A stretch of DNA of 64,000 bases. It comes from Desulfuromonadales bacterium (GTDB taxonomy: Bacteria; Desulfobacterota; Desulfuromonadia; Desulfuromonadales; JAWOCM01). Location: positions 1-64,000 of the forward strand of contig JAWOCM010000091.1 of the NCBI GenBank assembly GCA_046483795.1. The letters are read 5' to 3'. Both the position numbers and the translations under genes were made by a program. The number at the start of each line of letters is the position of its first letter. Within the stretch, counting starts at the first letter, position 1. The notes under the pieces were generated by a model. That model did not search any database and was not told the origin of the DNA. It saw nothing but the letters and a program-made list of their open reading frames with translations. Below are positions 1 through 64,000 of the stretch, piece after piece.

Positions 1-534
1 CCGCCCCCGCTTAAACAGGGCGTAGTGTTCTCCCGGCTGCGTGGCGCCCAGGTCGCTCATCTCGACGAAAACCTTCTCTGAGGTAGCGATCATGATCCGG
101 TTGTCGACCGTATCGATCAGGATACCGGCATCGTCCAATTCGCTGGTAGCGACGAACCCTTCGCCCCCTTCGGGCACCGGGATTATAACTGGCTCCTCGG
201 CAACCTCCGGTTCTTCGAAGACCTCAATTTCCGGCTCCGCCTCCGCCACGGGCTCGTCCTTCTCTTCCACTGCATAAGCCGGCACCATTTCGATGCGGCC
301 ATCGTAGATATGCAGTTTTTGCCCGGGATATATAAAATGCGGATTTTTCACCATCGGGTTGTTGGCCCACAGACTCGGCCAATAATAAGGATCCTGAATA
401 AAGCGTTGTGAAATCCCCCAGAGAGTATCACCCTTTTTGATAACGTAGATTCTGGGTTCCTCCTCGGCGAGCGCCGCATACGGTCCCAGGAGCATCACCA
501 ACAGAGTCATCAACAATAATTTTTTCAATGTCAT
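1..534 (-). CDS. LysM domain peptidoglycan-binding protein (3' part runs off the window start)
   Basis: Absent from the ORF track because it is open at the window edge. Reverse translation from ATG 534 gives MTLKKLLLMTLLVMLLGPYGALAEEEPRIYVIKKGDTLWGISQRFIQDPYYWPSLWANNPMVKNPHFIYPGQKLHIY... This is a signal peptide followed by a canonical LysM motif. The frame stays open to position 1 (178 codons). Confidence 0.75.
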   Translation of the reverse strand, partial: MTLKKLLLMTLLVMLLGPYAALAEEEPRIYVIKKGDTLWGISQRFIQDPYYWPSLWANNPMVKNPHFIYPGQKLHIYDGRIEMVPAYAVEEKDEPVAEAEPEIEVFEEPEVAEEPVIIPVPEGGEGFVATSELDDAGILIDTVDNRIMIATSEKVFVEMSDLGATQPGEHYALFKRGR

Positions 535-602
535 ACTCCCCACGGTCTAATGTCTGCCGGTCATCTGATCAGCATGCCTGAACTGACGACGGCCTGGTTC
601 CC

Positions 603-1271
603 TCAATGATTTCCACTTTCAAGAGGTCTCTGCGCTGCCTGACTTTCCGGGAATCGTTCTCCCAGAAGTTCCATGATCTGCTCTGCCTGTTCGGGCTGAT
701 CCATGCGATTATAGGACTGAGCGACCTTGAACAACGCTTCGGGCACTTTGCTGTTCTTCGGAAAATTCTCGGCCAGCTTCCGAAACGCGGAAATCGCCTC
801 AGAGTAGTCCTCACGGGAAAAGTGACTTTCCCCCAGCCAGTAGTATGCATTGCCGGCATACCGGCTCCCGGGAAAGTTCTCCACGAACAGTTCGAACCCC
901 TCGATGGCATTGGCGTAATCCCCTGCTGCGTAGGCGGCAAAAGATTTGCGATAAACCTCTGTCGGCGAGAGATCGAGGAGTGCCTCAGCTGCAGCCTCCT
1001 TCTCGTCTCCCTCCGGCTCGACTTCCGCCGGTTCCCGGCGCTCGAGCTTCGCAATGGACTCTCCCTGATCCTCCAGGGTGGCATGGATTTCGTCCAGCTC
1101 GTCGCGAACCTGGGTCAGCTCTGCGGACAGTTCCTCCTGACGGTCTGCCAGCCGTTGAGCCTGCACCGGATCAAGAGACCGGGGGGGAGGAGTCTGGGGC
1201 GCCGCGCAGGCGGCCAGCAAAAAGGTCGTCAGCAGGATAAAAAACGCAGCCTTCTCATTTCTCGAAATCAT
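603..1271 (-). CDS. cpoB: Tol-Pal associated cell division coordinator CpoB/YbgF (coiled coil + TPR)
   Basis: Track ORF 603..1301. I prefer ATG 1271 because it gives a lipoprotein-type signal (MISRNEKAAFFILLTTFLLAAC). An acidic coiled coil is followed by TPR repeats (YRKSFAAYAAGDYANAIEGFELFVENFPGSRYAGNAYYWLGESHF). Confidence 0.75.
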   Translation of the reverse strand: MISRNEKAAFFILLTTFLLAACAAPQTPPPRSLDPVQAQRLADRQEELSAELTQVRDELDEIHATLEDQGESIAKLERREPAEVEPEGDEKEAAAEALLDLSPTEVYRKSFAAYAAGDYANAIEGFELFVENFPGSRYAGNAYYWLGESHFSREDYSEAISAFRKLAENFPKNSKVPEALFKVAQSYNRMDQPEQAEQIMELLGERFPESQAAQRPLESGNH

Positions 1272-1507
1272 AACAGCATCAACCTTCCGATATAAACCCA
1301 TGTTTTTTTACTTTGTTGTTTGGTGACCCGTTTTGAATACGCTGCGCGCAACGGCTCGAAAGACAGCCCACCAGCTTGCTAAAAATTATAGGCTTTTTAG
1401 TTGAGTGTCAAGCGATTAGAAGAAGCCGGCGTCTGCACAAATGGCGGTTTCCCTGATCCAGGGAGCTGTGATATGGTTGCCGAATTCAACAGCCGGGATG
1501 ACATATC

Positions 1508-2722
1508 ATGAACAAACCGGAACTGCTGGCACCGGCCGGCGATCTGGAAAAACTCGCCTGCGCCCTCGATTACGGGGCCGATGCCGTCTATCTCGGCTCC
1601 CGGCGATTCGGTCTGCGGGCCGCAGCCGGCAACTTTTCCCATGACGATCTGATCGCGGCGCGGGAAGCCACATCCAGACGCGGGAAGAAACTTTACCTGA
1701 CTCTCAATGCCTATCTGACGCCTGACGATTTCTCCGCCCTGGAAAAAGATCTGCATAAACTGCGCCATCTGGAGATCGACGCCTACATCGTCTCCGATCC
1801 GGGGGTTCTTTCCGTGATCCGCCGCATCGATCCGGAACGGCCGGTGCATCTCTCCACCCAGGCCAACACGACCAACGCGGCGGCCGTCGATTTCTGGCAC
1901 CGCAACGGCATCAGCAGGGTGAATCTCGCCCGTGAACTGACCATCGGCGACATCCGCGCCATCGGCGCCGGGACCGAAGCCGAAGTGGAGGTTTTCGTGC
2001 ATGGCGCCATGTGCATCGCCTACTCGGGCCGCTGCCTGCTCTCGGCAGCACTGACCGGTCGCAGCGCCAACCAGGGCGCCTGCAGTCATCCCTGCCGCTG
2101 GGGCTACGCCCTGGTCGAGGAAACCCGGCCGGGGCAGTATTTTCCCATCGAAGAGGACTCGCACGGCACCTATATCATGAACAGCCGCGACATCTGCCTG
2201 CTCGGCCGTCTTCCCGAGCTCCTGGCAGCGGGCATCGACAGTCTGAAAATCGAAGGCCGGATGAAAAGCCTCTACTACGTCGCCGCTGTAACCCGCGTCT
2301 ATCGCGCAGCCATCGACCGGTTTTGCGCCGATCCGGCCGAATACACGGCCGATCCCCAGTGGAGCCGGGAACTCGAGATGGTCAGCCACCGTCCCTACGA
2401 CGAGGCGTTTCTCGACGGTCACGACTCGGCCCGGGTCCATGCGGACGATTCAAAGTATATCCGCACCCACGATTTCATCGGAATCGTTCGTGAAACACGA
2501 CCTGACGGCACTGCCGTCGTCGAGGGCCGCAACCGCTTCTTTGCCGGCGAGAACCTGGAACTGATCGGTCCCGGGATGAAAACATTGCCGTTCACGGCCG
2601 GGGAGTTGAAAAATATCGAGGGTGAACCGCTCCGGGCTGGACAACCCAACGCCCGCATTGTCGTGGCGCTGCCGGCCGGCGCGGCGCCGGGCGACCTGCT
2701 CAGAAGAGAGAAGGGGGACTAG
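1508..2722 (+). CDS. U32 family peptidase
   Basis: 404-aa ORF. The N-terminus MNKPELLAPAGDLEKLACALDYGADAVYLG and the later KIEGRMKS motif are typical of peptidase U32 (collagenase-like) proteins. Confidence 0.85.
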   Translation: MNKPELLAPAGDLEKLACALDYGADAVYLGSRRFGLRAAAGNFSHDDLIAAREATSRRGKKLYLTLNAYLTPDDFSALEKDLHKLRHLEIDAYIVSDPGVLSVIRRIDPERPVHLSTQANTTNAAAVDFWHRNGISRVNLARELTIGDIRAIGAGTEAEVEVFVHGAMCIAYSGRCLLSAALTGRSANQGACSHPCRWGYALVEETRPGQYFPIEEDSHGTYIMNSRDICLLGRLPELLAAGIDSLKIEGRMKSLYYVAAVTRVYRAAIDRFCADPAEYTADPQWSRELEMVSHRPYDEAFLDGHDSARVHADDSKYIRTHDFIGIVRETRPDGTAVVEGRNRFFAGENLELIGPGMKTLPFTAGELKNIEGEPLRAGQPNARIVVALPAGAAPGDLLRREKGD

Positions 2723-2925
2723 AAACAGGGACCGCATGTGACCCTGTCGGGCAGAAGGCACGGCCAAAAAGCGGACCCCTTTTGCCGCCTCTGAACAAAA
2801 AACGGCGCGGATATCATCTTTACGGGGTGCGAGGCAATTGGCACCATCCTTGATAGAAACCCTGAAGAGACTCTGGTACAGTACCGATGCTGCCATCCAT
2901 TCAATACAACATACGGAGGTTCACC

Positions 2926-3678
2926 ATGAAACGCCTGTTTTTGACAATCCTGATCCTGGCCGCTTTCACCGGCACAGCCGTCGCAGACAACGACATCGAT
3001 TTCGGCGGCAATGTTGATCTTATCAACCAGAACTTCGGCGATATCGTTCGCGAAGCGGGCATCATCACCGCCTACCGCGGGATCGCCCCGGCCGAACCGC
3101 TCGGTATTCTCGGTTTCGATATCGGCGTGGAGTCCAGCTTCGTCGACATCGAAACCTCGACCTGGGAACCGGTCATCGATGCCGGCACGTCCGATCCGCC
3201 GAGCGTCCTGCCGATTCCGCGAATCCACGTGCGCAAGGGCCTGCCATTTAATGTCGATGTCGGTGCCAGCTACGCCTCTGTGCCCGACTCGAACATCGAG
3301 ATCCTGGGTGGCGAAGTGCAATGGGCGCTGCTCGAAGGCACCATGGCCACGCCGGCCCTTTCGATGCGCGGCCATTACAGCACCCTGGAGGGTGTCGACG
3401 ATCTCGATGTCGAGACCTACGGCGTGGATGCGCTGGTCAGCAAGGGGTTTACCATGCTCACCCCCTATGCCGGCGTCGGCATCCTGGAGATCGACGGCAA
3501 ATACACCGGGGATGAGCTAGACTTTCTCTCAGGCTCGTTCAAGCTGGAAGACCAGTCGAAAACGGAAACGCGCTATTTCGGCGGCATGCAGATCTCCCTG
3601 GCTATGCTGGCCCTGACCGTGGAAGCCGAATATTCGGACATCCCTGTTTACTCTGCCAAGCTCAGCTTCAACTGGTAG
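2926..3678 (+). CDS. Outer-membrane beta-barrel protein, function unknown
   Basis: Track ORF 2887..3678. ATG 2926 is preceded by GGAGG. It has a signal peptide (MKRLFLTILILAAFTGTAVA), alternating beta-strand patterns and a C-terminal aromatic residue (LSFNW). Confidence 0.6.
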   Translation: MKRLFLTILILAAFTGTAVADNDIDFGGNVDLINQNFGDIVREAGIITAYRGIAPAEPLGILGFDIGVESSFVDIETSTWEPVIDAGTSDPPSVLPIPRIHVRKGLPFNVDVGASYASVPDSNIEILGGEVQWALLEGTMATPALSMRGHYSTLEGVDDLDVETYGVDALVSKGFTMLTPYAGVGILEIDGKYTGDELDFLSGSFKLEDQSKTETRYFGGMQISLAMLALTVEAEYSDIPVYSAKLSFNW

Positions 3679-3720
3679 GTGCAAACCAATTATTGATGGT
3701 TCTCGTCAAAACTCTGTGAA

Positions 3721-3847
3721 TGGCTAAGCAAAAATTTCGTCCCACAAGGCAGTGGTGGTTTTTCAGGGGCGAAGGCATACATCAGGTATGTCGATGTCCT
3801 GAAAAAACGCCGTAACGCCGTGGGGCGGACTTTTTGCGACGCCATCA
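3721..3847 (+). repeat. Hairpin MITE-like element, family A, copy 1
   Basis: About 93% identical to 9500..9625 by hand alignment. About 47-nt imperfect terminal inverted repeats (TGGCTAAGCAAAAATTTCG... versus the reverse complement of ...GGACTTTTTGCGACGCCA) surround a central CATAC-N5-GTATG stem. Confidence 0.85.
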
Positions 3848-5368
3848 TCTGTCGATCTTTTCAGGTCCCTTCACGATCGCCCGGCCCGATGCCTGGCCGA
3901 TGCCCCGCAGCATGCCGTTGAAAATGAAATAATGAAAGGGGTAGACCGCTCCCCAGTAAAGAAGCCCCGCAAGGCCCCGCGGCCAGAAACGTCCCCGCTG
4001 GCGCAGCTCGACGGTTCGGTCCTCGTTCTCGCGAAGGGTCAGCTCCAGTGTCGCCTGACCGGGCAGCTTCATCTCGGCGACCAGCAGCAGCCGGTAAGGC
4101 TTGTCGACTGCAGCGACGCGCCAGAAATCGAGAGCGTCGCCGGTATGCAGATCCCGGTCGTGACGCCGGCCGCGACCGAGTCCGACGCCGCCGAAAACCC
4201 GGTCCAGAACGCCGCGAAGCTTCCACAGCCAGTTGGCGTAGTACCAGCCGGTGCGTCCTCCGATGGCGAGGATGGCAGGCCAGATCTCTTCAGCGGTACC
4301 GCTCAACACCGCCCGGCGATGGTCATCGAACACCTTGCCGCCGGCCCAGGGCGGATCTTCGGCCGTGTCCCATTCGACCAGGGTACCGGCATCGGTCCAG
4401 CGGCTTTCCACCTGCTGCTGACGGATCCGGTCGAGCGCAAGACGGATCGTCATGCGGCAGTCGAGCAGGTGTTGCGGTACCAGTTCGCGGATCCGCGTAT
4501 CGCGGCAGACGACAGGATTGCGCAGCCCCTCGGCGAGGGGGCGGGCCAGGGCGGCCGGTACCGGCGTCACCAGGTGAATCCAGTAGGAACTCAGCCGAGG
4601 CGTCAGCACCGGCACCGGGATGATCAGGCGACGGCGCAGTCCGGCCTCCTCTGCATATATCTGCATGAGCTTGCGGTAGGTGATAACCTCTTTTTGACCG
4701 ATATCGAACGTCCCGCCTGCGGTTTCGGGTTTATCGAGACAACCGACCAGGTAGCCCAGCACGTTGCGGATGCCGATCGGCTGGCAGGGGGTATCGACCC
4801 ATCGCGGGGTGATCATCACCGGCAGGCGATCCACCAGGTATCGCAGGATCTCAAAAGAAGCGCTTCCCGAACCGATAATCATCGCCGCCCGCAATACGGT
4901 GACCGGGACCTCTCCGCTAGCCAGGAGCCGGGCCACCTCAAGGCGCGATTTCAGGTGATGGCTGAGCTCCTCGCCCTCCTCCCCCAGCCCGCCAAGATAG
5001 ACGATCCGCTCCATCTGGGCCGACTCGGCAGCCGCCGCCATGTTCCGGGCCGCTTCTGCGTCGGTATCGGCAAAATCCTTGACGCCGGGGTGCATTGAAT
5101 GCACCAGGTAATAGACCGCAAAACAGCCACTGCAGGCCTGCTCGAGTGAGGATGGATCGAAGAGATCGCCGGCGACGATCTCGACATGCGGATGATCGGA
5201 CCAGGAACGGGACTGCAGCTTGGCCGGTGTGCGCGCCATCGCGCGAACGCTGTAGCCCGCCTCGAGCAGACGCGGCACCAGTCGTCCGCCGACATAACCG
5301 CTCGCCCCTGTCACCAGAACAGGTGCTTTCTTCTTTCCTTCATTTCCGCCGGTTTTCTCTGTTTCCAT
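3845..5368 (-). CDS. SDR/NmrA-type NAD(P)-binding protein with C-terminal DUF2867-like domain
   Basis: Track ORF 3845..5398. ATG 5368 (METEK...) has an AAGGGAGAG Shine-Dalgarno sequence. It carries a Rossmann motif (VLVTGASGYVGGRLV). The C-terminal half (WYYANWLWKLRGVLDRVFGGVGLGRGRR) resembles DUF2867. Confidence 0.75.
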   Translation of the reverse strand: METEKTGGNEGKKKAPVLVTGASGYVGGRLVPRLLEAGYSVRAMARTPAKLQSRSWSDHPHVEIVAGDLFDPSSLEQACSGCFAVYYLVHSMHPGVKDFADTDAEAARNMAAAAESAQMERIVYLGGLGEEGEELSHHLKSRLEVARLLASGEVPVTVLRAAMIIGSGSASFEILRYLVDRLPVMITPRWVDTPCQPIGIRNVLGYLVGCLDKPETAGGTFDIGQKEVITYRKLMQIYAEEAGLRRRLIIPVPVLTPRLSSYWIHLVTPVPAALARPLAEGLRNPVVCRDTRIRELVPQHLLDCRMTIRLALDRIRQQQVESRWTDAGTLVEWDTAEDPPWAGGKVFDDHRRAVLSGTAEEIWPAILAIGGRTGWYYANWLWKLRGVLDRVFGGVGLGRGRRHDRDLHTGDALDFWRVAAVDKPYRLLLVAEMKLPGQATLELTLRENEDRTVELRQRGRFWPRGLAGLLYWGAVYPFHYFIFNGMLRGIGQASGRAIVKGPEKIDR

Positions 5369-5444
5369 TCCACTCTCCCTTGTTTTCAGCGGTGCCATGC
5401 GCTAACTTTATGGCCGGATCATCATCGAAACAGGATCATCGCAA

Positions 5445-6332
5445 ATGAACCAGTCCAGACATATCAAACTCATCGCCAATCCCGTTTCCGGGGGTAATGC
5501 CCTCAGGAGAATCTATCACATCCGCCAGCTTATGGAAGAGCGCGGCACGTGCGTCGACCTCTTTTTGACGGAAGCCCCCGGCGATGCCGAGAAAGCTGCG
5601 GGCGCCGCCCGTTCGGAAGGGTTCGATCGGATCATAGCCGCCGGCGGCGACGGAACCCTCAACGAGGTCGTCAACGGCATGGCTCCCTGCGAGATTCCCC
5701 TCGCCTTCATCCCGCTGGGCACCACCAACGTCTTCGCGCTGGAAGCCGGCATCCCCTTCGACCTCGAGCGCGCCTTCGACATCGCTCTGCAGGGCGAAGC
5801 ACGACCGGTCTGTCTCGGCCGCGCGGCGGATCGGCTTTTCCTTCTCATGGCCGGCGTCGGCTTCGACGCCGAAGTGGTGCGAAGCGTCAGTCCGGCGCTT
5901 AAAAGGCGCGTCGGCAAGGGCGCCTACCTCTGGAGTGGCCTCAAGGTTTTTGCAGCGTCGACCACCAGTCCCATCCAGATCGAACTTCCCGACGGTGAGA
6001 CGCACACTGGCTACAGTGCCATTGTCGGAAACGGTCGCTATTATGCCGGTCGCTTCTCCCTGACCCCCGGAGCCTCCCTGTTCGACGACGGTTTCGAAGT
6101 CTTCCTGCTTCGCCGCCCCGGTCGCCTCAACCTGCTGCGCATGATCTGGTCCATGCTTCTGCGACGCCGACCGCCCGAGTCGCTTGCTTTGACCTTGAAC
6201 ACCAGGCACCTGAGAATCAGCGGGGACGACCTTCCGGTGCAGCTGGACGGCGACCCCTTCACCACCCTGCCGGTCGATTTTTCCGCCGAATTCGGGAAAA
6301 TCGCCATGGTCTTTCCGAGGAGCGAGCCGTGA
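5445..6332 (+). CDS. YegS/BmrU family lipid (diacylglycerol-type) kinase
   Basis: 295 aa with the DAGK catalytic-domain motif IIAAGGDGTLNEVVNG. The stop overlaps the next start (GTGA). Confidence 0.85.
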   Translation: MNQSRHIKLIANPVSGGNALRRIYHIRQLMEERGTCVDLFLTEAPGDAEKAAGAARSEGFDRIIAAGGDGTLNEVVNGMAPCEIPLAFIPLGTTNVFALEAGIPFDLERAFDIALQGEARPVCLGRAADRLFLLMAGVGFDAEVVRSVSPALKRRVGKGAYLWSGLKVFAASTTSPIQIELPDGETHTGYSAIVGNGRYYAGRFSLTPGASLFDDGFEVFLLRRPGRLNLLRMIWSMLLRRRPPESLALTLNTRHLRISGDDLPVQLDGDPFTTLPVDFSAEFGKIAMVFPRSEP

Positions 6333-6868
6333 CCGAGAATGGGACGATTTACAACGGGCGTATCATCCATCTGAAAATCGAAAATCACCGGCTGCCCGAC
6401 GGGCGCGAGGCCGCTTTCGAGATCGTCCGCCATCCCGGCGGCGCTGCCGTGCTTCCGGTGCTCGATGACGGCCGTCTGGTGCTGATTCGTCAATACCGGG
6501 CGCCGGTGGGGCGGATTGTCCTGGAGATCCCTGCCGGCAAACTCGACGGCGGCGAGCCGCCCTCTCAATGCGCGGAGCGGGAACTGATCGAGGAGACCGG
6601 CTACCGGGCCGGCCGCCTTGAGAAACTGGGCGAGATGCTCACTGCCGTCGGCTTCTGCGACGAGCTGTTGCATCTCTACCTGGCGTCGGAACTCAGTGCC
6701 GTGGATCGAGCCCTGGAACCGGACGAGTTCATCGAAACGGTGATCATTCCGGCCGGGGAGGCCTTCAATCTCGTCGACCGCGGAGAGATCACCGACGGAA
6801 AGACCCAGCTGGTCCTGCTTATGTATCGACAACAGCTGCAGAACAAGGATCAAGGACGCCGGACATGA
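6329..6868 (+). CDS. nudF: NUDIX hydrolase, ADP-ribose pyrophosphatase type
   Basis: 179 aa with a Nudix box (GKLDGGEPPSQCAERELIEETGY). The GTG start overlaps the upstream stop, and its own stop overlaps the nudC ATG. Confidence 0.8.
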   Translation: MTENGTIYNGRIIHLKIENHRLPDGREAAFEIVRHPGGAAVLPVLDDGRLVLIRQYRAPVGRIVLEIPAGKLDGGEPPSQCAERELIEETGYRAGRLEKLGEMLTAVGFCDELLHLYLASELSAVDRALEPDEFIETVIIPAGEAFNLVDRGEITDGKTQLVLLMYRQQLQNKDQGRRT

Positions 6869-7737
6869 ACCCTCTGCCCCAATGCTACCCTTCTCCTCGG
6901 CATCTGCCCTTCAACGCCGAATCGGTCAAAAACGATTTCATCCTGGAAACGCCCGAACACGCCCCGAAGGACGATGTCGGAGCCTGGGTGCTGCTGCAGG
7001 GAACCCGCCTGGTGCTGTATGAAGATTCCGGGGGACCGGCTCTACCGCTGGGGGAACTCCCAGATTTCGCCGCCGCCACCGGTCGGACGCCGGTATTCAT
7101 CGGCACATGGAAAGGTTCAGCCTGCACGGCCATGGCGCTTCCCGGCTCCCTGGAGCTTCCTCCGGGATATGTCTTCGAAAACATTCTGAGCAGCGAACCC
7201 CGCATCGGCATCGAGTTGCTCTCACTGGCTGGAGTCGCCGGCCAGATCCTGCACTGGGAGAAGAACAGCCGTTTCTGCTCGCGCTGCGGCGGCGCTATGG
7301 ACCGTTTGCCGGGTGAGTGGGGAAAGAAGTGCCGCGAATGCGACTATGCCCATTTCCCCCACATCCATCCCTGCGTCATTGTGATCGTGAGACGCGAGGG
7401 AGAGGTCCTGCTGACCCGCAAGGCCGCCTGGCCCGAGGGTCGATACAGCCTGGTGGCGGGTTTTCTCGATTTCGGCGAATGCCTCGAGGAGGCGGTAACG
7501 CGCGAGGTGCGCGAAGAGACAGGCCTCGAAATCGACAATGTGCGCTACATCGGCAGCCAGGCCTGGCCTTTTCCGAGCCAGTTGATGGCCGGTTTCGTCG
7601 CAGACTGGACCGGAGGAGAAATCGTGGTGGAGGAAGCCGAACTGGAGGATGCCCGGTGGTTCGCCGTCGACGATCTGCCCGCCCTGCCGCCGAAGCGAAG
7701 CATTGCACGATATCTTATCGATACCTACGCGACATAG
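6865..7737 (+). CDS. nudC: NAD(+) diphosphatase / NADH pyrophosphatase NudC
   Basis: 290 aa. A zinc ribbon (CSRCGGAMDRLPGEWGKKCRECD) is followed by a Nudix box (GFLDFGECLEEAVTREVREETG). Confidence 0.85.
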   Translation: MNPLPQCYPSPRHLPFNAESVKNDFILETPEHAPKDDVGAWVLLQGTRLVLYEDSGGPALPLGELPDFAAATGRTPVFIGTWKGSACTAMALPGSLELPPGYVFENILSSEPRIGIELLSLAGVAGQILHWEKNSRFCSRCGGAMDRLPGEWGKKCRECDYAHFPHIHPCVIVIVRREGEVLLTRKAAWPEGRYSLVAGFLDFGECLEEAVTREVREETGLEIDNVRYIGSQAWPFPSQLMAGFVADWTGGEIVVEEAELEDARWFAVDDLPALPPKRSIARYLIDTYAT

Positions 7738-7749
7738 CACGTGCAACCT

Positions 7750-7890
7750 CTCTAACGCAAAGTCGCAAAGGGGGCAAAGCCGCAACGAAAACCGTACTAA
7801 CACACAAGCGACTTTCTTTGCGTCATGCTTTCAATCTTTGCGTCTTTGCGTTGAGACGAGCTTCTTTTGGATTATAAGTCCGTTAAAAAT
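7750..7890 (-). repeat. Hairpin element, family C (ACGCAAAG words), one-ended copy
   Basis: The reverse complement of 7805..7890 is about 90% identical to 32418..32505 (TTTTTAA..GACTTATAA.CCAAAAGAAG.TCGTCTCAACGCAAAGACGCAAAGATTGAAA.CATGACGCAAAGAAAG). The opposite arm (CTAACGCAAAGTCGCAAAGGGGGCAAAGCC) pairs with CTTTGCG words. The far terminus is missing next to the nudC stop. Confidence 0.75.
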
Positions 7891-7910
7891 TTTGCGAGCG
7901 ATCATTGAAT

Positions 7911-9017
7911 TCAGGGGTTGTAAGGTTCCCACGGCAGGTCCAGGGCCTCTGCGACCGCTTCGTTGCACAGCGTGCCGTCGAAGGTGTTAATGCCTCGCCT
8001 CAGGGCTTCGTCGCCTCGGGCCGCTTCAGACAGGCCCAGATCGGCGATCCGCCGCAGGTAAGGCAAAGTGCGGTTGGTCAGGGCGAAGGTGCTGGTGCGG
8101 CTGACGGCGCCCGGCATGTTGGCCACGCCGTAATGCAGGACACCGTGAACTGAGAAAACGGGGTTGTCAGGGGTGGTGGCACGACTCGTTTCCACACAGC
8201 CGCCCTGGTCGACGGCCACATCGACCATGACGCTCCCGGCTCTCATCCGCGACACCAGCTCGCGCGACACCAGTATGGGCGCCCTGGCCCCGGCCACCAG
8301 AACTGCGCCGATCACAAGGTCTGCGGCGGCGACCTCGTCCTCGATATTCCGGGGATTGGAGATAAGTGTCCGGATGCGGTTGTGGAAACGATCTTCCAGG
8401 TGGCCCAGTACCGACGGGTCGGTGTCGAGAACCGTCACATCGGCTCCCATGCCGACGGCGATGCGCAGGGCATTGCTGCCCACCGTACCGCCGCCGATTA
8501 TGACAACCTTGCCCCGCCTGACCCCCGGGACCCCCGAGAGCAGCACCCCACGGCCGCCGTTCTCCTTCTGCAGAAAATGGGCTCCGGCCTGGACCGACAG
8601 ACGGCCGGCCACTTCGCTCATCGGCTGGAGAAGAGGCAGAGAACCGTTATCGAGCTGGACCGTTTCGTAGGCGACTCCGGTGACGCCGCTGTCGAGCAGC
8701 GCCCGCGTCAGCTCCGGAGCCGGTGCCAGGTGCAGAAAGGTGAACAGGATCTGCCCCGGGCGAAGCAGGTCGTATTCGGAGGGAAGCGGTTCCTTGACCT
8801 TGACGATCGTCTCGGCTTCGGCATAAACTTTTCCGGCATCGCCGACCAGGCGGGCCCCTGCCTGTCTGAATTCGTCATCGCCGATATCGCTGCCCTCTCC
8901 GGCACCGCTCTGGACGATCACGACATGCCCTGCTTCGACCAGTTCGCGGGCTCCGGCCGGAGCCATGCCGATCCGGTATTCATGTCTTTTTATTTCTTTC
9001 GGAACTCCGATGACCAT
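7911..9017 (-). CDS. ald: Alanine dehydrogenase
   Basis: Track ORF 7911..9032. ATG 9017 gives the canonical N-terminus [22 protein letters not shown]. An NAD-binding motif ([13 protein letters not shown]) is present. Confidence 0.9.
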
Positions 9018-9090
9018 GAGTACGCCGCCCATTGTGAGGGGTCAGAGCGATAAGCCCCTAAAAAAATCTTTTCAGAAATCACCAGAACTT

Positions 9091-9130
9091 CTTCGTGTCT
9101 TTGTGGCTTGGTGGTAGATTCAGGATTATT
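9091..9130 (-). repeat. Degenerate half copy of family B element
   Basis: CTTCGTGTCTTTGTGGCTTGGTGGTAGATTCAGGATTATT aligns with the right half of 20715..20844 (TTTGTGTCTTGGTGTCTTGGTGGTGGATTTTCGGTTTTTT). Confidence 0.5.
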
Positions 9131-9202
9131 TATCAATCCCGTCAATCAAAGTTTAGCAGATCCGCACCATATGTGCAGTAAACCGTGGGAAAGGGGCCAT
9201 CC

Positions 9203-9451
9203 ATGGATCAATCCTTTACCAAACGCCACTTCATGGTCGACCGGCGGCGCATCGCCGATCTGAGATTCATTCTCGAGAGTTACGACGGACTGGCTTTCGT
9301 CCGCTCCCTCGATGGCATGGCCGGCCTGGTCGAGATCGCCTATCCGCCGTCCCGTCGAACCGACGCCGAGGCGCTTCTGCACGCCTTGACCCTCGAGCTC
9401 GACATGGAGCCTGCCGCACCTCCGGCTCCCGGAACCTACCCGCCTATCTGA
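9203..9451 (+). CDS. DUF4911-like small protein
   Basis: Track ORF 9185..9451. ATG 9203 follows GAAAGGGG. The sequence MDQSFTKRHFMVDRRRIADLRFILESYDGLAFVRSLD... matches my recollection of the DUF4911 family pattern (IaflrfILEgYDGLa). Confidence 0.6.
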   Translation: MDQSFTKRHFMVDRRRIADLRFILESYDGLAFVRSLDGMAGLVEIAYPPSRRTDAEALLHALTLELDMEPAAPPAPGTYPPI

Positions 9452-9499
9452 GAAACGCAATGAGCTAATCTGTGATGCTCTTCGCAAAAGCCCGGTGGA

Positions 9500-9625
9500 T
9501 GGCTAAGCAAAAATTTCGCCCTGCAAGGCCTGGTGGTTTTCCAGGGGCGAAGGCATACATCAGGTATGTCGAGGTCCTGAAAAAACGCCGTAACGCCGCA
9601 GGGCGGACTTTTTGCGACGCCATCA
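9500..9625 (+). repeat. Hairpin MITE-like element, family A, copy 2
   Basis: Second copy of the 3721..3847 element in the same orientation. An extra TGCTCTTCGCAAAAG terminus-like word lies just upstream at 9476..9490. Confidence 0.85.
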
Positions 9626-10012
9626 ATCGGTGGTCACTTCGAACTCGGGGGAATCGAGAATCGAGCGCTTGACCGCACACTGGTCTGTGGCCCGGATAAT
9701 CGCCTTCTTGTACTTCTCCGGAAATCCCGTCGGAAGAGTGATCCGCATTGCGACCCTGGAAGGCAGCCGCGTTTCCGGATCCCGCTCCATATCCACCGAC
9801 AGTTTCAGACCCTCGGTCTCGAGCTCGCGCTGATGGCAGAAGCGGAGAGCGAAAAATCCGGCGCAGGTCCCCATAGAGGCCAGGTAGAGATCGAACGGCG
9901 AAGGGGCGCTTCCTTCGCCGCCGTTTTCCTTCGGCTGATCGGTGCGAATGGTAAACCCGTCGACGCGGGCTTCGACAGCAACGCCGCCGGGAAAAGTGAT
10001 GTCCATAGACAT
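9623..10012 (-). CDS. OsmC family peroxiredoxin-like protein
   Basis: Track ORF 9623..10036. ATG 10012 has an AAGGAGA Shine-Dalgarno sequence at 5-nt spacing. OsmC signature: GSAPSPFDLYLASMGTCAG ... ATDQCAVKRSI. Confidence 0.85.
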   Translation of the reverse strand: MSMDITFPGGVAVEARVDGFTIRTDQPKENGGEGSAPSPFDLYLASMGTCAGFFALRFCHQRELETEGLKLSVDMERDPETRLPSRVAMRITLPTGFPEKYKKAIIRATDQCAVKRSILDSPEFEVTTD

Positions 10013-10055
10013 GAGAATCTCCTTTGTGTTTTGCAATAGAGTGAAACCTGAATAC

Positions 10056-10133
10056 GTGAGGGGTGAGGCGTGAGGAGAATAAGCTCAGAGCCTTGGTTTG
10101 CCCCGGGAATTCCCCTCACGCCTCAGCCCTCAC
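10056..10133. repeat. Hairpin built from GTGAGG heptamer words (family D)
   Basis: The left arm GTGAGGGGTGAGGCGTGAGGAG (10056..10077) matches the reverse complement of CCCCTCACGCCTCAGCCCTCAC (10112..10133) at 20 of 22 positions. The loop is about 34 nt. It lies between the pcrA stop and the osmC-family start. Confidence 0.7.
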
Positions 10134-10199
10134 CTGGTAAAATCTGCACTACAGCGATGAAATCAGATTTAGGGGACAGCAGGATCAGGCTCATGCCGG

Positions 10200-12245
<2,046 letters not shown>

Positions 12246-12270
12246 CGTTTCTAACTCTCTTACATCCCGT

Positions 12271-12334
12271 TAAAACAAAAGACAGCCGCGTCCGACCGGC
12301 CTGTCCCGGCCAATCTCATCCGGTATCGGACGCG
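12271..12334 (-). terminator. GC-rich hairpin + U-tract (terminator or attenuator) 26 nt upstream of the pcrA start
   Basis: On the minus strand, CGCGTCCGA(TA)CCGG ... CCGGTCGGACGCG is followed by GCTGTCTTTTGTTTTA. The stem is 13 bp with a 2-nt bulge. Confidence 0.55.
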
Positions 12335-12627
12335 CTGATCATATACCTGTTGCCGGCGGAGAAAAAGGCTTGATTTTATAATCCTGAACTTGCTATTTTA
12401 ACCGCCATGTTCCGATTAACTGTTGTCATAGTAGGTGTGGTGTGGGCGTCGTTGCTGCTTTTTTCCTGGAGCGGAGCTGTTGTTTCACCTCCGGCTCAGG
12501 AAAAAAGCAGCGCCGTTGATCGCCCACTGGCTCGCTAAGCTTTTCTGGAACCATACCGCCATGGTTCTCCCACGGATCCTCCCGAATCCCGACGTATGGG
12601 GCAAAATATCCTTTGATCCGCGTCTCT

Positions 12628-13551
12628 TCAAGGGGTTCCGCAACGACTTCCCTGCCGACTATCCCGCCGACGCAATTCATCATCGATCGCATTGAGCACT
12701 TCCCACTTGTTGCGCGACCATAAAGGCGCAAGCAGAAGGTCCCTGGGTCCGTCGCCGGTCAGACGGTGAATCTGGGTGTCGGGGTGCAGCCGTTCGAGAA
12801 AATCTGCAACCAGATCGACATATTCGGCCTGCTCCAGCATTTTCAGGCCGCCCTGCTCATAAATATCCCCCAGCGGCGTTCCCCGCAGGACGTGCAGCAG
12901 GTGAATTTTGATGCCGTCAACCCGCAGACGCGCCATCTCTTCGGCCGTTTCCAGCATCTGTGCCTTCGTCTCGCCGGGCAGGCCGATAATCACGTGAACG
13001 CAGACACGGATTCCCCTGGAGCGGACTCGGCGGAAAGCATCGGCAAAGGCCTGGTAGTCATGTCCGCGACGCAGAAAATCCAGCGTGCCGTCATGAATCG
13101 TCTGCAATCCCATTTCGAGCCAGAAGTCAGTGCGGCGATGGTATTCAGCGAGCAGATCGACGACGTCTTCGGCCAGGCAGTCGGGTCGGGTGCCGACGAA
13201 GAGGCCGACGACATCGGGAACACCGAGCGCTTCGTCGTAGAGACGACGCAACCGCTCCGGCGGCGCGAAAGTATTGGAGAAGGGCTGGAAATAAGCCATG
13301 AATCGCCGGGCCTTGTACTTGCGGGTCATAACCTCCTTGCCATGCTCGATCTGCGCGGTGATCGAAGCCCCGCGCTCGATCCCCACGGACCCGGATCCGC
13401 CGGGATCGCAGAACAGGCAGCCTCCACTGCCCTGCCGTCCGTTGCGGTTGGGGCAGCCGAAACCGGCATCGACGGAAATCTTGTGAATTCGCTCCCCGTA
13501 AATATTCTTGAGGGTCTGTGAAAAGACCTTGTAGCGTTTTTCGTTCATCAT
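12628..13551 (-). CDS. TIGR01212 family radical SAM protein
   Basis: 307 aa. The N-terminal pattern KISVDAGFGCPNRNGRQGSGGCLFCD is typical of the YhcC/TIGR01212 radical SAM family. Confidence 0.85.
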   Translation of the reverse strand: MMNEKRYKVFSQTLKNIYGERIHKISVDAGFGCPNRNGRQGSGGCLFCDPGGSGSVGIERGASITAQIEHGKEVMTRKYKARRFMAYFQPFSNTFAPPERLRRLYDEALGVPDVVGLFVGTRPDCLAEDVVDLLAEYHRRTDFWLEMGLQTIHDGTLDFLRRGHDYQAFADAFRRVRSRGIRVCVHVIIGLPGETKAQMLETAEEMARLRVDGIKIHLLHVLRGTPLGDIYEQGGLKMLEQAEYVDLVADFLERLHPDTQIHRLTGDGPRDLLLAPLWSRNKWEVLNAIDDELRRRDSRQGSRCGTP

Positions 13552-13612
13552 GTCTCGATCATGGCATTAAAATAAAATTCCGGCAAGATTTGCCGCCCCC
13601 CTCATCGCCAAC

Positions 13613-13641
13613 AAAAAAACCCCGACCTTTGCCGGGGTTTT
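13613..13641 (-). terminator. Rho-independent terminator after the AraC-family gene
   Basis: The minus strand reads CCCCG-GCAAAGGT-CGGGG followed by TTTTTTTG. It lies between the araC-like stop (13685) and the radical SAM start (13551). Confidence 0.55.
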
Positions 13642-13684
13642 GACATTCTCCCACATCTCTGCGTCATTTTTTTGTCCCGCTGTC

Positions 13685-14065
13685 TCAGCTTTCTCCAAAA
13701 ATCTTCTTGCGATATTGCATCGGAGTGTCCCCTTCGAGTTTCTTGAAGGTGCGATGGAATTGCACCGTAGAGGTGAAACCGACTTTTTTGGCGATTTCGT
13801 GGATCGGATCGGGGGACGAATGGAGATGCTCCTTCGCCTTGTCGATTCGCAGCCAGTTGATCAGTTCAACGACCGTTCGCCCCGTTTCCTTTTTAAATTT
13901 GCGACACAGATGATGGTAGGAAAGTGACGAGTGCCTGGCAACTTCCTGCACACTGATCGAGGATTGGTAATTATCCTGCACATATTCAAGGGCCCGCTCG
14001 ATGCCCTCGCTCAACCCCTCCGTCCTGATCCAGGAGGATTCCGCCTTTTCTATATTTTGATTCAT
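13685..14065 (-). CDS. AraC family transcriptional regulator (HTH domain only, about 126 aa)
   Basis: Track ORF 13685..14104. ATG 14065 has an AAGGAG Shine-Dalgarno sequence at 7-nt spacing. Tandem HTH_18 pattern: ISVQEVARHSSLSYHHLCRKFKKETGRTVVELINWLRIDKAKEHL...IHEIAKKVGFTSTVQFHRTFKKLEGDTPMQYR. Confidence 0.75.
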   Translation of the reverse strand: MNQNIEKAESSWIRTEGLSEGIERALEYVQDNYQSSISVQEVARHSSLSYHHLCRKFKKETGRTVVELINWLRIDKAKEHLHSSPDPIHEIAKKVGFTSTVQFHRTFKKLEGDTPMQYRKKIFGES

Positions 14066-14350
14066 GGTCGCACTCCTTGGCTGTCTGAATCCTGAAAACC
14101 GCAACCAGTCTCTATAAACCGCTCAGCACTTTCAAAGACACATTGGGAAGGTGCCCCTGATTGTCACATGCGGCCTATTGATCCGAATATTTAATCAAAT
14201 AGCATACTTTATGCCAAGTTTTATCTGACAACCGGTGTAATTTGGGAAAATATGCTACCCTTTATTATAGTATAACACCTGCTATATATCATTCATGGGG
14301 AAAACAACCGGATTTTATTAATATATCGATAATGTCATCATCTCTTCGAG

Positions 14351-14378
14351 TTGCATAGAAGAACGGCCTTGCTATACT
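14351..14378 (+). promoter_or_regulatory. Sigma70-type promoter candidate for the REC/glucan operon
   Basis: TTGCAT (14351..14356), a 16-nt spacer, then TATACT (14373..14378). It sits at the edge of a 370-bp AT-rich gap, about 93 nt upstream of the REC start. Confidence 0.45.
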
Positions 14379-14470
14379 TGCCCCTACCGCATTCTGGGGG
14401 GAAAACCTCGCTTTTGATCTCCCCCTTCGTTGGCTTCAGAATCGAGAAAACAAAGGAGAAATCCGTTTTT

Positions 14471-14860
14471 ATGGCCGAACTTCTCGTTATTGATGATGAA
14501 CCGGATATCCGGGCGCTCTTTGCCGCCGAACTTGCAGATGAGGGGCATGAAGTGCAAACCGCGGGTGACATTGATGCAGCCTGGGCCTGTCTGGAGAAGC
14601 AGATTCCGGATCTTGTCGTTCTCGACATCCAGGTCGGGAAAGAGAACGGCCTTCTCTTCCTGCAGAAATTGTCCCGCCTCTATCCGCGCCTCCCGGTCGT
14701 TCTGTGCACGGCCTACAGTTGCTACAAGGACGACTTCTCCTCCTGGATCGCCGACGCCTATGTGGTCAAGAGTTCCGACCTCAACGCTTTGAAAAGCGAA
14801 GTCGCCCGTCAATTGCGCCGGCAAGCGGAAATGAAAAACGAAGAGAGGGGGACACGATGA
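14471..14860 (+). CDS. Single-domain response regulator (REC only)
   Basis: Track ORF 14351..14860. ATG 14471 gives MAELLVIDDEPDIRALF. The conserved DD, phospho-acceptor D (VVLDIQ), T (LCTAY) and K (VVKSS) are all present. The stop overlaps the next ATG (ATGA at 14857). Confidence 0.85.
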   Translation: MAELLVIDDEPDIRALFAAELADEGHEVQTAGDIDAAWACLEKQIPDLVVLDIQVGKENGLLFLQKLSRLYPRLPVVLCTAYSCYKDDFSSWIADAYVVKSSDLNALKSEVARQLRRQAEMKNEERGTR

Positions 14861-17373
14861 AAGCTGTTATCATGGCCGGCGGATTCGGCACCCGGATCCA
14901 GCCGCTGACCATCAACCTGCCCAAGCCGATGATTCCCCTGATAAACAAGCCGATCATGCTGCATATCATCGAGCTGCTCAAAAAGCACGGCATCACCGAT
15001 CTGGTGCTGCTTCTCTATCACCAGCCGATGAGCATCAAGAGTTACTTCCGCGACGGCAGCGACTTCGGAGTGAGCATCACCTATATCACACCGCTGGAGG
15101 ATTATGGAACCGCCGGAGCGGTCAAAGCCGCTGCCCAGCATCTCGATGAGCCGTTCCTGATCATCAGCGGCGACCTTCTCACCGATTTCGACCTTGGAAA
15201 GCTGGTGGATTTCCACCAGAGCAACAATGCACGGGCCACCATGACTCTCACCAGAGTTGCAGATCCATTGCAGTTCGGCGTCGTCATCACCGATACCGAC
15301 CACAAGGTCACCAAGTTCCTGGAAAAACCGGGCTGGGGAGAAGTTTTCTCGGACACCATCAACACCGGAATCTATCTTCTGGACCCGGAGGTGCTCGAGC
15401 TGATCCCCGAAGAAGAGAACAAAGACTGGTCGAAAGACATCTTTCCGATGATGCTCGAACAGGGCATGGACCTTTACGGCTGTTTGCTCGACGGCTACTG
15501 GCAGGATATCGGCAACCCCCAGGCCTACCTGGAAGCCTGCCGTGATGTCCTCACGGAAAAGGTCGATCTCGAGCTGGACGAGAAAAGAGAGCCGAGGGAC
15601 GACTGCCGGCTTCATTTGGGACACGACACCTTTCTGGCGCCTCCGGATCGGTTGCAGGGCACGGTCGTGATCGGAGAGAACAGCAACATCCTCGGACCGG
15701 TGCGTCTGTCCGACTGCGTGATCGGTCGCAACTGCGTCATCGAGGAGGGGGTCGAGCTTCAGGGAGCCATCCTCTGGGATAACGTCTACGTGAAAAAGGG
15801 CGCCCGTGTCGGCAATGCGGTCCTGTGCCACAACACAGGGGTGGGTGCCAAGGCCAGAATCGGCGACGGTGCGGTGATCGCCGACGAATCCCGGGTCGGA
15901 GACGATGCCGAAGTCAACAAGGGCATCCTTGTTTGGCCGCGCAAGGAGATCGAAGAAGGTGCGACGGTGACCACAAACGTCATCTGGGGCGAGAAGTGGC
16001 GCAAGAGCATTTTTGAAGGGGCGGTGGTCCGCGGCCTGAGCAACATGGAACTGACTCCCGAGTTTGCAGCCAAGCTGGGCGCCGCATTCGGCTCGACCCT
16101 GCCAAAAGATTCTGTCGTACTGGGCGGGCGCGATTCCTGCCGAGCCTCGCGGATGCTCAAGAGATCCTTCGTCGGCGGCCTGCTCTCCACCGGGATCAGT
16201 GTTCGCGACTGCAAGATGGTGCCTCTTCCGGTGATGACCTACAAGATGCAGACCTTCGGGGAGCTCGGTGGCGTCTACTTCCGTCAGTGTCCTGATGATC
16301 CGGCAACGACCGAAATCATCTTTTTCGACGACGAAGGGATGGAGATCTCCTCTTCGACCTCCAAGGGGATCGAACGGCTCTTCTTCAAGGAGAATTTCCG
16401 GCGGGCACACTACAACGAGCCCGGGACCATCCTTGAACTGCCCCAGTTGCATGACTTTTACCGCGACGGCTTTCTGCGCTCTCTGGAACAGGATCGCCTG
16501 CGGCAGGACAGACCGCGGGTGGTCATCGATCTCAACCACTCGCCCGCAGCCATGATCCTGCCCGCCCTTCTAGGCAGCCTCGGATTCCGTATGACCGAAC
16601 TCAACTCTTTTATCGACTCCAGTCGCTCCGAAGGAACTCCCAACGTCGAGAACCGGACTCTGGAGGAGCTTTCCCGGATCGTGGTGACTCTCGGCGCCCA
16701 GGCCGGTTTCTGGATCAGCCCCTCCGGAGACCGCCTTGTGGCTGTCGACGACACCGGCCGAATTCTGAGCGACCTCGACATGCTCGGCAGTTTGACCGCC
16801 CTGATCTGCCGACAATACGAGAAGGGGTCCCTGGCGTTGCCGGTATCAAGTCCGACAGTGGTCGAAGAGCTGGCGCAACCCGCAGGACTCGAGGTGGTGC
16901 GCACCCGACTCGACAATCGAGCCCTCCTTGAGAAGGCCCGGCGCCACGGCTGCCGCCTGTCCGCTTCCACTGACGGGCGTTTCGCCATTCCGCTCTTTCA
17001 GTACCATTTCGATGCCCTCTTTACCGTCGCCTATCTGCTGCAACTTCTGTCCGCAAGCGACATGTCCCTTTCCGAGGTCGTGGGTATCCTGCCGAAAAAA
17101 TCCTACCGTCACCTTAAGACGCCCTGTCCTCTCGACAGCAAGGGGAGGGTCATGCGCAAGATGACGGAGGCCGCAGCCGATAAGGATGCATCCTTCATCG
17201 ACGGTGTGAGGATTCAGTTCGAAAACAAATGGGTCCTGATTCTTCCCGACCCCTATCGACCCATTGTTCATGTTGTCGCCGAAGCGGGCGATGACGAAAC
17301 GGCATATGAACTGGCCCGGGATTATTGCAGCCGTGTCGACAACTGGAAAATCAGCGCTCTGCCGAACAGCTAG
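14857..17373 (+). CDS. Sugar-1-phosphate nucleotidyltransferase + left-handed beta-helix + phosphohexomutase-like domain fusion (838 aa)
   Basis: Track ORF 14704..17373; ATG 14857 is used. The N-terminus MKAVIMAGGFGTRIQPLTINLPKPMIPL and EKPGWGEVFSDTINTGIYLL are NTP-transferase motifs. Hexapeptide repeats span about residues 300-385. The C-terminal half aligns by eye to the PGM/PMM fold but lacks its catalytic motifs (see findings). Confidence 0.85.
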   Translation: MKAVIMAGGFGTRIQPLTINLPKPMIPLINKPIMLHIIELLKKHGITDLVLLLYHQPMSIKSYFRDGSDFGVSITYITPLEDYGTAGAVKAAAQHLDEPFLIISGDLLTDFDLGKLVDFHQSNNARATMTLTRVADPLQFGVVITDTDHKVTKFLEKPGWGEVFSDTINTGIYLLDPEVLELIPEEENKDWSKDIFPMMLEQGMDLYGCLLDGYWQDIGNPQAYLEACRDVLTEKVDLELDEKREPRDDCRLHLGHDTFLAPPDRLQGTVVIGENSNILGPVRLSDCVIGRNCVIEEGVELQGAILWDNVYVKKGARVGNAVLCHNTGVGAKARIGDGAVIADESRVGDDAEVNKGILVWPRKEIEEGATVTTNVIWGEKWRKSIFEGAVVRGLSNMELTPEFAAKLGAAFGSTLPKDSVVLGGRDSCRASRMLKRSFVGGLLSTGISVRDCKMVPLPVMTYKMQTFGELGGVYFRQCPDDPATTEIIFFDDEGMEISSSTSKGIERLFFKENFRRAHYNEPGTILELPQLHDFYRDGFLRSLEQDRLRQDRPRVVIDLNHSPAAMILPALLGSLGFRMTELNSFIDSSRSEGTPNVENRTLEELSRIVVTLGAQAGFWISPSGDRLVAVDDTGRILSDLDMLGSLTALICRQYEKGSLALPVSSPTVVEELAQPAGLEVVRTRLDNRALLEKARRHGCRLSASTDGRFAIPLFQYHFDALFTVAYLLQLLSASDMSLSEVVGILPKKSYRHLKTPCPLDSKGRVMRKMTEAAADKDASFIDGVRIQFENKWVLILPDPYRPIVHVVAEAGDDETAYELARDYCSRVDNWKISALPNS

Positions 17374-17397
17374 GACCCATCTGAAGGGAAGGAACCG

Positions 17398-20300
17398 ATG
17401 GCTCTTTCACCGCCGAACTCCGGAAGAAACAATGAGACAACATCTATGAGCGAACGTCATGTTTCAACAGAAAGCTATTTCCTGTACGATCTGCAACTTA
17501 ATGCCGCTTTCTGGCGTAACAACGCTGTCGCAGGGAGATTGCGCAGCTCTCCTCCACCGCCGCTGAATTACAGCCTGAACGCCATCGCGGAGGGGCTCTC
17601 CCCGCAGCTCGACACCCCCATAGAGACCGGAAACCTGGCTCTGTTGTCGGCTCTCAACGCGGTATTCAGGCATATCAGCTGGAGCTACCTGGCCGGCAGA
17701 GAGGTGAAGGTCGAGGGTGACCACCTGGTCATCGGCAAGAGAAGGCAACGCATCGATGGGCTTTTCGACTCTTTGAAAGCCTTTGTCGTTCACTTTCCTC
17801 CGGCCGCAGTGGTTACCGGCGAAACCGACGCAGAACACTTTTTTTCCGGAGGCAAGGCGACCGATCGCCAGACCGAGGCCCTGGTCCAGATGTTCGCTCT
17901 GGCGGTCCAGTCGCGCAATCCGGCCCTGGAAGAGGAGCGTCGGTTGATCGACGACGAAGCCTTTCAGAAACAGAGCGGATATCGCCTGATACTGGAGAGG
18001 ATCGACCGCCTGTTCGGGGCGGAAACATCCCCTTCGCCATTCAACCAGTCCCTTTCTGAACTCCTCAGTCAGCCTCTGCGCCATTCGCCGGATGACCTGG
18101 TGGGTCAGGTGGCCTATGTGCGCAGCCACTGGGGGCCCTTGCTTCCCGAGGGAGTGCTGAACCAGGTGCTGACCTCTTTCGACCTCTGGCAGGAAGAGCA
18201 ACAGATACGCGGCGCCGGGCCCGGCGGACCGGCACCGGTTCCGGACTACACAGAAGTCAGGGGAACCGAAATTCGAAGGTACAGCCCCGATGCGGACTGG
18301 ATGCCGAACGTCGTACTGATGGCCAAGTCGATCCAGGTCTGGCTCGATCAACTCTCCCGAAAATACCAGCTCCACCTGCGGCGTCTCGACGACATTCCCG
18401 ATGCGGAACTGGACCTGCTGAACCAGTGGAATATCACCGGCCTGTGGCTCATCGGTATATGGGAACGCTCCCGGGCCTCCCAACGCATCAAGCAGATGCG
18501 CGGCAATCCCGAGGCAGAAGCCTCCGCCTACTCGCTCTACGACTATGTCATCGCCGAGGAGCTGGGCGGCGAGGCGGCGCTTGACAATCTTCGCGAGAGG
18601 TGTTCCCGCCGAGGCATCCGCCTGGCCTGCGACATGGTGCCCAATCACACAGGCATCTGCTCACGCTGGATCGTGGAGCACCCCGACTGGTACATCCAGA
18701 CCGACATCCCCCCCTATCCCGGTTACCATTACACGGGGCCCGACCTGTGCGAAAAGGACGAGGTCAGCGTTTTTATCGAGGACGGCTACTGGGATCACAC
18801 CGAAGCGGCTGTGACATTCAAGCACGTGGATCACCGCACCGCCAAGGAGCGGTTCATCTATCACGGCAACGACGGGACGCACCTGCCCTGGAACGATACC
18901 GCGCAGCTCAACTTTCTGCTGCCGGACGTGCGGCAGGCGGTATTGGAAGAGATTGTCGACATCGCCCGGAGTTTTTCGATCATCCGCTTCGACGCCGCCA
19001 TGACCCTGGCAAAAAAACACTTTCAACGACTGTGGTATCCCCAGCCTGGAGGAGGTGCAGGGGTCCCCTCCCGTGCGGACTTCTGGATGAGCCGTCAGGA
19101 CTTCGAGCGTGCCTTTCCCGTGGAGTTCTGGCGCGAGGTGGTCGATCGCATCGCCGCCGAGGTCCCGGACACCCTTCTGCTCGCCGAGGCCTTCTGGCTG
19201 ATGGAGGGCTTTTTCGTGCGCACCGTGGGCATGCACCGGGTCTACAACAGCGCGTTCATGAACATGCTGAAAACGGAAGACAACGCGCGATATCGCAATC
19301 TCTTGAAAAACACCCTTGAGTTCGATCCGGAAATCCTCAAGCGGTTCGTCAACTTCATGAGCAATCCGGATGAAGAGACAGCGGTCGAGCAGTTCGGCAC
19401 CGGCGACAAGTATTTCGGCGTCGCCATACTCCTCGTCACCCTGCCGGGTTTGCCGATGTTCGCACACGGGCAGGTCGAGGGACTGCGCGAAAAATACGGC
19501 ATGGAATATCCACGGGCCTACTGGGATGAATCGGTCGACGAACCGCTGCTGCTGCACCACGAAAGGATGCTTTTCCCCTTGCTGGGCCGCCGGCCCCTGT
19601 TCAGCGAGGTCGAGAACTTCGCCCTCTTCGATTTTTACACAGCCGAGGGCGTCAACGAGGACGTCATCTCCTTCAGCAACCGCCTGGACGACCAGCGGGC
19701 CCTGGTCGTCTACCACAACCGCTACGGAGAGACCTCAGGCTGGATCCGAACAGCCTGGTCACCCGGGACGGACCAAAAAAGCGGGATGGAGAACGCAACA
19801 CTGGCCTCCGCACTCGCCCTGGGCAGCGACGAGACGATCTGGCGGTTCAAAGATCATTGCTCAGGCAAGAGCTACCTGCGTAAGGGGCGTCAATTCAACG
19901 AGGATGAGTTCTTTCTCCAGCTCGGTCCCTATGAAGCGTGTGTCTTTATCGACTTCGAACCGCTCGAGGATCCCGAAGGAGAGTGGCGGACGCTCTGGCG
20001 GGAACTTGACGGCCAGCCGGCAACCGATCTCGATCGACAACGCCAGAAGCTGCGTTACAGCAACCTGCACGCCGCCCTGGTGGATACCCTCGTGGCGATG
20101 GGGACGCCGGAGAGCCTCACCGTCAGACAGCTTGCACCGCTTGTTGAAGAGCTGGAGATGCAAACGGGGCGGGAAATTGATCTCAAAGCGCTCCTCTCCG
20201 CTCTTCAGCGGGATCTCGAGCGTCTACCTGCCGAGGAGCCGCGTTATCCGATGGCCATCGCCCCGCCGCTCGTTCTGCTGCGGCATCTCGATATCGGTTT

Positions 20301-20709
20301 CGATCTGGTTTCCGATCGATTCGACCGCCTCCTTCTGGAGGCCCCCCTGTTCGAATGGCTGGCAGAGCGCGACCTACCCGTGTCTACAGCCGAGGTTGAG
20401 CGCCTGGTCGGTCTGGTGCGCTCCCTGCTGTTGTGGCAGCAATGGCTCCAGCAGAAGACACCGGACGCAGCACTGCGCTCTCTGCTTGAAGAGCCCCAAA
20501 CAAGAACACTGATCGGCTGCAATCGTTTCAAAGACAATGTCTGGTTCAACCAGGAGAGCATGGAACTCCTGCTCAACGGCATGGAGATGGCAGCGGAAAT
20601 TTTCTACCCGCCAGCCGGGGCTGTTCCCCTCGTGAGCAAGATCGATCAATATCGCACCGCTTGCCACCAGTCGGGTTACAGTCTGGGAAAATTCTTGCGC
20701 CTCTTTTAA
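17398..20709 (+). CDS. Alpha-amylase family (GH13) glycoside hydrolase/transferase, 1103 aa
   Basis: GGAAGGAA Shine-Dalgarno sequence before ATG 17398. GH13 regions: I = ACDMVPNHTG; II = IIRFDAAMTL (nucleophile Asp); III = LLLAEAFW (acid/base Glu); IV = FMSNPDEE (Asp kept, His replaced by Pro). About 330 aa at the N-terminus and about 400 aa at the C-terminus are unassigned. Confidence 0.8.
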   Translation: MALSPPNSGRNNETTSMSERHVSTESYFLYDLQLNAAFWRNNAVAGRLRSSPPPPLNYSLNAIAEGLSPQLDTPIETGNLALLSALNAVFRHISWSYLAGREVKVEGDHLVIGKRRQRIDGLFDSLKAFVVHFPPAAVVTGETDAEHFFSGGKATDRQTEALVQMFALAVQSRNPALEEERRLIDDEAFQKQSGYRLILERIDRLFGAETSPSPFNQSLSELLSQPLRHSPDDLVGQVAYVRSHWGPLLPEGVLNQVLTSFDLWQEEQQIRGAGPGGPAPVPDYTEVRGTEIRRYSPDADWMPNVVLMAKSIQVWLDQLSRKYQLHLRRLDDIPDAELDLLNQWNITGLWLIGIWERSRASQRIKQMRGNPEAEASAYSLYDYVIAEELGGEAALDNLRERCSRRGIRLACDMVPNHTGICSRWIVEHPDWYIQTDIPPYPGYHYTGPDLCEKDEVSVFIEDGYWDHTEAAVTFKHVDHRTAKERFIYHGNDGTHLPWNDTAQLNFLLPDVRQAVLEEIVDIARSFSIIRFDAAMTLAKKHFQRLWYPQPGGGAGVPSRADFWMSRQDFERAFPVEFWREVVDRIAAEVPDTLLLAEAFWLMEGFFVRTVGMHRVYNSAFMNMLKTEDNARYRNLLKNTLEFDPEILKRFVNFMSNPDEETAVEQFGTGDKYFGVAILLVTLPGLPMFAHGQVEGLREKYGMEYPRAYWDESVDEPLLLHHERMLFPLLGRRPLFSEVENFALFDFYTAEGVNEDVISFSNRLDDQRALVVYHNRYGETSGWIRTAWSPGTDQKSGMENATLASALALGSDETIWRFKDHCSGKSYLRKGRQFNEDEFFLQLGPYEACVFIDFEPLEDPEGEWRTLWRELDGQPATDLDRQRQKLRYSNLHAALVDTLVAMGTPESLTVRQLAPLVEELEMQTGREIDLKALLSALQRDLERLPAEEPRYPMAIAPPLVLLRHLDIGFDLVSDRFDRLLLEAPLFEWLAERDLPVSTAEVERLVGLVRSLLLWQQWLQQKTPDAALRSLLEEPQTRTLIGCNRFKDNVWFNQESMELLLNGMEMAAEIFYPPAGAVPLVSKIDQYRTACHQSGYSLGKFLRLF

Positions 20710-20714
20710 AAACG

Positions 20715-20844
20715 ATGCCTTCGCAAAAAGTCATCTTTTACCACCAAGGCACCAAGGGCACCAAGAAAACATCACTAAGATTCAATGGGTTACCTTTGTG
20801 TCTTGGTGTCTTGGTGGTGGATTTTCGGTTTTTTGCGAGACCAT
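20715..20844 (-). repeat. Hairpin MITE-like element, family B (CACCAAGG words), full copy
   Basis: The reverse complement aligns end to end with 63560..63685 (ATGG.CTCGCAAAAAA.CC..AATCCACCACCAAGACACCAAG.CACAAAG ... TTCTTGGTGCCCTTGGTGCCTT.GTGGT ... TTTTT.CGA). It fills the gap between the GH13 stop and the glgA start. Confidence 0.85.
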
Positions 20845-20860
20845 CATGGAGCGGCAGTCG

Positions 20861-22405
20861 ATGAAAATTCTTATCATAGCCCCGGAAGTCACTCCTTTTG
20901 CCAAGAGCGGCGGTCTTGCCGACGTCGCCGGCAGCCTGCCCTGCGCCCTCAAGAAGCGCGGCCATGACGTGCGCATCGTCATGCCATACTATCGCTCCAT
21001 CGCCGAAAGCGAATTTTCCGCACCGAGAAGCGGTCGGCGAATGACCGTTCTGGTCGAAGAGCAACCCTGTGAGGGGCACCTGCGGACTCTCGACCACGGA
21101 GGGATTCCCGTTCATTTCATCGACAATCCCTTCTTTTTCGATCGCCCCGGCCTTTACGGCGATGCTGCCGGCGACTATCCGGACAACGCTGCACGCTTCG
21201 GTTTTTTTTGTCGAGCTGTCCTGCACATGCTTCGAGGCCTTGACTGGAGTCCTGAAATCCTCCACCTCAACGACTGGCAAACCGCCCTGATACCGGTCCT
21301 GCTGAAGAACGAACTGGAGGGGGAGCCGTTCTACAACGCCATGGCGACAGTGATGACTATCCACAACCTCGGTTACCAGGGAAACTTTCCGCCGACAGTG
21401 CTCAAGACTCTCGGCCTTGATCGAGCACTCTACACCACCGACGGGCTGGAATTTTATCACCAGGTTTCTCTTCTCAAAGGCGGCATCCTCTTTGCCGATC
21501 TGCTGACTACTGTCAGCGAAACCTACTGCCGCGAAATCCAGACTCCGGCGATGGGGCACGGCTTCGACGGCATTCTGAGAAGCCGGCGGGAGAAGCTTTT
21601 CGGTGTCATCAACGGCCTCGATACCGAGCTGTGGAATCCCTCCGGCGACCCGGCTTTACCACAACCCTACTCGGTCGACTCTCTGGCGGGAAAAGCAGAG
21701 GACAAGTCGGCCCTCCAGGAAGAACTCGGTCTGGACATTCAGCCCGGGATCCCCATTCTGGCCGTTATCTCCCGGCTCGACCGGCAAAAAGGAATGGATC
21801 TGATCCTGGAGGTCTGGGAAGAACTGATGCTGAGAAAGGTCCAGTTCGTGCTGCTCGGCACAGGAGATCCGAAACTGATGCAAGCTTTCTCCCTTTGCAC
21901 AAAGGACCATGCCCGGCAGGCCTCCATCAATCTGGAGTTCGACGAGGCCCTCTCCCGCAGAATTTATGCCGGCGCAGACATGCTGCTCGTTCCCAGCCGC
22001 TACGAGCCGTGCGGTCTGGCCCAGCTGATTGCACTGCGATATGGAACCGTCCCCCTTGTGCGCAGAACCGGCGGACTCGCCGATACCATCACCGACGTTG
22101 CCGTCGATCCTGAAAAGGGCAACGGCTTTACTTTTGACATGCTGACGGGGGAGAATATGCTTGACGCCATCGACCGTGCTCTGGAACTCTATCGGGACGA
22201 GGTGCGATGGAAGGACGTCATGCGCCGGGGCATGAACGCCGATCACTCGTGGGACCGTTCGGCCCTCGAGTACGAACGACTTTACGGAACAGCTCTGGAG
22301 AATCGACGTGAACAAGACGAACAAGGAACAGCCGCAGGAGGAAGAGGAAGAGGAAGAGGAAGAGGAAGAGGAAGCGGAGACATCCCGTTTCCCGGAACTC
22401 GATGA
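20861..22405 (+). CDS. glgA: Glycogen (starch) synthase GlgA
   Basis: Track ORF 20798..22405. ATG 20861 follows GGAGCGG. The canonical N-terminus is MKILIIAPEVTPFAKSGGLADVAGSLP. The last about 30 aa (EQDEQGTAAGGRGRGRGRGRGSGDIPFPGTR) are a low-complexity tail produced by reading the GAGGAA repeat. Confidence 0.9.
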   Translation: MKILIIAPEVTPFAKSGGLADVAGSLPCALKKRGHDVRIVMPYYRSIAESEFSAPRSGRRMTVLVEEQPCEGHLRTLDHGGIPVHFIDNPFFFDRPGLYGDAAGDYPDNAARFGFFCRAVLHMLRGLDWSPEILHLNDWQTALIPVLLKNELEGEPFYNAMATVMTIHNLGYQGNFPPTVLKTLGLDRALYTTDGLEFYHQVSLLKGGILFADLLTTVSETYCREIQTPAMGHGFDGILRSRREKLFGVINGLDTELWNPSGDPALPQPYSVDSLAGKAEDKSALQEELGLDIQPGIPILAVISRLDRQKGMDLILEVWEELMLRKVQFVLLGTGDPKLMQAFSLCTKDHARQASINLEFDEALSRRIYAGADMLLVPSRYEPCGLAQLIALRYGTVPLVRRTGGLADTITDVAVDPEKGNGFTFDMLTGENMLDAIDRALELYRDEVRWKDVMRRGMNADHSWDRSALEYERLYGTALENRREQDEQGTAAGGRGRGRGRGRGSGDIPFPGTR

Positions 22406-22538
22406 ACTGCAGGCGGAAATCCAGAAACGCATTCACGACAATGAAAGGTTTCTGGAGCGCTTCCTGGATGAAAACCACCAGGATGAAGACGAGATCGATG
22501 ACGGTGCGGAAGACGAGGGGACTTTCGAAGAGTTGTAG
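22308..22538 (+). CDS. Small highly acidic protein with poly-Glu tract (76 aa), hypothetical
   Basis: GTG 22308 is preceded by GGAGAA at 5-nt spacing. Sequence: MNKTNKEQPQ-(E)12-AETSRFPELDELQAEIQKRIHDNERFLERFLDENHQDEDEIDDGAEDEGTFEEL. The non-overlapping 3' two-thirds looks like a genuine amphipathic acidic helix. The first 98 nt overlap glgA. Confidence 0.45.
   Translation: MNKTNKEQPQEEEEEEEEEEEEAETSRFPELDELQAEIQKRIHDNERFLERFLDENHQDEDEIDDGAEDEGTFEEL
22338..22373 (+). repeat. (GAGGAA)x6 hexanucleotide microsatellite
   Basis: Six perfect tandem GAGGAA units. They read as (Glu)12 in the small-ORF frame and as (Arg-Gly)n in the glgA frame. Confidence 0.95.
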
Positions 22539-22588
22539 GCGCGCTTTTACCTATCGGTCCGGATGGTCACAAAGGTCTTCGCCGGGAA

Positions 22589-22882
22589 TCAATCTTTCAG
22601 GGAGTCCAGATATTCGGCCCACTCCGTGGGAAGAAGGTGCTTTTTTTTGGTGTTGCATTCCTTGCAGGCCGGCACACAATTTCCGCGGGTCGATTTTCCG
22701 CCCCGTGTCACGGGAACGACATGGTCGAGGGTCAACTCCCCGGGCGGAACATTAGCTCCACAATAGTGGCAGAGACCTCTGGCGATGCGATTCTTCCACC
22801 AGTTGCTCTTGCGCAGTTCCCTGGCCTTCTCGCGCTGGCGCCTGATCTCCTCTTCATCCGGCTCGATAAAAATGCTGTTCAC
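22589..22882 (-). CDS. HNH endonuclease family protein (97 aa)
   Basis: Track ORF 22589..22966. I prefer the in-frame GTG at 22882 because a perfect GGAGG precedes it at 4-nt spacing. HNH motif: CHYCGANVPPGELTLDHVVPVTRGGKSTRGNCVPACKECNTKK. Confidence 0.8.
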   Translation of the reverse strand: MNSIFIEPDEEEIRRQREKARELRKSNWWKNRIARGLCHYCGANVPPGELTLDHVVPVTRGGKSTRGNCVPACKECNTKKKHLLPTEWAEYLDSLKD

Positions 22883-23037
22883 AATTCCTCCTTTTTTTGC
22901 ATTATAAAACAGGCAGGATCGCCGGACAACCTTCCCGTGCTTGCACTGATTTGGAAAATGTGCCATATATCTGCCGTCGCGTCACTGCAAGGAGGGGATA
23001 ATTTGCCCGCTACAAGAATGAAAGATCGGTTGCCGTC

Positions 23038-24393
23038 ATGAAAATACTGGTTGTCGGAGGCGGACAGGTCGGACACTTCCTGTGCGAGCGGCTCTCTACA
23101 GAAGGGCACGAAGTCGTGCTCATCGACAAGTCGGGCGACCGGCTCAAAGATATCGAGGACCGTCTCAACATCCTGGGAGTTCACGGCAACGGAGCCAGCG
23201 CCGAGGTCCTGGAGCAGGCGGACATCAAGTCGGTCGATATTTTCATCGCCGTGACCGACATGGACGAGATCAACATCATGGCGTGCCTGATCGCACGCGA
23301 GTACAAGATCAAGACTCTGGTCGCCCGCGTCAAGAGCATCGAATACTCCGGCGAAAGCGCTGTACTGTCCAAGGAAAAGCTCGGCATCGACCTGCTCATC
23401 AATCCCGATGACGCTGTAGCCGACGAAATTGTCAAGATCGCCTGCCGCACCGGCTCCTTCGACGTGGCGGAATTCGTCGAGGGCCAGATCCAGTTCATCG
23501 GCTACCGTATCGCTCCCGACAGCCCTCTTTGCGACCTGACTCTCAAGGAACTGGGCGATCTTCACGGCATGTATCGCTTCATCGTGACGGCGATCAGCCG
23601 CAAGGGGCAAACCATCATTCCCCGGGGCGACGATACCATTCAGGCCGGGGACAGCATCTTTATTTTCGCCCACCAGCAGGATCTGCCCGCCATCCAGTAT
23701 CTTCTGCGACAGGAGCAGAGCAAGCAGCGGCGTCATCCAAGAGCGTTCATACTGGGCGGCGGAAGCATCGGTCTGCGCATTGCCGACCAGCTGGAAAAGA
23801 TGGGCTTCGAAGTCCGTCTGGTCGAGCGCGACCTCAAGCGATGCGAATCCCTGGCCGCCAAACTGAAAAAAACGATAGTTCTCCGAACCGAGGGAACCGA
23901 TATCCGCACCCTGATCGACGAAGGGGTCAAAGAGGCGGAAGTCTTTATCGCTGTCACCGACAACGACGAAACCAATATTCTTTCATCGCTTCTCTGCAAG
24001 AAGTATGGCGCCAAACGGACTCTTGCCCTGATCAACCAGCCCGAGTTTCTCCAGCTGGCGCCCGAGCTCGGTATCGACGCCTGCATTTCTCCTCGCCTTG
24101 CGGCAGCCGGCGCCATCCTCAAGTACGTCCGACGCGGCGAGGTCATCTCCATGGCGGCCGTCGAGGGCAGCGACGCGGAGGTCATCGAATTTCAGGTCAA
24201 AAAGGGAAGCCGGGGCGAAGGCATTCAATTAAAGGATCTGAATTTTCCTTCCGGAGCGATTATCGGCGCTATCGTTCGCGAAGGCGGCTACGAGATCCCC
24301 ACCGGCGAAAGCCGCCTGAAAAGCGGTGATCGGGTGGTCGTTTTTGCACAGCCCAAAGCCCTGCCCAAGGTCGAAAGTTTTTTCCCCCGATGA
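23038..24393 (+). CDS. trkA: Trk system potassium uptake protein TrkA
   Basis: 451 aa with two RCK/NAD-binding halves (MKILVVGGGQVGHFL... and AFILGGGSIGLRIA...). The stop overlaps the trkH start. Confidence 0.9.
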   Translation: MKILVVGGGQVGHFLCERLSTEGHEVVLIDKSGDRLKDIEDRLNILGVHGNGASAEVLEQADIKSVDIFIAVTDMDEINIMACLIAREYKIKTLVARVKSIEYSGESAVLSKEKLGIDLLINPDDAVADEIVKIACRTGSFDVAEFVEGQIQFIGYRIAPDSPLCDLTLKELGDLHGMYRFIVTAISRKGQTIIPRGDDTIQAGDSIFIFAHQQDLPAIQYLLRQEQSKQRRHPRAFILGGGSIGLRIADQLEKMGFEVRLVERDLKRCESLAAKLKKTIVLRTEGTDIRTLIDEGVKEAEVFIAVTDNDETNILSSLLCKKYGAKRTLALINQPEFLQLAPELGIDACISPRLAAAGAILKYVRRGEVISMAAVEGSDAEVIEFQVKKGSRGEGIQLKDLNFPSGAIIGAIVREGGYEIPTGESRLKSGDRVVVFAQPKALPKVESFFPR

Positions 24394-25835
24394 ATATTTT
24401 CCAGACCCTGCGCATTCTCGGGGCTCTGCTCGTGCATCTCTCCGGGGCCCTTCTCGTTCCCATCGCCTTTTCCCTCTATTTCGAGGACGGCGCCTGGCTC
24501 TCTTTCGTCTACTCGTCCGCTGTGACTCTGGCTGTAGGGCTTGTTCTGTTCAAGGGATTCAGAAGCAAGAACACCGATCTGGGCATCCGGGAAGGCTTTG
24601 CCGTTGTAACCCTGGGCTGGACTTCTTTCGCTCTCTTCGGTTCGCTCCCTTATATTTTCTCCGGGGCCATCCCCTTCCCGGTCGACGCCCTGTTCGAAAC
24701 GATGAGCGGCTTCACCACGACCGGGGCCACCATTCTCACCTCGATCGAAACCCTTCCTCCAAGTGTGCTCTTCTGGCGCGCCATGACCCATTGGCTGGGC
24801 GGGATGGGAATTATCGTCCTGTCACTGGCCATCTTGCCGATGCTCGGCGTTGGGGGAATGCAGATGTTCAAGGCGGAAGTACCCGGCCCGACAACCGATC
24901 GACTTCGCCCGCGCATCCAGGATACCGCCAAGCTGCTCTGGGGTGTCTACGTCACCCTGACCGCCGCGGAGACGATCCTGCTGATGTTCGGCGGCATGAG
25001 CTTTTTCGATGCTATCTGTCATTCTTTCGCGACTCTCGCCACCGGAGGCTTTTCCACCCGGGATGCATCGATCGGCGCCTACGACAGTGCCTATATAGAC
25101 TGGGTGGTCACCTTTTTCATGTTTGCCGCCGGCGTTAATTTTTCGCTCCACTTTTACGCCCTTCGCGGACGCATCAGGGGGTACTTCCGGAACGAAGAGT
25201 TCCGCTTCTACCTGAGCCTCACTCTGGGGGCGGTCGCGGTGTTGATGTTTCTCAACCACGGCACAGTCTACGCCTCTTTTCTCGATAATCTTCGCTACAG
25301 CGCCTTTCAGGCGGCCTCGATCCTGACGACCACCGGCTTTGGCACCGCCGATTACGAACTGTGGCCGGTATTGGGCCAGTACATCCTCGTGACTCTGATG
25401 TTCGTCGGCGGCTGTGCCGGATCCACAAGCGGCGGCATGAAAGTCGCCCGGATCATGATGCTGTTCAAATACGCCCACGTACAGGTTTTCCGCCTGATCC
25501 ATCCACGCGCCGTCCGGCTGGTCAAGCTCGGCGGCAATCCCGTCGACAGAGATGTTGTTCAGGCCATTCTCGGTTTTTTCGCCCTTTTCATGGGCATCTT
25601 TCTTTTCGCCTCGTTCCTGATGGCCGCCGTCGGAATGGACCTGATCTCCGCAGGAGCCTCGGTCATCGCCACCCTCAGCAACATCGGTCCGGGGCTGGGC
25701 TCGGTCGGCCCGGTGGACAACTACCAGCACGTACCGGCACTGGGCAAGTGCGTACTGACCTTCTGCATGCTCATGGGTCGACTCGAGCTGTTTACGGTGC
25801 TGGTTCTGTTTTTCCCCTCCTTCTGGCGCAAGTAA
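24390..25835 (+). CDS. trkH: TrkH family potassium transporter
   Basis: 481-aa polytopic membrane protein with TrkH selectivity-type motifs (SGFTTTGAT, ATGGFS, TTTGFGT, STSGGMKV). Confidence 0.9.
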   Translation: MNIFQTLRILGALLVHLSGALLVPIAFSLYFEDGAWLSFVYSSAVTLAVGLVLFKGFRSKNTDLGIREGFAVVTLGWTSFALFGSLPYIFSGAIPFPVDALFETMSGFTTTGATILTSIETLPPSVLFWRAMTHWLGGMGIIVLSLAILPMLGVGGMQMFKAEVPGPTTDRLRPRIQDTAKLLWGVYVTLTAAETILLMFGGMSFFDAICHSFATLATGGFSTRDASIGAYDSAYIDWVVTFFMFAAGVNFSLHFYALRGRIRGYFRNEEFRFYLSLTLGAVAVLMFLNHGTVYASFLDNLRYSAFQAASILTTTGFGTADYELWPVLGQYILVTLMFVGGCAGSTSGGMKVARIMMLFKYAHVQVFRLIHPRAVRLVKLGGNPVDRDVVQAILGFFALFMGIFLFASFLMAAVGMDLISAGASVIATLSNIGPGLGSVGPVDNYQHVPALGKCVLTFCMLMGRLELFTVLVLFFPSFWRK

Positions 25836-25855
25836 AGACCATCTTTTGATGTATA

Positions 25856-26716
25856 ATGACCTCCATGAAAACGTTTCTCGGCGGTTTTCTTTTCGCTTTG
25901 CTTTTCTTCTCCGGCGTCGGACGAGCATACTGCGCTATGGAATACCAGTTCGTCTATTTTCCCGCACGCACCATTGATGCAACCCCGGAAGATTACGGTC
26001 TCGACTTCGAGGACATCCGGTTCGAGGCGGACGACGGAACGTCACTGCATGGCTGGTTCCTGCCCGGCGAACCGCATCAGCCCCTGGTGCTCTTCTGCCA
26101 CGGCAATGCCGGGAACATCTCCCACCGCATCGACAATCTCCGGAAGCTTCATCACCTCGGGGTCGGCGTCTTTATTTTCGATTATCGCGGCTACGGCCGC
26201 AGCGAAGGGCGCGCTTCAGAAGAAGGGACTTACGACGACGCCCGCGGAGCCCTTTCCTGGCTGCGCTCCAGGGGATGGTCTACCGAGAAACTGGTCTATT
26301 TCGGCCGCTCGCTCGGAGCCTCGGTCGCCTTGCAACTGGCAGTCGAGGAACCGCCGGCCGCAGTCGTCCTCGAATCCGCCTTTACCTCGATCCGGGCCCT
26401 CGGATGGCGCCACAACCCGATTCTGACCTTCCTGCTCGGCTGGCTGCTGGATGCCCGGTACGACAACGCGGATAAAATAAAGAAACTCCGCTCCCCCCTC
26501 CTGTTTATTCATGGCGGCGAAGACACCATCGTGCCTCCGGATATGGGACGCCGGCTGTTCGATATGGCACCCGAGCCGAAACATTTTTTCCTGCGGCCCG
26601 AGGCGGACCACAACACCCCTCTGCCCCCGACCGGAGCACCCTACTGGCAGGCCTGGCGGAATTTTCTCGACGGAGCAGTCACCACGACAAAAAGCCCGCT
26701 CCCTGAGAAAGGTTGA
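25856..26716 (+). CDS. Alpha/beta hydrolase
   Basis: 286 aa with an N-terminal membrane/signal segment, the motif HGNAGNISHR, a nucleophile elbow (GRSLGA), and late IHGGEDTIVP and His (EADHN). Confidence 0.8.
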   Translation: MTSMKTFLGGFLFALLFFSGVGRAYCAMEYQFVYFPARTIDATPEDYGLDFEDIRFEADDGTSLHGWFLPGEPHQPLVLFCHGNAGNISHRIDNLRKLHHLGVGVFIFDYRGYGRSEGRASEEGTYDDARGALSWLRSRGWSTEKLVYFGRSLGASVALQLAVEEPPAAVVLESAFTSIRALGWRHNPILTFLLGWLLDARYDNADKIKKLRSPLLFIHGGEDTIVPPDMGRRLFDMAPEPKHFFLRPEADHNTPLPPTGAPYWQAWRNFLDGAVTTTKSPLPEKG

Positions 26717-26771
26717 AATCGACACCATTTTCGGTTTAAAAAGGAGAAACCAACTTCAGGAGAGCGAACAT

Positions 26772-27161
26772 ATGGCCAGGATACTTATCGTCGAGGACGA
26801 TCCGATCAGTCTGGATGTCTGTAGCAACATCATCAAGAAGCTCGGGCACAAGTCGATAGCCGCCAAGAACGGCCGGGAAGCGGTCGAATGCATCCGGACC
26901 GAATTGCCCGATGCCATTCTCCTCGATGTTGTCCTGCCCGACATCGAAGGGTTTCAACTCGGCAAAAATCTGAAAGAGCACCCCCGCACCAGCGACATTC
27001 CCATCGCCTATGTGACCGGCCGTTCGAACACCGCCGATTTCAAAAAGGGATTCGAAAGCGGCGGCATGATCTATCTGACCAAACCCTACACCTCCGATGC
27101 GCTCGAAACCGCCCTGTCCAGCCTCCTGCTGACACGCCGCAGTAAATCTGAAGACCTTTAA
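26772..27161 (+). CDS. Single-domain response regulator (REC only)
   Basis: Track ORF 26511..27161. ATG 26772 follows GGAGAG. Sequence starts MARILIVEDDPISLDV..., has the phospho-acceptor in ILLDVVLPD and the conserved Lys in YLTKPY. Confidence 0.85.
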   Translation: MARILIVEDDPISLDVCSNIIKKLGHKSIAAKNGREAVECIRTELPDAILLDVVLPDIEGFQLGKNLKEHPRTSDIPIAYVTGRSNTADFKKGFESGGMIYLTKPYTSDALETALSSLLLTRRSKSEDL

Positions 27162-27195
27162 AAAAAAGGGAGGCGGCACCTGCCGTCTCCCTTTC
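27160..27195. terminator. Bidirectional rho-independent terminator (convergent REC and pgeF)
   Basis: A7-GGGAGGCGG-CACCTG-CCGTCTCCC-TTT. The stem is 9 bp with one G-T pair. The A-run gives a U-tract for the minus-strand transcript. Confidence 0.6.
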
Positions 27196-27223
27196 TCCTC
27201 ATCACTGCTGTTGATGCGCTGCA

Positions 27224-28018
27224 TCAGGCGGTCACGACGAATCCCATCTGCCGGCCGGTCGAACCGCCATCGCGTCGATAGGAGAAAAAAAGCTCCTTGT
27301 GGCAGCAGGTGCACTCCTCCACCGCCTCGGTGCGGGCCGGGTCAAGGCCGGAATCGCGCAACTGAAGCTGGCAGCTCAACCGCAAATCGAGAAACCACTT
27401 TCCCAGGCTTCGCTCCTTCGCGATACGCTGCCAGTGATCGGTCCCGCTTCGGAAAGCTTCGCGAACCGGACGGTCGACTTCGTATTTGTGCGCACCGATG
27501 CCGGGACCGATGGCCGCATACAGATTTTCGATCTTCACCCCGAAGTTTTTCTCCATGGTCCGGACCGTTTTGGCGAGAATCCCTTCGGCCGCACCACGCC
27601 AGCCCACATGCACCACCGCGTAAACCTTTTTTTCGGGATCGAAGAGGATCACCGGATAACAGTCAGCCACCAGGATTCCGATCATGATGCCCGGCTGATC
27701 TGTCACCACGGCGTCGCATTCCACGCCCAGGAAATGCGTCAGATCGGGATTGGACTCGTCAATGACGAGAACGTTTGTATCGTGAACCTGTTTGACGGTG
27801 AGAAGCAGATGGACGGGCAAACCGAAGGCCCGGGTAAGAGTCGACCGGTTCCCCTCGACATTGGAGCTCGCATCATCGGTATTGAACGCCAGATTGAGCG
27901 AATTGTAGGGCGGTCGGCTCACTCCCCCGTTCCGGGTGGTAAAGCCTGCAGAGAGTTCGAAACGGTCCGCCCAGCTCGGCTGCTTGTAACTTATTTTGCC
28001 TTGTCTGACGAGTTTCAT
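27224..28018 (-). CDS. pgeF: Peptidoglycan editing factor PgeF (YfiH/DUF152 laccase-domain protein)
   Basis: Track ORF 27224..28054. ATG 28018 overlaps the rluD stop (ATGA). Motifs: DAVVTDQPG, LVADCYPV, HVGWRG, CTCC...FFSYRRDG. Confidence 0.85.
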   Translation of the reverse strand: MKLVRQGKISYKQPSWADRFELSAGFTTRNGGVSRPPYNSLNLAFNTDDASSNVEGNRSTLTRAFGLPVHLLLTVKQVHDTNVLVIDESNPDLTHFLGVECDAVVTDQPGIMIGILVADCYPVILFDPEKKVYAVVHVGWRGAAEGILAKTVRTMEKNFGVKIENLYAAIGPGIGAHKYEVDRPVREAFRSGTDHWQRIAKERSLGKWFLDLRLSCQLQLRDSGLDPARTEAVEECTCCHKELFFSYRRDGGSTGRQMGFVVTA

Positions 28019-29016
28019 CGCGTGTTGTTCTCCAGTTCTGGATCGTTGCTGCATTGATATTTCCCTTCGAGATAATCGACAATCCTCTGCATGTCCTCAG
28101 GAAGGGGAGCCTCGAAGTTCAGGTCCTCCCCGGTGGCAGGATGAGTGAATCCGAGCAGCCTGGCATGCAGGGCCTGGCGCCCGAGCTGACCTGCCAGACG
28201 ACGCAAGCCGGTATCGGCCAGAGCATTGATCCGGGCTGGACGGCTGTAGACCGGATCACCGAGAATCGGCCGGTTCATCTCCGCGAGATGAACCCGGATC
28301 TGGTGGGTACGCCCTGTTTCAAGCGCCAGTTCAACCAGAGTGATCCGGTCCCGGTCATAGCGCTTCCGAACCTGCCAGTGCGTCACCGCCCGCCGACCGG
28401 TCCGCCCGGTTCCGCTCATTTTCTTGCGGTGCACCGGATGACGGCCCAGTGGACTGTCGATGGTCCCCATTTCGTTCTGAAAGAGTCCGCAAACCAGGGC
28501 GACATAGCGCCTGGCAATGCTGTGTAATTTGAATTGGCGGCTGAGGTCCTGATGGGCGGCATCGTTTTTCGCCGCCACCATGACGCCGGAGGTGTCCTTG
28601 TCCAGACGATGGACGATCCCCGGCCGCAATTCGCCGCTGATTCCGGAAAGGTCCCTGCAATGATATAGAAGGGCGTTGACCAGGGTTCCGGAATGGTGTC
28701 CAGCGGCCGGATGAACAACCATCCCGGCCGGCTTGTTGATGACAATGAGATCGCTGTCCTGATAAAGAATTTCGAGGGGGATATTTTCCGGAAGTGTTTC
28801 GACAGGCATCGCTTCAGGGATGTCGACCCGAAGCTCCTCGCCTCCGCGAAGTTTGAGGGCGGCCCGCACGGCCGTTCCGTCAATCGTCACCCGCCCTTCT
28901 TCGATCAGCTTCTTGATCTGGGAACGGGATTTTTCCGGCAACTTTTCGGCCAGGTAGAGGTCGAGACGTTGCGGGATTCTTCCCCGGCCGAAGACAAAGC
29001 GGGATATGGGCGCCAT
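28015..29016 (-). CDS. rluD: RluA family pseudouridine synthase (RluD-like)
   Basis: 333 aa with an S4 domain (RLDLYLAEKL) and the catalytic motif GIVHRLDKDTSGVMV. Confidence 0.85.
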   Translation of the reverse strand: MAPISRFVFGRGRIPQRLDLYLAEKLPEKSRSQIKKLIEEGRVTIDGTAVRAALKLRGGEELRVDIPEAMPVETLPENIPLEILYQDSDLIVINKPAGMVVHPAAGHHSGTLVNALLYHCRDLSGISGELRPGIVHRLDKDTSGVMVAAKNDAAHQDLSRQFKLHSIARRYVALVCGLFQNEMGTIDSPLGRHPVHRKKMSGTGRTGRRAVTHWQVRKRYDRDRITLVELALETGRTHQIRVHLAEMNRPILGDPVYSRPARINALADTGLRRLAGQLGRQALHARLLGFTHPATGEDLNFEAPLPEDMQRIVDYLEGKYQCSNDPELENNTR

Positions 29017-29286
29017 TTACCAGATGGAACTTTCGATCTTGCCGGCCTGCTTGATCATGACATCGACCACGGCGCGATCAAAGAGATGGTCGCGCTCCTG
29101 CATCTCGGGCGTTACACGGCTATGAAAATGCTCTCGACCTTCCTGGAGTTCCTCGTCCAGAACCTCGAAGATGTTATCGTTCTTGATTCCTTCCTTCACC
29201 TTGTCCTGATTATACAGGGCGATATCGGAGATGATCGCCCTGGCCAGACGAAAAGCCAGGTCAGGATTATCCACCATCTTGGCCAT
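29017..29286 (-). CDS. Hypothetical small protein (89 aa), abutting rluD
   Basis: Clean 89-aa ORF (MAKMVDNPDLAFRLARAIISDIALYNQDKVKEGIKN...). Its TAA stop is immediately adjacent to the rluD ATG. I recognise no family. Confidence 0.55.
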   Translation of the reverse strand: MAKMVDNPDLAFRLARAIISDIALYNQDKVKEGIKNDNIFEVLDEELQEGREHFHSRVTPEMQERDHLFDRAVVDVMIKQAGKIESSIW

Positions 29287-29331
29287 TGTTCTTTCCCTTC
29301 AGTTAATCGCAAAAAAAATAACCGACCGTTC

Positions 29332-30765
29332 CTAACGCGGAGTGAAGGCCAGATACATCAGGCTGTCGCCGCGCCGGATAAACATGCGGAGCGGTCTGTT
29401 CTTTTTAACACGTTTTATCGCAGCAGCAAAGTCTTCAACGCTGTTGACCTCCTGACCGCCCAGAGAAAGTATGATATCGCCGGGCCGGATGCCGACCTCG
29501 TCGGCAACGCTGCGTGAATCGACCGATTCGACAAGAACACCCTCTCCATCGGCGGTGGAAACCGACAGTCCCTGCCAGCCCTGAACGACTTCAGGCTCGA
29601 GCTTTTCTTCGCCAGAGACTTTTTCCCTCTCGCGAGCGGTAATTTCCACGGTCAGGGTCTCCCTCTCCCCGCCGCGCAAAATCTCGAGTTCGGCTTCGCT
29701 CCCTGCCGGCGCGCTCGCCACCAGAAGTTGCAGCTCCCGAACGCCGCGCACCTCTCGTCCATTGAAGGTCAACAGGATATCGCCTCGCATCAGGCCGGCC
29801 TTTTCTGCGGGAGTGCCGGAAATCACGTCGGTCACCAGGGCTCCGGTCGCACGCTCCAGACCGAATGATTTCGCCAGATCCCGGGTCAGGGGCTGGATTT
29901 TCACCCCGAGCCAGCCACGAGTCACTTCCCCGTCCTCGATGAGCTGGTCGGAAATCAGCTTGGCGAGGTTGATCGGAATGGCGAAGCCGATGCCCCGACC
30001 TGCAGCAACGATCGCGGTATTGACGCCGACCACTTCGCCATAGATATTAAGCAGTGGTCCGCCCGAATTGCCCGGATTGATCGAGGCATCGGTCTGGATG
30101 AAATCTTCGTATTCCTCAATACCCACATTAGCCCGGCTTTTGGCCGAGATAACACCGACCGTCAACGTCCGGTCGAGGCCGAAGGGATTGCCGATGGCCA
30201 GTGCCCACTGGCCGACCTGCAGATCGTCCGAATCCCCCAACACAACCGTCGGCAGTTTTTTCTCGGTCTCCACCTTGATGACCGCCACGTCGGTGCGCGG
30301 ATCTGTACCAACGAGCTTCGCGGGGTATTCGCTCTGGTCGGAAAGCCTGACCCTGATTTCCTCCGCTCCGGCAACGACATGTTCATTGGTGAGGATGTAA
30401 CCGTCTTCGGTCAGAAGAAACCCTGAGCCGAGACTCTGTTCGAGACGTTCGGGGCGTTGCTGCTCACCGAACAGATCTCCGAAAAACTCCTCGAAAAGCG
30501 GATGAATCCGGCTGGAAGTTGTCCGTGCGGCACGAATATTGACCACCGACGGCGTCACCTTGTCCGAGACGTCGATGAAGGCGTTCTGAGTCGCCAGAAG
30601 TTCCTCGGCCGGTTTCTCCACCGGTGGCCTTGCCTCCCGGTCACTGACGAAAATCGGAATGGAGGCCTCTTCTTCCTTGCTGCAACCGGTCAGGGTTGCG
30701 AGTCCGAAAACTCCGAGAGCAAAAAGCAGAAGGCCAGGGAAGGAAGTCCTTTTCTGAAAGTTCAC
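29332..30765 (-). CDS. Do/DegP/HtrA family serine endopeptidase with two PDZ domains
   Basis: Track ORF 29332..30813. The in-frame GTG at 30765 is preferred: it has GGGGAG at 6-nt spacing and gives a lipoprotein-like signal (VNFQKRTSFPGLLLFALGVFGLATLTGC). Catalytic motifs TNEHV, DVAV and GNSGGPL are present. Confidence 0.85.
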   Translation of the reverse strand: MNFQKRTSFPGLLLFALGVFGLATLTGCSKEEEASIPIFVSDREARPPVEKPAEELLATQNAFIDVSDKVTPSVVNIRAARTTSSRIHPLFEEFFGDLFGEQQRPERLEQSLGSGFLLTEDGYILTNEHVVAGAEEIRVRLSDQSEYPAKLVGTDPRTDVAVIKVETEKKLPTVVLGDSDDLQVGQWALAIGNPFGLDRTLTVGVISAKSRANVGIEEYEDFIQTDASINPGNSGGPLLNIYGEVVGVNTAIVAAGRGIGFAIPINLAKLISDQLIEDGEVTRGWLGVKIQPLTRDLAKSFGLERATGALVTDVISGTPAEKAGLMRGDILLTFNGREVRGVRELQLLVASAPAGSEAELEILRGGERETLTVEITAREREKVSGEEKLEPEVVQGWQGLSVSTADGEGVLVESVDSRSVADEVGIRPGDIILSLGGQEVNSVEDFAAAIKRVKKNRPLRMFIRRGDSLMYLAFTPR

Positions 30766-30897
30766 GATGTTCTCCCCGTCGACATGGTCAGCAATAAAGC
30801 TGGAAGGACGCACCCCCGCAACAACTGAGAAAGATTAACGAAAAACAACCCTTCTGTCAACGAGAAGCGACGGCATCGACCCGCTTCCTCGCCGGCT

Positions 30898-31626
30898 TCA
30901 TTTGCGGATCTGCCGGAGGAACTGCAAAAGCTCCTCGTGGCTACCGCGGTAGTCTGGAGTGAACGACTCCTCGCGATCGACAGCCCACGTCTCGACCAGG
31001 AAGGTCGGCATGCCGACACGGCTGGCGGCCAGATCATGGCCGGTATCATTTCCGACCATCAGGCACTGGGAAGGCGCAACACCGAGACTGTCAGCAAGAT
31101 CGAGGAAATAGCGGGGCGAAGGCTTGCAGAAGCGGCTGTTTTCCAGAGTGGTCACACCGGTGAATTCGTAATCGTTGAGGCCACCCCAGTCCAGGCGGGC
31201 ATTGATCACGGATCGGGAAAAAACCGGGTTGGTGGCGATGACAACCGGAAGATCCCGTTCGAAGCATATATCGACAAGGGAGCGGGCTTCGGGAACAGTA
31301 CTGACCAGCGGAGCAAGTTCCCCCAAGCCGTCCTTGCAGAAATCGGCGAGACGCTCCCGATACAGATCAGCAGGGATGTCCAGATCCCGCTCGAGAGCAT
31401 CCAAAAAACGCTCCTCATTGCTGCAGCCTCCGTCTTCGACGTGAACCAGAGAATAGACGGCCTGCAGAGCGACCTGCGCGAACTTCGGAAGGGCAGCGCG
31501 GTCGAGAAAGTGCCGTCCGAGCCCCGTCACATAGGCTGGGATGAAATGGCTCATCTCAACCTGGACAAGGGTTCCATCGAGATCAAAGAGTACAGCCCGG
31601 ATAGCGCTGGTGTCTGATTTATTCAT
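30898..31626 (-). CDS. HAD family hydrolase
   Basis: Track ORF 30898..31683. ATG 31626 gives MNKSDTSAIRAVLFDLDGTLV (HAD motif I). Motif IV is MVGNDTGHD. Confidence 0.8.
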   Translation of the reverse strand: MNKSDTSAIRAVLFDLDGTLVQVEMSHFIPAYVTGLGRHFLDRAALPKFAQVALQAVYSLVHVEDGGCSNEERFLDALERDLDIPADLYRERLADFCKDGLGELAPLVSTVPEARSLVDICFERDLPVVIATNPVFSRSVINARLDWGGLNDYEFTGVTTLENSRFCKPSPRYFLDLADSLGVAPSQCLMVGNDTGHDLAASRVGMPTFLVETWAVDREESFTPDYRGSHEELLQFLRQIRK

Positions 31627-31781
31627 CAAGTCACTCCATTTCGACTCAAGATAGCACAATCTCTCTTTCCGGGCAATCGTCACCGGGAGGAAGGCCCGGC
31701 CGGAGAAAGGTCTTGACTGGACTGATTTTGCAGGTTAAAACGCTAAACATAGAAACTGCCCACAGAGGACTCGGAAGACAC

Positions 31782-32375
31782 ATGGAAAACATCCGCGAAG
31801 AGGTCACGGAACTGCAGATCGGCGTCAAGGTCCGGCGGCTGCGCCAGGAGAAAAGGCTGACTCTCCAGGCCCTCTCCGACCGCAGCGGCCTGTCGAAGCC
31901 GTTGTTATCGCAGATAGAAAACGACCAGGTCATCCCCCCCATCGCCACCTTGTTGCGCATCTCCCACGCCCTCAAAGTAGAGATCAGCACTTTTTTCCAA
32001 GAGGAGGAAGGTGAAGAGAACTGCATCGTTGTGCGTGCCGATGAGCGCAAAAAGCTCCAGCGGCGAATCAGCACCGGCGAGAACAAACCGCCCTATGTCT
32101 ACCATTCGCTGGCTTACGGACAAAAACAGAAAAACATCGAGCCCCTTCTGGTCGAATTCGATGTCCAGCAATGGCGCGACGACATGCAGGTCAGTCACGA
32201 AGGCGAGGAATTCCTCTTCATTCTCGAGGGACAGCTCGAACTGCACTACGGCGATACCGTCGTCACCCTCGGACCTGGAGATTCGGTCTATTACGAATCG
32301 ACCGAACCCCACGGCTTCGTGGCAAGCGGCGAGGGACGTTCCCGGGCGGTTGCCGTCGTCTATTCCAAAGACTGA
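31782..32375 (+). CDS. XRE family HTH regulator with C-terminal cupin domain
   Basis: Track ORF 31713..32375; ATG 31782 is used. HTH: IGVKVRRLRQEKRLTLQALSDRSGLSKPLLSQIEND. Cupin: HEGEEFLFILEGQLELHYGD...YYESTEPHG. Confidence 0.8.
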   Translation: MENIREEVTELQIGVKVRRLRQEKRLTLQALSDRSGLSKPLLSQIENDQVIPPIATLLRISHALKVEISTFFQEEEGEENCIVVRADERKKLQRRISTGENKPPYVYHSLAYGQKQKNIEPLLVEFDVQQWRDDMQVSHEGEEFLFILEGQLELHYGDTVVTLGPGDSVYYESTEPHGFVASGEGRSRAVAVVYSKD

Positions 32376-32425
32376 AGGGTCCTGCGCTTGACATCCGCCA
32401 CGACTCACCTATCTTTTTAATTCAG

Positions 32426-32579
32426 ACTTATAACCCAAAAGAAGGTCGTCTCAACGCAAAGACGCAAAGATTGAAAACATGACGCAAAGAAAGGCACGAA
32501 GGGCATCCTCTTTCCCCTTTGCGTCTTTCAGTTTTCTTGGCGTCTTAGCGCTAAAGCCTTTGTTTTGGTTATAGGCCCG
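32426..32579 (+). mobile_element. Hairpin MITE-like element, family C (ACGCAAAG words), full copy
   Basis: Terminal inverted repeats are ACTTATAACCCAAAAGAAGG and the reverse complement of CCTTTGTTTTGGTTATAGGCCCG. The arms of about 70 nt are made of ACGCAAAG/CTTTGCGT words. It is flanked by the imperfect direct repeat TTTTAATTCAG (32415..32425) / TTTTAATTTCAG (32580..32591). Confidence 0.75.
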
Positions 32580-32600
32580 TTTTAATTTCAGTCAATCAAA

Positions 32601-32647
32601 TTGGCATCGAAAAAAGTCATTTTCGACACCAAGACACCAAGAAGAAC
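32601..32647 (-). repeat. Half copy of family B element directly upstream of elbB
   Basis: TTGGCATCGAAAAAAGTCATTTTCGACACCAAGACACCAAGAAGAAC aligns with the left half of 20715..20844. It ends at the elbB ribosome binding site (AGGAAGGAGG). Confidence 0.7.
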
Positions 32648-32667
32648 TTATTAGGAAGGAGGAAATC

Positions 32668-33333
32668 ATGGCAGCAAAAGTCGGCGTCATCCTTTCCGGT
32701 TGCGGCGTCTATGACGGTAGCGAAATCCACGAAGCGGTCATCACCCTTCTCGCCCTCGAGCGGGCAGGAGCTCAGCCCGTATGCATGGCTCCCGACATGG
32801 AGCAGATGCACGTCGTCAATCACCTGACCGGCGAGGAGATGCCCGGTGAAAAACGCAACGTGCTGGTCGAGGCGGCCCGCATCGCCAGAGGAGATATTCA
32901 CGATATCAAGAAAGTCCAGGCCGGCGACCTCGACGCCCTGATCATGCCCGGCGGTTTCGGCGCAGCCAAGAACCTCTGCGATTATGCCGTCAAAGGGGCG
33001 GACTGTGATGTCAACGAGGATGTGGCCCGGCTGGTCCGCGACATGCACGGCGCAAAAAAACCGATTGCCGCGGTGTGCATCGCCCCGGTCATGGTTGCCA
33101 GCATACTCGGCGACGACAAGATCTCCCACAAGCTGACCATAGGCAGCGACGAGGATACAGCCAAGGCTCTTGAGGCGATGGGCAGCAACCACGTCGCGTG
33201 CCCGGTCCGGGAATTCGTCCTGGACGAAGAGAACCGGCTGATCTCCACTCCCGCCTACATGCTGGCCGGAAACGTCTCTGAAGCGGCCGACGGGATCGAG
33301 CGAACGGTGGAGGCCCTGCTGGACATGGTCTAG
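32668..33333 (+). CDS. elbB: Isoprenoid biosynthesis glyoxalase ElbB (DJ-1/PfpI superfamily)
   Basis: 221 aa. The N-terminus VGVILSGCGVYDGSEIHEAVITLLALERAGAQ and PGGFGAAKNL closely parallel E. coli ElbB as I recall it. Confidence 0.85.
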   Translation: MAAKVGVILSGCGVYDGSEIHEAVITLLALERAGAQPVCMAPDMEQMHVVNHLTGEEMPGEKRNVLVEAARIARGDIHDIKKVQAGDLDALIMPGGFGAAKNLCDYAVKGADCDVNEDVARLVRDMHGAKKPIAAVCIAPVMVASILGDDKISHKLTIGSDEDTAKALEAMGSNHVACPVREFVLDEENRLISTPAYMLAGNVSEAADGIERTVEALLDMV

Positions 33334-33384
33334 CCCCCTGTCGGCAAGCTCCCGGTTTTCCCATGATCGAGGAAATAACTGTAA

Positions 33385-33414
33385 GGGCGGGCGGAAACGT
33401 CCGCCCTTTTTTTT
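33385..33414 (+). terminator. Rho-independent terminator after elbB
   Basis: GGGCGGGCG-GAAA-CGTCCGCCC followed by T8. The stem is 9 bp with a GAAA tetraloop. Confidence 0.75.
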
Positions 33415-33455
33415 GCCTGACGAGCGAATTTTCTATCGGAAAAACCTCAGTCCGC

Positions 33456-33483
33456 TTGCCCTGAGCGGGAAATGATCTAGAAT
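33456..33483 (+). promoter_or_regulatory. Sigma70-type promoter candidate for the rubredoxin-ferredoxin-lipBA operon
   Basis: TTGCCC (33456..33461), a 16-nt spacer, then TAGAAT (33478..33483). It lies 49 nt upstream of the rubredoxin ATG. Confidence 0.45.
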
Positions 33484-33531
33484 TGTCTTTCAGACGTTCA
33501 AATCATTCCCGTTATGAAAAGAGGAGGCCCC

Positions 33532-33690
33532 ATGGAAAAGTATCGCTGTGTCATCTGTGATTATATCTACGATCCCGCCGAAGGCGACCCCGGAAGCGGC
33601 GTCAACCCCGGCACCGCATTCGAAGATCTCCCCGAAGATTGGGTATGCCCTCTGTGCGGCGCCGACAAAAGCAATTTCGAGAAGATCTGA
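33532..33690 (+). CDS. rub: Rubredoxin (52 aa)
   Basis: Missing from the ORF track because it is under 60 aa. GAGGAGG lies 5 nt before the ATG. Translation: [52 protein letters not shown], with the canonical CxxC...CPxCG rubredoxin signature. Confidence 0.9.
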
Positions 33691-33790
33691 CATCAGATCA
33701 GCATCGCCTGGACAGTGGCAGCGGGTGCGGCATCTCGAAAAAGGAATGCCGTGGCCCGAATTGCCTCCTTTAGAGACAAAGGACAGAGTC

Positions 33791-33982
33791 ATGGACGAGA
33801 CCCCTTATGTCGACCAGGATGTCTGTATCAGCTGCAATCTGTGCGTTGACACGGTCCCGGAGGTTTTTCGAATGAACGACGACAGCGTGGCCGAAGTCTA
33901 CGACCCGGCGGGTGCTCCTGAAGAGAAGATCCAGGAGGCGATCGATATTTGTCCAGTCGCCTGCATTCACTGGCAGGAGTAA
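33791..33982 (+). CDS. Small single-cluster ferredoxin (63 aa)
   Basis: Within track ORF 33548..33982, starting at ATG 33791. Sequence MDETPYVDQDVCISCNLCVDTVPEVF...ICPVACIHWQE has the CxxCxxC...CP cluster motif. Confidence 0.8.
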   Translation: MDETPYVDQDVCISCNLCVDTVPEVFRMNDDSVAEVYDPAGAPEEKIQEAIDICPVACIHWQE

Positions 33983-33992
33983 TCACCCGGCC

Positions 33993-34676
33993 ATGACCGA
34001 TTTTCGAACTCTGCGCCCCGGTGTGATCCCCTACGCCGGGGCGCTCGCCCTTCAGCAGGAGTTGGTCGAGAGACGGCGAAGGGGCGGAGAGAACGCTCTG
34101 CTCCTTCTGCAGCACCCGCCCGTGGTGACCCTGGGGCGCGGGGCGCAGCAGGCCGGCATCCTGTGTTCACAGGAAACCCTGGCAAAGCGGGGGATCGACT
34201 TCCTTCGCGTCGGACGCGGCGGCGAGGCGACCTTCCACGGACCGGGGCAGGCCGTGGGCTATCCGATTCTCCACCTCGATCACGTCGGACGCGATGTACA
34301 CCGTTTCCTGCGACTGCTGGAAGAGACTCTGATTCTAGCTCTGCGCCGCCTGAAGATCGAAGGCGGACGAGTCGAGGGCAAGACAGGGGTATGGGTGGAC
34401 GGTAGAAAAGTTGCCTCCATAGGCATCGGTGTGCGACACTGGATCAGCTGGCACGGCTGGGCGCTCAACGTCAGCGACGATCTGTCCGGCTTCGATACGA
34501 TCGTCCCCTGCGGCATGCCCGATGTGCGGATGACATCCGTCTCGCGCCTCCTGGACCGAGCCATACCCGTCCAGGAGGTCGAAGATATCCTCATCGATGC
34601 ATTCGCCGAAACATTCACCCTGAACCACGCAGGATCTTATGAGTTCGAATCCGATACGCAAACCGGACTGGCTTAA
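33993..34676 (+). CDS. lipB: Lipoyl(octanoyl) transferase LipB
   Basis: Track ORF 33912..34676; ATG 33993 is used. Motifs: LLLLQHPPVVTLGRG, RGGEATFHGPGQ, KVASIGI, and the catalytic C in VPCGM. Confidence 0.9.
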   Translation: MTDFRTLRPGVIPYAGALALQQELVERRRRGGENALLLLQHPPVVTLGRGAQQAGILCSQETLAKRGIDFLRVGRGGEATFHGPGQAVGYPILHLDHVGRDVHRFLRLLEETLILALRRLKIEGGRVEGKTGVWVDGRKVASIGIGVRHWISWHGWALNVSDDLSGFDTIVPCGMPDVRMTSVSRLLDRAIPVQEVEDILIDAFAETFTLNHAGSYEFESDTQTGLA

Positions 34677-35526
34677 AGTCCGTTTTCCCGGCGGGCCGGC
34701 CTATGCCCGCATTGATCGCTACCACGAGCAGCAGGGTCTTCATTCGGTCTGCCGCAGCGCAGCCTGCCCCAATCAGGGAGAGTGCTGGAACCGGGGCACG
34801 GCCACATTCATGATCCTCGGCAACGTCTGCACCCGTTCCTGCCGCTTCTGCAATGTCTCTGATGGTACCCCGACCCCGCCCGACGCCGGAGAACCGGCCC
34901 GGATCGCCGAAGCCGTCTCTGAACTCGGCCTCAAGTACGCCGTCATCACCTCGGTCACGCGGGATGACCTCCCCGACGGCGGCGCAGCACACTTCGCCGC
35001 CCAGGTCGAAGCCATCCGCTCAGTCGCTCCCGACTGTCGCATAGAGCTTCTCATCCCCGACCTTCAGGGCGACCGCAGCGCCCTCAGGACGATTCTGGCC
35101 ACCTCGCCGGATGTGGTCGGACACAACCTCGAAACGGTACCACGGTTGTACTCGCAGGCTCGCCAGGGCGCAAACTACCATCGTTCGCTGAAGCTGCTCG
35201 ACGACGCTCGGGCTATTGCGCCGCACATTCCGACCAAAAGCGGCCTGATGCTCGGACTCGAAGAGAACAAGCACGAGGTGCTTGAGACTATGACAGACCT
35301 GCTGGAAGTCGGATGCCGGATTCTCACCCTCGGACAGTACCTGCAGCCGAGCCGCAAGCATCTGCCGGTTGCCCGTTACGTCCCTCCCGAAGAGTTCGAT
35401 CAGCTCGCGGCCGAGGGCAAAACTCTCGGTTTTGATCATGTGGAGGCCGGCCCGCTTGTGCGCTCCAGCTATCAGGCCGACCGTCAGTTCGCAGAGGCCG
35501 GCAAATCCCCGACCGCCACAAAATAA
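34639..35526 (+). CDS. lipA: Lipoyl synthase LipA
   Basis: 295 aa. It has the auxiliary cluster motif (CRSAACPNQGEC) and the radical SAM motif (CTRSCRFCNV). It overlaps lipB by 38 nt. Confidence 0.92.
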   Translation: MSSNPIRKPDWLKVRFPGGPAYARIDRYHEQQGLHSVCRSAACPNQGECWNRGTATFMILGNVCTRSCRFCNVSDGTPTPPDAGEPARIAEAVSELGLKYAVITSVTRDDLPDGGAAHFAAQVEAIRSVAPDCRIELLIPDLQGDRSALRTILATSPDVVGHNLETVPRLYSQARQGANYHRSLKLLDDARAIAPHIPTKSGLMLGLEENKHEVLETMTDLLEVGCRILTLGQYLQPSRKHLPVARYVPPEEFDQLAAEGKTLGFDHVEAGPLVRSSYQADRQFAEAGKSPTATK

Positions 35527-35632
35527 TAGCGCCGAAGCCTGTTGTCGCGACTCCCTCGGACTCTGTTACAATAATATAAAGACAACTCATCAGAGATACG
35601 GATCGAAACGATGGTCCAGGACGGAGACTTGA

Positions 35633-35836
35633 ATGAACAAGGTGAAGACTGTTGGGATCGTTTTGCTTGTCCTGGGGGCCGTTCTTCTCTTTTTCGGCTA
35701 TAATGCGGCGACCGCACCGATGGAGGAAATTGGCGAGGCTCTCACCGGCCGCTATTCCGACGAGACGATGATGTATCTGATTGCCGGAGGCGTATCGGCG
35801 ATCCTCGGGCTTCTCATGTTGATTCGCGGCCGTTGA
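35633..35836 (+). CDS. DUF3185-like small membrane protein (67 aa)
   Basis: Two transmembrane helices (VGIVLLVLGAVLLFFGY and LIAGGVSAILGLLMLI). Size and pattern fit my recollection of DUF3185. Confidence 0.6.
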   Translation: MNKVKTVGIVLLVLGAVLLFFGYNAATAPMEEIGEALTGRYSDETMMYLIAGGVSAILGLLMLIRGR

Positions 35837-35856
35837 CCTCGACCAGGAGAAACGAC

Positions 35857-36186
35857 TTGCGCAAGTACAAAGTTACAGTCCTCGGGCAGAATTTTTTATT
35901 GCCCTGCGATGGTGAACCCCAAAAACTCGGTTTCTCTCAAACCTTTTACCTCAGAGCGACCACGCCTGACAAAGCCTGCGAAGAGGCGACCTCTCGACTC
36001 ACTCGCGATGCCTACCTGATACAGAACGCCCTGAACGGTCCCGGGGATCCTTACCGGCTCGTCGTGGAGTCGGTCAAATGGGCGGGCCCATTCAAGACTT
36101 TCACCAACGGACCCGGAAGACGGACGTTCAATCTGGAAAAAGAGAAAGACCAGATGGATCTGATAGCATCAGGAGGGCAATACTGA
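35857..36186 (+). CDS. Hypothetical protein (about 109 aa)
   Basis: Track ORF 35833..36186. The in-frame TTG at 35857 is preferred because AGGAGA precedes it at 6-nt spacing. I recognise no family. Confidence 0.5.
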   Translation: MRKYKVTVLGQNFLLPCDGEPQKLGFSQTFYLRATTPDKACEEATSRLTRDAYLIQNALNGPGDPYRLVVESVKWAGPFKTFTNGPGRRTFNLEKEKDQMDLIASGGQY

Positions 36187-36187
36187 C

Positions 36188-36736
36188 ATGGGCGGTCTTT
36201 TCAGAACTATTGTGACCGACTTGATGGACAAAAAAATATACATCTTTGTTGCTGTTGTGGTGTTTATCGGAGGCGCCGCAAGCAGTTTGGTCACCAGGGA
36301 TCTCGCAGAAACCCTTCTGCATTTTTTTGGCGAATCGGTCCGGCCGCATATTGTGGGGAAGTCGTTTTTTTCACTTGTCCTGTTCATTGTCAGCCACAAC
36401 GCCGTTGCCTTGCTTCTGATAATCTTCGTCGGAATGATCCTGGCCATTTTTCCGCTGTTGGCTCTTTATGTCAACGGCCTGATCGTCGGAGCAGCTCTGC
36501 TTCACTCTCCCATGTCATGGTGGCAGCTTCTTCCACACGGAATCTTTGAGATCCCGGCCATTCTTTTTGCAGCAGCCTACGGCATCTGGCTCGGCCTGTG
36601 GCCCTTTTCAAAGGGGAAGGCCGATGGACTGCGCAGCCGCCTCAGGACTTGCTCAATCACTTACATCAGGCTTATCCTGCCGCTTCTGATCCTTGCCGGC
36701 GTTATCGAGTCCGCACTTATCAGCCAGATCGGCTGA
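36188..36736 (+). CDS. SpoIIM/DUF95-like integral membrane protein
   Basis: 182 aa, polytopic. The motif LLPHGIFEIPAILFAAAYGIWLG resembles the conserved SpoIIM family core. Confidence 0.6.
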   Translation: MGGLFRTIVTDLMDKKIYIFVAVVVFIGGAASSLVTRDLAETLLHFFGESVRPHIVGKSFFSLVLFIVSHNAVALLLIIFVGMILAIFPLLALYVNGLIVGAALLHSPMSWWQLLPHGIFEIPAILFAAAYGIWLGLWPFSKGKADGLRSRLRTCSITYIRLILPLLILAGVIESALISQIG

Positions 36737-36838
36737 TCCGGAATTTCCCTGCTCTGGCTGACCTGAAGGATATCCGCTCTTTTCGCCAGAGCCGCTCAGC
36801 TGATTCTGTGATTTTCATCTCGAAAAGGGACAAATCCT

Positions 36839-37789
36839 ATGATCCCTGGAATTCCGGCCATCAAAACTTTGGGCCATTACGCCGGTACAATTTTCTCGGT
36901 GCTGCTCTTGACGCTCGGAACCTCCCAAGCCGAACCGCAGCAGGAGACAACGGCAGGTCCGGGAGATACCCTGGGCACAAAGCTCGCCCTTTCATCAACA
37001 TTTCAGGGGAATTCCGGCCTGGACCGCGGCGGCGAAGTCAGCATCCTTCGAAACCTTGTGACGTTCGGCCTTGAAAAACGTCTGGGCCCTTCCTTGAAAA
37101 GCGACTTCTCTTTCACATACCGCCACAGCCGCTTTCATTTCGATCAGCCGGCCGCCTTTGACGGGAATGCACCGTGGGAGACAATCCATGAAGCAGGGTT
37201 CGGCGCGCTATTCGACTGGCAAATTGAAAAAACATGGTCGCTGATGACCCTGACGTCTGTCGAATTCTCCGGCGAAGAGGGCGCCGTTTTAAAAGATACC
37301 GCTTCGGTCAGTCTCGGGGTCGCTCTTTCAAAGCAGTTCAACCGCACGCTCTCCATTGGAGTCGGATTTGCTGCGTCCAGCGGACTGGAGGAAGAGAAAG
37401 TGATCCCGATGCTGGTCCTTTTCTGGCAGGTTTCGGAGAACTGGCGCCTCTCGAACCCGTTCCGTCCCGGTCCCACAAGCCCGGCGGGTCTGGAACTGTC
37501 GCGTAATTTCGACAAAAGGATCGAGTTGGCCCTCGGTACGAGCTACCGATCGCAACGTTTCCGTCTCGGTGAAAGAGGAGCAGCGGCTAACGGCATCGGC
37601 GAGTCGAGCGATTTTTTATCCTACTTGAGATTCTCTGGAAACATTTCTGGGGTGACCTCTATCGACCTCTATACAGGCCTTCTCTGGGACGGAGAATTGA
37701 CACTTGAGAATGAGGACGGACAGGAATTATACGAAGTCGGCTACGACCCGGCTCCTATGCTCGCCTTGACGCTGAAACACCGCTTTTGA
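36839..37789 (+). CDS. Outer-membrane beta-barrel protein, function unknown
   Basis: 316 aa with a signal peptide ending in SQA-EP, alternating strand pattern and a C-terminal Phe (LKHRF). Confidence 0.6.
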   Translation: MIPGIPAIKTLGHYAGTIFSVLLLTLGTSQAEPQQETTAGPGDTLGTKLALSSTFQGNSGLDRGGEVSILRNLVTFGLEKRLGPSLKSDFSFTYRHSRFHFDQPAAFDGNAPWETIHEAGFGALFDWQIEKTWSLMTLTSVEFSGEEGAVLKDTASVSLGVALSKQFNRTLSIGVGFAASSGLEEEKVIPMLVLFWQVSENWRLSNPFRPGPTSPAGLELSRNFDKRIELALGTSYRSQRFRLGERGAAANGIGESSDFLSYLRFSGNISGVTSIDLYTGLLWDGELTLENEDGQELYEVGYDPAPMLALTLKHRF

Positions 37790-37831
37790 CTGCCCTTTGA
37801 TTTTCTCTGTATGTGAAGGGAACACTGTCAT

Positions 37832-38653
37832 ATGAGCTATGCAGGTCTGCTTGAACCGGTCATCGCCCTGACCCGACGTGTGGGTGAATTTCAGATGTCG
37901 CACTTCCGCAGCCTGCCGCCGGGCGGTGGCGAGGAAAAGCAGAAACGGGACCTGGTGTCAGAGGTCGATTTTACCTCTGAACAGATGCTTCACGATTCCC
38001 TGGAGAGTCTACTTCCCGAGGCCGGTTTTTTCGGGGAAGAAACCGGCCGCAGCGGCCCCCAGGACATGGTATGGATCGTCGACCCTCTCGACGGCACAAC
38101 CAACTACCTGTCCGGCCTCGATCAGTTCTGCATCTCCGTTGCGCTGGCGGAAAAAGACGGGACCGAACTCGGCGTCGTTTATCGGCCGGCATCGAATGAA
38201 GTTTTCAGCGCCCTTCGCGGCGAAGGATTGCGGCACAACGGCGCAAAAGCCCAACCCCTTCCGAAAAACATGTCTTTGGCCGAATCGGTGATCGGAACCG
38301 GTTTTCCCTATCGCAGCCAGGATCTGGTCAAGCCTTTTTTCGCCTGTGCCGAGGAGGTTCTCGGCGAAAGCCGGGCGCTGCGTCGTTTCGGATCCGCCGC
38401 TCTGGATCTGAGCTACGTTGCGTGCGGGTTCCTCCAGGCCTTCTGGGAAAGCGACCTGCAGCCCTACGATGTGGCGGCCGCCCTCCTTTTTCTCGAAGAA
38501 CAGGGCTGCACGATTACCAATTCCAAAGGCAAACCCTACGACATGTTCAGCGACCGGCTGATCATCTGCGGCCTTCCGTCCGTTCATGAGGAACTATTCG
38601 CTCTTGTCAGTCGTCTCTATGCAGGCCTTGGCCCGTGCCGAAAGAAGAGCTGA
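37832..38653 (+). CDS. suhB: Inositol monophosphatase family protein (SuhB-like)
   Basis: 273 aa with motifs FFGEETG, WIVDPLDGTTNY and RRFGSAALDL. Confidence 0.85.
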   Translation: MSYAGLLEPVIALTRRVGEFQMSHFRSLPPGGGEEKQKRDLVSEVDFTSEQMLHDSLESLLPEAGFFGEETGRSGPQDMVWIVDPLDGTTNYLSGLDQFCISVALAEKDGTELGVVYRPASNEVFSALRGEGLRHNGAKAQPLPKNMSLAESVIGTGFPYRSQDLVKPFFACAEEVLGESRALRRFGSAALDLSYVACGFLQAFWESDLQPYDVAAALLFLEEQGCTITNSKGKPYDMFSDRLIICGLPSVHEELFALVSRLYAGLGPCRKKS

Positions 38654-38690
38654 AACAATTCACGCGCCGACAGCATAGAAATAAAAGGTT

Positions 38691-39056
38691 TTACCCGCCG
38701 GCCTTTTTTGCATCCCAGCCCTCTTTTTTCAACTCCGCCATCAGTGTATCCCGGTGGTCACCCTGGATCTCGATCACACCATCTTTCACCGTTCCGCCGC
38801 TACCGCACTTCTGCTTGAGTTTTTTTGCAAGATCCTTGAGTTGTTCTCCGGCCAGAGGTACACCTGTGATCAGCGTCACCCCCTTGCCCTTGCGCCCCTT
38901 GGTCTGCCGGCTGAGGCGTATCACTCCGTCACCGGCCGGCACAGCAGCCTGTTCTCGACATGTGCATCGGCTGAGCGGTTTGCTGCACTCAGGGCACATG
39001 CGCCCCTGGTCACTGGAGTAGACCAGCCCGGTATTCTCATCCTTGCGTTTGGCCAT
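38691..39056 (-). CDS. yciH: Translation initiation factor SUI1/YciH
   Basis: 121 aa with an N-terminal Cys motif (CPECSKPLSRCTC) and the SUI1 core RKGKGVTLITG...LKQKCGSGGTVKDGVIEIQGDHRD. Confidence 0.85.
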   Translation of the reverse strand: MAKRKDENTGLVYSSDQGRMCPECSKPLSRCTCREQAAVPAGDGVIRLSRQTKGRKGKGVTLITGVPLAGEQLKDLAKKLKQKCGSGGTVKDGVIEIQGDHRDTLMAELKKEGWDAKKAGG

Positions 39057-39175
39057 TTGATTTCTCCCATCAGGTCGGAAGCGTCACACAAAAGAGATCT
39101 TTTGTGGTAACCTTAATGAAGTATCTGGAAAAAACACGATTTGCTCTGCAATTTCTGACAATACAGGAGGATCGC

Positions 39176-39673
39176 ATGCAAGACAACAACGACAATCAGG
39201 AAGAACACGAGGTCGGATTGTACGAACGGCTTGCCTCGAGAACAGCCGAACTCGTCGAGAACGGCAAGCAGACCATGGATGAAGCCTTGAAAAAATCCCG
39301 GGACGAATTAACCGCGGCAGGGGACTATTCAAGGGAGAAGATCGAAAAGATCGGTGGATTCGTGCGTCGAGATATCGCTTCGATGGGTCAAAATGCCGGG
39401 AAAACAACGGATTCGTTCCGAAAAGCCGTTGATCCGAAACGAGTCGCCTACGGCGCGCAAAGCGCCTTTTCCCGCATCCTGGGCAGCGCCTCGGGTTTCC
39501 TTGGCGAGTGGGCGGAAAAAACCGAAAAGAACCTGGAACTCAAGACCGGGGAAGTCACAAGTTTTGGTACGCTGACATGCAAATCCTGCAGTGCTGAAAT
39601 CCGAATCAAGACAACAGGCCGCATACCGCCCTGCCCGAAATGCCATAAAACGGTCTTTCGCAGATCCTACTGA
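39176..39673 (+). CDS. Zinc-ribbon-containing protein (DUF1451-like)
   Basis: Track ORF 39104..39673. ATG 39176 follows CAGGAGG. The N-terminus is helical and the C-terminus carries a CxxC...CPKC ribbon (LTCKSCSAEIRIKTTGRIPPCPKCHKTVF). Confidence 0.65.
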   Translation: MQDNNDNQEEHEVGLYERLASRTAELVENGKQTMDEALKKSRDELTAAGDYSREKIEKIGGFVRRDIASMGQNAGKTTDSFRKAVDPKRVAYGAQSAFSRILGSASGFLGEWAEKTEKNLELKTGEVTSFGTLTCKSCSAEIRIKTTGRIPPCPKCHKTVFRRSY

Positions 39674-39742
39674 ACGAGCCGGGCCTGGCGGAGATAATTT
39701 CTTGACTGTTAGTCACATTTGTCGGACGAATAGGCCACTGTT

Positions 39743-39772
39743 AAAAAGGCCAGCTAAAACGCTGGCCTTTTT
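39743..39772. terminator. Bidirectional rho-independent terminator (convergent DUF1451-like and glcF-like genes)
   Basis: AAAAA-GGCCAGC-TAAAAC-GCTGGCC-TTTTT. Confidence 0.7.
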
Positions 39773-39799
39773 AATGTCTGCTCATCCTGAAGAGGTCCC

Positions 39800-41110
39800 T
39801 CAATCCGGGGTGGCCCGTCCCAACAGCTCCATGATATGCAGCACCTGCTGATTCATGTCATCTTCCCGCACCCCCCAGTCGAGCTGCAGGTGGCAGCCGG
39901 GGTTGCCGGTGACCAGGAAATCAGCGCCAGTCCGCCTGACATTTCCCAACTTGCGATCGAGAACCTTCTGGCTATCCTCGGAGAACTTCAGGCCCCACAG
40001 GGCCGCTGAGCCGCAACACCAGCTCGACTCCTCCATCTCCCTCAATTCGATCCCGGGTATTTTCCGGATCAGCTCCCGGGGCTGCTTCGAAATGCCCTGG
40101 GCGTGGCAGAGGTGGCAGGGCTCATGATAGGTGACCGACGCCTCCACCGGTTTAAGTCCTTCGGTGCGAAACCCGACCTCGCTCAGGAATTCAGAGACGT
40201 CCCGAATTTTGCTTCGAAAACGGGCCAGTTTTTCGTGCTCGGCCCGACCATCCAGCAGTTCCTCATATTCCTTGAGGGCGGCGCCGCATCCGGCGCAATC
40301 GGTCACGATGAAATCGACATCCTGATCCAGGAAAAGATCAAGATTGAACAGGGCGAGCTGCCGTGCAGTCTCCCGGTCCCCTTCGGAGAGATGCGGGGCC
40401 CCACAGCACTTTGTCTGTTTGGGGGTCACGACCTCGAATCCCTGGTGAGAGAGCACCTTGACCGTCTGACGGGAGACCCCGGGATACATGAGGGTCATGA
40501 CGCAGCCCAGAAAAAATCCGACCCGTCCGCGCTGCTCCCCCCTCGCCGGAATCGTTTCCGGCAATTGCATCCTCAGTGGACTCTCCAGCCGGGGCAGCAT
40601 TCCCTCGGCCTTTTCCATCCACTCGGGGCCGATCTTCAATATTTTCAGATGGCGCACCAGCCATTGAATTCCCAATCGCTGATAAAGCCGGGTCGGGAGC
40701 ATGGATGTCTCCATAAGTTCTGGAGAAGGCAGCATCTTTTCGAGAATAAAAGAGCGGAACGCTTTCCCCGCTTTTCCCAGAGGATAGAAGGCATGGCCCT
40801 GGCTGCGGCAGATCTCCATCACCTCGCCGGCACGCACGCCTGAGGGACAAGCCGTGGTGCAGGCACGACAGTCAAGGCAGAAGTTGGCCTCCTCCCGGAC
40901 GGCAGGGGTGAACTCCAGCTGTTCCTCGGACACCGCCCGCGCCAGAGCGACACGACCGCGAGGGCTCGAGCGTTCGCGGCCGGTCAGAGCGTAAGTCGGG
41001 CAGGTCGGCAGGCAGAAGCCGCACCGCATACACTGCAGCACATCGGCATAGGGTGGCGCGTCCTGCTGCTTGAAATTTCCTGTCGGTGCTTTTTTCTCAA
41101 TGGGAGACAC
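39800..41110 (-). CDS. (Fe-S)-binding oxidoreductase subunit, GlcF-like (probable D-lactate/glycolate dehydrogenase Fe-S subunit)
   Basis: 436 aa with two ferredoxin-type motifs (CMRCGFCLPTCP, CLDCRACTTACP) and C-terminal CCG domains. It overlaps the upstream glcD-like gene by 14 nt. Confidence 0.85.
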   Translation of the reverse strand: MSPIEKKAPTGNFKQQDAPPYADVLQCMRCGFCLPTCPTYALTGRERSSPRGRVALARAVSEEQLEFTPAVREEANFCLDCRACTTACPSGVRAGEVMEICRSQGHAFYPLGKAGKAFRSFILEKMLPSPELMETSMLPTRLYQRLGIQWLVRHLKILKIGPEWMEKAEGMLPRLESPLRMQLPETIPARGEQRGRVGFFLGCVMTLMYPGVSRQTVKVLSHQGFEVVTPKQTKCCGAPHLSEGDRETARQLALFNLDLFLDQDVDFIVTDCAGCGAALKEYEELLDGRAEHEKLARFRSKIRDVSEFLSEVGFRTEGLKPVEASVTYHEPCHLCHAQGISKQPRELIRKIPGIELREMEESSWCCGSAALWGLKFSEDSQKVLDRKLGNVRRTGADFLVTGNPGCHLQLDWGVREDDMNQQVLHIMELLGRATPD

Positions 41111-42530
41111 GGAAACCCTCCTCGACCGAAGGTTTGGTGCATGGATCTCCGTCGTCGAATATCTTCCCCGGATTGAGGATTCCCTCCGGATCGAACGCCT
41201 GCTTGATACGTTTCATCACCGCCACTCCACCGGGCCCGATCTGGCGGACAAGATATTCTTTCTTGGCAAGGCCGATACCGTGTTCGCCCGAAACAGTGCC
41301 GCCGCGCGCCAGGACGAATTCGTAAAGTTCGTCGAAAAAGGCATGGACCCGCCCCATCTCCTCTTCGTCACGTTCGTCTGCCAATGCGGTCGGGTGCAGG
41401 TTCCCGTCGCCGGCGTGGCCGAAGGTTCCGACCTTCAGCTGATACTTTTCGGTCAGCCTTTCGATCTCGGCGAAGGTCTCGGCCAGGTCGGAACGGGCGA
41501 CAGTAGCATCTTCTAGAATGGTGGTCGGCGACACCCGGGCCAGGGCCGACAAAGCGGTACGACGCGCCGCGGCCAATTCCGCTGCCTCGGCCTCGTTGCG
41601 GGCCACATGCACTTCGGCAGCCTTTACCTCCCTTAAAACCTGCTCCACCGCTTCAGCCTCTTCGGAAACGACCGTCGGATGACCGTCCACCTCGATCAGG
41701 AGCAGCGCTGCCATCTCGCGCGGCAGACCGATGCCGGCATAGTCCTCCACACAGTTGATGGTCATACGATCCATGATCTCCAGAGTGGCCGGGATGATTT
41801 TAGCGGCTATGATCCTGGAAACAGCTTCACCCGCGGTACGGATGTCCTCGAAATAGGCCAGGAATGTGCGCTTCGCCTGTGGCGGCGGGATCAGCTTGAC
41901 CGTCACCTCGGTCATCAGACCGAGCGTGCCTTCGCTGCCCACCATCAATTCGCGAAAAGAATAACCGGCAACGTCCTTGACCGCCTTTCCACCGGTGGAA
42001 ATCAGGCTTCCATCGGCCAGCACTCCCTTGAGAGCCATGACGTAATCCCGCGTCACGCCGTACTTGAGGCCCCGCAGGCCGCCGGCATTCTCGGCGATGT
42101 TCCCACCGAGGGTCGATATCTTCTGGGAGCCGGGATCCGGTGGATAAAACAGTCCCTTTTCGGCCGCTGCATTGAACAGATCGAGGGTGATGACGCCTGC
42201 TTCGCACGTGGCGGTGAGGTTCTCTTCATCGATTTCCAGAATGCGGTTCATCCGCGTCAGGCAGACGACCATCCCCCCTTCAACCGGCACACTGCCTCCG
42301 GAGAGGCCGGTCCCGGAACCACGGGGAACGATCGGCAGCCCTTCGCGGCGAGCGATCTCCAAAGCGGCTCGCACCTGTTCCGTGTCGCCAGGGTAGACCA
42401 CAACCTCAGGCAGATGGTGCACGCCGGGAGTGGAATCGTAGCCGAGAACGAGAAGATCCTCCTTTTCGTGGAGAACGTTCTTTTCCCCCAACTGCTCCTT
42501 GAGATGCTTAATTGCTGTTTGCGATATCAT
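41097..42530 (-). CDS. FAD-linked oxidase, GlcD family (probable D-lactate dehydrogenase)
   Basis: 477 aa with an FAD_binding_4 pattern (PRGSGTGLSGGSVP) and a C-terminal FAD-oxidase domain (GEHGIGLAKKEYL). It lies adjacent to a lactate permease gene. Confidence 0.85.
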   Translation of the reverse strand: MISQTAIKHLKEQLGEKNVLHEKEDLLVLGYDSTPGVHHLPEVVVYPGDTEQVRAALEIARREGLPIVPRGSGTGLSGGSVPVEGGMVVCLTRMNRILEIDEENLTATCEAGVITLDLFNAAAEKGLFYPPDPGSQKISTLGGNIAENAGGLRGLKYGVTRDYVMALKGVLADGSLISTGGKAVKDVAGYSFRELMVGSEGTLGLMTEVTVKLIPPPQAKRTFLAYFEDIRTAGEAVSRIIAAKIIPATLEIMDRMTINCVEDYAGIGLPREMAALLLIEVDGHPTVVSEEAEAVEQVLREVKAAEVHVARNEAEAAELAAARRTALSALARVSPTTILEDATVARSDLAETFAEIERLTEKYQLKVGTFGHAGDGNLHPTALADERDEEEMGRVHAFFDELYEFVLARGGTVSGEHGIGLAKKEYLVRQIGPGGVAVMKRIKQAFDPEGILNPGKIFDDGDPCTKPSVEEGFRVSH

Positions 42531-42618
42531 GGCAACCCCTTTTCATTTGTGAGAAGACAGGCTAGTTTTCGGCTGACGCATTCTCGCCTGTGATCAGCAT
42601 CCCCCTGCCGATCTGTTG

Positions 42619-44217
42619 TTACAGAAAAGCTATCAAGACGTAGCCGGTGATGCCCACGATAACCCCGTAGATGAGCATCGGAACAACGGTGCGCTTGAGG
42701 ATAAACCCTTCCTCGGCGGTGATCCCCAGGACCGAGCAGACAGCCACGATGTTGTGGATGCACACCATGTTGCCCATGCCCCCCCCGACCGACTGCATGC
42801 TGAGGATGGTTAGGGGATCCAATCCCAACTCCTTGGCGATGGAGAGCTGGATTCCGCCGAAGGTGAGATTGGAGACGGTGTTGGAACCTGAAAAGAAGGA
42901 GCCCAGAGCCCCCAGGTAGGAGGCGAAGAACTGCCACTGGGTGCCGATAGTGTCGGCCAGAGCCTTGCCGATAATGATGGTGTTGGCCGGTACCTCCGGT
43001 GTTCCGAGCATCAGCAGCTTCACAAAGACCAGCGCCCCGAGCAGGGCCAGTACTGGTTTCTGCATCTGGGCCAGAGACTCACCGAATGTTCGCTCCACTA
43101 CGGCCTTTCCGGGCTTAAAGATCAGGAAGGTCAAGCTGGAGATGAGCACGAAGGGGATCAGGCTGGGGATGTAAAGAAGGGCATACTTCCACGCGATATC
43201 CGTGCCGAAGATGTTGCTGAAGGAAACGACGAGGGATTTGCTGATCGCGACATCCCCCAGCGTCCCCAGGGAAGACTGGACAAGGGTTTCCATGCCTGTG
43301 AGCAGCGGCTTGATCCCCAACTGCTTGATGCGAGTGACCAGGAGGACCACCACGGTTCCCCACAGGGGGAAGGAGGCTTTGACCAGCGCCGGAAGGCCGA
43401 TATTTCCGGCGATACCGTTCCGCTTTCCGTCGCTGGCCAGCCCGATCCCCTTCTTGGCGAAGAAGACCGACAGGATTAATCCGACGGCCCCGGCAAGAAC
43501 CGAGGGGAACTCGTAGTCGAAGCGGGCGGCGAGCAAATAGGGGAGGATGGTGGAGAAAATGCTCAGGTAGACGAAGACGATGTTCCTCTTCACCTCCTTG
43601 AAGGGCAGGGCGAAAGTCAGAGCGATCACCGGGATCACCAGGGCGGCAACGCTGTGCATGATGGCGGCCTGGAAGCCGATGGTCAGCAGCTGCTCGTGAC
43701 CGATGCCCGGCAGCTGGCCAAGGCCGAACCATCCGGGGGTGCCGACGGCGCCGAAATGCACCGGGACGCTGTTCATGATCAGGCACAGGATCGCGACACG
43801 CACCGGCTTGAAACCCAGGCCGACCAGAATGGGGGCTGCGATCGCCGCCGGAGTGCCGAAACCGCTGGCCCCCTCGATGAGAAAGGCGAAGGCCCAACCG
43901 ACAATCATCGCTTCGGCGACCTTGTTGGTGGTCACCCCATTGAGCCAGGTGCGGATGGTATCCATCGCTCCGGTATATTCCATGGTCTTGAAAAGCAGAA
44001 TCGCGCCCCAGACGATGGAGATGGGGACGAGGGCAGTGAGCAGACCGTTGACCACGCTGGCGTTGACCATGTTGGCCTCCGCCCCGAAATACCCCAACTT
44101 GAGCAAGTAGAGGATGAGGGCCACCAGCGGCAGAGCCTTGTAGGAGGGCATGCTTTCCTTCCTGGTCATCAGGAAGATGAGCAGGACGATGGGGAACAAA
44201 GACAGCAGCGTCGACAT
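42619..44217 (-). CDS. lctP: L-lactate permease (LctP family)
   Basis: Track ORF 42619..44259. ATG 44217 follows AAAGGA. About 532 aa, polytopic, with the LctP-type motif EGASGFGTPAAIAAPILVGLGF. Confidence 0.88.
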   Translation of the reverse strand: MSTLLSLFPIVLLIFLMTRKESMPSYKALPLVALILYLLKLGYFGAEANMVNASVVNGLLTALVPISIVWGAILLFKTMEYTGAMDTIRTWLNGVTTNKVAEAMIVGWAFAFLIEGASGFGTPAAIAAPILVGLGFKPVRVAILCLIMNSVPVHFGAVGTPGWFGLGQLPGIGHEQLLTIGFQAAIMHSVAALVIPVIALTFALPFKEVKRNIVFVYLSIFSTILPYLLAARFDYEFPSVLAGAVGLILSVFFAKKGIGLASDGKRNGIAGNIGLPALVKASFPLWGTVVVLLVTRIKQLGIKPLLTGMETLVQSSLGTLGDVAISKSLVVSFSNIFGTDIAWKYALLYIPSLIPFVLISSLTFLIFKPGKAVVERTFGESLAQMQKPVLALLGALVFVKLLMLGTPEVPANTIIIGKALADTIGTQWQFFASYLGALGSFFSGSNTVSNLTFGGIQLSIAKELGLDPLTILSMQSVGGGMGNMVCIHNIVAVCSVLGITAEEGFILKRTVVPMLIYGVIVGITGYVLIAFL

Positions 44218-44267
44218 GATCTCGATCCTTTCATGCACTGAATTGAATACAGCCCTCATCGGAACTA

Positions 44268-44278
44268 TGGTCAGACCA
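44268..44278. promoter_or_regulatory. TGGT-N3-ACCA palindrome (GntR/FadR-LldR type operator candidate), site 1
   Basis: TGGTCAGACCA is a perfect 11-bp palindrome in the lctP / lutC divergent promoter region, about 50 nt upstream of the lctP ATG. Confidence 0.45.
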
Positions 44279-44290
44279 ATTTCCGGGTTT

Positions 44291-44301
44291 TGGTATGACC
44301 T
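44291..44301. promoter_or_regulatory. Degenerate TGGT-N3-ACC operator-like site 2
   Basis: TGGTATGACCT lies 12 nt from site 1. Confidence 0.3.
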
Positions 44302-44472
44302 TTTTGCAACCCTAAAAGAAGCCGAAAGACCATGTCAAGAAAAAATCAAAAAAGCGTTTTAGGAAAATTCGCCCCCTTGACACCCACGGAAGTTTTTAAA
44401 TTTCATCCATCAAGGATTCCGAGAGGTTAGACACAAGATTCCGTATATACCCAAAACGATGTTTTTCCCTTG

Positions 44473-44501
44473 TTGACAATTACACCCCCCCCTCTTAAAA
44501 T
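44473..44501 (+). promoter_or_regulatory. Sigma70-type promoter candidate for lutC-lutBA
   Basis: TTGACA (44473..44478), a 17-nt spacer, then TAAAAT (44496..44501). It lies about 40 nt upstream of the lutC ATG. Confidence 0.55.
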
Positions 44502-44510
44502 AATATAAAC

Positions 44511-44521
44511 TGGTAAGACCA
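44511..44521. promoter_or_regulatory. TGGT-N3-ACCA operator candidate, site 3, overlapping the predicted lutC transcription start
   Basis: TGGTAAGACCA starts 10 nt after the -10 box, a position typical of a repressor roadblock. Confidence 0.45.
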
Positions 44522-44540
44522 CCATACGAGGAGTCTAAAG

Positions 44541-45104
44541 ATGGCTGACCCGAACCTGTTGGATGCTTTCAGCGTCGCTGCCCAAACGGCCGGAGCAGAG
44601 GTAATCCCCTGTTCCGGAACCGACGAGGCGATCAACCACATCGTCGCGACCGCAAGCGGCCCGCTTCTGCTTCCTCCGACGGCCAGTCTTAATCGACTCG
44701 GCCTGCCCGCGGCCTTGAGCAAGGCCGGCTGCGAGGTCCTACAAAAGGAGCTGCGAGACTCTGCCCCCCTGGCGGCGGCCGGGCTGACGGGTGTTAACTT
44801 CGCAATTGCCGAAACGGGGACCGTAGTCCTGGAGAGCACCGCCGAGGATGTTCGCCTGGCGAGCACCCTGCCGCAAGTCCACATTGTCCTGCTTGACCCG
44901 CGCAAAGTCATATCTGACAGCCTGGCATCGACGCCCATCCTGCGCCGATTCCACCAGGGACAAACCCCGAACTACCTGGCCTACATCACCGGACCCAGTC
45001 GCACGGCGGATATCGAGCGGGTGCTGACCATCGGGGCTCACGGCCCGAAAGAGCTTCACATCCTTCTGCTTGAGGGTCTGTCCGAAGATCCGATGGAACA
45101 GTAA
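44541..45104 (+). CDS. lutC: Lactate utilization protein C (LutC/YkgG, LUD domain)
   Basis: 187 aa. The LUD domain pattern is GVNFAIAETGTVVLESTAEDVRLASTLPQVHIVLL. Confidence 0.8.
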   Translation: MADPNLLDAFSVAAQTAGAEVIPCSGTDEAINHIVATASGPLLLPPTASLNRLGLPAALSKAGCEVLQKELRDSAPLAAAGLTGVNFAIAETGTVVLESTAEDVRLASTLPQVHIVLLDPRKVISDSLASTPILRRFHQGQTPNYLAYITGPSRTADIERVLTIGAHGPKELHILLLEGLSEDPMEQ

Positions 45105-45115
45105 GAGGAGACCTT

Positions 45116-47272
45116 ATGAACAAAGAGCGAACACGCCAGTACAAGCAACGCATCAGCAAGGCCCTGGCCACTCCGCGATTGCAGCAGGCTCTGCACCAGT
45201 TCGGAGATGCCTACGTCCTCTCCCGCCAGAAAGCATTTGACGACTATGATTTCGAGGAGATGCGTACCGGGATAGCTGCCATGAAAAACGGCGTCCTGGA
45301 AAACCGCCGGGAGCTGCTCGAGGAGTTCACCCGCAACGCAGAGGCTGCAGGCGCCACGGTGTTCCTCGCCAGCACCGCCGAGGAGGCGAACGCCTACATT
45401 GCGGATCTGGCAAAAAAACGCGACGTCAGGAAGATCGTCAAGAGCAAGAGCATGGCCAGCGAGGAGATCCACCTCAACAAGGCCCTGGAAAAGGTGGGCG
45501 CCGATGTGGTGGAAACTGATCTTGGCGAGTGGATTATACAACTTGCAGGGCAGAGGCCCAGCCACATGGTCATGCCGGCTATCCATATGTTTCGCGACGA
45601 GGTTGCCGAGCTTTTCGGACAGGTGACGGGGAAGCAGGAACCTGATGAAATCGGGCACCTGGTCGAAGTCGCCAGACAGCAGCTGCGCAACGAATACCTG
45701 ACGGCCGACATGGGCATAACCGGCGCCAATGCCGCGGTGGCAGAGACCGGCGGCCTGGCCCTGGTGACCAACGAGGGCAATGCGCGCCTGGTCAGCACCC
45801 TGCCGAAGATTCACGTGGCCCTGGTGGGCATCGAAAAGCTGGTGCCGACCATCGAGGACGCCGTCAACGTCATCCGGATTCTGCCCAAGAACGCCACCGG
45901 CCAGGCGATCACCTCCTACATCTCCTGGATACGGGGCGCGGTACCCTGCGGTGACGAAGAAAAGGAGCTACACATCGTGCTGCTCGATGCCGGACGCAGC
46001 GCCCTGGCGAAATCGCCACACTGCAGGGACGCCCTGCGCTGCATCCGCTGCGGCGCCTGCGCCAATGTCTGCCCCGTGTACCAGACGGTCGGCGGCCACG
46101 TATTCGGCCACGTCTACATCGGCGCCATCGGCATAATCCTCACCGCTTTCTTCCACGGCCTCGACAAAGCCGCCGAGATCGTTCGCGCCTGCATCGGCTG
46201 CCGCGCCTGCGTCGCGGTGTGTCCAAGCAACATCGATCTGGAATCGATCATCCTGCATCTGCGTGAATCTATAGGCGACGAGGAGGGCATCGGCGCAGGC
46301 AAGTCGCTGGTGTTCCGCAGGATCATGCGCAACCGCAGACTGTTCCACTCCATGATCCGCGCCGCCAGCATGCTGCAGAGACCGGTCACCCGGGGCGAGC
46401 GCACCATCCGCCACCTGCCGATGTTCTTCTCCGGGCTTACCGACTGGCGCACCCTTCCGGCTATCGCAGAAAAACCGCTGCGCGACACCTTTGGAGCGAT
46501 CCCTCAAAAAACGGACAAGCCCACACTCCGGATCGCCTTTTTCGCCGGCTGCGCCAACGACTTTCTCTATCCTGAACTGGGCAGGGATCTGGTCGAAGTG
46601 CTGAATCACTTCGGCGCCGAGGTCATCTTTCCCGAAAAGCAGAACTGCTGCGGCATTCCAGCCCTCTACTCAGGCGACAAGGAGACGGCGGTGGAACTGG
46701 CCGAGCAGAATGTTGAAGCGATGCTCGAAGATGAGCCCGACTATATCCTGACCACCTGCCCCACCTGCACCATGGCCCTTCAGCGTGATTTCGTGGACCA
46801 CCTCAGAGATAATCCGGTGTGGGCTCAAAAAGCCGAAAAGCTGGCCTCGAAAACCATAGACGCGAGCCAGTTCATCGCCGACGTGCTTGGCGGAACAGAG
46901 GCTTTGAAAGGAATGGCGGAGGCGCGGAAAGTGACATACCACGACTCCTGCCACCTCAAGCGCGGCGCCGGCGTCTGGCAGCAGCCGCGTGCCCTTCTGG
47001 CCTCGGCCGGACACGAGGTCGTTGAAATGGCTCATGCCGATCGCTGCTGCGGCTTCGGAGGCTCCTACTCCTTTACCAGCCACCCGAATATCGCCAGAAG
47101 CATTCTCGACGACAAGATCAACGATATCGGGGAAAGCGGCGCTGAGTGGGTCGCCATGGACTGCCCCGGCTGCATGCTGCAGATTCGCGGCGGATTGGAA
47201 AAGCAGGAGAAAGACATCCGCACCGCCCATACCATCGAGCTTCTTGCTGAAAGCCTGCGTCGCAAGAGTTGA
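45116..47272 (+). CDS. LutB-LutA fusion: LUD/4Fe-4S lactate utilization protein fused to a CCG-domain Fe-S oxidoreductase
   Basis: 718 aa. The N-terminal two-thirds is LutB-like (GITGANAAVAETGGLALVTNEGNARL; CIRCGACANVCP; CIGCRACVAVCP). The C-terminal third is LutA-like, with two CCG motifs (QNCCGIP, ADRCCGFGG). Confidence 0.85.
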   Translation: MNKERTRQYKQRISKALATPRLQQALHQFGDAYVLSRQKAFDDYDFEEMRTGIAAMKNGVLENRRELLEEFTRNAEAAGATVFLASTAEEANAYIADLAKKRDVRKIVKSKSMASEEIHLNKALEKVGADVVETDLGEWIIQLAGQRPSHMVMPAIHMFRDEVAELFGQVTGKQEPDEIGHLVEVARQQLRNEYLTADMGITGANAAVAETGGLALVTNEGNARLVSTLPKIHVALVGIEKLVPTIEDAVNVIRILPKNATGQAITSYISWIRGAVPCGDEEKELHIVLLDAGRSALAKSPHCRDALRCIRCGACANVCPVYQTVGGHVFGHVYIGAIGIILTAFFHGLDKAAEIVRACIGCRACVAVCPSNIDLESIILHLRESIGDEEGIGAGKSLVFRRIMRNRRLFHSMIRAASMLQRPVTRGERTIRHLPMFFSGLTDWRTLPAIAEKPLRDTFGAIPQKTDKPTLRIAFFAGCANDFLYPELGRDLVEVLNHFGAEVIFPEKQNCCGIPALYSGDKETAVELAEQNVEAMLEDEPDYILTTCPTCTMALQRDFVDHLRDNPVWAQKAEKLASKTIDASQFIADVLGGTEALKGMAEARKVTYHDSCHLKRGAGVWQQPRALLASAGHEVVEMAHADRCCGFGGSYSFTSHPNIARSILDDKINDIGESGAEWVAMDCPGCMLQIRGGLEKQEKDIRTAHTIELLAESLRRKS

Positions 47273-47296
47273 CCCTCCCCCTCTTCTCCCACATAT

Positions 47297-47331
47297 GGCC
47301 CCGGCTTCTCCTCCAGCCGGGGCATTTTTTT
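47297..47331 (+). terminator. Rho-independent terminator after lutBA
   Basis: GCCCCGGCT-TCTCCTCC-AGCCGGGGC followed by ATTTTTTT. Confidence 0.75.
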
Positions 47332-47390
47332 CGGCTTTTCCAGCCCTGGGAGGCTGCCCCGGACTATTCATGAGCCGGCTGCCGATCCGG

Positions 47391-49091
47391 CTACCCGCCA
47401 CGGCCGCTCCTGGCCAGGGCGAGAAATTCGGTGTGTCCTGAAATATGGAGCATCTTTTCGCGCTCAGCACCGATATCCTTGAAGGTTGAGGCGATGTCGG
47501 CAAGAATCTCCAGCTGGGCACCGTCGTCATGCAGAGGGGTCAGAATAAGGAAGACGATCTGTGCCGGCATACCGTCCGGCGCATCGAAATCGACCCCCTT
47601 CTCCGACAGACCGACGCCGAGCACCGGCGCCTCGAGGCCTTCGAGGCGTGCATGCGGCACGGCCACCCCCTGCCCGATTCCTGTAGCCATGATGCGTTCC
47701 CGGGAAAATGCCGCTGCCTTGATCGTGGCCGCGTCGATATTCGCCAGCGGCGCCAGCGCTGATGCCAGCTCGCCGATCACCTCGACAGGACTCTCGCCCC
47801 TAAGGCGAGCGACAAAACCCGGCGCATCCAGGTAATCGGTAAAACGCCGTGGTTTCTTCAGTCGAAGGATGCGCTGCAGCATGGGGCCGCTGACCAGGGA
47901 CGTCACCAGGGCCATGACCACCAGGGAGACAAAGACCTCCTGGCCGATAAAGCCGAACTGCAGGGCAAGAACGCCGAGGATGATCCCCATTGTCCCCTGT
48001 GCGCCCATACCGAATCCCGCCCCCCATGACTCGCGCCAGGACAGCCCGCCGACCCGTCCGCCCAGCGCGCTGCCGGCCACCTTGCCTGTCATGGCCAGGA
48101 CCAGGACGATCAGGGTCAGGGACAGATCGAAGTGCGCTGCGAAATCGACCTTCAGCCCGATGCTGGCGAAAAAGAGAGGGGCGAAGAAAAAGGAGACGAA
48201 CTGTTCGAGGGTGGTGCGCGTCTGTTCACGCAGATGGGAAGACTGGCCGAGGGCGACGCCAGCCAGAAAGGAGCCGAAGATAGCGTGAATGCCGAGCCAT
48301 TCCGTGAATGAGGCGGCAAACAGGGCGAGAGTGAAGGCGAAACCGAGAACCCCGCCGGGCCAGCTGGTATAGGCCTGGATCCAGGGGAGCACCCGGTGGA
48401 TGAGCCAGGGCACGACGGTGAGCATAGCCAGGGTAAAGACGATGGTCAAACCGACCGTGTGCCCCAGGGCAAGGCCGCTACCGTGATCGGCTCCGGCCAG
48501 GCTGAGGATCATGGCGAAGACCAGCCAGCCGAGCAGATCGTTGAAAACCGCCGCGGCAATCACGGTGACGCCCAGGTCGCTGCGATAGAGGTTGAGGTCC
48601 ATGAGGATCTTGACGATGATCGGCAGCGCGGAGATGGAGAGGGCCGTCGCCATGAAAAGGGCAAAGACCAGCGGGTCGGCACCAGGCTGATAGCCCATGA
48701 TCCCCGGAAGGAACCAGGCTGCGGCAAAACCCAGGACGAAGGGGAAAAACATGCCCGCCAGGGCAACGCAAATTGCTGCTCGTCCCTGCCGCCAGACAGT
48801 GCGCAGGTCGATCTCGATTCCGGCGACCAGCAGGAAGAGTGCGATAGCGAGAGTGGTCAGCCCGTCCAGAACCAGGGCCCCTGCGCCTTGCGTAGGGAAA
48901 AGCGCTTCGCTCAGCCGGGGGGCCATTCCCCCGAGAACCGTCGGGCCGAGAAGGATGCCGGCCATGATTTCGCCAAGCACCGGCGGTAGATTGCATCCTT
49001 TGGCCAGCTCGCCAAGCGCGCGGGCCGAAAAGAGAAGCGCGCCCAGGGCGAGGAACATCATGGTGATATCGTGTGGCGAGAGACTGTCCAT
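47391..49091 (-). CDS. CPA2 cation:proton antiporter fused to a C-terminal PTS EIIA (type 2, EIIA-Ntr-like) domain
   Basis: 566 aa. The Na_H_Exchanger membrane domain covers about 400 aa. The C-terminus has the EIIA-2 pattern with the phosphorylatable His (ATGIGQGVAVPHARLEG). Confidence 0.85.
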   Translation of the reverse strand: MDSLSPHDITMMFLALGALLFSARALGELAKGCNLPPVLGEIMAGILLGPTVLGGMAPRLSEALFPTQGAGALVLDGLTTLAIALFLLVAGIEIDLRTVWRQGRAAICVALAGMFFPFVLGFAAAWFLPGIMGYQPGADPLVFALFMATALSISALPIIVKILMDLNLYRSDLGVTVIAAAVFNDLLGWLVFAMILSLAGADHGSGLALGHTVGLTIVFTLAMLTVVPWLIHRVLPWIQAYTSWPGGVLGFAFTLALFAASFTEWLGIHAIFGSFLAGVALGQSSHLREQTRTTLEQFVSFFFAPLFFASIGLKVDFAAHFDLSLTLIVLVLAMTGKVAGSALGGRVGGLSWRESWGAGFGMGAQGTMGIILGVLALQFGFIGQEVFVSLVVMALVTSLVSGPMLQRILRLKKPRRFTDYLDAPGFVARLRGESPVEVIGELASALAPLANIDAATIKAAAFSRERIMATGIGQGVAVPHARLEGLEAPVLGVGLSEKGVDFDAPDGMPAQIVFLILTPLHDDGAQLEILADIASTFKDIGAEREKMLHISGHTEFLALARSGRGG

Positions 49092-49120
49092 TGCTGCTTC
49101 CCGGAAGGTTTTTAATTGGG

Positions 49121-49149
49121 ATTATGGCAAAAGCCAAACGCCCGGTCAA
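49121..49149 (-). promoter_or_regulatory. Sigma70-type promoter candidate for the antiporter gene
   Basis: The minus strand reads TTGACC (49149..49144), a 17-nt spacer, then CATAAT (49126..49121). It lies about 30 nt upstream of ATG 49091. Confidence 0.5.
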
Positions 49150-49250
49150 TTTATACCACATGCACAATAAAATCTCATGCGCCTGACCACCGCACCAAGG
49201 ATCGTGCGAAACCATCGAGCCGGTGCCGCCTCCGCATGGTGAGACCCTCC

Positions 49251-50000
49251 TCAGCCCCTGCCTCCGCGCGGCGCCCGGCCATGGAAAATGACGGCAATGA
49301 GCAGTCCGCCCAGGAACCCGCCGATATGCGCCCCGTGCGCCACTCCGGAGCCCCCTCCTGCATTGACGAGAAAGGGCAGCAGGTTGTCGACCAGCAGGTA
49401 GAGACCGAGGACCAGGGGGGCCGGAATGAGGACAACGTCCATGATGATGGGAAAGAGAAAAATAAAAACCTTCACCTGGTTGCGAGGAAACCAGACAAAA
49501 TAGCACCCGAGAACACCGGAAATCGCACCTGAGGCGCCGAGCATGGGGACTTGCGAACCAGGGACGAAGAAAGAGAAGAAGAGTGTGGCGACAACTCCCG
49601 AAGCGAGATAAGCCCCGAGAAATCCGATATGTCCGAGGCGGGCTTCGACATTGTTCCCGAAAATCCAGAGATAAATCATGTTGCCGATCAGATGGAACCA
49701 GCTGGCATGGAGAAAAAGAGAGCTGAAAAGGGTCACCAGGGAAGCATCCGCCGGCCGGAAGCCGTAGCGAAAAACAAAAAGGTCGTAAGCGGAAACCTGC
49801 TGGCGGAGTTGCTGCATATCGACCCCCCGCCTGCTCATGACCTCGATAAATGTCGTATAAAGCGGGTCGGTGGTATCTGGTGCGGCAGTCATAAGGGGCA
49901 GGGAAACCAGAAGAAACACCCCGATATTCAAGGCCATCAACGCCCAGGTGATCCAGGCGGCCTTACTCGGATTCGGAGTATCTCCGACGGGCAGAAACAT
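49251..50000 (-). CDS. Rhomboid family intramembrane serine protease
   Basis: Track ORF 49251..50111. ATG 50000 follows AGGAGGAG at 7-nt spacing. Motifs: HASWFHLIGNM, the catalytic GASGAISGVLG, and the His in AHGAHIGGFLGG. Confidence 0.85.
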   Translation of the reverse strand: MFLPVGDTPNPSKAAWITWALMALNIGVFLLVSLPLMTAAPDTTDPLYTTFIEVMSRRGVDMQQLRQQVSAYDLFVFRYGFRPADASLVTLFSSLFLHASWFHLIGNMIYLWIFGNNVEARLGHIGFLGAYLASGVVATLFFSFFVPGSQVPMLGASGAISGVLGCYFVWFPRNQVKVFIFLFPIIMDVVLIPAPLVLGLYLLVDNLLPFLVNAGGGSGVAHGAHIGGFLGGLLIAVIFHGRAPRGGRG

Positions 50001-50120
50001 TGCGGAACTCCTCCTGACTTGAGACGATGAAATCTGTCGGTCAAGAATAGCAGAATCGGAGGAAACACCAAACTCTGAGATGCAGTCACCGGTACTCTGC
50101 GAGTTCCGCACCGAGACGAT

Positions 50121-50249
50121 CTACTCTTCGGGGTTTACGGATTCCTCCTCTTTTTTCTCCTGTTTTTTCTGGTTCTTTTCCTCCTTTTTCGCTTTTTTCG
50201 CCAGCTCCTTCTGTCGTTTCTCGAATCCGTAATTGGGTTTTCGGGCCAT
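50121..50249 (-). CDS. Small Lys/Glu-rich protein (42 aa), hypothetical
   Basis: Not in the ORF track because it is under 60 aa. The minus strand has ATG 50249 preceded by GGAAAGGA. Translation: MARKPNYGFEKRQKELAKKAKKEEKNQKKQEKKEEESVNPEE, stop TAG. It lies between the cspA terminator and the rhomboid gene. Confidence 0.4.
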   Translation of the reverse strand: MARKPNYGFEKRQKELAKKAKKEEKNQKKQEKKEEESVNPEE

Positions 50250-50300
50250 CAGGTCATCCTTTCCGCTGGAAGCATCCAGCAGATGAAAAAAATCGCAGCA

Positions 50301-50339
50301 AAAACAAAAAGGCCCCGCGAAAATTCGCGGGGCCTTTTT
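50301..50339 (-). terminator. Rho-independent terminator after cspA (bidirectional shape)
   Basis: AAAAA-GGCCCCGCGA-AAAT-TCGCGGGGCC-TTTTT. On the minus strand the hairpin is followed by TTTTTGTTTTT. Confidence 0.8.
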
Positions 50340-50362
50340 GCAGGTTTAAAGCAAAAGTTTGC

Positions 50363-50563
50363 TTAAATCTTGCGAACGTTGGACGATTGAGGGCCTTTTT
50401 GACCTTGGGTGACCTCAAAGCTTACACGCTCACCTTCGGCGAGAGATTTGAAACCTTCGCCCTGGACTTCGGAGAAATGCACAAACACGTCAGGCCCGTT
50501 ATCCTGCTCGATAAAACCAAAACCCTTAGCGTCGTTGAACCACTTCACTGTACCTTCTACCAT
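50363..50563 (-). CDS. cspA: Cold shock protein (CspA family)
   Basis: 66 aa: [33 protein letters not shown]..., with canonical RNP1 and RNP2 motifs. Confidence 0.92.
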
Positions 50564-50927
50564 TTTGTTCTCTCCATGTTCCCCTGTTGGGAACTTTTTT
50601 GTTGTGCAAATCCCGATCGCCCTGAAATTAAAAAAACACCCAGCCCAAAGTGGTCTGCGTGTTTTGATTCATCTTGACACCTTGTCAATCTGGTGAGCGA
50701 CGAAAGCACCTACACAAACTTGCTTAAGTAAAGTAAAGGTAGCACGGTTGCCTTTCAAAAGGCAAGGGCTAAATATGAATAAAAAAAGAAAAATAATCCA
50801 GGGGTGCAGCATCCAACACAAGCCAAGTCCCATCAGCTGTTTCAGGCCTCTCTTCCTTTTGAAATTTCCCATCCGACCCCAACTGTGGCAGAATGAGATG
50901 GCAGTCTCACCACAATGGAGCCTTTTC

Positions 50928-52043
50928 ATGCCCGATTTTCATGAAGCCGTCAGTTCCCTGACCGCCGAACTGCCCCGCACCGAACTGGCACATATGATCC
51001 GCACCGTACGCGCCCTGGACCGTCTGAGCCGCAGCCAGGCCTACCGACGACTCATCGACCTCGCTCTGCCAGAAACGGCCCGGTTTAATCCGGGCCACGA
51101 TTCTGTGATGATGGGTTACGACTTCCACCTGAGCTCTGAAGGCATCAAGCTGATCGAGGTCAATACAAACGCAGGTGGGGGCCTGCTCTCCTTCCTGGCT
51201 CATGTCCCCCATTCCGTCCTCGCCCATCTCGATCTGCCCCACCGGCTTGAGAGCCAGCTGCTTCGCTCTTTTGCTGAGGAAAAAGGTAGCTTCCAGGGCA
51301 TCGGCTCCTCGCAGCCCAGACACATAGCCATCATCGACGAGTTCCCTGAAGAGCAGTTCCTGTATCCGGAGATGAAAGCCTTTGCCGAGCTTTTCCGCAA
51401 TTGGGGCAGTGAGGTAGTGATCGCCGACCCTTCGGAACTCGAAGCCGGCCACCAGGGCGTCAACCACAATGGCCGGCCAATCGATCTGATCTACAACCGC
51501 CACTGCGATTTCTACCTGGAAAGCGAAGCGATGAGCGGCATTCGAGCTGCTTATCTGGCAGGCGCCGTATGCCTCACTCCCAACCCCTTTACCTACGGCC
51601 TTCTGGCAGACAAACGTCGGATGGTTTTGTGGAGCGACGCCGATCTTCTCAGCCGCCTTGGCCCTGCTGAAAAAGCGTGCGAACTGCTGACGAAGATCGT
51701 GCCCGAAAGTCACCTTCTCTGCGATATGGAAAGGGACAGTCTCTGGAAGGATCGTAAACGGTGGGTTTTCAAGCCGGTCTCGCGCTTCGGCAGCCGCGGA
51801 GTGCTGTTGGGGAAAAAAATATCCCGCCGGCGCTTCGATGAACTCGACCCCGAAGATACCCTCGTTCAGCGCCTGGCCGAGCCGTCCGTCACCGGAGCAA
51901 ACACCGATATGCCGATGAAGACCGACTTCAGGCTCTATGCCTACCGCCACAATATCCTCGGAGTCGCGGCGCGACTTTATCAGGGGCAGGTCACCAACAT
52001 GCGCACGGCAGGTGGGGGGTTCGCCCCGGTGCGGCTCGTCTGA
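50928..52043 (+). CDS. ATP-grasp-like protein of unknown function (pre-ATP-grasp / circularly permuted type)
   Basis: Track ORF 50748..52043. ATG 50928 follows GGAG at 7-nt spacing; in-frame alternatives are 50775 and 50898. YDFHLSSEGIKLIEVNTNAGGG resembles the D-x-x-...-K-L-x-E-x-N segment of glutathionylspermidine-synthase-type ATP-grasp enzymes. The C-terminus is FRLYAY...GVAARLYQGQVTNMRTAGGGFAPV. Confidence 0.55.
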   Translation: MPDFHEAVSSLTAELPRTELAHMIRTVRALDRLSRSQAYRRLIDLALPETARFNPGHDSVMMGYDFHLSSEGIKLIEVNTNAGGGLLSFLAHVPHSVLAHLDLPHRLESQLLRSFAEEKGSFQGIGSSQPRHIAIIDEFPEEQFLYPEMKAFAELFRNWGSEVVIADPSELEAGHQGVNHNGRPIDLIYNRHCDFYLESEAMSGIRAAYLAGAVCLTPNPFTYGLLADKRRMVLWSDADLLSRLGPAEKACELLTKIVPESHLLCDMERDSLWKDRKRWVFKPVSRFGSRGVLLGKKISRRRFDELDPEDTLVQRLAEPSVTGANTDMPMKTDFRLYAYRHNILGVAARLYQGQVTNMRTAGGGFAPVRLV

Positions 52044-52067
52044 GGCTCAGGGAGCAGAAGGGCCCCT

Positions 52068-52769
52068 CTACCAGGGCAGGTCTTCGCCCTCGAAAGTGAG
52101 AAATCGTCCGTTGTCGGAGGGGGACAAACCACACAGGACCCGATAGATGCCCACGGCACTTTCCGATGGCAAAGTCGGCGCCTTATCGCCCCCCATATCT
52201 GTGCGCACCCAGCCGGGATGAAAAACGGTCGAGATAATCCCCTGCCCGGCCAGATCGATCGATAGGTTTTTCATCACCATGTTCACCGCCGCTTTTGAAG
52301 TCCGGTAGCAATAAAGGCCGCCGGAACCGTTATCGGCAATCGAGCCGAGAAGACTGCCCATGGTGGCTATGATGCGCCGATCGCTGCGTGCGACCTGTTC
52401 GACGAATGCCTCCGCCATTTTCAGCGGGGCGATTGTATTGACATGAAACACCTCCAGCCATATATCGACAGGAACATCACCAAAGCCTTGAACGCCTTTC
52501 GGACCGGAAATCCCCGCGTTGTTGAAGAGGATATCGATCGATTCTTCGGCCAACTCCTGACTCAAGACCTGCACCTGCTCCAGGTCAGTCACATCGAGGG
52601 CGAACACCTGAATCCTCTCCTCGAATTCCCTGACCAGTTCTCCGAGATCCTCTGCCTTGTCCGGCTCCCGGCAACAGGCAAACACTTTCCAGCCATCGGT
52701 CGCAAAGCACCGGGTCAGCTCCAACCCGATGCCGCGGTTGGCCCCGGTTACCAAAATTGTTTCAGCCAT
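52068..52769 (-). CDS. Short-chain dehydrogenase/reductase (SDR), C-factor-like
   Basis: 233 aa with motifs ILVTGANRGIGLEL, NNAG, and the catalytic YRTSK. Confidence 0.85.
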   Translation of the reverse strand: MAETILVTGANRGIGLELTRCFATDGWKVFACCREPDKAEDLGELVREFEERIQVFALDVTDLEQVQVLSQELAEESIDILFNNAGISGPKGVQGFGDVPVDIWLEVFHVNTIAPLKMAEAFVEQVARSDRRIIATMGSLLGSIADNGSGGLYCYRTSKAAVNMVMKNLSIDLAGQGIISTVFHPGWVRTDMGGDKAPTLPSESAVGIYRVLCGLSPSDNGRFLTFEGEDLPW

Positions 52770-52779
52770 GAGTCTTCTC

Positions 52780-53187
52780 CTATTCCCAGCGGTCTCCCCG
52801 CTTTTCGAGAACGATATATTCGATCCGGCCGCGGTCGCTGATGAACGAACTGAGCAGGGAACTGACCACGCTGATGATCAGCGATCCGAACAGGGCCGAC
52901 CAGAACCCGTGCACGTGAAACCCACCGATAACCCCCGAGGCCATCATGAGTAGCAGGGCATTGATGACGAAAGTAAAAAAACCCAGCGTCAGGACGTTGA
53001 TCGGCAGGGTGAGTATCAGAAGGATCGGCCGGAAGACTGCATTGAGAAATCCGAGCAGTGCAGCGGCGAGCAAGGCCGAGAAAAAACCGCTTACTTCGAT
53101 GCCGCCCAGCAGATAGGCTGCGGCAAGAATCGCGATGGTCAAAAAAAGCCACCTCAGGAGTATACCTCTCACTCGAACCTCTCTCAT
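52780..53187 (-). CDS. Phage holin family 4 / DUF360 (YvlD-like) membrane protein
   Basis: Track ORF 52780..53220; the start is uncertain (53187 or 53217). There are four transmembrane segments with the motif ALLGFLNAVFRPILLILTLPINVLTLGFFTFVINALLL. Confidence 0.65.
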   Translation of the reverse strand: MREVRVRGILLRWLFLTIAILAAAYLLGGIEVSGFFSALLAAALLGFLNAVFRPILLILTLPINVLTLGFFTFVINALLLMMASGVIGGFHVHGFWSALFGSLIISVVSSLLSSFISDRGRIEYIVLEKRGDRWE

Positions 53188-53292
53188 ATCAGAATAAAAA
53201 TCGTTTCCGGATCCCATCACTGTTTTTGCTTTGTTACAATCCTAACAGACGATCGCTCCTATTGAACGGCTCATTGCAGGGAAAATTAAACC

Positions 53293-53589
53293 ATGACCGA
53301 TAATACCCATGAAGATTCTGTCCCCTTGCCCATTGACGGCACTCTCGATCTGCATACGTTCCGACCATCGGAGATCAAGGACCTGATCCCGGACTATATC
53401 GAGGCCTGCCGGCAGAAAGGGATCCTTCAGTTGCGCATCATCCACGGCAAGGGGACAGGTACCCTGCAGCGCACCGTCCATGCCATCCTCTCCCGCCACC
53501 CCGATGTGATCAACTTTCGACTCGCCGACGAGTCCGGTGGGGGCTGGGGAGCGACTCTGGCGAGTCTGCGCCCATCGAAAAAACCTTAA
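53293..53589 (+). CDS. Smr domain protein
   Basis: 98 aa: LDLHTFRPSEIKDLIPDYIEACRQKGILQLRIIHGKGTGTLQRTV (Smr core LDLHG...HGKG pattern). Confidence 0.8.
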   Translation: MTDNTHEDSVPLPIDGTLDLHTFRPSEIKDLIPDYIEACRQKGILQLRIIHGKGTGTLQRTVHAILSRHPDVINFRLADESGGGWGATLASLRPSKKP

Positions 53590-53609
53590 GAATCTCCCAG
53601 CCTCCTCGC

Positions 53610-53633
53610 AAAAAAGCCGGATTAAAGATCCGG
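53610..53633 (-). terminator. Weak terminator candidate after the 384-aa kinase gene
   Basis: CCGGAT-TAAAG-ATCCGG preceded by A6 on the plus strand, which gives a U-tract on the minus strand. The A-run is part of a CCTCGCAAAAAAGCCGG word that resembles the repeat-family terminal motif. Confidence 0.3.
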
Positions 53634-53664
53634 TAGCCTCAAACGATCTTCCCTCGACTGCTTG

Positions 53665-54807
53665 TCAGCAGAACACGAAGGGGTAGCTGGCGACGAAGGT
53701 CGTCCCCTGCTCTTCGCAACTGGTGAAAGTGACGTCGCCTTCCAGGTACTCGCTCAACAGCCTGATCGAGTACGTCCCCAGACCTCGGTCCCGCCCCTTG
53801 GTCGAGAAGGAGCGCCTAAATATCTGGATCTGTTCGTCATAGGGAATATAGGCCGGGTTGTGCACACGGAACTCCACGACGTCGCCGCGGGAGCGGCAGT
53901 CGAGGGTCACCCGGTCGCCGGGTCGACTCGCCTCCAGTGCATTCTTGACCAGGTTGCCGAGCACCCGGCCGAGCAACCTCGGATCGGAAAGAAAATTAAG
54001 TGTTTCAGCCTCTGCCGCCACGCCGAGGCAGCACTGGCCGGCGACTTCGTGACCGCGATAGCTTCTCAGCACATGCTCCAGGAACAGTCGGCTGTTGATC
54101 GGTTCGCGCGCGACCTCGATCTCCCCTGTCTCGGCGGCAACCAGAAGGCGCTGGGCCTGGATCTCCTCCACAACCTGCTGCATGGCGTCATAGAGCCGGC
54201 CGGCAACTTCTCGCCGGTCGGTCAAGTCATAGTCGCGGAGCAGTTCCGCATACCCTTTGACGCTGCCGGCAATGTTGAGCACATCGTGAAAGAAGACATG
54301 CTCCAGGGCCCTTCGGCGTTTCTCGTGGCTGATATCGAGGATGGTGAACAGGGTGAACTGTTCACCGGCGTGCTCCCAGGGCGAGGCGCAGACCTTGAGA
54401 TCAAGGGATTCGATTCGGCCGTCGACCTCGCGGCAGATGTTGCACTCTCGCACTTCCTCACGGCCGTTCAGGCTGGCGAAAATAGCCATAGCGGCACCGC
54501 AGCTCCGGCAGGCGTCGCCGGTAGAGCACCCACCGGCCGCGCCTTTGGCATATACGCAATCGAGCGCATCACCAGGGCGCAGTCCTTGCTGCAGATCCTG
54601 CTGCCGTTCTCCGATAAGGTCGCACAATGCCTGGTTGGTATAAACAATCTGACGCTGACGGTTCAGAACCAGCAGGAGGGCTGGAATCGAATCGAGCAGC
54701 TTTCGACTGACGGTGCCCTGAGCGAATAGAGTCATCTGCTCTCGCAACAGATGAGGGGGGACGAACTCTTCAGTGGATATCGATCGATTTGTTGCGGCAT
54801 CGGACAT
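53665..54807 (-). CDS. Cytoplasmic sensor histidine kinase with a Cys-rich PAS-like sensor domain
   Basis: Track ORF 53665..54819; ATG 54807 is preferred. H-box HVFFHDVLNIAGSV, N-box LGNLVKNALEA, G-box KGRDRGLGTYS. The sensor region holds six Cys in 45 aa (LDCVYAKGAAGGCSTGDACRSCGAAM...RECNICRE). No transmembrane segment is seen. Confidence 0.8.
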   Translation of the reverse strand: MSDAATNRSISTEEFVPPHLLREQMTLFAQGTVSRKLLDSIPALLLVLNRQRQIVYTNQALCDLIGERQQDLQQGLRPGDALDCVYAKGAAGGCSTGDACRSCGAAMAIFASLNGREEVRECNICREVDGRIESLDLKVCASPWEHAGEQFTLFTILDISHEKRRRALEHVFFHDVLNIAGSVKGYAELLRDYDLTDRREVAGRLYDAMQQVVEEIQAQRLLVAAETGEIEVAREPINSRLFLEHVLRSYRGHEVAGQCCLGVAAEAETLNFLSDPRLLGRVLGNLVKNALEASRPGDRVTLDCRSRGDVVEFRVHNPAYIPYDEQIQIFRRSFSTKGRDRGLGTYSIRLLSEYLEGDVTFTSCEEQGTTFVASYPFVFC

Positions 54808-54935
54808 AGTACAATACACCGTTCTCAGAATGGTCTGTTACCACGGGAACCGGTTTTCGCCAGTTTTTTCCCGTCGCTCGGTTCAGAGGCTGACGACAAT
54901 CACTTTTTTCTCAGACGGACCTGCCTGTGAGTCTT

Positions 54936-56468
54936 TTATCGTTCATTCCAGCCAGCAGCTGTTGGCCCATACCCATGATCTTTCGACTCCTGTTCCCCGT
55001 CGGGGAGGTCCACCCAGAAAGTGGCTCCTCCGCCTGGCGTCTGTTCGACCCAGGCCCGGCCGCCGAAAGACTCGGCGATCTTCCGGACAATCCCCAGGCC
55101 GAGGCCGGTACCGGCGCTGTCCTTGCTGGATGTTCCCCGGTAGAAAAGCTCGAATATTTTTTCGCTCTGTTCGGGGTCGACTCCGGGGCCGTGATCGCGA
55201 ACATAGATTCTGGCACTTCCAGCGCTTCGTTCACCTCCGATTTCGATCGGTTTGCCGCAATCGCCGGCATAGCGCAAGGCATTGCTCGCCAGGTTCGCCA
55301 GCACCTGAAAGAGAAGGGTTTCAGGGATACGTATCGAGGGCAGGGCCGCAATCTTGATTTGCGATTGCCCGGATTTGATCAATGGATCCAACTCCTGGAG
55401 AACCTGGCGAACGACCCGGTTTGTCGACACCGGCTGCGCCGGGATCTCCAGGTTGCCGATTCTCGAGAGGGCAAGCAGATCCTCCATCAGAGTCACCATT
55501 CTCCGCCCCTGGCATTGAATTTTAGCGAGCAATCCCAGGGCTCGGTCGTCAAGGCGATCACGATATGCCTCTGCAAGAAATTCGGCATATCCGATGATCG
55601 GAGTCAGCGGCGTTCGAAGATCATGAGACACCGTATAAACGAAAGCGTCAAGATCGCGATTTGCCGACTCCAGAAGTTCTTCGTGGTGTTTCCGCTCGGT
55701 GATGTCCCGGTAGACAGAGAGTTTCTGCATCGCCCCGTCGGGTAAAAGCAAGGGGGTATGAACAACTTCATAGATTTTCTGCGGCCGTATGAAAACCCGC
55801 TCCTGACGAACAACGTCTCCTTCCAGCACAGAAGGCATGGGGCAGTCTTCGCAGACGTCATTCCGCTGGTAGAAAGCGCGAAAACATTTCTCCCCGACTT
55901 GATCTCCCATGACCTCGATCATGGCCAGGTTCATATAGCGGATAGTGAAATCGTCGGAGCTGATATAGGCAAAGTCGACCATTGTATCGAGGACCGTCCG
56001 CAGCCACTCCCGTTCCGTCTTCAGCTCTGCAGTCCGTTCTCGAACAGTCGCTTCCGTGTCTCCCAAGGTCTTTTCGAGTTGCAACTGGGTCTGGCGAAGT
56101 TCGGTGATATCGTTAAACGATTCGATTCCACCAACCACTTTTCCTTTCTCATCGCGCAGCAGATCGACATTCTTGAGAAGAAAAAGGCGCCGCCCGTCTC
56201 TGGCTTTGACGCGGCAGACGGATCCGACAACAGGTTTGGGAACTTTCGGGTCATAAAGGCTGCAACCCGACCCGCACTCGATTCCTTCCAGAAACGAGCA
56301 GTGCCGGCCGACAACCTCCTCAGCCGAATACCCGGTAATCCGTGCGGCCTCTTCGTTCCAGTGAACGATGTTCTGACGGAGGTCAACCAGGAAGAGTCCA
56401 CTGGGAACAGTTGCCATCAATTGACGAAGATCGAGCGTCTCAAGAAGCTTGTCTGATCGTTTCTCCAA
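54936..56468 (-). CDS. PAS-domain sensor histidine kinase
   Basis: Track ORF 54936..56621. The longest form would overlap comF. The in-frame TTG at 56468 (GGGAG at 6-nt spacing) or ATG 56417 is more plausible. It has two PAS domains, HisKA (VSHDLRTPLTPIIGYAEFL) and HATPase_c (GTGLGLGIVRKI). Confidence 0.8.
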   Translation of the reverse strand: MEKRSDKLLETLDLRQLMATVPSGLFLVDLRQNIVHWNEEAARITGYSAEEVVGRHCSFLEGIECGSGCSLYDPKVPKPVVGSVCRVKARDGRRLFLLKNVDLLRDEKGKVVGGIESFNDITELRQTQLQLEKTLGDTEATVRERTAELKTEREWLRTVLDTMVDFAYISSDDFTIRYMNLAMIEVMGDQVGEKCFRAFYQRNDVCEDCPMPSVLEGDVVRQERVFIRPQKIYEVVHTPLLLPDGAMQKLSVYRDITERKHHEELLESANRDLDAFVYTVSHDLRTPLTPIIGYAEFLAEAYRDRLDDRALGLLAKIQCQGRRMVTLMEDLLALSRIGNLEIPAQPVSTNRVVRQVLQELDPLIKSGQSQIKIAALPSIRIPETLLFQVLANLASNALRYAGDCGKPIEIGGERSAGSARIYVRDHGPGVDPEQSEKIFELFYRGTSSKDSAGTGLGLGIVRKIAESFGGRAWVEQTPGGGATFWVDLPDGEQESKDHGYGPTAAGWNER

Positions 56469-56556
56469 GATGCACTCCCGATCAAGATAAGAATCAGTGT
56501 ATATCTGGTGAACTATACTAAGGAAACTCCAAGAATATTTCCAGCTTTTTCGTTTC

Positions 56557-57312
56557 TCAGGAGACTGTCGTCTGACCGGCCGATCGAGCCAGGACGGCAA
56601 CGAGCACACTTTCTGCCCCACACCGCATCATCTCCCGGCTGCACTCCTCGACAGTGGCCCCCGTTGTCATGACATCGTCGATGAGCAGAATCCGTCGCTG
56701 CGCCAGTTCATCTGCGCCCTCGAAAGCACCACGCAGATTGGCTCGGCGTGCCCTGCCTGACAACCGCTGCTGCGAATCAGTTGCTCGGGTTCGCTGCAGC
56801 AATCGACTGTCAACCGGGATGGTCAGCATTTTCCCCAGGCGAAGAGCCAGCAGCTGGGCCTGGTTATAGGTGCGCTCGCGCAGGCGACCGACATGCAGGG
56901 GAACCGGAATCATCAGATCAGGGGAAAAATCGAGGATATCACGGGCAAAGCTCTCCCCGACGGTCCTGGCGAGAGCGCTCTCCAGTCCGATATCGCCGCG
57001 GTATTTGAACCGGTGAATCGCCTCCCGAAGGGAGCCGTCGTAGTGAGCTCCTGCAAGAACCCGCTCATAAGAAGGCTTTTTGCGCAGGCACTCTTCACAC
57101 AGGTGGTCATGGATAATCTCTCCGGGGTACGGAAGGGCACAACAGGGACAGCAGGGAGATGTGATCGGCCGGATACCGGCGGCACAGGTTGGACAAAAGG
57201 CTGCGGGAATATCCCCCGTCTCTTCCTTGCAAAGAGGGCAGCACGGGGGCAATAGCACATTGAAAAGATCCCTGACAGTCCCGTTTATGGCGCTCCACAT
57301 CTGTGGATCCAT
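56557..57312 (-). CDS. comF: ComF family protein (double zinc ribbon + phosphoribosyltransferase domain)
   Basis: Track ORF 56557..57372. ATG 57312 is preferred because the upstream alternatives fall inside the gpmI terminator hairpin. Motifs: CPLC...CPTC...CPCC...CEEC and ILLIDDVMTTGATV. Confidence 0.8.
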   Translation of the reverse strand: MDPQMWSAINGTVRDLFNVLLPPCCPLCKEETGDIPAAFCPTCAAGIRPITSPCCPCCALPYPGEIIHDHLCEECLRKKPSYERVLAGAHYDGSLREAIHRFKYRGDIGLESALARTVGESFARDILDFSPDLMIPVPLHVGRLRERTYNQAQLLALRLGKMLTIPVDSRLLQRTRATDSQQRLSGRARRANLRGAFEGADELAQRRILLIDDVMTTGATVEECSREMMRCGAESVLVAVLARSAGQTTVS

Positions 57313-57318
57313 TCCCTG

Positions 57319-57351
57319 AAAAAAAGGGAGGCACATCGGCCTCCCTTTTTT
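57319..57351 (-). terminator. Rho-independent terminator after gpmI (bidirectional shape)
   Basis: A7-GGGAGGC-ACATCG-GCCTCCC-T6. It lies 5 nt downstream of the gpmI stop (57356), and its U-tract ends about 7 nt before the comF ATG. Confidence 0.7.
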
Positions 57352-57355
57352 GATT

Positions 57356-58906
57356 CTATTTTTCCCGCACAAGCGTGCTGCCGGTCATCTCTTTCGGCAC
57401 CGGCAGATCAAGCAACCTCAGAAGCGTCGGCGCAATATCCGCGAGGATTCCGTTTTCCAGGAGTTCCCCCTTGCGGTCGGGATCGACAAGTATGAGAGGA
57501 ACCGGATTGCCCGTATGTGCGGTCTGCGGCTCACCGTCCTCATCGATCATCGTCTCGCAATTGCCGTGATCAGCAGTCACCAGAAGAGAGCCGCCGGCAC
57601 GAAGAACCGAATCCACAACCCGGCCCACACACTCATCAACGGTCTCCATTGCGGAAACAGCGGCGTCCATGAAGCCTGTGTGCCCCACCATGTCGCCGTT
57701 GGCATAGTTGAGGATGATCACATCATATTGTCCCGAATCGACGCATTTGACAACCTCATCCGTCACCTCGGGAGCGCTCATCTGGGGCTTTTCGTCATAT
57801 GTGGCCACTTCCTGAGGGGAAGGAACCATGACACGTTCCTCTCCGGGAAAGGGCTCCTCGTTGCCGCCATTGAAAAAGAAAGTGACATGGGCATATTTTT
57901 CGGTTTCGGCAATGCGCAACTGGCGCAGCCCGGCTTCGGAGAGCACTTCACCGAGAATTTCCCGGTAGTCCTCGGGCGGAAAGGCGGTCGGAAGGTCGAA
58001 GGTGGCATCGAACTGGGTCATGCAGACATATGTCGACAGGTCGGGACGGCCGGGGCGGTCGAAGCGGTTGAAATCCTCATGAGTGAAGGCGCGAGTGATC
58101 TCCCGGGCCCGGTCGGAGCGGAAGTTGAAGAAAATAATGCCGTCATCGTCTTCGACCCGTCCGACAGGGGTGCCGTCGCTGAGGATAACCCGCGGCTGGA
58201 CGAACTCATCGTTCTGTCCTGCCGCGTAAGATCCCTGGATCGCCTCTTCGCTGTCGGTGGCGGGCTCTCCTTCACCAAGGACCATGGCGCGCCATGCCCG
58301 CTCGACGCGATCCCACCGATTGTCGCGGTCCATGGCGTAGTACCGGCCGATGACCGTTGCTATACGACCCGTTCCAAGGCGAGACAACTCCTCCTCAAGC
58401 TCCTTGAGGTAGCGGGCACCGCTCTTCGGGGGCGTATCGCGGCCGTCCATGAAACAATGGACGCAGATATCGTCGAGGCCGAACTTGCATGCCATTTCCA
58501 ACAAAGCATAAAGATGGGTATTGTGCGAATGGACTCCTCCATCGGAAAGCAATCCCATAAGATGGAGGGTCCCGCCCCTCTTTTTGATCGTCTCCAATGC
58601 CTCGACAAGGACCGTATTTGTTTCGAGAGTACCATCCTCGATGCTCTTGAAAATACGGGTCAGATCCTGATAAACGACCCGTCCGGCACCAAGATTCATA
58701 TGACCGACTTCGGAATTCCCCATCTGCCCCTCCGGCAGGCCGACGGCCGGGCCGGAAGCGCCGAGTTGCGTCGTGGGGTAATCCCGTTGCAGGGCATCGA
58801 GACGGGGAGTTTTCGCCTGACAGACAGCGTTATTGTCGCAGGAAGGGTTGATCCCCCAGCCGTCGAGGATGACCAGGGCCAATGGCCGTCTTACGTCTGG
58901 TCCCAT
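57356..58906 (-). CDS. gpmI: 2,3-bisphosphoglycerate-independent phosphoglycerate mutase
   Basis: 516 aa with motifs [29 protein letters not shown] and TADHGN. Confidence 0.92.
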
Positions 58907-60267
58907 TCTTCACGCTCTCCATGATGGATAGGGCGCAACTCCGAGGGCCGGGCGCTGCGCAATTCGTCGCTGCCGCTGAGGCTGTAAGTGCCCCAACCGC
59001 CGCAGGATCGGCAACGGCTCTGCCATTCGGATACCTGTTCGCCGCACTCCTCGCAATCGTAAGGCAGACGCAGGCGCTGCTCCAGCCCGAGAGCCTTCTG
59101 GTATTCGCGGATCGCTTCATCGCTGTCCTTGTACCGCCGGTAGCCCTCGGCAAGCAGTTGATGAAGCATGGGAATCTCGACACCGCTTCCTTCGATAATC
59201 TGCAGCTGCTCCATCGCCTCGTCAACCATCTCCAGACGCAGGCAGAGTTTGCCGAAAAAGAGGCGCAGTATGAGATCGTCGCTTTTCTCGACAACCTGGT
59301 TGCGATAAAAAGAGAGCAGAGACGAGGGATCTTCCTCGCTCATGTAGAGATCTTCGAGTCGTGAGAGGAACACTCCCTTTCCGAGCTCTCTGTAGCCTTC
59401 TTTCCAGGATTTGGCCGCTTCTTCCGTGCGCTGAAGTTTCCGCAGCGCATCGCCGAGGGAAACCCGGGCCGGTGCGAAGGAGGGATCTTCACGAACGATC
59501 TGTTCGAGCTCCCCGACCGCTTTTTTGGTTTCACCGGCAGCCAGCGTCTCCTGTGCGACCTCGTACCGCAGGTAGAGCTGCTTGCGCTTTTCTTCATCGA
59601 CCCGCTTGCCTCCCTGGCAGGCCTTGAGAACCCGCTTCTGCAGATCCAGCGCCTCCTGCCAGTGCCCCTGCGACATTTTCAGGTCGCGCAAACTGCGCAG
59701 CGCCTTGCGATTGGCGCTTTCAATGGCGAGGATCTCTTCATAGATCTTGGCCGCCTCGCCTTCCCTGTCCATCCCTTCGTAGGTCGATGCCAGCTTGAAC
59801 AGGACTTCCGTGCTCGAAGGCTCGATCTCCTTCGCCTTGTGCAACAAGGCAATCGCTTCCTGCGGTTCACCTTCCTGTTCGGCGACACTGGCCAGCGCCA
59901 GGAACGTTTCGATACGCGACGGATCGCGATCGAGGGCACGCTGAAGAAGAGTGCGGGCTCGTTTGATATCGCCGGAGAGCAGGCGGGCGACACCCTCCCG
60001 ATAAATGGAGATAACCTCCCGTGATTTTTTCTCCTGCCGGTTCCCCCTCCAGTGCTTCACCTGATGACTGAAGCTGTGGTAAATCTGAAGAAGGAATCCG
60101 CCGGAGAACCCGATCAGGATGCTCCCCACCACCACGATGGCCGCTGACGTCGTCACCGCCTTGTCACCGGTCAGATAGAGAGTGATTTCCTGGGGATTGA
60201 TCATCATGAAGTAGATGAAAACGACCAGGAAGAAAATAAGCAGGAGTGGAAAGGTCAAAAAGGTCAT
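58891..60267 (-). CDS. lapB: LapB/YciM-like lipopolysaccharide assembly protein (LapA-like transmembrane N-terminus + TPR + rubredoxin-type zinc finger)
   Basis: 458 aa with an N-terminal membrane segment, multiple TPR repeats and a C-terminal [22 protein letters not shown] motif. It overlaps gpmI by 16 nt. Confidence 0.75.
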
Positions 60268-60288
60268 GAGTGCCTCCTCGGGCAGCGG

Positions 60289-60642
60289 CTATTCGCCGAA
60301 TTTCTCCACTTCGGATTTGCAGTCCACGCAGTACCGGGAGAAAGGCCGGACGTCCATTCGGCGAGGCGGGATCTCCTCCTCACAGCGGGCGCAAAGGCCG
60401 TATTCATCGTTGTCGATACGCTCCAGGGCGGCATCGATATCCTGTATCGTCCGCCTTTGCGTTTCACCGAGATTAAACAGAACATCCTTGCTGTACGTGG
60501 TCGAAGACATGTCACCGATGTCGGGAACGCCGTCCTGCCCCAGTTTACGTCCTGCTTCATAGGATTGTTGAACACCATCCAGAATCTCGTCACGCATCCT
60601 GAGAAGCTTCTTGCGTGTCTCCTCAAACTCTTTCGACTGCAT
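60289..60642 (-). CDS. dksA: DksA/TraR family C4-type zinc finger transcription factor
   Basis: 117 aa with a coiled coil and the motif CARCEEEIPPRRMDVRPFSRYCVDC. Confidence 0.85.
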   Translation of the reverse strand: MQSKEFEETRKKLLRMRDEILDGVQQSYEAGRKLGQDGVPDIGDMSSTTYSKDVLFNLGETQRRTIQDIDAALERIDNDEYGLCARCEEEIPPRRMDVRPFSRYCVDCKSEVEKFGE

Positions 60643-60673
60643 TCGCTGGCTCCTGGGGGCAGGCTGAGCGCCC

Positions 60674-61147
60674 TTATCGGTTATGGTATGGCTCGTTGCG
60701 GATGATGGTAAAGGCCCGGTACAACTGTTCCAGAAGGAAAAGACGCGCCATCTGGTGAGTAAAGGTCATCGCCGAGAGGGAAAGAACCATGTGGCTCCTC
60801 TGTCTGACCGACGGACTCAACCCGTAGGCTCCGCCGATGATGAAAACAAGTTCGGAGGCTCCCCGCACCATATGGTTTTCCAGCTCGCCCGCCAGCTCTT
60901 CGCTGCTCAGCGCCCTGCCATTCTCGTCAAGTGAGATCACAACGGCCTGGCGCGGGATCCTGGCCAGGATCCGTTCCGCCTCACGCTCGCGGATGTAATC
61001 CGGATCGGCCTTTTTGCCGCCCTTCTCCTCCTTGAGTTCAACCTCCGTCAACGGAAGATACCGGTTGACCCGACCCGAGAATTCTTCGACTCCCTGCCGA
61101 AGAAACGCTCCGGTGAGCTTGCCGACGCAGAGAAGACGCAATTTCAC
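60674..61147 (-). CDS. rlmH: 23S rRNA (pseudouridine1915-N3)-methyltransferase RlmH
   Basis: 157 aa SPOUT fold, with FIIGGAYGLS and the conserved C-terminus NEPYHN. Confidence 0.9.
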   Translation of the reverse strand: MKLRLLCVGKLTGAFLRQGVEEFSGRVNRYLPLTEVELKEEKGGKKADPDYIREREAERILARIPRQAVVISLDENGRALSSEELAGELENHMVRGASELVFIIGGAYGLSPSVRQRSHMVLSLSAMTFTHQMARLFLLEQLYRAFTIIRNEPYHNR

Positions 61148-61560
61148 CGAGCGGGCGCCTTTCTTTTCCAGTCATATTCCTCGGGAACCTCAATCTCTGG
61201 CGCTTCACTCCAGAGACCGTCCAGATCGTAAAATTCGCGGACCGGCTCCTGAAAGATATGCACCATGACGTCTCCGTAATCGATGAGCGCCCAGCGTCCT
61301 TCCTTGACCCCTTCGAGGGCGATCGGACTGATCTGATGACTTTTTTTCAGGCCGAGACGCACCGACTCGACGATGGCCTGAACCTGCCTGTCGGAGGTTC
61401 CGGAGGCGATCAACAGAAAATCTGTGATACTGGAAAGTTCCCGCACCTGCAGAATACGAACGTTCAGCGCTTTCTTTTCCAGTGCATAAGCCGCACAGAG
61501 AACAGCTTTTTCTTTAGAATTCAAACTATATCGACCTTTCTGCGGCCCTGTATAGACCAT
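61144..61560 (-). CDS. rsfS: Ribosome silencing factor RsfS (iojap)
   Basis: Within track ORF 61144..61749. The start is ATG 61560, or TTG 61524 one nt after the nadD stop. Core: ITDFLLIASGTSDRQVQAIVESV...WALIDYGDVMVHIFQEPVREFYDLDGLW. Confidence 0.85.
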   Translation of the reverse strand: MVYTGPQKGRYSLNSKEKAVLCAAYALEKKALNVRILQVRELSSITDFLLIASGTSDRQVQAIVESVRLGLKKSHQISPIALEGVKEGRWALIDYGDVMVHIFQEPVREFYDLDGLWSEAPEIEVPEEYDWKRKAPAR

Positions 61561-62185
61561 TTTCAATAATATAATCTTCCACCTGCGGCGGCACCAGGTA
61601 TCGGATGGACAGTCCCTCATCCACCTTGTGCCGGATGTCGGTAGAGGAGATGTCGAGCAGGGTTTCAGTGAAGAAGATGACTGTTTTCCCGCTCTGATGA
61701 CGCAGACTTTTCGCCGCGCTATCATAGCAGAACTGGTCTGCCATGGCAACCGGTACCAGGCTCATCGGATCGCCGGACGGGACATCCGGGCGGGAGGTGA
61801 CGACAATGTGTGCAAGATCGAAAAGTCGTTGATATTGGTACCAGGAATCGATCTCGCGAAAGGAATCCATGCCCATCAGGAAATAGAAATCAGCACCCGG
61901 GTTCTTTTCCCGGAGAATTTCCAGGGTATGAACTGAAAAGCTCTTGCCCGACCGCCGGCCTTCCAGATCGGAGGCGACAAAGGCGGGATTGTCTGCAACC
62001 GCGGCCTCCACCATGGCGAGGCGGTGCCGGAAGGGTACTTTTTCCGCCACCGCCTTGTGAGGCGGAACGGCAGCCGGCATGAAAAGGATCTGGTCGAGAC
62101 CGCATCCTTCACGCACCTCTTCCGCGATGCGCAGATGCGCCAGATGGACAGGATTGAATGTGCCGCCGAGAATGCCTATGCGCAT
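61526..62185 (-). CDS. nadD: Nicotinate-nucleotide adenylyltransferase NadD
   Basis: 219 aa: MRIGILGGTFNPVHLAHLRIAEEV (HxGH-type motif) and ISSTDIR. Confidence 0.9.
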   Translation of the reverse strand: MRIGILGGTFNPVHLAHLRIAEEVREGCGLDQILFMPAAVPPHKAVAEKVPFRHRLAMVEAAVADNPAFVASDLEGRRSGKSFSVHTLEILREKNPGADFYFLMGMDSFREIDSWYQYQRLFDLAHIVVTSRPDVPSGDPMSLVPVAMADQFCYDSAAKSLRHQSGKTVIFFTETLLDISSTDIRHKVDEGLSIRYLVPPQVEDYIIENGLYRAAERSI

Positions 62186-62230
62186 GGTAGACCTGTGACA
62201 GGTGACGAAAAATCGTGACGAGTGACGCCT

Positions 62231-63487
62231 TTATCCCCTGACCTGACCGTCCCCGAGGACGATGAACTTGCGGGTGGTCAGATCCTCCAGGCCCATCGGA
62301 CCGAAGGAATGCAACTTGGTCGTGGAGATGCCGATCTCGGCACCGAGCCCGAACTGGTTGCCGTCGGAGAAGCGACTCGAGGCATTGACCATGACGACGC
62401 TGGAGTTGACTTCCCTGATAAATCGCTGGGAACGGGCATAATCCCGGGTGACGATCACCTCTGTGTGGAGTGAGCCGTAGGTGTTGATATGGTCGATGGC
62501 CTGGTCCATGTCGTCGACGACACGAACGGACAGGATCAGATCGAGATATTCCTCCGACCAGTCTTCCTCTGTGGCGGCAATGACTGCAGGAGCAAACTCC
62601 CGGGTCGTCTCACAGCCGCGCACCTCGACGCCCTTGGCCCGCAGGCTCTCGACCGCGCGCGGCACGAAGGTCTCGGCAATGTCCTTGTGTATCAGCAGGG
62701 TCTCCATGGAGTTGCACACTCCCGGACGCTGCACCTTGGCATTGACACAGATATCTTCGGCCATGTCGAAATCGGCAGTGGCGTCGACATAGGTATGACA
62801 GACACCCTTGTAATGCTTGATGACGGGAATGCGCGAGTTCTCGCTGACGAAACGGATCAGCCCTTCACCGCCCCGGGGAATGATCAGATCGATCTCGTTC
62901 TCTAATTTCAACAGTTCGGTGACAGCCGAGCGATCCGTGGTCGTGACCACCTGGATCGCCGACTCCGGGAGCCCCATTTTTTTCATTTCATTCCTGAGAA
63001 TCACGCCGATGGCGGTGTTGGAATGAATCGCTTCGCTACCGCCTCGCAGCACGACGGCATTTCCGCTTTTCAGACACAAACCCGCGGCATCGGCGGTCAC
63101 GTTGGGACGCGACTCGTAAATGATGCCGATCACTCCGAGCGCAATGCGCATTCGCCCGACCTGCAACCCGTTGGGCCGGCGCCACATGCCTGTAATTTCG
63201 CCCACCGGGTCGGAGAGAGCGGCCACCTCTCGCAGACCTTCGACCATCGCCTTGATCCGCTCTTCATCGAGCACCAGACGATCGATCATCGCCGGGGACA
63301 AGCCCTTTTGGCGACAGGCTACGAGGTCCTTCTCATTCTCCGTCATCAACGTTTCGGCGGCGGATTCCAGTCCATTCGCCATGCAATGCAGCAGTTCATT
63401 CTTGACGCCGGAGGACAGGTTTGCCATGACCCGCGACGCCTTTCTGGCGTCTCGCGCCACCTGAAGCATCTCGTCATAAACGCTCAT
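62231..63487 (-). CDS. proA: Glutamate-5-semialdehyde dehydrogenase ProA
   Basis: 418 aa with [14 protein letters not shown] and the catalytic Cys in VCNSMETLL. Confidence 0.92.
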
Positions 63488-63559
63488 TTCGAATACTCCC
63501 TCTCTTTGCAGACAGCCGACCGGCGTCCCCAGTAGACCATTTCGCTCGAATCAAATCTT

Positions 63560-63685
63560 ATGGCCTCGCAAAAAAAACCACAATCCACCACCAAGACACC
63601 AAGGCACAAAGAAAACCCATTGATTTTTTTAATACTTTCTTGGTGCCCTTGGTGCCTTAGTGGTGACAAATGATTTTTCGAGAAT
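63560..63685 (+). mobile_element. Hairpin MITE-like element, family B, full copy with 12-bp flanking direct repeat
   Basis: 126 bp, ATGGCCTCGCAAAAAAAACC...GATTTTTCGAGAAT. The arms are made of CACCAAG / CTTGGTG words. A perfect direct repeat GAATCAAATCTT flanks it at 63548..63559 and 63686..63697; the second copy contains the proB stop codon. Confidence 0.85.
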
Positions 63686-63688
63686 GAA

Positions 63689-64000
63689 TCAAATCTTGTT
63701 CTTCAGCACCATATTGTCGCGATGCACCACCTCATCGCCGTACTTGTATCCGAGCAGCCCTTCGATCTCGGTCGAGTTGCGCCCCATGATTTTCATCATT
63801 TCAGTCAAATCGTAACCGATGACCCCTTTGGCGATCTCGACGCCGGCCAGCGAACACAACCGCACGGCATCACCGCGCTGAAAAACGCCCTCGATTTTTT
63901 TCACCCCTGAGGGCAAAAGGCTTTTTCCGCCGTCGAGCAGGGCCTGACAGGCGCCGTCATCGAGAAACAGAACCCCCTTGGGCCTGGTGAATGAAATCCA
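63689..64000 (-). CDS. proB: Glutamate 5-kinase ProB (C-terminal PUA part only; 5' end beyond the window)
   Basis: The frame is open to the window end. The C-terminal PUA-domain sequence is ...GVKKIEGVFQRGDAVRLCSLAGVEIAKGVIGYDLTEMMKIMGRNSTEIEGLLGYKYGDEVVHRDNMVLKNKI. Confidence 0.85.
   Translation of the reverse strand, partial: WISFTRPKGVLFLDDGACQALLDGGKSLLPSGVKKIEGVFQRGDAVRLCSLAGVEIAKGVIGYDLTEMMKIMGRNSTEIEGLLGYKYGDEVVHRDNMVLKNKI

Follow-up and report, generated by a model that had tools for sequence, protein, structure and literature searches.

A probable ~151-bp non-coding MITE with a hairpin kept by compensatory changes in many Desulfuromonadales genomes

The repeated hairpins described here as Family A are probably (we put the probability at about 0.88) copies of a non-coding MITE of ~151 bp that is present in many Desulfuromonadales genomes and whose hairpin has been kept by compensatory changes. 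This assignment follows from four features taken together: terminal inverted repeats, a fixed-length target-site duplication, the presence of many copies and the existence of empty sites. The starting point was a 64-kb stretch of DNA, hereafter the window, in which the first-pass annotation had recognised two related hairpins that were real and non-coding, as we also find, while their transposon-derived nature (terminal inverted repeats, 6-bp duplication, filled and empty sites) had gone unnoticed.

Two Family A copies in the window

The near-identity reported for positions 3721-3847 and 9500-9625 is borne out by alignment, which gives 9 differences over 127 columns, a 1-nt indel among them. 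A central CATAC-N5-GTATG stem lies at 3776-3790 in copy 1, as had been described, and the window holds these two copies only. The extent first given to the element is correct for the hairpin but not for its left limit: the full element begins 26 nt farther to the left, an extension first detected by a direct-repeat search, and occupies 3695-3846 and 9474-9624. The features of the two copies are as follows.

3695..3846, + strand: Family A copy 1, probable MITE of 152 bp, GATGG...GCCATC (alignment to 107 other copies; nhmmer E = 1.7e-46)
3695..3713, + strand: L1 of copy 1, outer left terminal inverted repeat, degenerate, GATGGTTCTCGTCAAAACT against the consensus GATGSNNTCGCAAAAAGTC (flank conservation profile and alignment)
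3718..3739, + strand: L2 of copy 1, internal third terminal motif, consensus GATGGCTAAGCAAAAATTTCG; base of the hairpin 5' arm, pairing with the right end
3721..3844, + strand: long imperfect hairpin of copy 1, the stretch first noted (MFE -62.7 kcal/mol, z -8.4)
3741..3745, + strand: CCCAC in the left arm of copy 1, with its partner GTGGG at 3820-3824
3828..3846, - strand: R of copy 1, right terminal inverted repeat, GATGGCGTCGCAAAAAGTC on the minus strand
3845..3847, - strand: TGA stop of the SDR/DUF2867 gene (3845-5398), composed of the element's last two bases TC and the first flank base A (ORF list)
3689..3694, no strand: left flank 6-mer of copy 1, ATTATT; the right flank 6-mer at 3847-3852 is ATCTGT, a 3/6 match
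9474..9624, + strand: Family A copy 2, probable MITE of 151 bp, GATGC...GCCATC (nhmmer E = 2.5e-48)
9606..9624, - strand: right terminal inverted repeat of copy 2, GATGGCGTCGCAAAAAGTC on the minus strand
9623..9625, - strand: TGA stop of the OsmC gene (9623-10036), composed of the element's TC and flank A
9468..9473, no strand: left flank 6-mer of copy 2, ATCTGT; the right flank 6-mer at 9625-9630 is AATCGG

With its 3/6 flank match, the target-site duplication of copy 1 has decayed. At copy 2, flanks shifted by 1 nt (AATCTG and AATCGG) match at 5/6 positions. Both copies are flanked by convergent genes, those of copy 2 being the DUF4911 and OsmC genes.

Anatomy and distribution of the family

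Copies were collected by one pattern scan of species-representative genomes, in which 12 bases were fixed per arm and the interior was left free; with 24 arm bases fixed, the scan misses copies with other arm bases, such as those of contigs L122 and L123. At least 121 copies were found in at least 120 contig stretches from at least 44 MAGs, with at least 21 copies in one MAG and at least 10 in another. Nearly all carriers are labelled Desulfuromonadales, under names that include Desulfuromonas, Desulfuromusa, Pelobacter, Geopsychrobacter, Trichloromonas, Geobacteraceae and similar. A few carrier contigs are labelled Chloroflexota or Bacteroidales, and these are probably mis-binned, since one of them is ~95% identical to a Desulfuromonadaceae contig. 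The family consensus has no blastn match in the plasmid collection. Family A copies frequently lie at contig ends, and the Logan contig of the source organism breaks off inside copy 1.

Flank profiles show conservation beginning at GATG, which lies 32 nt outside the fixed left block, and ending at CATC, 9 nt past the right block. These sharp limits define a unit of ~151 bp (copies measure 150-152 bp) that consists, in order, of L1 (GATGSNNTCGCAAAAAGTC), a spacer of 6-7 nt, L2 (a degenerate internal version of the terminal motif, GATGGCTAAGCAAAAATTTCG), a foldback body and R (the reverse complement of GATGGCGTCGCAAAAAGTC). The terminal inverted repeats, of which L1 gives the consensus, are 19 nt long. 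L2 paired with R forms the base of the long hairpin, and the best-matched true termini are L1 and R; inverted pairs of terminal repeats spaced 150-159 nt apart number 75 in the loci. We also considered a 127-bp form as an independent element and rejected it, as the copies that seem to lack L1 have a degenerate or truncated L1 and show no duplication at the inner boundary.

Target-site duplications, empty sites and stem-less derivatives

Identity between the flanks is 68-78% at each of the six positions abutting the element ends, a peak that covers just these six. Half of the full-length copies (36/72) are bordered by a perfect 6-bp direct repeat, and the consensus target, A-W-N-N-W-T, is AT-rich, with 6 bp duplicated on insertion. 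Duplications of 8 or 9 bp were rejected, the conserved TC of the right end having no mirror in the left flank.

A pair of syntenic contigs that are ~95% identical (L017 and L118) provides two reciprocal filled and empty sites. In L017 a copy lies between two AAGCAT 6-mers; the corresponding site of L118 is empty, with AAGCAT present once. About 190 bp away the situation is reversed, L118 having a copy between two AATTTT 6-mers and L017 an empty site with one AATTTT. At the site of window copy 2, the same copy is found in three contigs (L121-L123) whose OsmC protein is 91% identical, and window copy 2 is an old insertion. OsmC homologues at 73% identity, including that of Geopsychrobacter electrodiphilus, end at the same terminal residue and have no element beside them.

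Three stubs of 38 bp have lost exactly the stem. What is left of the element is L1, the start of L2 and the end of R, still bordered by a perfect 6-bp duplication. Stem-less stubs with intact duplications indicate that the hairpin forms as DNA in vivo and undergoes hairpin-mediated deletion.

From the duplication alone we infer a staggered cut by a predicted transposase of the DDE type. Such an enzyme, supplied in trans by some insertion sequence, would recognise L1 and R and cut with a 6-bp stagger. An autonomous element with Family A termini was found neither in the window nor in 805 kb of loci nor in viral contigs. Pairs of terminal inverted repeats 300-5000 bp apart with matching 6-mers, sought in the 805 kb of loci and the window, were only pairs of separate MITEs, and solo matches proved to be diverged copies, other MITE families or the 38-bp stubs. 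The scan of viral contigs returned other small elements bounded by terminal inverted repeats, one Family A copy and phage genes, and no transposase.

Other hairpin families in the window have the same termini and the same 6-bp duplication. These families would probably be served by the same enzyme as Family A.

Folding and covariation of the hairpin

Both window copies fold into the long imperfect hairpin that had been described, with RNA MFEs of -62.7 and -62.9 kcal/mol. The comparison with shuffled controls proposed in the first-pass annotation as a refuting test leaves the hairpin standing: z is -8.4 and -6.8, the shuffle means are -36 and -39, and 0/200 shuffles are as stable. The reported compensatory swap is also present, with CCCAC (3741-3745) opposite GTGGG (3820-3824) in copy 1 and CCTGC (9520-9524) opposite GCAGG (9598-9602) in copy 2, so that two adjacent pairs have changed on both sides. 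Across the family, these swapped pairs (66-156 and 67-155) take the states UA/CG and AU/GC/GU.

For covariation we aligned 109 distinct copies, among the matches listed, in which the 24 bases fixed by the search pattern are uninformative. The consensus structure has 49 pairs, and 94.6% of pair cells are paired in these copies. The covariation seen between two copies extends to the whole family, with 21/49 pairs and 168 cells changed on both sides. Substitutions left unpaired in the arms had been named as the outcome that would count against the hairpin; instead, 0/500 column shuffles reach any of five covariation measures, a count not to be taken as a probability because the copies share descent. 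When the partner is slid by 1-3 columns, pairing falls to 42-46% and the covariation score drops from 0.125 to 0.02-0.06. Four pairs illustrate the states observed in the 109 copies.

Pair 78-145: AU in 55, GC in 51
Pair 108-121: AU in 89, CG in 18
Pair 90-132: GC in 96, AU in 12
Pair 95-127: CG in 60, UA in 23, UG in 23 and CA in 1

Pair states occur in several combinations and over many genomes; pair 78-145, for example, has the state GC in 24 genomes and the state AT in 21. Variants common to at least three copies mostly preserve pairing (233 cells paired vs 65 unpaired), and private variants, found in one or two copies, mostly break it (33 paired vs 79 unpaired). Sporadic G.U and A.C cells are roughly equal in number. 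G.U pairs that represent the majority state or a frequent intermediate occur on the + strand only, and at pairs 80-143, 92-130 and 106-123 they are present in 89-103 of the 109 copies. With RNA parameters the + strand has the more stable fold in 107/109 copies (-61.4 vs -46.8 kcal/mol), and with DNA parameters in 106/109. The stem also contains conserved unpaired AA and AAC bulges.

Selection and template switching as sources of the paired changes

We favour selection on the single-stranded fold, acting at the level of propagating copies, because shared variants pair where private ones break pairs and because G.U pairs are confined to one strand. Under this proposal, copies whose + strand folds as a single-stranded nucleic acid, be it RNA or DNA, would found new copies, and individual copies would decay neutrally after insertion.

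A different account, which we regard as somewhat unlikely, is that the compensatory changes arise mechanically and without selection, through intrastrand template switching in a quasi-palindrome that copies one arm onto the other. Template switching at hairpins is documented (PMC8794818), and the loss of the stem as a unit in the stubs, hence a DNA hairpin in vivo, fits such a process. The orthologous copies in L122 and L123 carry CGAAATTTTTGC for CGGACTTTTTGC in the right arm, a two-base change that restores a perfect complement of the left arm, and 12 private pair states have changed on both sides and are still paired. Arm-to-arm template switching thus probably contributes on occasion. Frequent correction of one arm by the other would, however, erase the G.T/G.U mispairs that persist in most copies on one strand only, and the conserved asymmetric bulges have been left uncorrected. 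The contrast between shared variants that pair and private variants that break pairs is likewise left unexplained by template switching alone. Because one-stranded mispairs persist and the AA and AAC bulges are conserved, we argue that template switching is not the main cause of the paired changes.

Insertion on stop codons and orientation

Both termini of Family A make a TGA together with a duplicated base, T|GA at the left and TC|A at the right, and insertion on a stop codon therefore leaves protein length unchanged. At the right end, an opposite-strand ORF of at least 80 codons ends exactly at this TGA in 32/122 copies, among the matches listed, and in the two remaining frames, counted together, such an ORF occurs in only 12/122. 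An ORF ends at the left TGA in 9/73 copies. In 12 of the 16 copies with a readable left flank, an orphaned original stop (TCA/TTA) lies just outside the duplication, which argues that the insertion was on the stop codon itself. Seven sampled ORFs of this kind are intact ordinary genes, among them those for an EPSP synthase, a PilB-type ATPase and a GGDEF regulator.

Both window copies sit on stop codons, of the OsmC and SDR/DUF2867 genes, and the protein lengths agree with those of homologues. The Pfam match of the SDR/DUF2867 protein extends to residue 496 of 517 and its homologues have 498-511 aa; the OsmC protein ends at the same residue as in homologues without the element. The share of stop-codon insertions expected from target availability is 1.6% for A-W-N-N-W-T at either end and 3.9% for a T-Y-extended target at the right end, so that the excess is ~7- to 20-fold, an expectation that rests on crude gene calls and on motif availability in permitted places, set against a large excess.

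Orientation is biased as well. Between co-directional genes, the minus strand of the element is the sense strand in 35 cases vs 14, and of 65 significantly skewed loci, 49 show negative GC skew on the + strand and 16 do not, the window likewise having negative skew on that strand; replication and transcription are confounded in this bias. Among the three 38-bp stubs, two have the minority GC-skew orientation (z = 3.5 and 4.3) and one is neutral (z = -0.2). Two less certain truncated derivatives point in the same direction (z = 3.0 and 4.0); a sixth candidate narrowly misses significance (z = 1.9). In these very small numbers, stub orientation is a lead that hints at survival bias via hairpin deletion.

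An orthologous copy differs from window copy 2 at 10/152 positions (6.6%), where third codon positions of the adjacent gene at that locus differ at 24/130 (18.5%); in a second same-site pair the flanks are ~70% and the elements 85% identical. The slower divergence could be due to constraint, to gene conversion between copies or to renewed insertion at a hot spot.

Strand asymmetry, orientation bias, slow orthologous divergence and the stop-codon excess are not predicted by a plain cut-and-paste MITE. We consider it rather improbable that Family A is more than a passive MITE in either of two ways. As a stop-codon cap, it would be preferentially fixed on, or targeted to, precisely the stop codon of an intact gene, always in a single orientation and with the protein left unchanged by the TGA-forming termini, and the hairpin would become the gene's new 3' end, a terminator or stabiliser under purifying selection after insertion. 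Alternatively, the strand-specific fold would be an obligatory single-stranded intermediate of a transposon that still makes target-site duplications, and the orientation bias of surviving copies would reflect hairpin-mediated deletion on the lagging-strand template.

A structured RNA at the level of the host

A related proposal sees Family A primarily as an RNA structure that serves the host as a 3'-end module, for example by terminating transcription in both directions, by stabilising mRNA or as a site for RNase III. RNA-level selection would keep it locus by locus, and mobility would be no more than its means of arrival. The G.U intermediates among the covarying pairs, the conserved unpaired bulges and the stop codon placed exactly at the element start in 32/122 copies all agree with such a role, as does the orientation bias relative to genes. 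The stem base has an A-tract, a GC-rich stem and a U-tract in symmetrical arrangement, and its A5 and U5 tracts flank a long stem that lies beyond the range of a terminator scan for loops of 3-8 nt. That simple scan leaves the element unflagged: copy 2 gives no call, and the sole call in copy 1 is a junction hairpin of 5 pairs at 3837-3854.

Several observations nevertheless make this proposal quite unlikely. Private variants break pairs as expected of neutral decay, 24 copies lie between divergent gene starts, and the orientation most often co-transcribed is that of the weaker fold, the minus strand. The slow divergence of the orthologous copy (6.6% vs 18.5%) would support constraint on an RNA, but this rate contrast at a single locus could equally reflect gene conversion among copies. 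Rfam 15 gave no match at the gathering score across the whole window, and at E up to 10 the interval 3600-3960 gave only chance-level matches (E above 4), all of them outside the element.

Single-strand transposition and coding capacity

It is very improbable that a Y1/HUH transposase (RAYT or TnpA) moves Family A as a single-stranded hairpin, in the way of a REPIN-like or IS200/IS605-type element (PATE). A long hairpin with compensatory changes is also a property of REPINs (PMC3116915), and the fold of Family A is strand-asymmetric with an orientation correlated with GC skew. Y1/HUH transposition, however, makes neither 6-bp target-site duplications nor clean empty sites; the termini of Family A are true inverted repeats rather than subterminal hairpins, and a fixed tetra- or pentanucleotide target is absent. 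Judged by GC skew, the strand with the better fold is mostly found on the leading-strand template. IS608-type elements behave in the opposite way, and we thus rejected an IS608-like lagging-strand-template logic, for which the correlation has the wrong sign. Set against the definition of REPINs, Family A has 6-bp duplications and termini that are not palindromic themselves; set against that of IS200/IS605-derived PATEs, it has terminal inverted repeats and variable 6-bp duplications. Because duplications are made, it falls outside both definitions.

That Family A encodes a small protein (MAKQKFRP...) is effectively refuted: although the consensus has an ATG and the ATGGCTAAG frame is open through the whole element in 55 of 109 copies, 38 copies have an internal stop and 16 lack the ATG, the frame is disrupted by indels between the window copies, as the earlier statement that this internal ORF shifts frame in a non-coding element had it, and there is neither a conserved stop nor codon periodicity, variation (entropy by codon position 0.435 / 0.369 / 0.478) lacking a period of three and tracking base pairing instead.

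Implications

Family A accounts for a class of ~150-bp hairpins at which assemblies break and which crowd the intergenic regions of an environmentally important, metal- and sulfur-reducing order, and annotators gain its exact boundaries, termini and target motif. With more than 100 copies in at least 44 genomes, it is also a dataset on why fold-back elements keep their stems, one in which propagated variants are compensatory and private ones are not, and in which the fold is strand-specific. The features most worth following up are the association with stop codons, the asymmetry of the fold between strands and the orientation bias. If the first and the last of these hold in complete genomes, they would amount to a targeting rule or a selective filter by which a transposon can occupy gene ends without protein cost, and they would also offer a natural test of hairpin instability against replication direction.

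Comparison with known systems

Family A is an ordinary kind of element and, as far as we found, a previously undescribed MITE family. Our literature search found no description of it and no paper connecting Desulfuromonas with MITEs; its motifs are absent from the Pelobacter carbinolicus supplement on multicopy sequences, and the repeat families in the Geobacter metallireducens paper are other ones.

Bacterial MITEs such as Correia/NEMIS of Neisseria, ERIC, RUP and MITEAba12 share with Family A a length of ~100-250 bp, the lack of coding sequence, terminal inverted repeats and a target-site duplication. They also share many intergenic copies, an RNA fold-back over the whole length and presence/absence polymorphism between close relatives. 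We know of no sequence similarity between Family A and any of these four. Correia and RUP duplicate TA on insertion and MITEAba12 duplicates 9 bp, whereas Family A has a 6-bp A-W-N-N-W-T duplication, a third, internal terminal motif and termini that rebuild TGA.

The Chunjie MITE of Geobacter uraniireducens Rf4 comes from the same broad bacterial group and also forms very stable hairpins. As summarised in PMC3184786, Chunjie (Chen et al. 2008) is 178-235 bp long and A+T-rich, with 21-bp terminal inverted repeats and 9-bp direct repeats. On that summary we rejected the identity of the two, Family A having ~151 bp, 19-nt terminal inverted repeats and 6-bp duplications instead.

Quasi-palindrome template switching (PMC8794818) can produce paired changes in both arms of a hairpin in one event, and the orthologous copy in L122 and L123 shows such a change. 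It is a mutational process rather than an element, and it leaves the one-stranded G.U pattern and the bulges unexplained.

The bcr1 element of the Bacillus cereus group, in the account given in PMC3184786, is ~155 bp long and mobile, with 5-bp direct repeats and compensatory base-pair changes. It thus shares with Family A its size, mobility, short flanking repeats and a structure kept by compensatory changes. As described there, it differs in phylum and sequence, in being known to be transcribed, in its cruciform-like RNA fold and in not being bounded by terminal inverted repeats like those of Family A. REPINs and RAYTs (PMC3116915) provide another non-autonomous hairpin element with compensatory stem changes, and the REPIN hairpin, as ssDNA or RNA, has been proposed as the replicative unit (PMC3116915). 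In contrast to Family A, REPINs make no target-site duplication, consist of two REP palindromes and are tied to a Y1 transposase gene. As far as these published accounts describe them, bcr1 and REPINs are the closest parallels to the structure-preserving evolution of Family A.

Short derivatives of Family A

Three 38-bp sequences appear to be products of hairpin-mediated deletion in Family A, the miniature inverted-repeat element with two copies in the window. Each retains both extreme ends of the element and a perfect 6-bp duplication, and exactly the hairpin is gone. They lie on contigs from outside the window:

L038 1696-1733, 38-bp Family A derivative
L071 2281-2318, 38-bp Family A derivative
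L023 from about 6249, minus strand, 38-bp Family A derivative

Flanks and target sites

In neither window copy do the two flanking 6-mers agree with each other. ATCTGT stands both immediately right of copy 1 (3847-3852) and immediately left of copy 2 (9468-9473). This match could be coincidental, with a probability of roughly 2% once the target bias is taken into account, or it could be a trace of recombination between the copies or of an integrated circle bearing one copy.

Two empty target sites, on the syntenic contigs L017 (about 6040-6058) and L118, read TGATGACCATC|AAGCAT in one case and CTTCGCA|AATTTT in the other. Each is similar to a portion of the Family A termini (CCATC, TCGCAAA), a hint that the element inserts beside end-like sequences.

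Variation and neighbours of copy 2

Orthologues of copy 2 on two other contigs (L122 944-1016 and L123 450-600) have CGAAATTTTTGC rather than CGGACTTTTTGC in the right arm, which makes the base of the arm perfectly complementary. Copies with a right arm of this type would escape the pattern used to collect Family A.

Two inverted repeats were also observed in this region. The space separating the OsmC gene from the UvrD-like gene contains a 25-nt repeat at 10056-10133 (GTGAGGGGTGAGGCGTGAGGAGAAT and its complement, 92%), and a related GGTGAG-rich stretch follows OsmC on contig L126 (800-830). A 26-nt repeat with T/A runs (GCTGCTTTTTTCCTGGAGCGGAGCTG) is found at 12454-12511, just past the start of the UvrD-like gene (10200-12245, minus strand).

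Carriers filed under unrelated phyla

Family A contigs occur in metagenome-assembled genomes of unrelated phyla: L016, L091, L096 and L118 (JADFVC, 'Chloroflexota') and L042 (JAGHDB, 'Bacteroidales'). Because L118 is ~95% identical to L017, a Desulfuromonadaceae contig, these assignments probably reflect binning errors rather than horizontal transfer.

Elements with shared termini

A second hairpin family in the window, with internal repeats of the 'caccaagg' type, occupies 63559-63690 and 20714-20845. Its terminal motif is that of Family A (TATGGCCTCGCAAAAA / GATGCCTTCGCAAAAAGTC), and the former copy is flanked by a perfect 6-bp duplication, AAATCT (63553-63558 and 63691-63696). The same transposase probably moves both families. 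At 32450-32640 lies a further repeat-rich stretch (cgcaaagacgcaaag ... ctttgcgtctt), after which a minus-strand match to the terminal motif, in degenerate form, reads TGGCATCGAAAAAAGTCA (32602-32619).

A Family A copy is present in viral contig L135. A different element of ~124 bp, with the same terminal motif at both ends (GATGGCTTCGCAAAAAGTC ... GCAAAGCCATC), was observed in IMG/VR viral contigs:

L134 4634-4757, ~124-bp element
L136 from 1817, ~124-bp element
L137 from 6235, ~124-bp element

Follow-up and report, generated by a model that had tools for sequence, protein, structure and literature searches.

Why do several short intergenic hairpins with unrelated interiors end in the same sequence within one stretch of a Desulfuromonadales genome? 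The window analysed here is that whole stretch of 64,000 nucleotides. A first-pass annotation had listed 12 strings of a terminal motif in it and had read them as the ends of elements served by one mobilisation or recognition system acting on several cargo sequences, or alternatively as a structural class in which the ends and the ability to pair are conserved. All 12 strings are in place, those on the given strand at 3721, 9500, 9476, 20715, 32601, 63560 and 53604 and the reverse complements at 3831-3844, 9609-9622, 20829-20844, 63672-63685 and 7890-7905. The motif is clearly more frequent than base composition predicts. TCGCAAAAA occurs 7 times in the 64-kb window against 0.90 expected, a count reached in none of 100 shuffles, and TGGNNTCGCAAAAA with at most one mismatch occurs 6 times against 0.43 expected. 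The complete terminus reads 5'-GATGGnnTCGCAAAAAGTC and stands inverted at both ends of the window elements and of 105 external elements. A literature search for the motif string yielded no relevant paper. Its interpretation as a sigma-54 promoter or an IHF site was rejected, as the spacing is unsuitable.

Eleven of the 12 strings fall in seven intergenic hairpin elements that belong to three families, A, B and C. The remaining one, at 53604, had also been taken for an element end and is the T-tail of a terminator-like hairpin outside the system (53604-53633, minus strand), which reads TCGCAAAAAA on the plus strand; on the minus strand the hairpin consists of CCGGATCTTTAATCCGG and CTTTTTTGCG. 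All seven copies are intergenic and non-coding, with element sizes of 110-200 bp and no ORF. The interiors of the three families are unrelated, and every element in the window folds as a long hairpin, in line with the architecture first described (z-scores -2.9 to -7.5).

Family A is represented by two copies on the plus strand with 96% identity over 95 nt. A1 (3695-3846) lies between convergent ORFs and carries a hairpin interior; on its left, a decayed outer end GATGGTTCTCGTCAAAAC (3695-3712) is followed by the inner end-like copy ATGGCTAAGCAAAAA (3720-3734), and on its right stands the terminal repeat CTTTTTGCGACGCCATC (3830-3846); its hairpin has an energy of -65.8 kcal/mol (z -7.5). A2 (9474-9624) has the outer left end GATGCTCTTCGCAAAAG (9474-9490), the inner copy ATGGCTAAGCAAAAA (9499-9513), the hairpin and a right terminal repeat with its CCATC end at 9624. 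The strings TGGCTAAGCAAAAA at 3721 and 9500 had been listed as ends and are actually the inner, second copy of the end; the string at 9476 is the genuine outer left end of A2, with a decayed A1 counterpart at 3696.

In family B, B1 (20714-20845, plus strand) sits between a glycoside-hydrolase-like ORF and glgA (best match 90%); its ends are GATGCCTTCGCAAAAAGTC and TTTTTTGCGAGACCATC, and its arms contain CACCAAGG three times and the complement. B2 (63560-63685, minus strand) is inverted relative to B1 and has an intact end ATGGCCTCGCAAAAAA at 63560 and a decayed second end ATTCTCGAAAAATC, the reverse complement of 63672-63685. In the truncated copy B3 (32600-32644, plus strand), which adjoins C2, nothing but the left end ATTGGCATCGAAAAAAGTC with the first CACCAAG words survives. 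The string at 32601 belongs to this truncated B copy and that at 7890-7905 to a third family, C. C1 (7737-7905, minus strand) is truncated on its low-coordinate side, carries ACGCAAAG words in its arms and has the intact end ATGATCGCTCGCAAAATTTT, the reverse complement of 7886-7905. C2 (32399-32598, plus strand) spans the full length, and its terminal repeats, CACGACTCACCTATCTTTTTAA ... TTTTAATTTCAGTCAATCA, are decayed at either end; a 69-nt stretch of C1 and C2 is 96% complementary. The window contains no transposase gene, and exact-protein look-ups returned no record for the ORF at 2887-3678 or for protein P0005.

Arms built of tandem words had been proposed for families A and B alike. They are clear in B (CACCAAGG three times) and C (ACGCAAAG three times), and weak in A. 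Such tandem arrays of 7-9-mers on both arms could be bound by proteins of the host, be it IHF/HU or global regulators yet to be identified, and similar paired inverted arrays, built of tandem hepta- and octanucleotides, have been described in Geobacter metallireducens as putative sites of global regulators (Aklujkar et al. 2009, PMC2700814). The architecture is that of families B and C. However, the words vary from family to family while the ends stay common, tandem words are lacking from many families that have these ends, no protein has ever been tied to such sites and the copy number is explained by mobility. We consider it very unlikely that protein binding to the arrays is what these elements are about.

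The termini are not confined to this genome. In public genomes and metagenomes at least 28 interiors with no mutual relationship, most of them 110-160 bp long, lie between the same inverted ends; these are the clusters into which 109 elements fall. The hosts are almost all Thermodesulfobacteriota, with a few MAGs of Mariprofundaceae. The pattern TCGCAAAAA-N85-115-TTTTTGCGA gave 120 matches in genomes, about 30-40 of which are strong hairpins with the extended ends TGATGGnnTCGCAAAAAGTC. One 43-nt element consists of the two terminal repeats only, with AACTT on both flanks. Viral contigs carry four MITE copies and one partial transposase relative, and are uninformative on the boundaries. BLAST searches of the PLSDB plasmids with A1 and one external element gave chance matches or small palindromes only. 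A match to an 'integrase' of Candidatus Megaera lies within coding sequence and was set aside as irrelevant.

A direct duplication of the flanks appears at exactly one boundary (ATGG/.../CCAT) and register 8. In a genome set of 29 elements the flanks match at 4.93 of 8 positions against 2.93 in the control, and in an independent set of 76 metagenome elements at 4.57 against 3.33; neither value was reached in 10,000 permutations. The duplication has a core of 6 bp and a target of about AAWWTT, often preceded by C and followed by G. Within the window, duplications are clear only in A2, where AATCTGT (9467-9473) faces AATCGGT (9625-9631) with 6 of 7 positions matching, and in B2, which is flanked by the 12-bp direct repeat GAATCAAATCTT (63548-63559 and 63686-63697); A1 shows a weak one (3 of 6) and B1 none. 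We take the signal in the two sets to be a target-site duplication.

The proposed comparison with related genomes revealed presence and absence differences at the A2 and B1 sites. The intergenic space orthologous to A2 in a relative of 82% identity (L124) measures only 14 nt, and A2 is absent. B1 is kept in a relative of 90% identity (L121), and two relatives of 83-84% identity (L122 and L123) have a remnant of 12-17 nt made of both tips (ATGGCG..GACCATC). A perfectly clean empty site was not recovered at the orthologous loci. Together with the seven copies in 64 kb, the differences at A2 and B1 give the multiplicity and insertion polymorphism that characterise a MITE. Contig L125, which derives from the same organism, breaks inside the A2 hairpin and inside C1; the contigs L121 and L125 end within elements, and L124 has runs of N at intergenic positions.

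A check for protein-coding elements with the same ends had been suggested. A search for full-length elements around the first 130 loci found no distant inverted partners and no recurrent ORF clusters. The same termini do bound elements of 1.9-2.0 kb (1901-1994 bp) that encode a DDE transposase of 583-598 aa. The element at 999-2902 of contig L232 is 1904 bp long, ends in ATGGCCTCGCAAAAAGTC and ATGGCCCCGCAAAAACTC and contains an ORF of 585 aa with the domains DUF772, DDE_Tnp_1 and DDE_Tnp_1_6, all above the Pfam cut-offs. Its best-scoring family is IS1182 (NF033551, E 2e-43), hence we term the element IS1182-like; the score of 149 bits lies under the curated NCBIfam cut-off of 270, and the family placement is therefore approximate. 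The layout is that of IS1182, with three domains in one ORF, a length below about 2 kb and inverted ends of 16-19 bp. Three further transposase lineages (57-89% identity) were retrieved by protein identity alone. In each of them the motif precedes the start codon by about 130 nt, and in two it also directly follows the stop codon. In sum, three of the four lineages are bounded by the motif at both ends, and the fourth (L262-264) has the left end and a more decayed right inverted repeat. The short elements accordingly have termini in common with a transposase-encoding element. The flanks of the long elements include CAATTTTG on both sides of L254 and the core AATATT on both sides of L262. For one 1994-bp element ten insertion sites were recovered, on short metagenome contigs where most flank pairs mismatch; chimeric assembly of the repeat may account for this.

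The partner first suggested was a Y1 HUH transposase, either RAYT acting on REP-like palindromes or TnpA of the IS200/IS605 type. The elements are indeed intergenic, palindromic and multicopy, as this suggestion would have it. However, they are 110-160 bp long against 20-40 bp for REP sequences, they possess terminal inverted repeats and duplicated flanks, both of them absent from elements moved by HUH enzymes, and the gene found between the same ends encodes a DDE transposase of IS1182/IS5 type; no HUH gene was seen. The hallmarks of IS200/IS605 elements, that is absence of terminal inverted repeats and of a duplication, subterminal hairpins and a TnpA(Y1)/TnpB partner, do not describe these elements. 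We regard handling by an HUH enzyme as practically negligible. ISL3, IS6, IS256 and IS481, considered as parents on the basis of their ends and duplication sizes, were dropped after the transposase was found. ISGme8 (IS110) and ISGme9 (IS481), found beside hairpins of G. metallireducens, insert next to such elements and are not their parents.

The shared ends, the flank duplications and the transposase elements with the same ends lead us therefore to the view that the elements are very probably families of MITEs that an IS1182-like transposase mobilises in trans. The original idea of one mobilisation system acting on several unrelated cargos is thereby upheld. The transposase would bind the common terminal repeats and move any short DNA that carries them inverted, and insertion would occur at short A+T-rich sites (about AAWWTT) with duplication of about 6 bp. 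The binding, the mobilisation in trans and the source of the transposase in this genome are what we infer. The elements are real and fairly ordinary selfish DNA, widespread in sulfate- and metal-reducing bacteria.

There is one family that does not fit easily into this picture. The family A hairpin measures 125 nt and shows 85-95% conservation over metagenomes and at least two orders. In 26 sequences 96.6% of the cells are paired, and both partners have changed in 17 of 38 pairs; shuffled data gave 5.8 such pairs (none of 500 shuffles reached the observed value) and slid controls 4-5. G·U pairings (G·T/T·G) number 124 against 5 A·C/C·A pairings, and folding favours the given strand over its complement by 14.8 kcal/mol, in 25 of the 26 sequences. 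The ends are asymmetric and conserved (CTAAGC versus CGTCGC) and the left end is duplicated. A purely selfish model that relies on terminal repeats only does not predict the covariation of family A. It might be argued that the elements work mainly as structured RNAs or as hairpins of a single strand, be it to stabilise mRNA 3' ends, to terminate transcription or as small RNAs, and that the motif is the conserved base of the stem and not a transposase site. The covariation, the excess of G·U pairings and the better folding of one strand speak for this, as do the folds of the window copies with z-scores of -4 to -7. However, Rfam 15 gave no match at gathering score in the window, and at permissive thresholds A1 and B1 returned miRNA-like hairpin noise only. 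One abundant family has no strand asymmetry, and the orientation of family A shows no clear bias relative to neighbouring ORFs, as judged from crude ORF calls. The flank duplications and the transposase elements with the same ends show mobility, and the ends are common to at least 28 unrelated interiors. We judge such a role as the main one to be improbable. An RNA role may well exist in addition to mobility, by exaptation or selection on the fold, and not instead of it. The alternative of a structural class with conserved pairing also holds in part for family A, with its compensatory covariation.

A further proposal is that family A is more than a passive MITE and has been selected to fold as one specific single strand. 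Transposition could have spread a structured RNA that became domesticated, perhaps to stabilise 3' ends or to regulate, or the transposition intermediate could require a folded single strand. We give this proposal a limited chance, and a folded single-strand intermediate would be unexpected with this type of DDE transposase. If it were true, the asymmetry of the ends and the duplicated left end would be functional.

MITEs with palindromic structure have been described before. ERIC and Correia/NEMIS hairpins act at the RNA level when they are co-transcribed, and the strand-specific fold signal of family A may be compared with this. Like the present elements they are palindromic MITEs of about 100-150 bp, in enterobacteria and Neisseria; they have unrelated termini, other duplications (TA for Correia) and other hosts. 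The precedent for a pair of MITE and insertion sequence in the IS1182 family is MITEPye1 and ISPye18 of Paracoccus yeei (PMC11578231). MITEPye1 is likewise short, non-coding and intergenic, with a long stem-loop, IS1182-type terminal repeats and flanks of short direct repeats, and in both systems mobilisation in trans is inferred. In contrast, it has another terminal sequence, another host phylum and duplications of 4 bp, compared to a core of about 6 bp here, and it is a single family of 1-3 copies per chromosome, whereas here one end serves dozens of unrelated interiors in several orders. Another MITE, Chunjie, comes from Geobacter uraniireducens (Chen et al. 2008, via PMC3184786 and PMC10969869). 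It is mostly intergenic and forms a very stable hairpin, as our elements do; a length of 178-235 bp, a high A+T content, 21-bp terminal repeats and 9-bp duplications set it apart. Related hosts of the Desulfuromonadales, namely Geobacter metallireducens, G. bemidjiensis and Pelobacter carbinolicus, have multicopy sequences or 'global regulator binding sites' (Aklujkar et al., PMC2700814, PMC2996986, PMC3543383), intergenic multicopy palindromes among which are paired, inverted arrays of tandem 7-9-mers as in B and C. The ends of Gmet_R4001-6, GGCTCATGCAAAAC...GTTTTGCATGAGC, resemble the terminus described here. In those papers, however, these repeats are listed as putative regulatory sites or RNAs and not as transposons with a common terminus, duplications and a transposase.

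The system described here could offer a mechanism for much of the multicopy intergenic DNA that has long been catalogued, without an explanation, from Desulfuromonadales such as Geobacter and Pelobacter, and that in part bears the annotation of regulator-binding sites. The terminus GATGGnnTCGCAAAAAGTC together with the A+T-rich duplication of about 6 bp provides a diagnostic for masking and annotating these repeats, which break metagenome assemblies. The elements are also tied to IS1182-like transposases, a large clade whose annotation is poor and whose members are mostly labelled hypothetical. With one transposase end and dozens of captured interiors, this is a natural system useful for studying how MITE families originate and, with family A, for asking whether some MITEs become structured RNAs.

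The strings that the first-pass annotation had read as a shared terminal motif are all present where it placed them. Dinucleotide-preserving shuffles predict 0.90 copies of the core TCGCAAAAA in 64 kb and the window holds 7, a count reached in 0 of 100 shuffles and not the frequency expected from base composition; for TGGNNTCGCAAAAA, allowing up to one mismatch, the window has 6 copies where 0.43 are expected. These sites are not independent, being the ends of seven elements that are all intergenic by ORF positions: A1 (3695-3846) and A2 (9474-9624) of family A; B1 (20714-20845), the inverted B2 (63560-63685) and the truncated copy B3 (32600-32644) of family B; and the truncated C1 (7737-7905) and C2 (32399-32598, with two decayed ends) of family C, which had barely been noticed before. 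All form long imperfect hairpins, whose folding z-scores relative to shuffled sequence run from -2.9 to -7.5. Eleven of the twelve motif sites first counted are element ends; the remaining one, at 53604, is rejected as the T-tail of an unrelated terminator-like hairpin on the minus strand. A thirteenth exact match, at 29307, lacks a hairpin and appears to be a chance occurrence. The tandem-word architecture ascribed to the hairpins holds for B (CACCAAGG three times) and C (ACGCAAAG three times) and is weak in A. No transposase gene is encoded within the 64-kb window. At 12454-12511 a 26-nt inverted repeat, with a 6-nt loop and arms that are 85% complementary, is bordered on each side by A/T runs (GCTGCTTTTTTCC...GGAAAAAAGCAGC) and looks like an intergenic bidirectional terminator.

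Outside the window the terminus was sought in two ways. Scanning a single genome of each species for TCGCAAAAA-N85-115-TTTTTGCGA gave at least 120 matches, which were sorted by folding energy; those listed fall into chance pairs from all phyla versus about 30-40 strong hairpins. Among the matches listed, the strong hairpins have ends extended to TGATGGnnTCGCAAAAAGTC ... GACTTTTTGCGAnnCCATCA and hosts that are nearly all Thermodesulfobacteriota (Desulfuromonadales, Desulfobacterales, Desulfobulbales, Syntrophus), together with Mariprofundaceae MAGs; their interiors are mutually unrelated, and A-like and B-like copies are present in other orders. A one-ended metagenome scan with GATGGNNTCGCAAAAAGTC found 125 ends, 77 of them with an inverted partner at 50-350 nt, most commonly at 120-160 nt. 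The pooled sets hold 28 interior clusters among 109 elements, and the termini of different families align, so that the failure to align with many copies, which the annotation had held against its own idea, did not appear. Several families with this terminus are built on small palindromes frequent in many bacteria, e.g. GTCATTCCGGCGAAAGCCGGAATC. [quoted passage not shown]

Left and right flanks were compared at every boundary offset and register, with flanks from different elements as a control that absorbs target preference too. In the genome set the sole outstanding combination was a boundary just outside ATGG...CCAT at register 8, with 4.93 of 8 matches versus 2.93 in the control, a value reached by none of 10,000 permutations. 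The same boundary gave 4.57 versus 3.33 in 76 unique metagenome elements (0 of 10,000 permutations). The two flanks agree at positions 2-5 in 58-62% of elements versus 27-39% in controls, and positions 1 and 6 are chiefly A and T. The outermost positions act like element sequence: CCAT is followed by C in 66 of 76, while the corresponding left-flank base is C in just 27 of 76. This is most simply read as a terminus 5'-GATGG...CCATC-3' and a duplicated 6-bp A+T-rich target, approximately AAWWTT and often with C before and G after. The duplications are direct and not inverted, as seen in the non-palindromic cases CCGCTTTG/CCGCTTTG, CAATTATG/CAATTATA and CAATGGTG/CAATGGTC. A 43-nt element in locus L206 (about 4868-4910) consists of two termini only (GATGGGCTCGCAAAAAGTC CATCG GACTTTTTGCGACGCCATC) and has AACTT on each flank, and L143 contains a 58-nt deletion derivative of family A; together they suggest that the termini alone may be enough for mobility. 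Within the window the signal is modest: the flanks of A1 match at 3 of 6 positions, and a duplication was looked for at B1 and none was found. B2 lies between perfect 12-bp direct repeats, GAATCAAATCTT, at 63548-63559 and 63686-63697, twice the usual duplication length; the right-hand repeat includes the stop codon (TCA on the plus strand) of the downstream minus-strand gene. The right flank of A1, ATCTGT (3847-3852), equals the left flank of A2 (9468-9473), which may be fortuitous, may reflect target preference, or may be left over from recombination between A1 and A2.

A protein-coding element with the same ends, for which the annotation had proposed a search, was found. Two metagenome ends without a nearby partner (L232, L137) run into a promoter-like stretch and an ORF starting MFHARDCKTGSLFDKW. 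In L232 the element spans 999-2902 (1904 bp), ends in ATGGCCTCGCAAAAAGTC and, on the other strand, ATGGCCCCGCAAAAACTC, and holds a single 585-aa ORF, whose product matches DUF772, DDE_Tnp_1 and DDE_Tnp_1_6, all over Pfam thresholds. The top NCBIfam match is IS1182 (E 2e-43), but the score of 149 bits falls short of the curated cut-off, 270, and we therefore term the transposase IS1182-like. A protein search gave thousands of relatives, chiefly on contigs of 1.9-2.5 kb, as expected of an assembly-breaking repeat. Three more lineages were picked on protein identity only, a choice thus blind to the DNA motif; in all three the motif lies some 130 nt upstream of the start codon, and in two of them also just past the stop codon. 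The three are an element of 1994 bp at ten sites (ATGGTTTCGTAAAAAGTC...GACTTTTTACGAGACCAT), one of 1901 bp (L261) and one at L262-264 (ACGCCCTCGCAAAAAGTC...GACTTCTTGCAGGGGCGT), the last with a right end that is a more decayed inverted repeat. The same target preference is seen in all flanks; L254 has CAATTTTG on each flank, and L262 has AAATATTG and CAATATTT, with the core AATATT. On many short contigs the flanks of the 1994-bp element do not match, which we attribute, without proof, to chimeric assembly of the repeat. Two full copies of the 1994-bp element stand in tandem at L251/L252 (Ga0210051_1009994) with exactly 8 nt between them (CAACTTTG). At L263 an ISL3-family transposase gene (289-1521) lies immediately upstream of the IS1182-like copy; the otherwise identical L262 locus has a thiolase gene in its place, either by rearrangement or by chimeric assembly at the left end of the element.

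Related genomes, a comparison also proposed earlier, show the elements both kept and missing. For the window organism, the best glgA match is at 90%, and a Logan contig gives 100% identity to the alanine dehydrogenase. B1 is retained upstream of glgA in the 90% relative (L121). In two relatives at 83-84% (L122, L123) the site holds only 12-17 nt, composed of both tips of an element (ATGGCG..ATGACCATC and AGGCGC..TGCAAGACCATC), as if the palindrome interior had been deleted or an excision had left a footprint. In the 82% relative (L124) the two genes that border A2 are only 14 nt apart. Contig ends from the same or related organisms fall within A2, C1 and B1, as is usual with repeats. The L124 MAG contig (GCA_012974725.1) has eleven N runs, six of them of 75-130 nt; the one examined (5937-6011) is intergenic, with flanks GTCAAAAAGC ... 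CATTTTTGAC, as if hairpin repeats of the window kind had been unassembled or masked. The glgA product (glycogen synthase, 20861-22405) has an unusual C-terminal tail, GGRGRGRGRGRGSGDIPFPGTR, and more distant homologues (about 483-487 aa) are without it.

Shared inverted termini, many unrelated interiors, flank duplications, same-ended transposase-bearing elements and loss or absence at orthologous sites bear out the main line of the annotation, one mobilisation system acting on several unrelated cargoes. The window elements add new members to a known class, that of MITEs having an IS1182-like partner. Following the standard MITE model, the IS1182-like DDE transposase would recognise the 19-bp terminus and would mobilise in trans any short DNA with this terminus at each side. 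The alternative of a REP/RAYT or IS200/IS605 system is contradicted by element size, terminal repeats, duplications and the DDE transposase. Paracoccus yeei offers a close precedent in MITEPye1 and the IS1182-family ISPye18, with duplications of 4 bp (PMC11578231). Aklujkar et al. listed 'multicopy nucleotide sequences' for G. metallireducens, G. bemidjiensis and P. carbinolicus, among them tandem hepta- and octanucleotides in paired inverted arrays that were read as global-regulator (IHF/HU) sites (PMC2700814, PMC2996986, PMC3543383). One of these families, Gmet_R4001-6, has ends GGCTCATGCAAAAC...GTTTTGCATGAGC similar to the window terminus; the catalogues identified no common terminus, duplications or transposase partner. 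Chunjie, the named Geobacter MITE, has another size and duplication length. A further window hairpin (10056-10133) carries the tandem words GTGAGGG GTGAGGC GTGAGGA on one of its 25-nt arms and the complementary words on the opposite arm (92% complementarity), is without the TCGCAAAAA terminus at its borders, and is similar to the G. metallireducens 'class 4' sites of CCCTCAC type.

The left side of family A is doubled, an outer end ATGnnnTCGCAAAA being followed 23-27 nt on by an inner copy ATGGCTAAGCAAAAA (A1, A2 and, from other taxa, L016, L031, L106), and the inner copy is the one that pairs with the right end. The duplications sit outside the outer end (CAATTATG/CAATTATA in L016; AATCTGT / AATCGGT in A2); hence the composite moves as one unit, and the TGCTCTTCGCAAAAG at 9476 is the true left terminus of A2. 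In an alignment of 26 copies (window, MAGs, metagenomes, one viral contig) standard pairs fill 96.6% of pair cells. Both sides have changed in 17 of 38 pairs, versus 5.8 in shuffles (0 of 500 reach 17) and 4-5 in slid controls. Pairings include 124 G·T/T·G versus 5 A·C/C·A, and sporadic single changes, by our own count from the per-pair table, about 27 G·U versus 5 A·C. As RNA, the ATGGCTAAGC... strand has the more stable fold, by 14.8 kcal/mol relative to its complement, in 25 of 26 sequences. This asymmetry is family-specific: the abundant GTCATTCCGG family lacks it and two others have it; with crude ORF calls, no orientation bias of family A towards neighbouring genes was detected. The data point to selection on the fold of one specific strand, as RNA or single-stranded DNA, with covariation counts inflated by shared ancestry. 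A purely selfish model leaves the family A covariation unexplained. What is notable about these elements is the many unrelated interiors on one terminus and the spread over Thermodesulfobacteriota.

Follow-up and report, generated by a model that had tools for sequence, protein, structure and literature searches.

The repeat found at the 3' ends of two unrelated genes in the window (by which we mean the whole stretch of 64,000 nucleotides that was analysed) belongs to an undescribed MITE family, abundant in Desulfuromonadales. Taken as a whole, the data presented below make it very probable that this MITE of about 150 bp inserts at a target resembling a stop codon, that the GA at its end rebuilds a TGA, and that the copies placed at stops, being neutral, accumulate there. 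The first-pass annotation of the two copies had given an account in which the MITE nature of the repeat and its target-site duplications did not figure.

Anatomy of the repeat and its assignment to the MITEs

The family is non-coding and shows a modal length of 150 bp among genome and metagenome copies, of which more than 200 were found in total, in Desulfuromonadales and related MAGs and in metagenomes. The terminal inverted repeats are about 17 bp long (left GATGC..TCGCAAAAA, right TTTTTGCGACGCCATC). The left end is made of two units: an outer inverted repeat, with the family form GATGC-N-YTCGCAAAAA, and an inner repeat, with the family form GATGGCTAAGCAAAAA, which is a second direct copy of the left terminal motif; the spacer CTCAGAG lies between them. 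Specifically, the order of the parts is duplication, outer repeat, CTCAGAG, GATGGCTAAGCAAAAA, arm, GGCATACATCAGGTATGTC, arm, TTTTTGCGACGCCATC and duplication, GGCATACATCAGGTATGTC being the family form of the hairpin apex, held between long imperfect arms. When compared with the reverse complement of the right end, GATGGCGTCGCAAAAA, the outer left repeat matches at about 13 of 16 bases, and at one locus (L070) the two are identical. Table 1 reports the coordinates of all the features mapped in the window.

The insertions are flanked by short duplications of the host sequence. Among 65 genome copies the 6-bp target-site duplications are perfect in 21 and agree at five of the six bases in 11 more, and about ten genome copies carry duplications of 7 bp. 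A comparable picture was obtained with the metagenome sample, in which, among the matches listed, 32 of 94 duplications are perfect (27 of 6 bp and five of 7 bp). The duplicated sequence varies from site to site, and in the family copies it borders the outer left repeat, not the inner one. At the loci where the end base of the duplication is not A, or not T (L002, L014, L016, L039, L069, L073 and L081), both flanks deviate jointly, which indicates that the end bases belong to the host target and that the element proper runs from GATG to CATC.

These boundaries differ from those drawn previously. In the first-pass annotation the left boundary had been placed too far in, and a 'terminus-like word' at 9476-9490 (3697-3720 in copy 1) had been described as lying just outside the element. 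As the first and last motifs are inverted versions of each other, and the third repeats the first in direct orientation, this word is in fact the true left terminal inverted repeat, and both copies extend to the limits given in Table 1.

In addition to the inverted repeats, the family shows duplications of fixed length, a small size with no transposase gene and many dispersed copies. Filled and empty orthologous sites were also found, at the spacer between the OsmC gene and its DUF4911 neighbour described in the next section, where the relative with the empty site is 77% identical, so that this comparison holds at the level of the gene end only. All the testable hallmarks of a MITE, a non-autonomous DDE-type DNA transposon, are therefore present, and the autonomous partner alone is missing: no autonomous IS bearing these inverted repeats was detected in about 1.2 Mb (the window and the first 95 loci, considering pairs 0.6-5 kb apart), and a scan of the loci fetched for inverted-repeat pairs 0.09-5 kb apart revealed an enrichment only at MITE size, 125-175 bp. 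The transposase would be supplied in trans and would make a staggered cut of 6-7 bp. Since several families share the same ends, one transposase seems to serve a superfamily.

Table 1. Positions of the MITE copies, their parts and the adjoining genes in the window
Feature	Position	Strand	Sequence or remark
MITE copy 2	9474..9624	+	151 bp, GATGCTC...GCGACGCCATC; aligned to copy 1 and to >65 complete copies of the family
Copy 2, left duplication	9467..9473	+	7 bp, AATCTGT; 6/7 bases match 9625-9631
Copy 2, outer left inverted repeat	9474..9490	+	GATGCTCTTCGCAAAAG; matches reverse complement of right end, GATGGCGTCGCAAAAAG
Copy 2, inner left repeat	9498..9513	+	GATGGCTAAGCAAAAA; pairs with right end to form hairpin base
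Copy 2, apical stem-loop	9552..9570	+	GGCATACATCAGGTATGTC
Copy 2, right terminal inverted repeat	9609..9624	+	TTTTTGCGACGCCATC
Copy 2, right duplication	9625..9631	+	AATCGGT, i.e. ACCGATT on gene strand
A9625	9625		First base of copy 2 right duplication; complement of stop-codon T
OsmC stop TGA	9623..9625	-	T from host (9625), GA from element (9624-9623)
OsmC-family coding sequence	9626..10012	-	Likely product 129 aa, start MSMDITF; longest ORF to 10036
MITE copy 1	3695..3846	+	152 bp; older; alignment with copy 2
Copy 1, outer left inverted repeat	3695..3711	+	GATGGTTCTCGTCAAAA, degenerate
Copy 1, right terminal inverted repeat	3831..3846	+	
SDR/DUF2867 stop TGA	3845..3847	-	T from host (3847), GA from element (3846-3845)
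SDR (NAD-binding/NmrA) + DUF2867 gene	3848..5398	-	Identical protein P0121 annotated in an NCBI Desulfuromonadales MAG
Second MITE family, copy	20714..20846	+	Same terminal repeats GATGCCTTCGCAAAAA ... TTTTTGCGAGACCATC, interior unrelated
Second MITE family, copy	63559..63690	-	Perfect 6-bp duplication AGATTT

The second MITE family of the window has an interior rich in CACCAAGG/CCTTGGTG repeats. Its copy at 20714 begins 4 nt past the TAA stop of an ORF of 1103 aa (17398..20709), and the other end of the same copy abuts an ATG (CCATC|ATGGAG) that may be the start of a downstream gene. Further MITE families with the same inverted repeats and different interiors occur in the fetched loci, and the lone inverted repeats represent other same-ended families or internally deleted remnants. 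At L034 (~480-580) and L039 (~2560-2660), the right end directly follows the outer left repeat and the first part of the inner one (…GAGGATGGCGACGCCATC); these remnants are minimal 'solo-end' MITE derivatives.

Other repeats were encountered as well. An inverted pair of 69 nt in the window (7812-7880 and 32425-32493; 96% complementary; CTTTCTTTGCGTCATGYTTTCAATCTTTGCGTCTTTGCGTTGAGACGA...TTATAAGTC) constitutes a third dispersed intergenic repeat, with ends unlike those of the MITE studied here. In two Desulfobacteraceae MAGs (L019:1200-1400 and L076:3440-3640), an exact GGCATACATCAGGTATGTC plus CGAGG occupies the tip of a different palindrome of ~150 nt. This palindrome, with its perfect inverted repeats AGAAGTGGTTTCAAAA and with arms that differ from those of the MITE but complement each other, is either a chimera or a far-diverged relative whose best-conserved part is the apex. 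Finally, one clear copy of the MITE lies on a 348-kb contig of a Pedobacter MAG (L042, contig JBFWJC010000004.1), with mis-binning or horizontal transfer as possible origins. A blastn search of the plasmid collection with copy 2 gave no match. A coding role for the ORFs that span the element (66 aa and 71 aa through copy 2, 52 aa through copy 1) was considered and rejected, because the changes between the copies are paired changes in the arms and are non-synonymous in those frames.

Two gene ends in the window

Copies 1 and 2 are direct repeats, with 96% identity over the last 95 nt (3753-3847 and 9531-9625) and 79% over the preceding 57 nt. They lie, as originally described, in the same orientation at the 3' end of two unrelated minus-strand genes, the TCA at 3845-3847 and at 9623-9625 being the complement of TGA, and the homology between them does end at this TCA, where the ungapped alignment stops. 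The proposal that the end of the element supplies the stop codon stands for two of its three bases: the GA derives from the element, and the T (the final A of TCA) derives from the duplicated host target. The ORF at 9623..10036 (minus strand) matches Pfam OsmC over profile positions 1-99 of 100, and the ORF at 3845..5398 (minus strand) encodes an NAD-binding/NmrA domain plus a complete DUF2867 (profile positions 1-142 of 142). Both copies sit between convergent genes, with an original stop-to-stop gap of only ~13-22 nt.

At the OsmC locus, the state of the site before insertion can be read from the duplications. On the gene strand they are ACCGATT / ACAGATT at copy 2 and ACCGATT / ACCGCTT at L098, where the OsmC gene is 91% identical and the inserted copy shares 141 of 151 positions with copy 2. 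Since the mismatch falls at different positions in the window and in L098, the ancestral duplication was ACCGATT on both sides. Following the removal of the element and of one duplicate, the sequence reads ...ACC ACC GAT TAG CTC..., with a native TAG where the TGA now stands. In the window and in L096-L098 the convergent OsmC/DUF4911 spacer contains the element. L099 has the empty site: there the OsmC gene (77% identical, with the same convergent DUF4911 neighbour) ends at its own TGA, followed by 19 nt and then by the stop of the neighbour. In addition, 19 OsmC orthologues, with lengths of 127-129 aa, end at the same alignment column; the orthologue P0003 is 85% identical.

Judging from these sequence comparisons, that is, from the ancestral duplication, the empty orthologous site and the 19 orthologue C-termini, the OsmC protein is not truncated by the insertion. 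The alignment of orthologues had been put forward in the first-pass annotation as the way to detect truncated C-termini, and for OsmC no truncation is borne out. Of the two possibilities raised there, the first, by which the element targets the site directly following the final sense codon, holds in essence for copy 2 and most of the family, the native stop of the empty site being at the same position; replacement of the native C-terminus fails for OsmC, given the common end column, the empty site and the native TAG, and may apply to the SDR/DUF2867 protein, where the duplication has decayed and the tails of relatives range from -2 to +11 residues.

Copy 1 departs from the family consensus at six positions, and its duplication has decayed, the flanks ATTATT and ATCTGT matching at three of six bases. 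Most likely it arose in the same way as copy 2. The alternative is that it landed inside the 3' coding end of the SDR/DUF2867 gene, with the TGA of the element replacing a slightly longer C-terminus, and this we consider unlikely. It would agree with the unrecognisable duplication and with the naive reconstructions of the empty site, in which reading continues for 6 or 13 codons; however, reconstruction is unreliable where the duplication has decayed, as it has here. The tail that follows GPEK in the window protein is among the shorter ones (25 of 121 aligned sequences, own protein included, are as short or shorter), but the DUF2867 domain is complete, and in 120 relatives the tails after the conserved GPER motif range naturally from 2 residues shorter to 11 longer than in the window protein, so that its present length is normal. 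About a quarter of the at-stop family members yield a reconstruction with no native stop at the same position, while 70-80% of them do have one. Apart from the protein itself, the databases contained no relative with more than 70% identity to the SDR/DUF2867 protein, and the closest orthologue (70% identical) was set aside as a source of the empty site, its downstream neighbours being different.

The six nucleotides to the right of copy 1 (3847-3852, ATCTGT) are the same as the six to the left of copy 2 (9468-9473), and the likeness ends there; this shared flank probably reflects chance or target preference, not recombination between the copies. On the minus strand, the rebuilt stop overlaps an AUG in the form UGAUG (window 3845-3849 and 9621-9625), and this AUG opens a frame of ~46 codons that runs through the entire element on the gene strand. 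The frame is unlikely to be a gene, because the changes between the copies are non-synonymous in it; termination-reinitiation at UGAUG could send ribosomes into the hairpin.

Insertion at stop codons across the family

From 42 sites with good duplications, the target consensus was defined as YY|AANNTT|RR, a near-palindromic motif, and both ends of the element start with GATG. The last base of the duplicated segment is a T, with two purines coming next, and of the four triplets that T-R-R allows, three are stop codons; in a genome of ~56% G+C, a stop codon is among the better available matches to the motif. Insertion at a T|RR stop parts the T from the RR, and the T of the gene-proximal duplication, together with the terminal GA of the element, forms an in-frame TGA at the same position. 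The host protein remains unaltered, and the hairpin of 150 nt would become the start of its 3' UTR. A stop rebuilt at an unchanged position was shown for copy 2 of the window (native TAG to TGA) and for most family members. Given the near-palindromic motif and the GATG at both ends, either orientation would rebuild TGA. We infer that insertions at stops would be selectively neutral and that those in coding or regulatory DNA would be purged, so that copies would pile up on stops.

At L021 and L030 (for example, L030:3240-3430), elements are arranged end to end round one 6-bp segment, …GCGAAAGCATC|AAATTT|GATGCCTTGGC…. The junction formed by the duplication and GATG matches AANNTT|RR, which may explain clustered and nested insertions.

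The frequency of insertion at stops was assessed in two independent samples. The genome sample, obtained by scanning one genome per species with the apical 19-mer, comprises 95 stretches, almost all from MAGs of Desulfuromonadales, Geopsychrobacteraceae, 'Geobacteraceae' and Desulfobulbaceae; 75 of the 19-mer matches are accompanied by the inner and right-end motifs and are distributed among more than 15 MAGs, a single Geopsychrobacteraceae MAG contributing ~30. The metagenome sample was collected with a right-end 20-mer and comprises at least 120 stretches. Among the matches listed, the exact apex occurs in only 15 of 124 metagenome copies, and the at-stop result is therefore independent of how the copies were found.

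Right ends fall exactly on the T|GA of an ORF of at least 90 codons in 20 of 77 genome copies, 12 more being within 8 nt, and in 27 of 112 metagenome copies among the matches listed. For the left ends, the corresponding figures are 3 of 65 in genomes and 7 of 64 among the metagenome matches listed. The at-stop share thus amounts to ~25% of right ends (24-26%) versus ~8% of left ends, and to about one third of copies overall, and the asymmetry of ~3:1 is significant when the samples are combined (p = 8e-5). In the reconstructed empty sites a native stop is present at the identical position in 12-13 of 17 genome cases and in 7-10 of 12 metagenome cases, the ranges arising because, in T-rich sites, a duplication may be read as 6 or as 7 bp. 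As a null model, the same loci were scanned with a weight matrix of the target and every match outside long ORFs was counted as tolerated; 3-4% of insertions are then expected on a real stop, and the observed share lies ~6-8-fold above this value (p ~1e-10 or smaller).

Gene orientations were counted on greedy non-overlapping ORF calls, since antisense ORFs made a cruder count noisy. In tandem gene contexts the orientation of the element is balanced (12 versus 14), so that the end asymmetry is specific to the copies abutting a stop. In addition, the at-stop share does not vary with the state of the duplication (perfect, with one mismatch or decayed) or with the divergence class, and in the youngest copies it is 6 of 25 (perfect duplication) and 4 of 20 (at most two differences from the consensus). 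This independence of age agrees with targeting no less than with a slow sieving by selection, in a test that is blind to strongly deleterious insertions purged fast. The 6-8-fold excess and the right-end bias are not accounted for by the target sequence, the motif being near-palindromic and both ends carrying GATG; they hint either at selection for right-first copies, for instance through a function of the hairpin in the 3' UTR, or at polar insertion.

The former possibility would make the repeat a domesticated 3'-UTR element, whose hairpin guards the upstream mRNA against 3' exonucleases or serves convergent genes as a barrier or terminator between them, with at-stop copies retained and right-end-first as the functional orientation. 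This idea is compatible with the MITE assignment, and we regard it as possible but somewhat unlikely. The element folds as a long imperfect hairpin, strong on either strand (z = -5.0 and -6.2). Pair changes appear compensatory: the pair 28-110 is AU in 40, GC in 11 and GU in 9 copies, and between copies 1 and 2 there is a double compensatory change (CCCAC/GTGGG versus CCTGC/GCAGG). Divergence is slow, with 10 differences in 151 positions between the orthologous copies at OsmC compared to 24 in 129 third codon positions of the adjacent gene (p = 0.003). The right-end excess at stops and the placement of both window copies in very short convergent spacers also agree with it. However, the slow divergence and the 'compensatory' changes could equally stem from conversion, arm to arm or copy to copy. 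In L098, a clustered change of three bases (AGTCC to ATTTC) renders the arms perfectly complementary and looks like arm-templated repair, not like selection on single pairs. Tandem orientation, moreover, is balanced, and the element is devoid of canonical signals: neither copy contains an intrinsic terminator (a G+C-rich stem plus a U tract), the only nearby match of the terminator scan being a 5-pair stem across the junction (3837-3854, plus strand), and the sigma-70 promoter scan round both copies found none within the element. Rfam 15 gave no match at gathering score over the whole window, and a permissive scan near copy 1 returned a chance-level match only (E = 6.5). A role of the element, as a predicted 3' UTR, in 3'-end formation or mRNA stability, as initially suggested, is plausible.

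According to the latter possibility, the transposase would be actively directed to the point where translation stops, its polarity determining which end lies next to the gene; the cue might be ribosome-free nascent RNA, R-loops or the step from G+C to A+T at the end of coding regions. The excess over the motif-only null, the end asymmetry despite a near-palindromic motif and the undiminished share in the youngest copies are all in line with such targeting. Yet purifying selection in compact genomes can by itself gather the survivors between stop and terminator, the excess is overstated by a null that counts all intergenic motif matches as tolerated, and two thirds of the copies lie away from stops; we consider active targeting distinctly unlikely. 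A still stronger proposal, that of a 'stop-codon-homing' transposon with polar guidance to the end of translation beyond the DNA sequence and with a GA terminus evolved to restore stops, appears very unlikely. Lastly, a coincidental adjacency of the repeat and two stops, for which one may cite that the window holds just two copies, both in very short convergent spacers, is hardly credible and is refuted by the recurrence of the T|GATGGCG junction at the end of a long ORF, seen for 47 of the 189 right ends of the two independent samples.

Known repeats and meaning for the Desulfuromonadales

Bacterial MITEs are small, non-coding, dispersed elements with inverted repeats and target duplications, which form hairpins and reside in intergenic or 3'-UTR regions (PMC10969869, PMC3184786, PMC2229807). 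We compared the present family with Correia/NEMIS of Neisseria, ERIC of enterobacteria, RUP of pneumococcus and Nezha of cyanobacteria; like bacterial MITEs, it inserts into or beside other copies of itself. Correia, ERIC and RUP duplicate a TA dinucleotide, unlike this element, which duplicates 6-7 bp at YY|AANNTT|RR and has no sequence similarity to them. It also differs from those MITEs in having a left end with two direct copies of the terminal motif and about one third of its copies exactly on a rebuilt stop. In a limited search of the literature, no report was found of a MITE breaking stop codons behind the T and restoring them.

MIRUs of mycobacteria, which Supply et al. reportedly described in 1997, are said to be intergenic repeats that overlap, at either end, the stop and start codons of the neighbouring genes. 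They are direct tandem units of 40-100 bp inside operons, are not known to have inverted repeats or target duplications, and may couple translation via small ORFs. The present element resembles MIRUs in that its ends overlap a stop codon and differs from them in its inverted repeats and duplications, with no shared sequence.

Closer in taxonomy is Chunjie, a MITE of Geobacter uraniireducens Rf4, for which the available descriptions give a length of 178-235 bp, an A+T-rich composition, inverted repeats of 21 bp and direct repeats of 9 bp (PMC3184786, PMC10969869). The same accounts attribute to it (Chen et al. 2008) a very stable hairpin, some copies overlapping protein genes and a harmless insertion in an operon (PMC3184786, PMC10969869). 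Going by what these accounts state, our family shares with Chunjie its nature as a MITE, the broad group (Desulfuromonadales/Geobacterales) and the stable hairpin, and is separate from it by its length of ~150 bp, inverted repeats of ~17 bp and duplications of 6-7 bp.

REPs are 20-40 bp long with GTAG or CGTC heads, and REP/BIME elements and the IS200/IS605-derived PATEs are mobilised by HUH/tyrosine enzymes, without target duplications or true inverted terminal repeats (PMC3733652). As in those systems, we observe an abundant extragenic palindrome, often in 3' UTRs, and for those systems stabilisation of the mRNA has been proposed. A REP/BIME identity was rejected, the element being 150 bp long with a GATG start and duplications of 6-7 bp, as opposed to a palindrome of 20-40 bp with a GTAG or CGTC head and no duplication; the lack of duplications in those systems likewise separates it from the IS200/IS605-type palindromes.

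For the annotation of genomes, the finding implies that hundreds of gene ends in Desulfuromonadales MAGs carry a stop codon made up half of host and half of transposon bases, and repeat-masking would delete these stops. It also makes available, as a natural collection, genes that have a hairpin of 150 nt after the stop, in either orientation, and genes that lack it, by which the effect of 3'-UTR structure on mRNA fate could be studied. The excess over the sequence-only expectation and the right-end asymmetry hint at selection in the 3' UTR or at polar targeting; were the element truly to home on stops, it would be a transposon invisible to the proteome, seeding structured 3' UTRs across Desulfuromonadales genomes. 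In conclusion, insertion at a stop codon that is rebuilt from host and element bases offers a concrete route by which a mobile element can proliferate, nearly free of cost, in a compact genome.

Follow-up and report, generated by a model that had tools for sequence, protein, structure and literature searches.

A putative variant alpha-glucan synthesis operon of Desulfuromonadales, with a receiver-only protein and a pyrophosphorylase fused to a degenerate phosphohexomutase module

The window, i.e. the whole stretch of 64,000 nucleotides that was analysed, corresponds practically to a single 64,004-bp contig of a Desulfuromonadales MAG. Gene calls placed five genes on the plus strand at 14471-22538, encoding in order a REC-only regulator, an 838-aa fusion protein, an 1103-aa GH13 protein (the GH13 giant), GlgA and a small acidic protein, which matches the order and content given in a preliminary description of this DNA. 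The features of the region are as follows.

14105-14470, AT-rich gap of 366 nt upstream of the REC gene
14242-14271, plus strand, sigma70-like promoter candidate TTGGGA-18-TATAGT (consensus match only, 9/12 positions)
14471-14860, plus strand, stand-alone REC protein of 129 aa (PF00072, E 3e-19)
14857-17373, plus strand, fusion protein of 838 aa (Pfam matches NTP_transferase 2-232, LbH 264-353, PGM_PMM I/II/III 386-742)
14857-15948, plus strand, N-terminal half of the fusion: NTP_transferase (PF00483), residues 1-232, and left-handed beta-helix (PF25084), residues 264-364
16012-17373, plus strand, C-terminal half of the fusion: PGM/PMM-like module with degenerate active-site motifs (PGM_PMM I/II/III, residues 386-742)
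17398-20709, plus strand, GH13 giant of 1103 aa (PF00128, 31 bits, cut-off 22)
20846 (or 20861) to 22405, plus strand, glgA, GT5 glycogen/starch synthase (TIGR02095, PF08323)
22308-22538, plus strand, small acidic protein of 76 aa, GTG start with GGAGA 8 nt upstream; conserved segment RFPELDELQAEIQKRIHDNERFLERF…FEEL
22338-22378, plus strand, (GAGGAA)x6.8 tandem repeat, read as poly-Glu in the small-ORF frame and as (Gly-Arg)n in the glgA frame

The gap upstream of the cluster is indeed AT-rich, with a GC content of 31-34% at 14200-14350 versus about 57% window-wide, but to speak of a "good" sigma70 promoter, as was done previously, is generous, since the candidate site fits the consensus at just nine of twelve positions. 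No Rfam element was detected in the leader of about 200 nt downstream of this candidate. The ATG of the REC gene is preceded, at 12 nt, by AGGAG.

The REC domain occupies residues 5-111 and displays the fold and acidic pocket of a CheY-like stand-alone receiver; no output domain was found by Pfam, PF00072 being the sole match, and a DVU0259/DivK-like family model matched weakly in NCBIfam. The phospho-acceptor pocket (D8, D9 and D52) is invariant in 44/44 orthologues, T80 is kept in 31 of them, and the lysine of VVKS is conserved, as are the alpha4-beta5-alpha5 face and a patch of the form A.S.YK.DFS.WLAD.YVVKS. The gene lies directly 5' of the fusion gene in 44 of the 45 loci whose fusions are at least 50% identical. 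Its TGA overlaps the ATG of the fusion gene ('ATGA' at 14857-14860); the overlap, from which translational coupling had been proposed, is present in the window but is not conserved, being found in only 4/44 loci with a spacing of 9-310 nt in the remainder. No histidine kinase gene adjoins REC, and the nearest HisKA/HATPase genes are located about 31 kb away (53665-56621). An output-less receiver with an intact phospho-acceptor is a plausible control element for the cluster, and the gene adjacency suggests contact between REC and the fusion protein.

The N-terminal half of the fusion, with matches to PF00483 (E 6e-55) and PF25084 (E 7e-21), can be assigned by its sequence to the NDP-sugar pyrophosphorylase class, and the motifs GGxGTR and FLEKPGWGE are intact in 120/120 homologues. 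In the PDB, residues 1-367 are matched best, at similar E-values (1e-52 to 1e-56), by Man-1-P guanylyltransferases and by a UTP-Glc-1-P uridylyltransferase. Assignment as a GlgC equivalog was rejected (TIGR02091, 117.3 bits versus a cut-off of 424.9; NF003670, 120.5 versus 470), and so was assignment as a curated mannose-1-phosphate guanylyltransferase (NF052502, 252.5 bits versus 440); NCBI and JGI name the protein Man-1-P guanylyltransferase/phosphomannomutase. The gene context points to glucose-1-P and NDP-glucose as its substrate and product.

Over its whole length the C-terminal half can be aligned to two archaeal PGM/PMM structures, 9du5 and 1wqa (E 1e-50 to 1e-52), covering residues 8-441 of these chains, and it has the four-domain phosphohexomutase fold, with PF02878, PF02879 and PF02880 recognised and no match to the Pfam model of domain IV. 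All four functional loops are replaced: the phosphoserine loop TASHNP by FRQCPD, the Mg2+ loop DGDADR (canonical form DxDxDR) by SPSGDR, the sugar loop GEENGG by STDGRF, and the phosphate loop RASGTEP by PDPYRP, with two of the three Mg ligands lost. Each of the four canonical motifs was found in 0/120 database homologues, and canonical motifs were likewise seen in 0/70 metagenome fusions that were aligned and inspected by eye. The replaced motifs are nevertheless conserved in new forms, such as FRQSPEDPA and GPSGER, the latter being the Mg loop of the close homologues (G116, P118, S118, G120 and E118 of 120, with R79/K38 at the last position), while a distant subgroup of fusions retains a GE..GG-like sugar loop and lacks the phosphate loop. 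The replacement of all four loops makes this module a fold relative for which mutase function is improbable, and probably a pseudo-mutase. The phosphoserine position is Ser in 103, Ala in 13 and Cys in 4 of the 120 homologues, with Cys in the window; with Ser in so many of them, the module may have a non-canonical activity. The conversion of G6P via G1P to NDP-Glc by a bifunctional enzyme, implied earlier, is unlikely given that the Ser, Mg, sugar and phosphate loops are all missing. Literature searches returned no other pseudo-mutase fused to a pyrophosphorylase.

The Pfam Alpha-amylase match of the GH13 giant spans just residues 338-431, but an AF2 model (pLDDT 82) displays a helical N-terminal domain (~24-270), a (beta/alpha)8 barrel with a beta C-domain (~300-860), and a helical C-terminal domain (~860-1103). 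Foldseek matched the model to GH13 structures at E 1e-10 to 1e-12 and 12-16% identity, with neopullulanase, alpha-amylase, GlgE and TreS among the top 50, while no PDB fold match was obtained for the N-terminal domain. All 61 sequences compared share D412-x3-N416-H417 of region I (DxxxNH), R530-F-D532, E597 and N656-P-D658-E, so that the catalytic Asp/Glu/Asp triad is in place; region IV reads NPDE, its His being replaced, and a Gly-rich loop carrying Ser-Arg beside the nucleophile is likewise invariant. The protein is predicted to be a catalytically competent, very divergent alpha-amylase-family enzyme; sequence inspection revealed no signal peptide. The branching role previously suggested for it found no specific support, as the protein has neither a CBM48 nor an NCBIfam glgB match, and no branching enzyme occurs among its top 50 Foldseek or its profile-versus-PDB matches. 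The family, which is without a characterised member or a close solved structure, comprises at least 592 species representatives from many bacterial phyla and Asgard archaea; in most phyla the gene stands alone, and in Asgard and Anaerolineales loci it adjoins separate NTP-transferase, PGM or GlgA genes. In 16 of the 120 closest homologues a full-length GlgA is fused to the C-terminus of the GH13 giant, and since these proteins of 1616-1646 aa approximate the sum of both, they leave no space for an additional domain.

In the window the GH13 giant and glgA are separate genes, 136-151 nt apart. GlgA is a clear family member (TIGR02095, 574.3 bits versus a cut-off of 328.45; PF08323, E 9e-86) whose KxGGL motif is legible in the translation as KSGGL (FAKSGGLADV). 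Its final ~30 codons, which run through the GAGGAA repeat, add a Gly/Arg tail without counterpart in homologues, these ending about 30 codons sooner. The first 98 nt of the small acidic ORF lie within the 3' end of glgA, and the ORF is kept 3' of glgA in approximately 16/22 close loci. It had been described as a poly-Glu mini-protein; the ORF proved to represent a conserved family, but the poly-Glu run is peculiar to the protein of the window. The family, with the signature RFPELxELQxEIxRRIRDNxRFLERF…EEL, comprises 40 representative clusters of 62-124 aa among 1.84 billion proteins, most with matches extending to the C-terminal EEL, and no Pfam, NCBIfam or PDB match was found. It appears as a clean new small-protein family.

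The cluster is real and conserved in Desulfuromonas/Geobacter relatives. The genes located 3' of the fusion vary (GalT-like, GH57, GH13 giant, GlgA) but are almost always alpha-glucan genes, and two divergent subgroups of fusions have GlgA, GH57 and the GalT-like gene linked to the fusion, a linkage that persists across subgroups only about 40% identical; in loci L134, L148, L159 and L161 of the distant subgroup the order is altered (rearranged in L161). The clusters of relatives often add a GH57 gene, a candidate branching enzyme that is missing from the clusters of the window and of loci L082, L086 and L103, and a GalT-like gene, likewise missing from the window, which is closest to 1z84/2h39 (E 6e-58). 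The latter structures are the Arabidopsis ADP-glucose phosphorylase (At5g18200), and this closeness is a pointer to ADP-glucose chemistry. Synteny with S. carbinolica extends to the upstream and downstream housekeeping genes (UvrD, radical SAM and HNH), and the conservation of gene order is thus partly plain vertical inheritance. A linked alpha-glucan cluster, as originally described, is backed by the REC-fusion pairing in 44/45 loci and the GH13-GlgA fusions in 16/120 homologues, and its gene order is kept in relatives.

Across the window tblastn revealed no second NTP-transferase, GH13, GH57 or GalT-like gene, and Pfam scans of all other ORFs of at least 400 aa on the 64-kb contig revealed no glgC, glgB or glgP. 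The absence of glgC and glgB noted before is thereby borne out for the contig, but as the window is about one MAG contig, this tells little on the whole genome. The term "self-contained" is too strong for a cluster that has neither an active mutase nor a recognisable branching enzyme. Domain searches found no mannosyltransferase or exopolysaccharide (EPS) gene inside the cluster, nor does it contain a TreZ, Mak or GlgE partner.

Taken together, the sequence evidence describes the operon as an apparently uncharacterised variant of the alpha-glucan synthesis operon, and we consider it rather probable that it directs the cytoplasmic synthesis of an alpha-1,4-glucan of the glycogen type, typical of Desulfuromonadales/Geobacter relatives. 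The N-terminal half of the fusion would convert glucose-1-P into the NDP-glucose donor, and the PGM-like half, having lost its mutase machinery under continued selection, may serve in regulation, ligand sensing or docking rather than as a mutase. REC, once phosphorylated by an unlinked kinase, would modulate the pyrophosphorylase by direct contact, bringing donor supply under two-component control that would replace or supplement allostery of the GlgC style. GlgA, whose family assignment is firm, would polymerise the glucan; the GH13 giant, linked to it by recurrent gene fusion, would act physically with it on the growing chain, with transglycosylation, primer handling, branching or trimming as candidate reactions, and the small acidic protein would be a conserved accessory factor associated with GlgA. 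More tentatively, all of these parts may work jointly, with phosphorylated REC docking onto a non-GlgC pyrophosphorylase whose dead mutase is a sensor or platform, together with a complex of GlgA, the GH13 giant and the small protein engaged in glucan processing other than classical branching. On that speculative reading the GH13 giant would belong to a new clade with a novel N-terminal fold, the NPDE region IV and a Gly-rich loop adjoining the active site, and such control of glucan synthesis would be undescribed for any glycogen pathway.

Other readings of the cluster share part of this evidence. A self-contained glycogen pathway, in which a bifunctional mutase-pyrophosphorylase takes the place of both PGM and GlgC while GlgB is replaced by the GH13 giant, would suit the domain order of the fusion (a G6P to G1P to NDP-Glc channel), the lack of glgB and glgC in the window, the GH13 giant-GlgA fusion expected of a branching partner, and the lack of GH57 in the four clusters named above. 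We regard it as unlikely: the mutase motifs, two of the three Mg ligands included, are gone from every homologue examined, and the phosphoserine position is Cys in the window and Ala in 13/120 homologues. The GH13 giant moreover lacks CBM48, an NCBIfam glgB match and any branching enzyme among its top 50 structures, and in many relatives a GH57 gene lies beside it. Alternatively, the alpha-1,4-glucan made by GlgA could be linear, and the GH13 giant could turn it into a product different from glycogen, for example a solute of the trehalose type, a glucan that is cyclic or rearranged, or the product of a phosphorolysis. The GH13 giant is unlike branching enzymes, has TreS and GlgE among its fold neighbours and carries the unusual NPDE region IV and invariant Gly-rich Ser-Arg loop at the nucleophile, and the Pseudomonas route from GlgA to trehalose by TreY/TreZ is a precedent (2024 alpha-glucan review). 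However, its equivalog scores are negligible (e.g. TreY TIGR02401, 17.8 bits versus a cut-off of 499), the cluster offers no TreZ, Mak or GlgE partner, and the family occurs in many phyla with no GlgA nearby, which leaves this outcome quite improbable.

Least probable in our view is that the fusion supplies GDP-mannose or another NDP-sugar for envelope, exopolysaccharide or compatible solute, its adjacency to glgA being inherited synteny only. This would explain why its best NCBIfam match is a mannose-1-P guanylyltransferase, its best PDB matches are of VTC1 type, its database names say Man-1-P guanylyltransferase/phosphomannomutase, and unrelated flanking genes are likewise syntenic. The NCBIfam score nevertheless falls well below its cut-off (252 versus 440), the UTP-Glc-1-P uridylyltransferase scores nearly equally, the fusion stays linked to GlgA, GH57 and the ADP-Glc-phosphorylase-like gene at ~40% identity and in rearranged order, and the cluster has no mannosyltransferase or EPS gene.

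Bacterial glycogen synthesis is classically controlled by GlgC allostery. This lineage of metal-reducing, electroactive-biofilm bacteria seems to form its donor with another enzyme, one that has two-component wiring and a pseudo-enzyme domain, and the recurrent GH13 giant-GlgA fusion provides a concrete, testable functional hypothesis for a large GH13 family.

Similar to the GlgC-GlgA(-GlgB) and glgBXCAP operons, a pyrophosphorylase built of an N-terminal Rossmann-like domain with a left-handed beta-helix behind it is followed by a GT5 GlgA, with a GH13 protein in the operon too. In contrast to glgBXCAP operons, the pyrophosphorylase here is not a GlgC equivalog and has an extra dead PGM-like module and a receiver partner, the GH13 protein is not GlgB-like, and glgP and glgX are missing. 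Residues 1-367 of the fusion are nearest to VTC1/GMPPB-type and archaeal broad-specificity nucleotidylyltransferases (8yre, 7x8j, 7whr, 8x7s, 5z09), which share the two-domain pyrophosphorylase build, although specificity is not transferable at such distance; unlike the fusion, these are stand-alone enzymes of 360-400 aa with no PGM-like module or receiver partner. The PGM-like half aligns over all four domains with archaeal PGM/PMM (1wqa, 9du5; E ~1e-50) but differs in the functional loops, and likeness to the Arabidopsis ADP-glucose phosphorylase (1z84/2h39) is confined to the GalT-like gene of relatives, with none in the cluster of the window. In the fungal alpha-1,3-glucan synthase Ags1/Mok1 a GH13 domain precedes a GT5 domain in a single polypeptide, and the 16/120 homologues of the GH13 giant in which GH13 is N-terminal to GT5 resemble it in domain order; unlike Ags1/Mok1, the bacterial proteins are cytoplasmic and without a membrane-export domain, and GH13 and GlgA are separate genes in the window. 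The 2024 alpha-glucan review describes no receiver paired with an enzyme of sugar-nucleotide synthesis. Like CheY, DivK and CpdR, single-domain regulators that work through protein-protein contact, REC consists of a receiver alone and has the canonical Asp pocket; what would set it apart is its presumed target, an enzyme of metabolism that makes sugar nucleotides.

The cluster occupies window positions 14471-22538 of what is essentially one contig, of 64,004 bp, from a Desulfuromonadales metagenome-assembled genome (MAG), and 100%-identical database entries from that contig exist for two of its proteins, a large GH13 protein and a nucleotidylyltransferase/phosphohexomutase-like fusion. Gene calls, tblastn and Pfam scans confirmed its gene content and layout as given in the preliminary description.

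Genes of the cluster (window coordinates, strand, description)
14471-14860, plus strand: receiver, 129 aa, receiver domain only
14857-17373, plus strand: fusion, 838 aa, with NTP_transferase, left-handed beta-helix and PGM/PMM domains I-III
17398-20709, plus strand: large GH13 protein, 1103 aa, with a Pfam alpha-amylase match confined to residues 338-431
20846 or 20861 to 22405, plus strand: glgA
22308-22538, plus strand: small acidic ORF, 76 aa

The TGA of the receiver gene is overlapped by the ATG of the fusion gene (ATGA), and gaps of 24 nt and 136-151 nt precede the GH13 gene and glgA, respectively. The 366-nt gap upstream of the cluster dips to 31-34% GC and contains a sigma70-like site; since this site matches at 9 of 12 positions, a promoter is plausible but unremarkable. 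Matches to the sigma54 -24/-12 pattern were no commoner than chance, with none in the leader, an Rfam scan of the whole window found no leader riboswitch or sRNA, and a terminator scan gave no convincing candidate downstream of the small ORF. Divergent from the promoter gap lies a gene for a 139-aa AraC-family protein (13685-14104, minus strand) consisting of the HTH_18 DNA-binding part only, which may act as a local regulator or may be a truncated gene; between radical SAM and REC, the annotation of Syntrophotalea (Pelobacter) carbinolica (L001) shows no AraC-type gene.

No further copies of the cluster proteins were found in the window by tblastn, nor any GH57 or GalT-like gene when the proteins of a relative were used as queries, and Pfam scans of all other window ORFs of at least 400 aa detected no glgC, glgB or glgP. 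The absence of glgC, glgB and pgm was judged on this contig and on the 10-kb flanks of relatives. The reported lack of glgC and glgB therefore holds for the 64-kb contig but not as a genome-wide claim, for which 64 kb of a MAG is too little.

In S. carbinolica DSM 2380 the gene order is UvrD - radical SAM - REC - fusion - GH57 - GalT-like - GH13 - glgA - 75-aa protein - HNH, and the housekeeping genes on either side also surround the cluster in the window, which makes part of the synteny plain inheritance. In order to tell inheritance apart from function, all cluster proteins were mapped onto two sets of 80 loci each, genomic ones surrounding GH13 homologues and metagenomic ones surrounding fusion homologues. 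Where the fusion is at least 50% identical to that of the window and upstream DNA is available, 44 of 45 loci have a receiver gene immediately before it, although the ATGA overlap occurs in just 4 of 44, the remaining gaps being 9-310 nt. The genes downstream of these fusions vary (GalT-like-GH13-GlgA, GH57-GalT-like-GH13-GlgA, GH57-GalT-like-GlgA, GH57-GlgA, or GlgA alone) and are nearly all alpha-glucan genes; to regard the cluster as a conserved unit is reasonable. In a more distant subgroup of fusions (38-43% identical) the receiver is missing from 29 of 30 loci, several of which again carry GH57, GalT-like and GlgA genes; the reverse arrangement was seen once (L161). Together, the patterns in both subgroups argue that the pyrophosphorylase is functionally linked to glucan synthesis, and that receiver and fusion have a specific, lineage-restricted link.

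Around the cluster, the genes for a UvrD/PcrA helicase, an MnmL/YtqA radical SAM protein, an RluD-like pseudouridine synthase and DegP/HtrA (10200-13551 and 28015-30813) are syntenic with S. carbinolica. A trkA-trkH and alpha/beta hydrolase block (23038-26716) has no counterpart among the annotated L001 genes at that position and looks like an insertion in the window. Convergent to the cluster is an HNH endonuclease gene (22589-22966, minus strand, 125 aa, PF01844), whose product shows weak matches to the HNH region of Cas9d/IscB. S. carbinolica and no fewer than nine other Desulfuromonadales loci have it in the same place, after glgA or the small ORF (including L033, L082, L083, L086, L087, L091, L102 and L103), and it is absent from the Geobacter-type clusters. 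Further along the window are a lactate-utilisation block (39800-47272) encoding a CCG/4Fe-4S protein, an FAD-linked oxidase, an L-lactate permease and a 718-aa LUD-domain/4Fe-4S/CCG fusion; a Na+/H+ exchanger family transporter with a C-terminal PTS EIIA-2 domain (47391-49091, minus strand); and two long plus-strand ORFs without a Pfam family at E <= 1e-5 (50748-52043, 431 aa; 57350-58924, 524 aa).

Residues D8, D9 and D52 of the receiver are invariant in 44 orthologues, and there is conservation at the Thr/Ser and Lys positions too. The surface of the protein that is conserved best, A.S.YK.DFS.WLAD.YVVKS, belongs to the alpha4-beta5-alpha5 region, a face commonly used by receivers for partner contact. 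The protein has no output domain and no kinase gene adjoins it, and the natural reading, we infer, is that it acts by protein contact; control through the receiver, as proposed earlier, is a reasonable suggestion.

The N-terminal 370 residues of the fusion are a VTC1/GMPPB-like sugar-1-P nucleotidylyltransferase, with the GGxGTR and FLEKPGWGE motifs intact in 120 of 120 homologues. Databases name the fusion mannose-1-P guanylyltransferase; the score with the curated model, however, is 252 bits where 440 is the cut-off, that with the glgC model is 117 where 425 is needed, and a UTP-glucose-1-P uridylyltransferase structure matches nearly as well as the guanylyltransferases. Its specificity is therefore not fixed by similarity, and it is the gene context that favours glucose. 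Because the GalT-like gene of related clusters matches PDB 1z84/2h39 (E 6e-58), which we take to be the Arabidopsis ADP-glucose phosphorylase, there are hints of ADP-glucose chemistry in these clusters. The GalT-like gene (8843-9871 in L001, and in many L08x-L12x loci) is nearer to 1z84/2h39 than to classical GalT, and the GH57 gene beside it is closest to the recently solved GH57 structures 8zyi and 9iht, which were deposited under just a generic name, 'Glycoside hydrolase family 57 N-terminal domain-containing protein'.

The C-terminal 450 residues of the fusion align across all four phosphohexomutase domains of archaeal PGM/PMM structures, with the functional loops replaced.

Functional loops of the PGM-like module (canonical motif; window motif)
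Phosphoserine loop: TASHNP; FRQCPD
Mg2+ loop: DGDADR; SPSGDR
Sugar loop: GEENGG; STDGRF
Phosphate loop: RASGTEP; PDPYRP

A regular-expression search found a canonical motif in none of 120 database homologues, and inspection by eye of the motif segments found none in 70 metagenome homologues. The replacements are conserved in their turn (e.g. FRQSPEDPA, GPSGER, LPDQHRP). With all four loops replaced yet their replacements conserved, selection is acting on the module, although a mutase function is very unlikely, and the implied view of a bifunctional enzyme leading in two steps from G6P to NDP-sugar is not supported. The module may have a regulatory, ligand-binding or docking role.

The small protein has no Pfam, NCBIfam or PDB relative. 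A word-indexed search gave only 6 homologues, and searching 1.84 billion representatives exhaustively gave 40 clusters, all of 62-124 aa. Its gene follows glgA in about 16 of 22 close loci, among them Geobacter-type clusters without the GH13 gene, and its conserved part is the C-terminal 50 residues, made up of RFPELxELQxEIxRRIRDNxRFLERFxDEDF, an acidic stretch and (F)EEL at the very C-terminus. The family is genuine, of narrow distribution and tied to glgA. Its poly-Glu run is peculiar to the window and derives from a (GAGGAA)x6.8 repeat. The glgA frame lacks the stop present in homologues and runs through this repeat, reading it as (Gly-Arg)n, which gives GlgA a 30-residue Gly/Arg tail absent from homologues and creates the 98-nt overlap with the small ORF (22308-22405). 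A frameshift artefact was considered. Since a repeat of hexamers leaves the reading frame intact, the overlap on this one contig is due either to a genuine extension of the GlgA C-terminus or to an assembly error in the MAG, a point or indel error further upstream.

The cluster probably works like a glycogen synthesis operon, but none of its proteins classes as GlgC, GlgB or an active PGM. The interpretation in the preliminary description is partly supported. Literature searches on locus tags, glycogen in Geobacter/Pelobacter, ADP-glucose, fusions of GH13 and glgC found no paper on the cluster, the MBNT15 genome paper had no bearing on it, and in the accessible text of a comprehensive 2024 review on the alpha-glucan enzymes of prokaryotes there is no mention of response regulators, of ADP-glucose phosphorylase or of fusions of this kind.

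The large GH13 protein belongs to a family of at least 592 species representatives, ranging over Desulfuromonadales, Geobacter, Nitrospira, Anaerolineae, Hydrogenedentota, Calditrichota, Ignavibacteria, Zixibacteria, Chlamydiota, Asgard archaea and Bathyarchaeia, and in these wider groups it stands mostly alone or with sporadic alpha-glucan neighbours; de novo neighbour clustering found no universal partner outside Desulfuromonadales. In three Asgard loci (L022, L074 and L076, Promethearchaeota/Hermodarchaeota MAGs) separate PGM-like and NTP-transferase genes flank it on the opposite strand, and in the Anaerolineales locus L073 genes for GlgA and an NTP-transferase come after it, so that the same functional trio recurs outside Desulfuromonadales as separate genes. 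In an alignment of 61 sequences, D412...N416-H417 of region I, the nucleophile in R530-F-D532, the acid/base residue E597 and D658 as third carboxylate do not vary; region IV is unusual (NPDE), and an invariant Gly-rich loop followed by Ser-Arg comes just downstream of the nucleophile strand. Residues 530-559 (window 18985-19074), with invariant Lys-Lys-His…Gln-Arg-Leu-Trp…Gly-x-Gly-x-Gly-x-Pro-Ser-Arg directly past the nucleophile, are modelled as a flexible loop (pLDDT <50) that might bind an anion or phosphate.

The AlphaFold model (pLDDT 82) comprises an N-terminal helical domain, the barrel, a beta-sandwich C-domain and a C-terminal helical domain; the N-terminal domain modelled alone (pLDDT 89) had no significant PDB match in a fold search. 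Foldseek matched the protein to many GH13 enzymes (neopullulanase/TVAII, small alpha-amylases, GlgE, TreS), throughout at 12-16% identity, which does not discriminate among them, and a sequence profile of the family matches solved structures only around region I, so that neither comparison with the PDB assigns a GH13 subfamily or specificity. The top 50 Foldseek matches include no branching enzyme, and the branching role assigned earlier is unsupported. The strongest clue to function is that in 16 of the 120 closest homologues the GH13 protein and a full-length GlgA form a single polypeptide, with GlgA C-terminal and joined by a short basic linker. Because of these fusions the GH13 protein probably works with GlgA; whether by branching, chain transfer, primer handling or trimming, sequence does not tell. 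Fungal Ags1 alpha-1,3-glucan synthases have a GH13-then-GT5 order, which the order in these polypeptides recalls.
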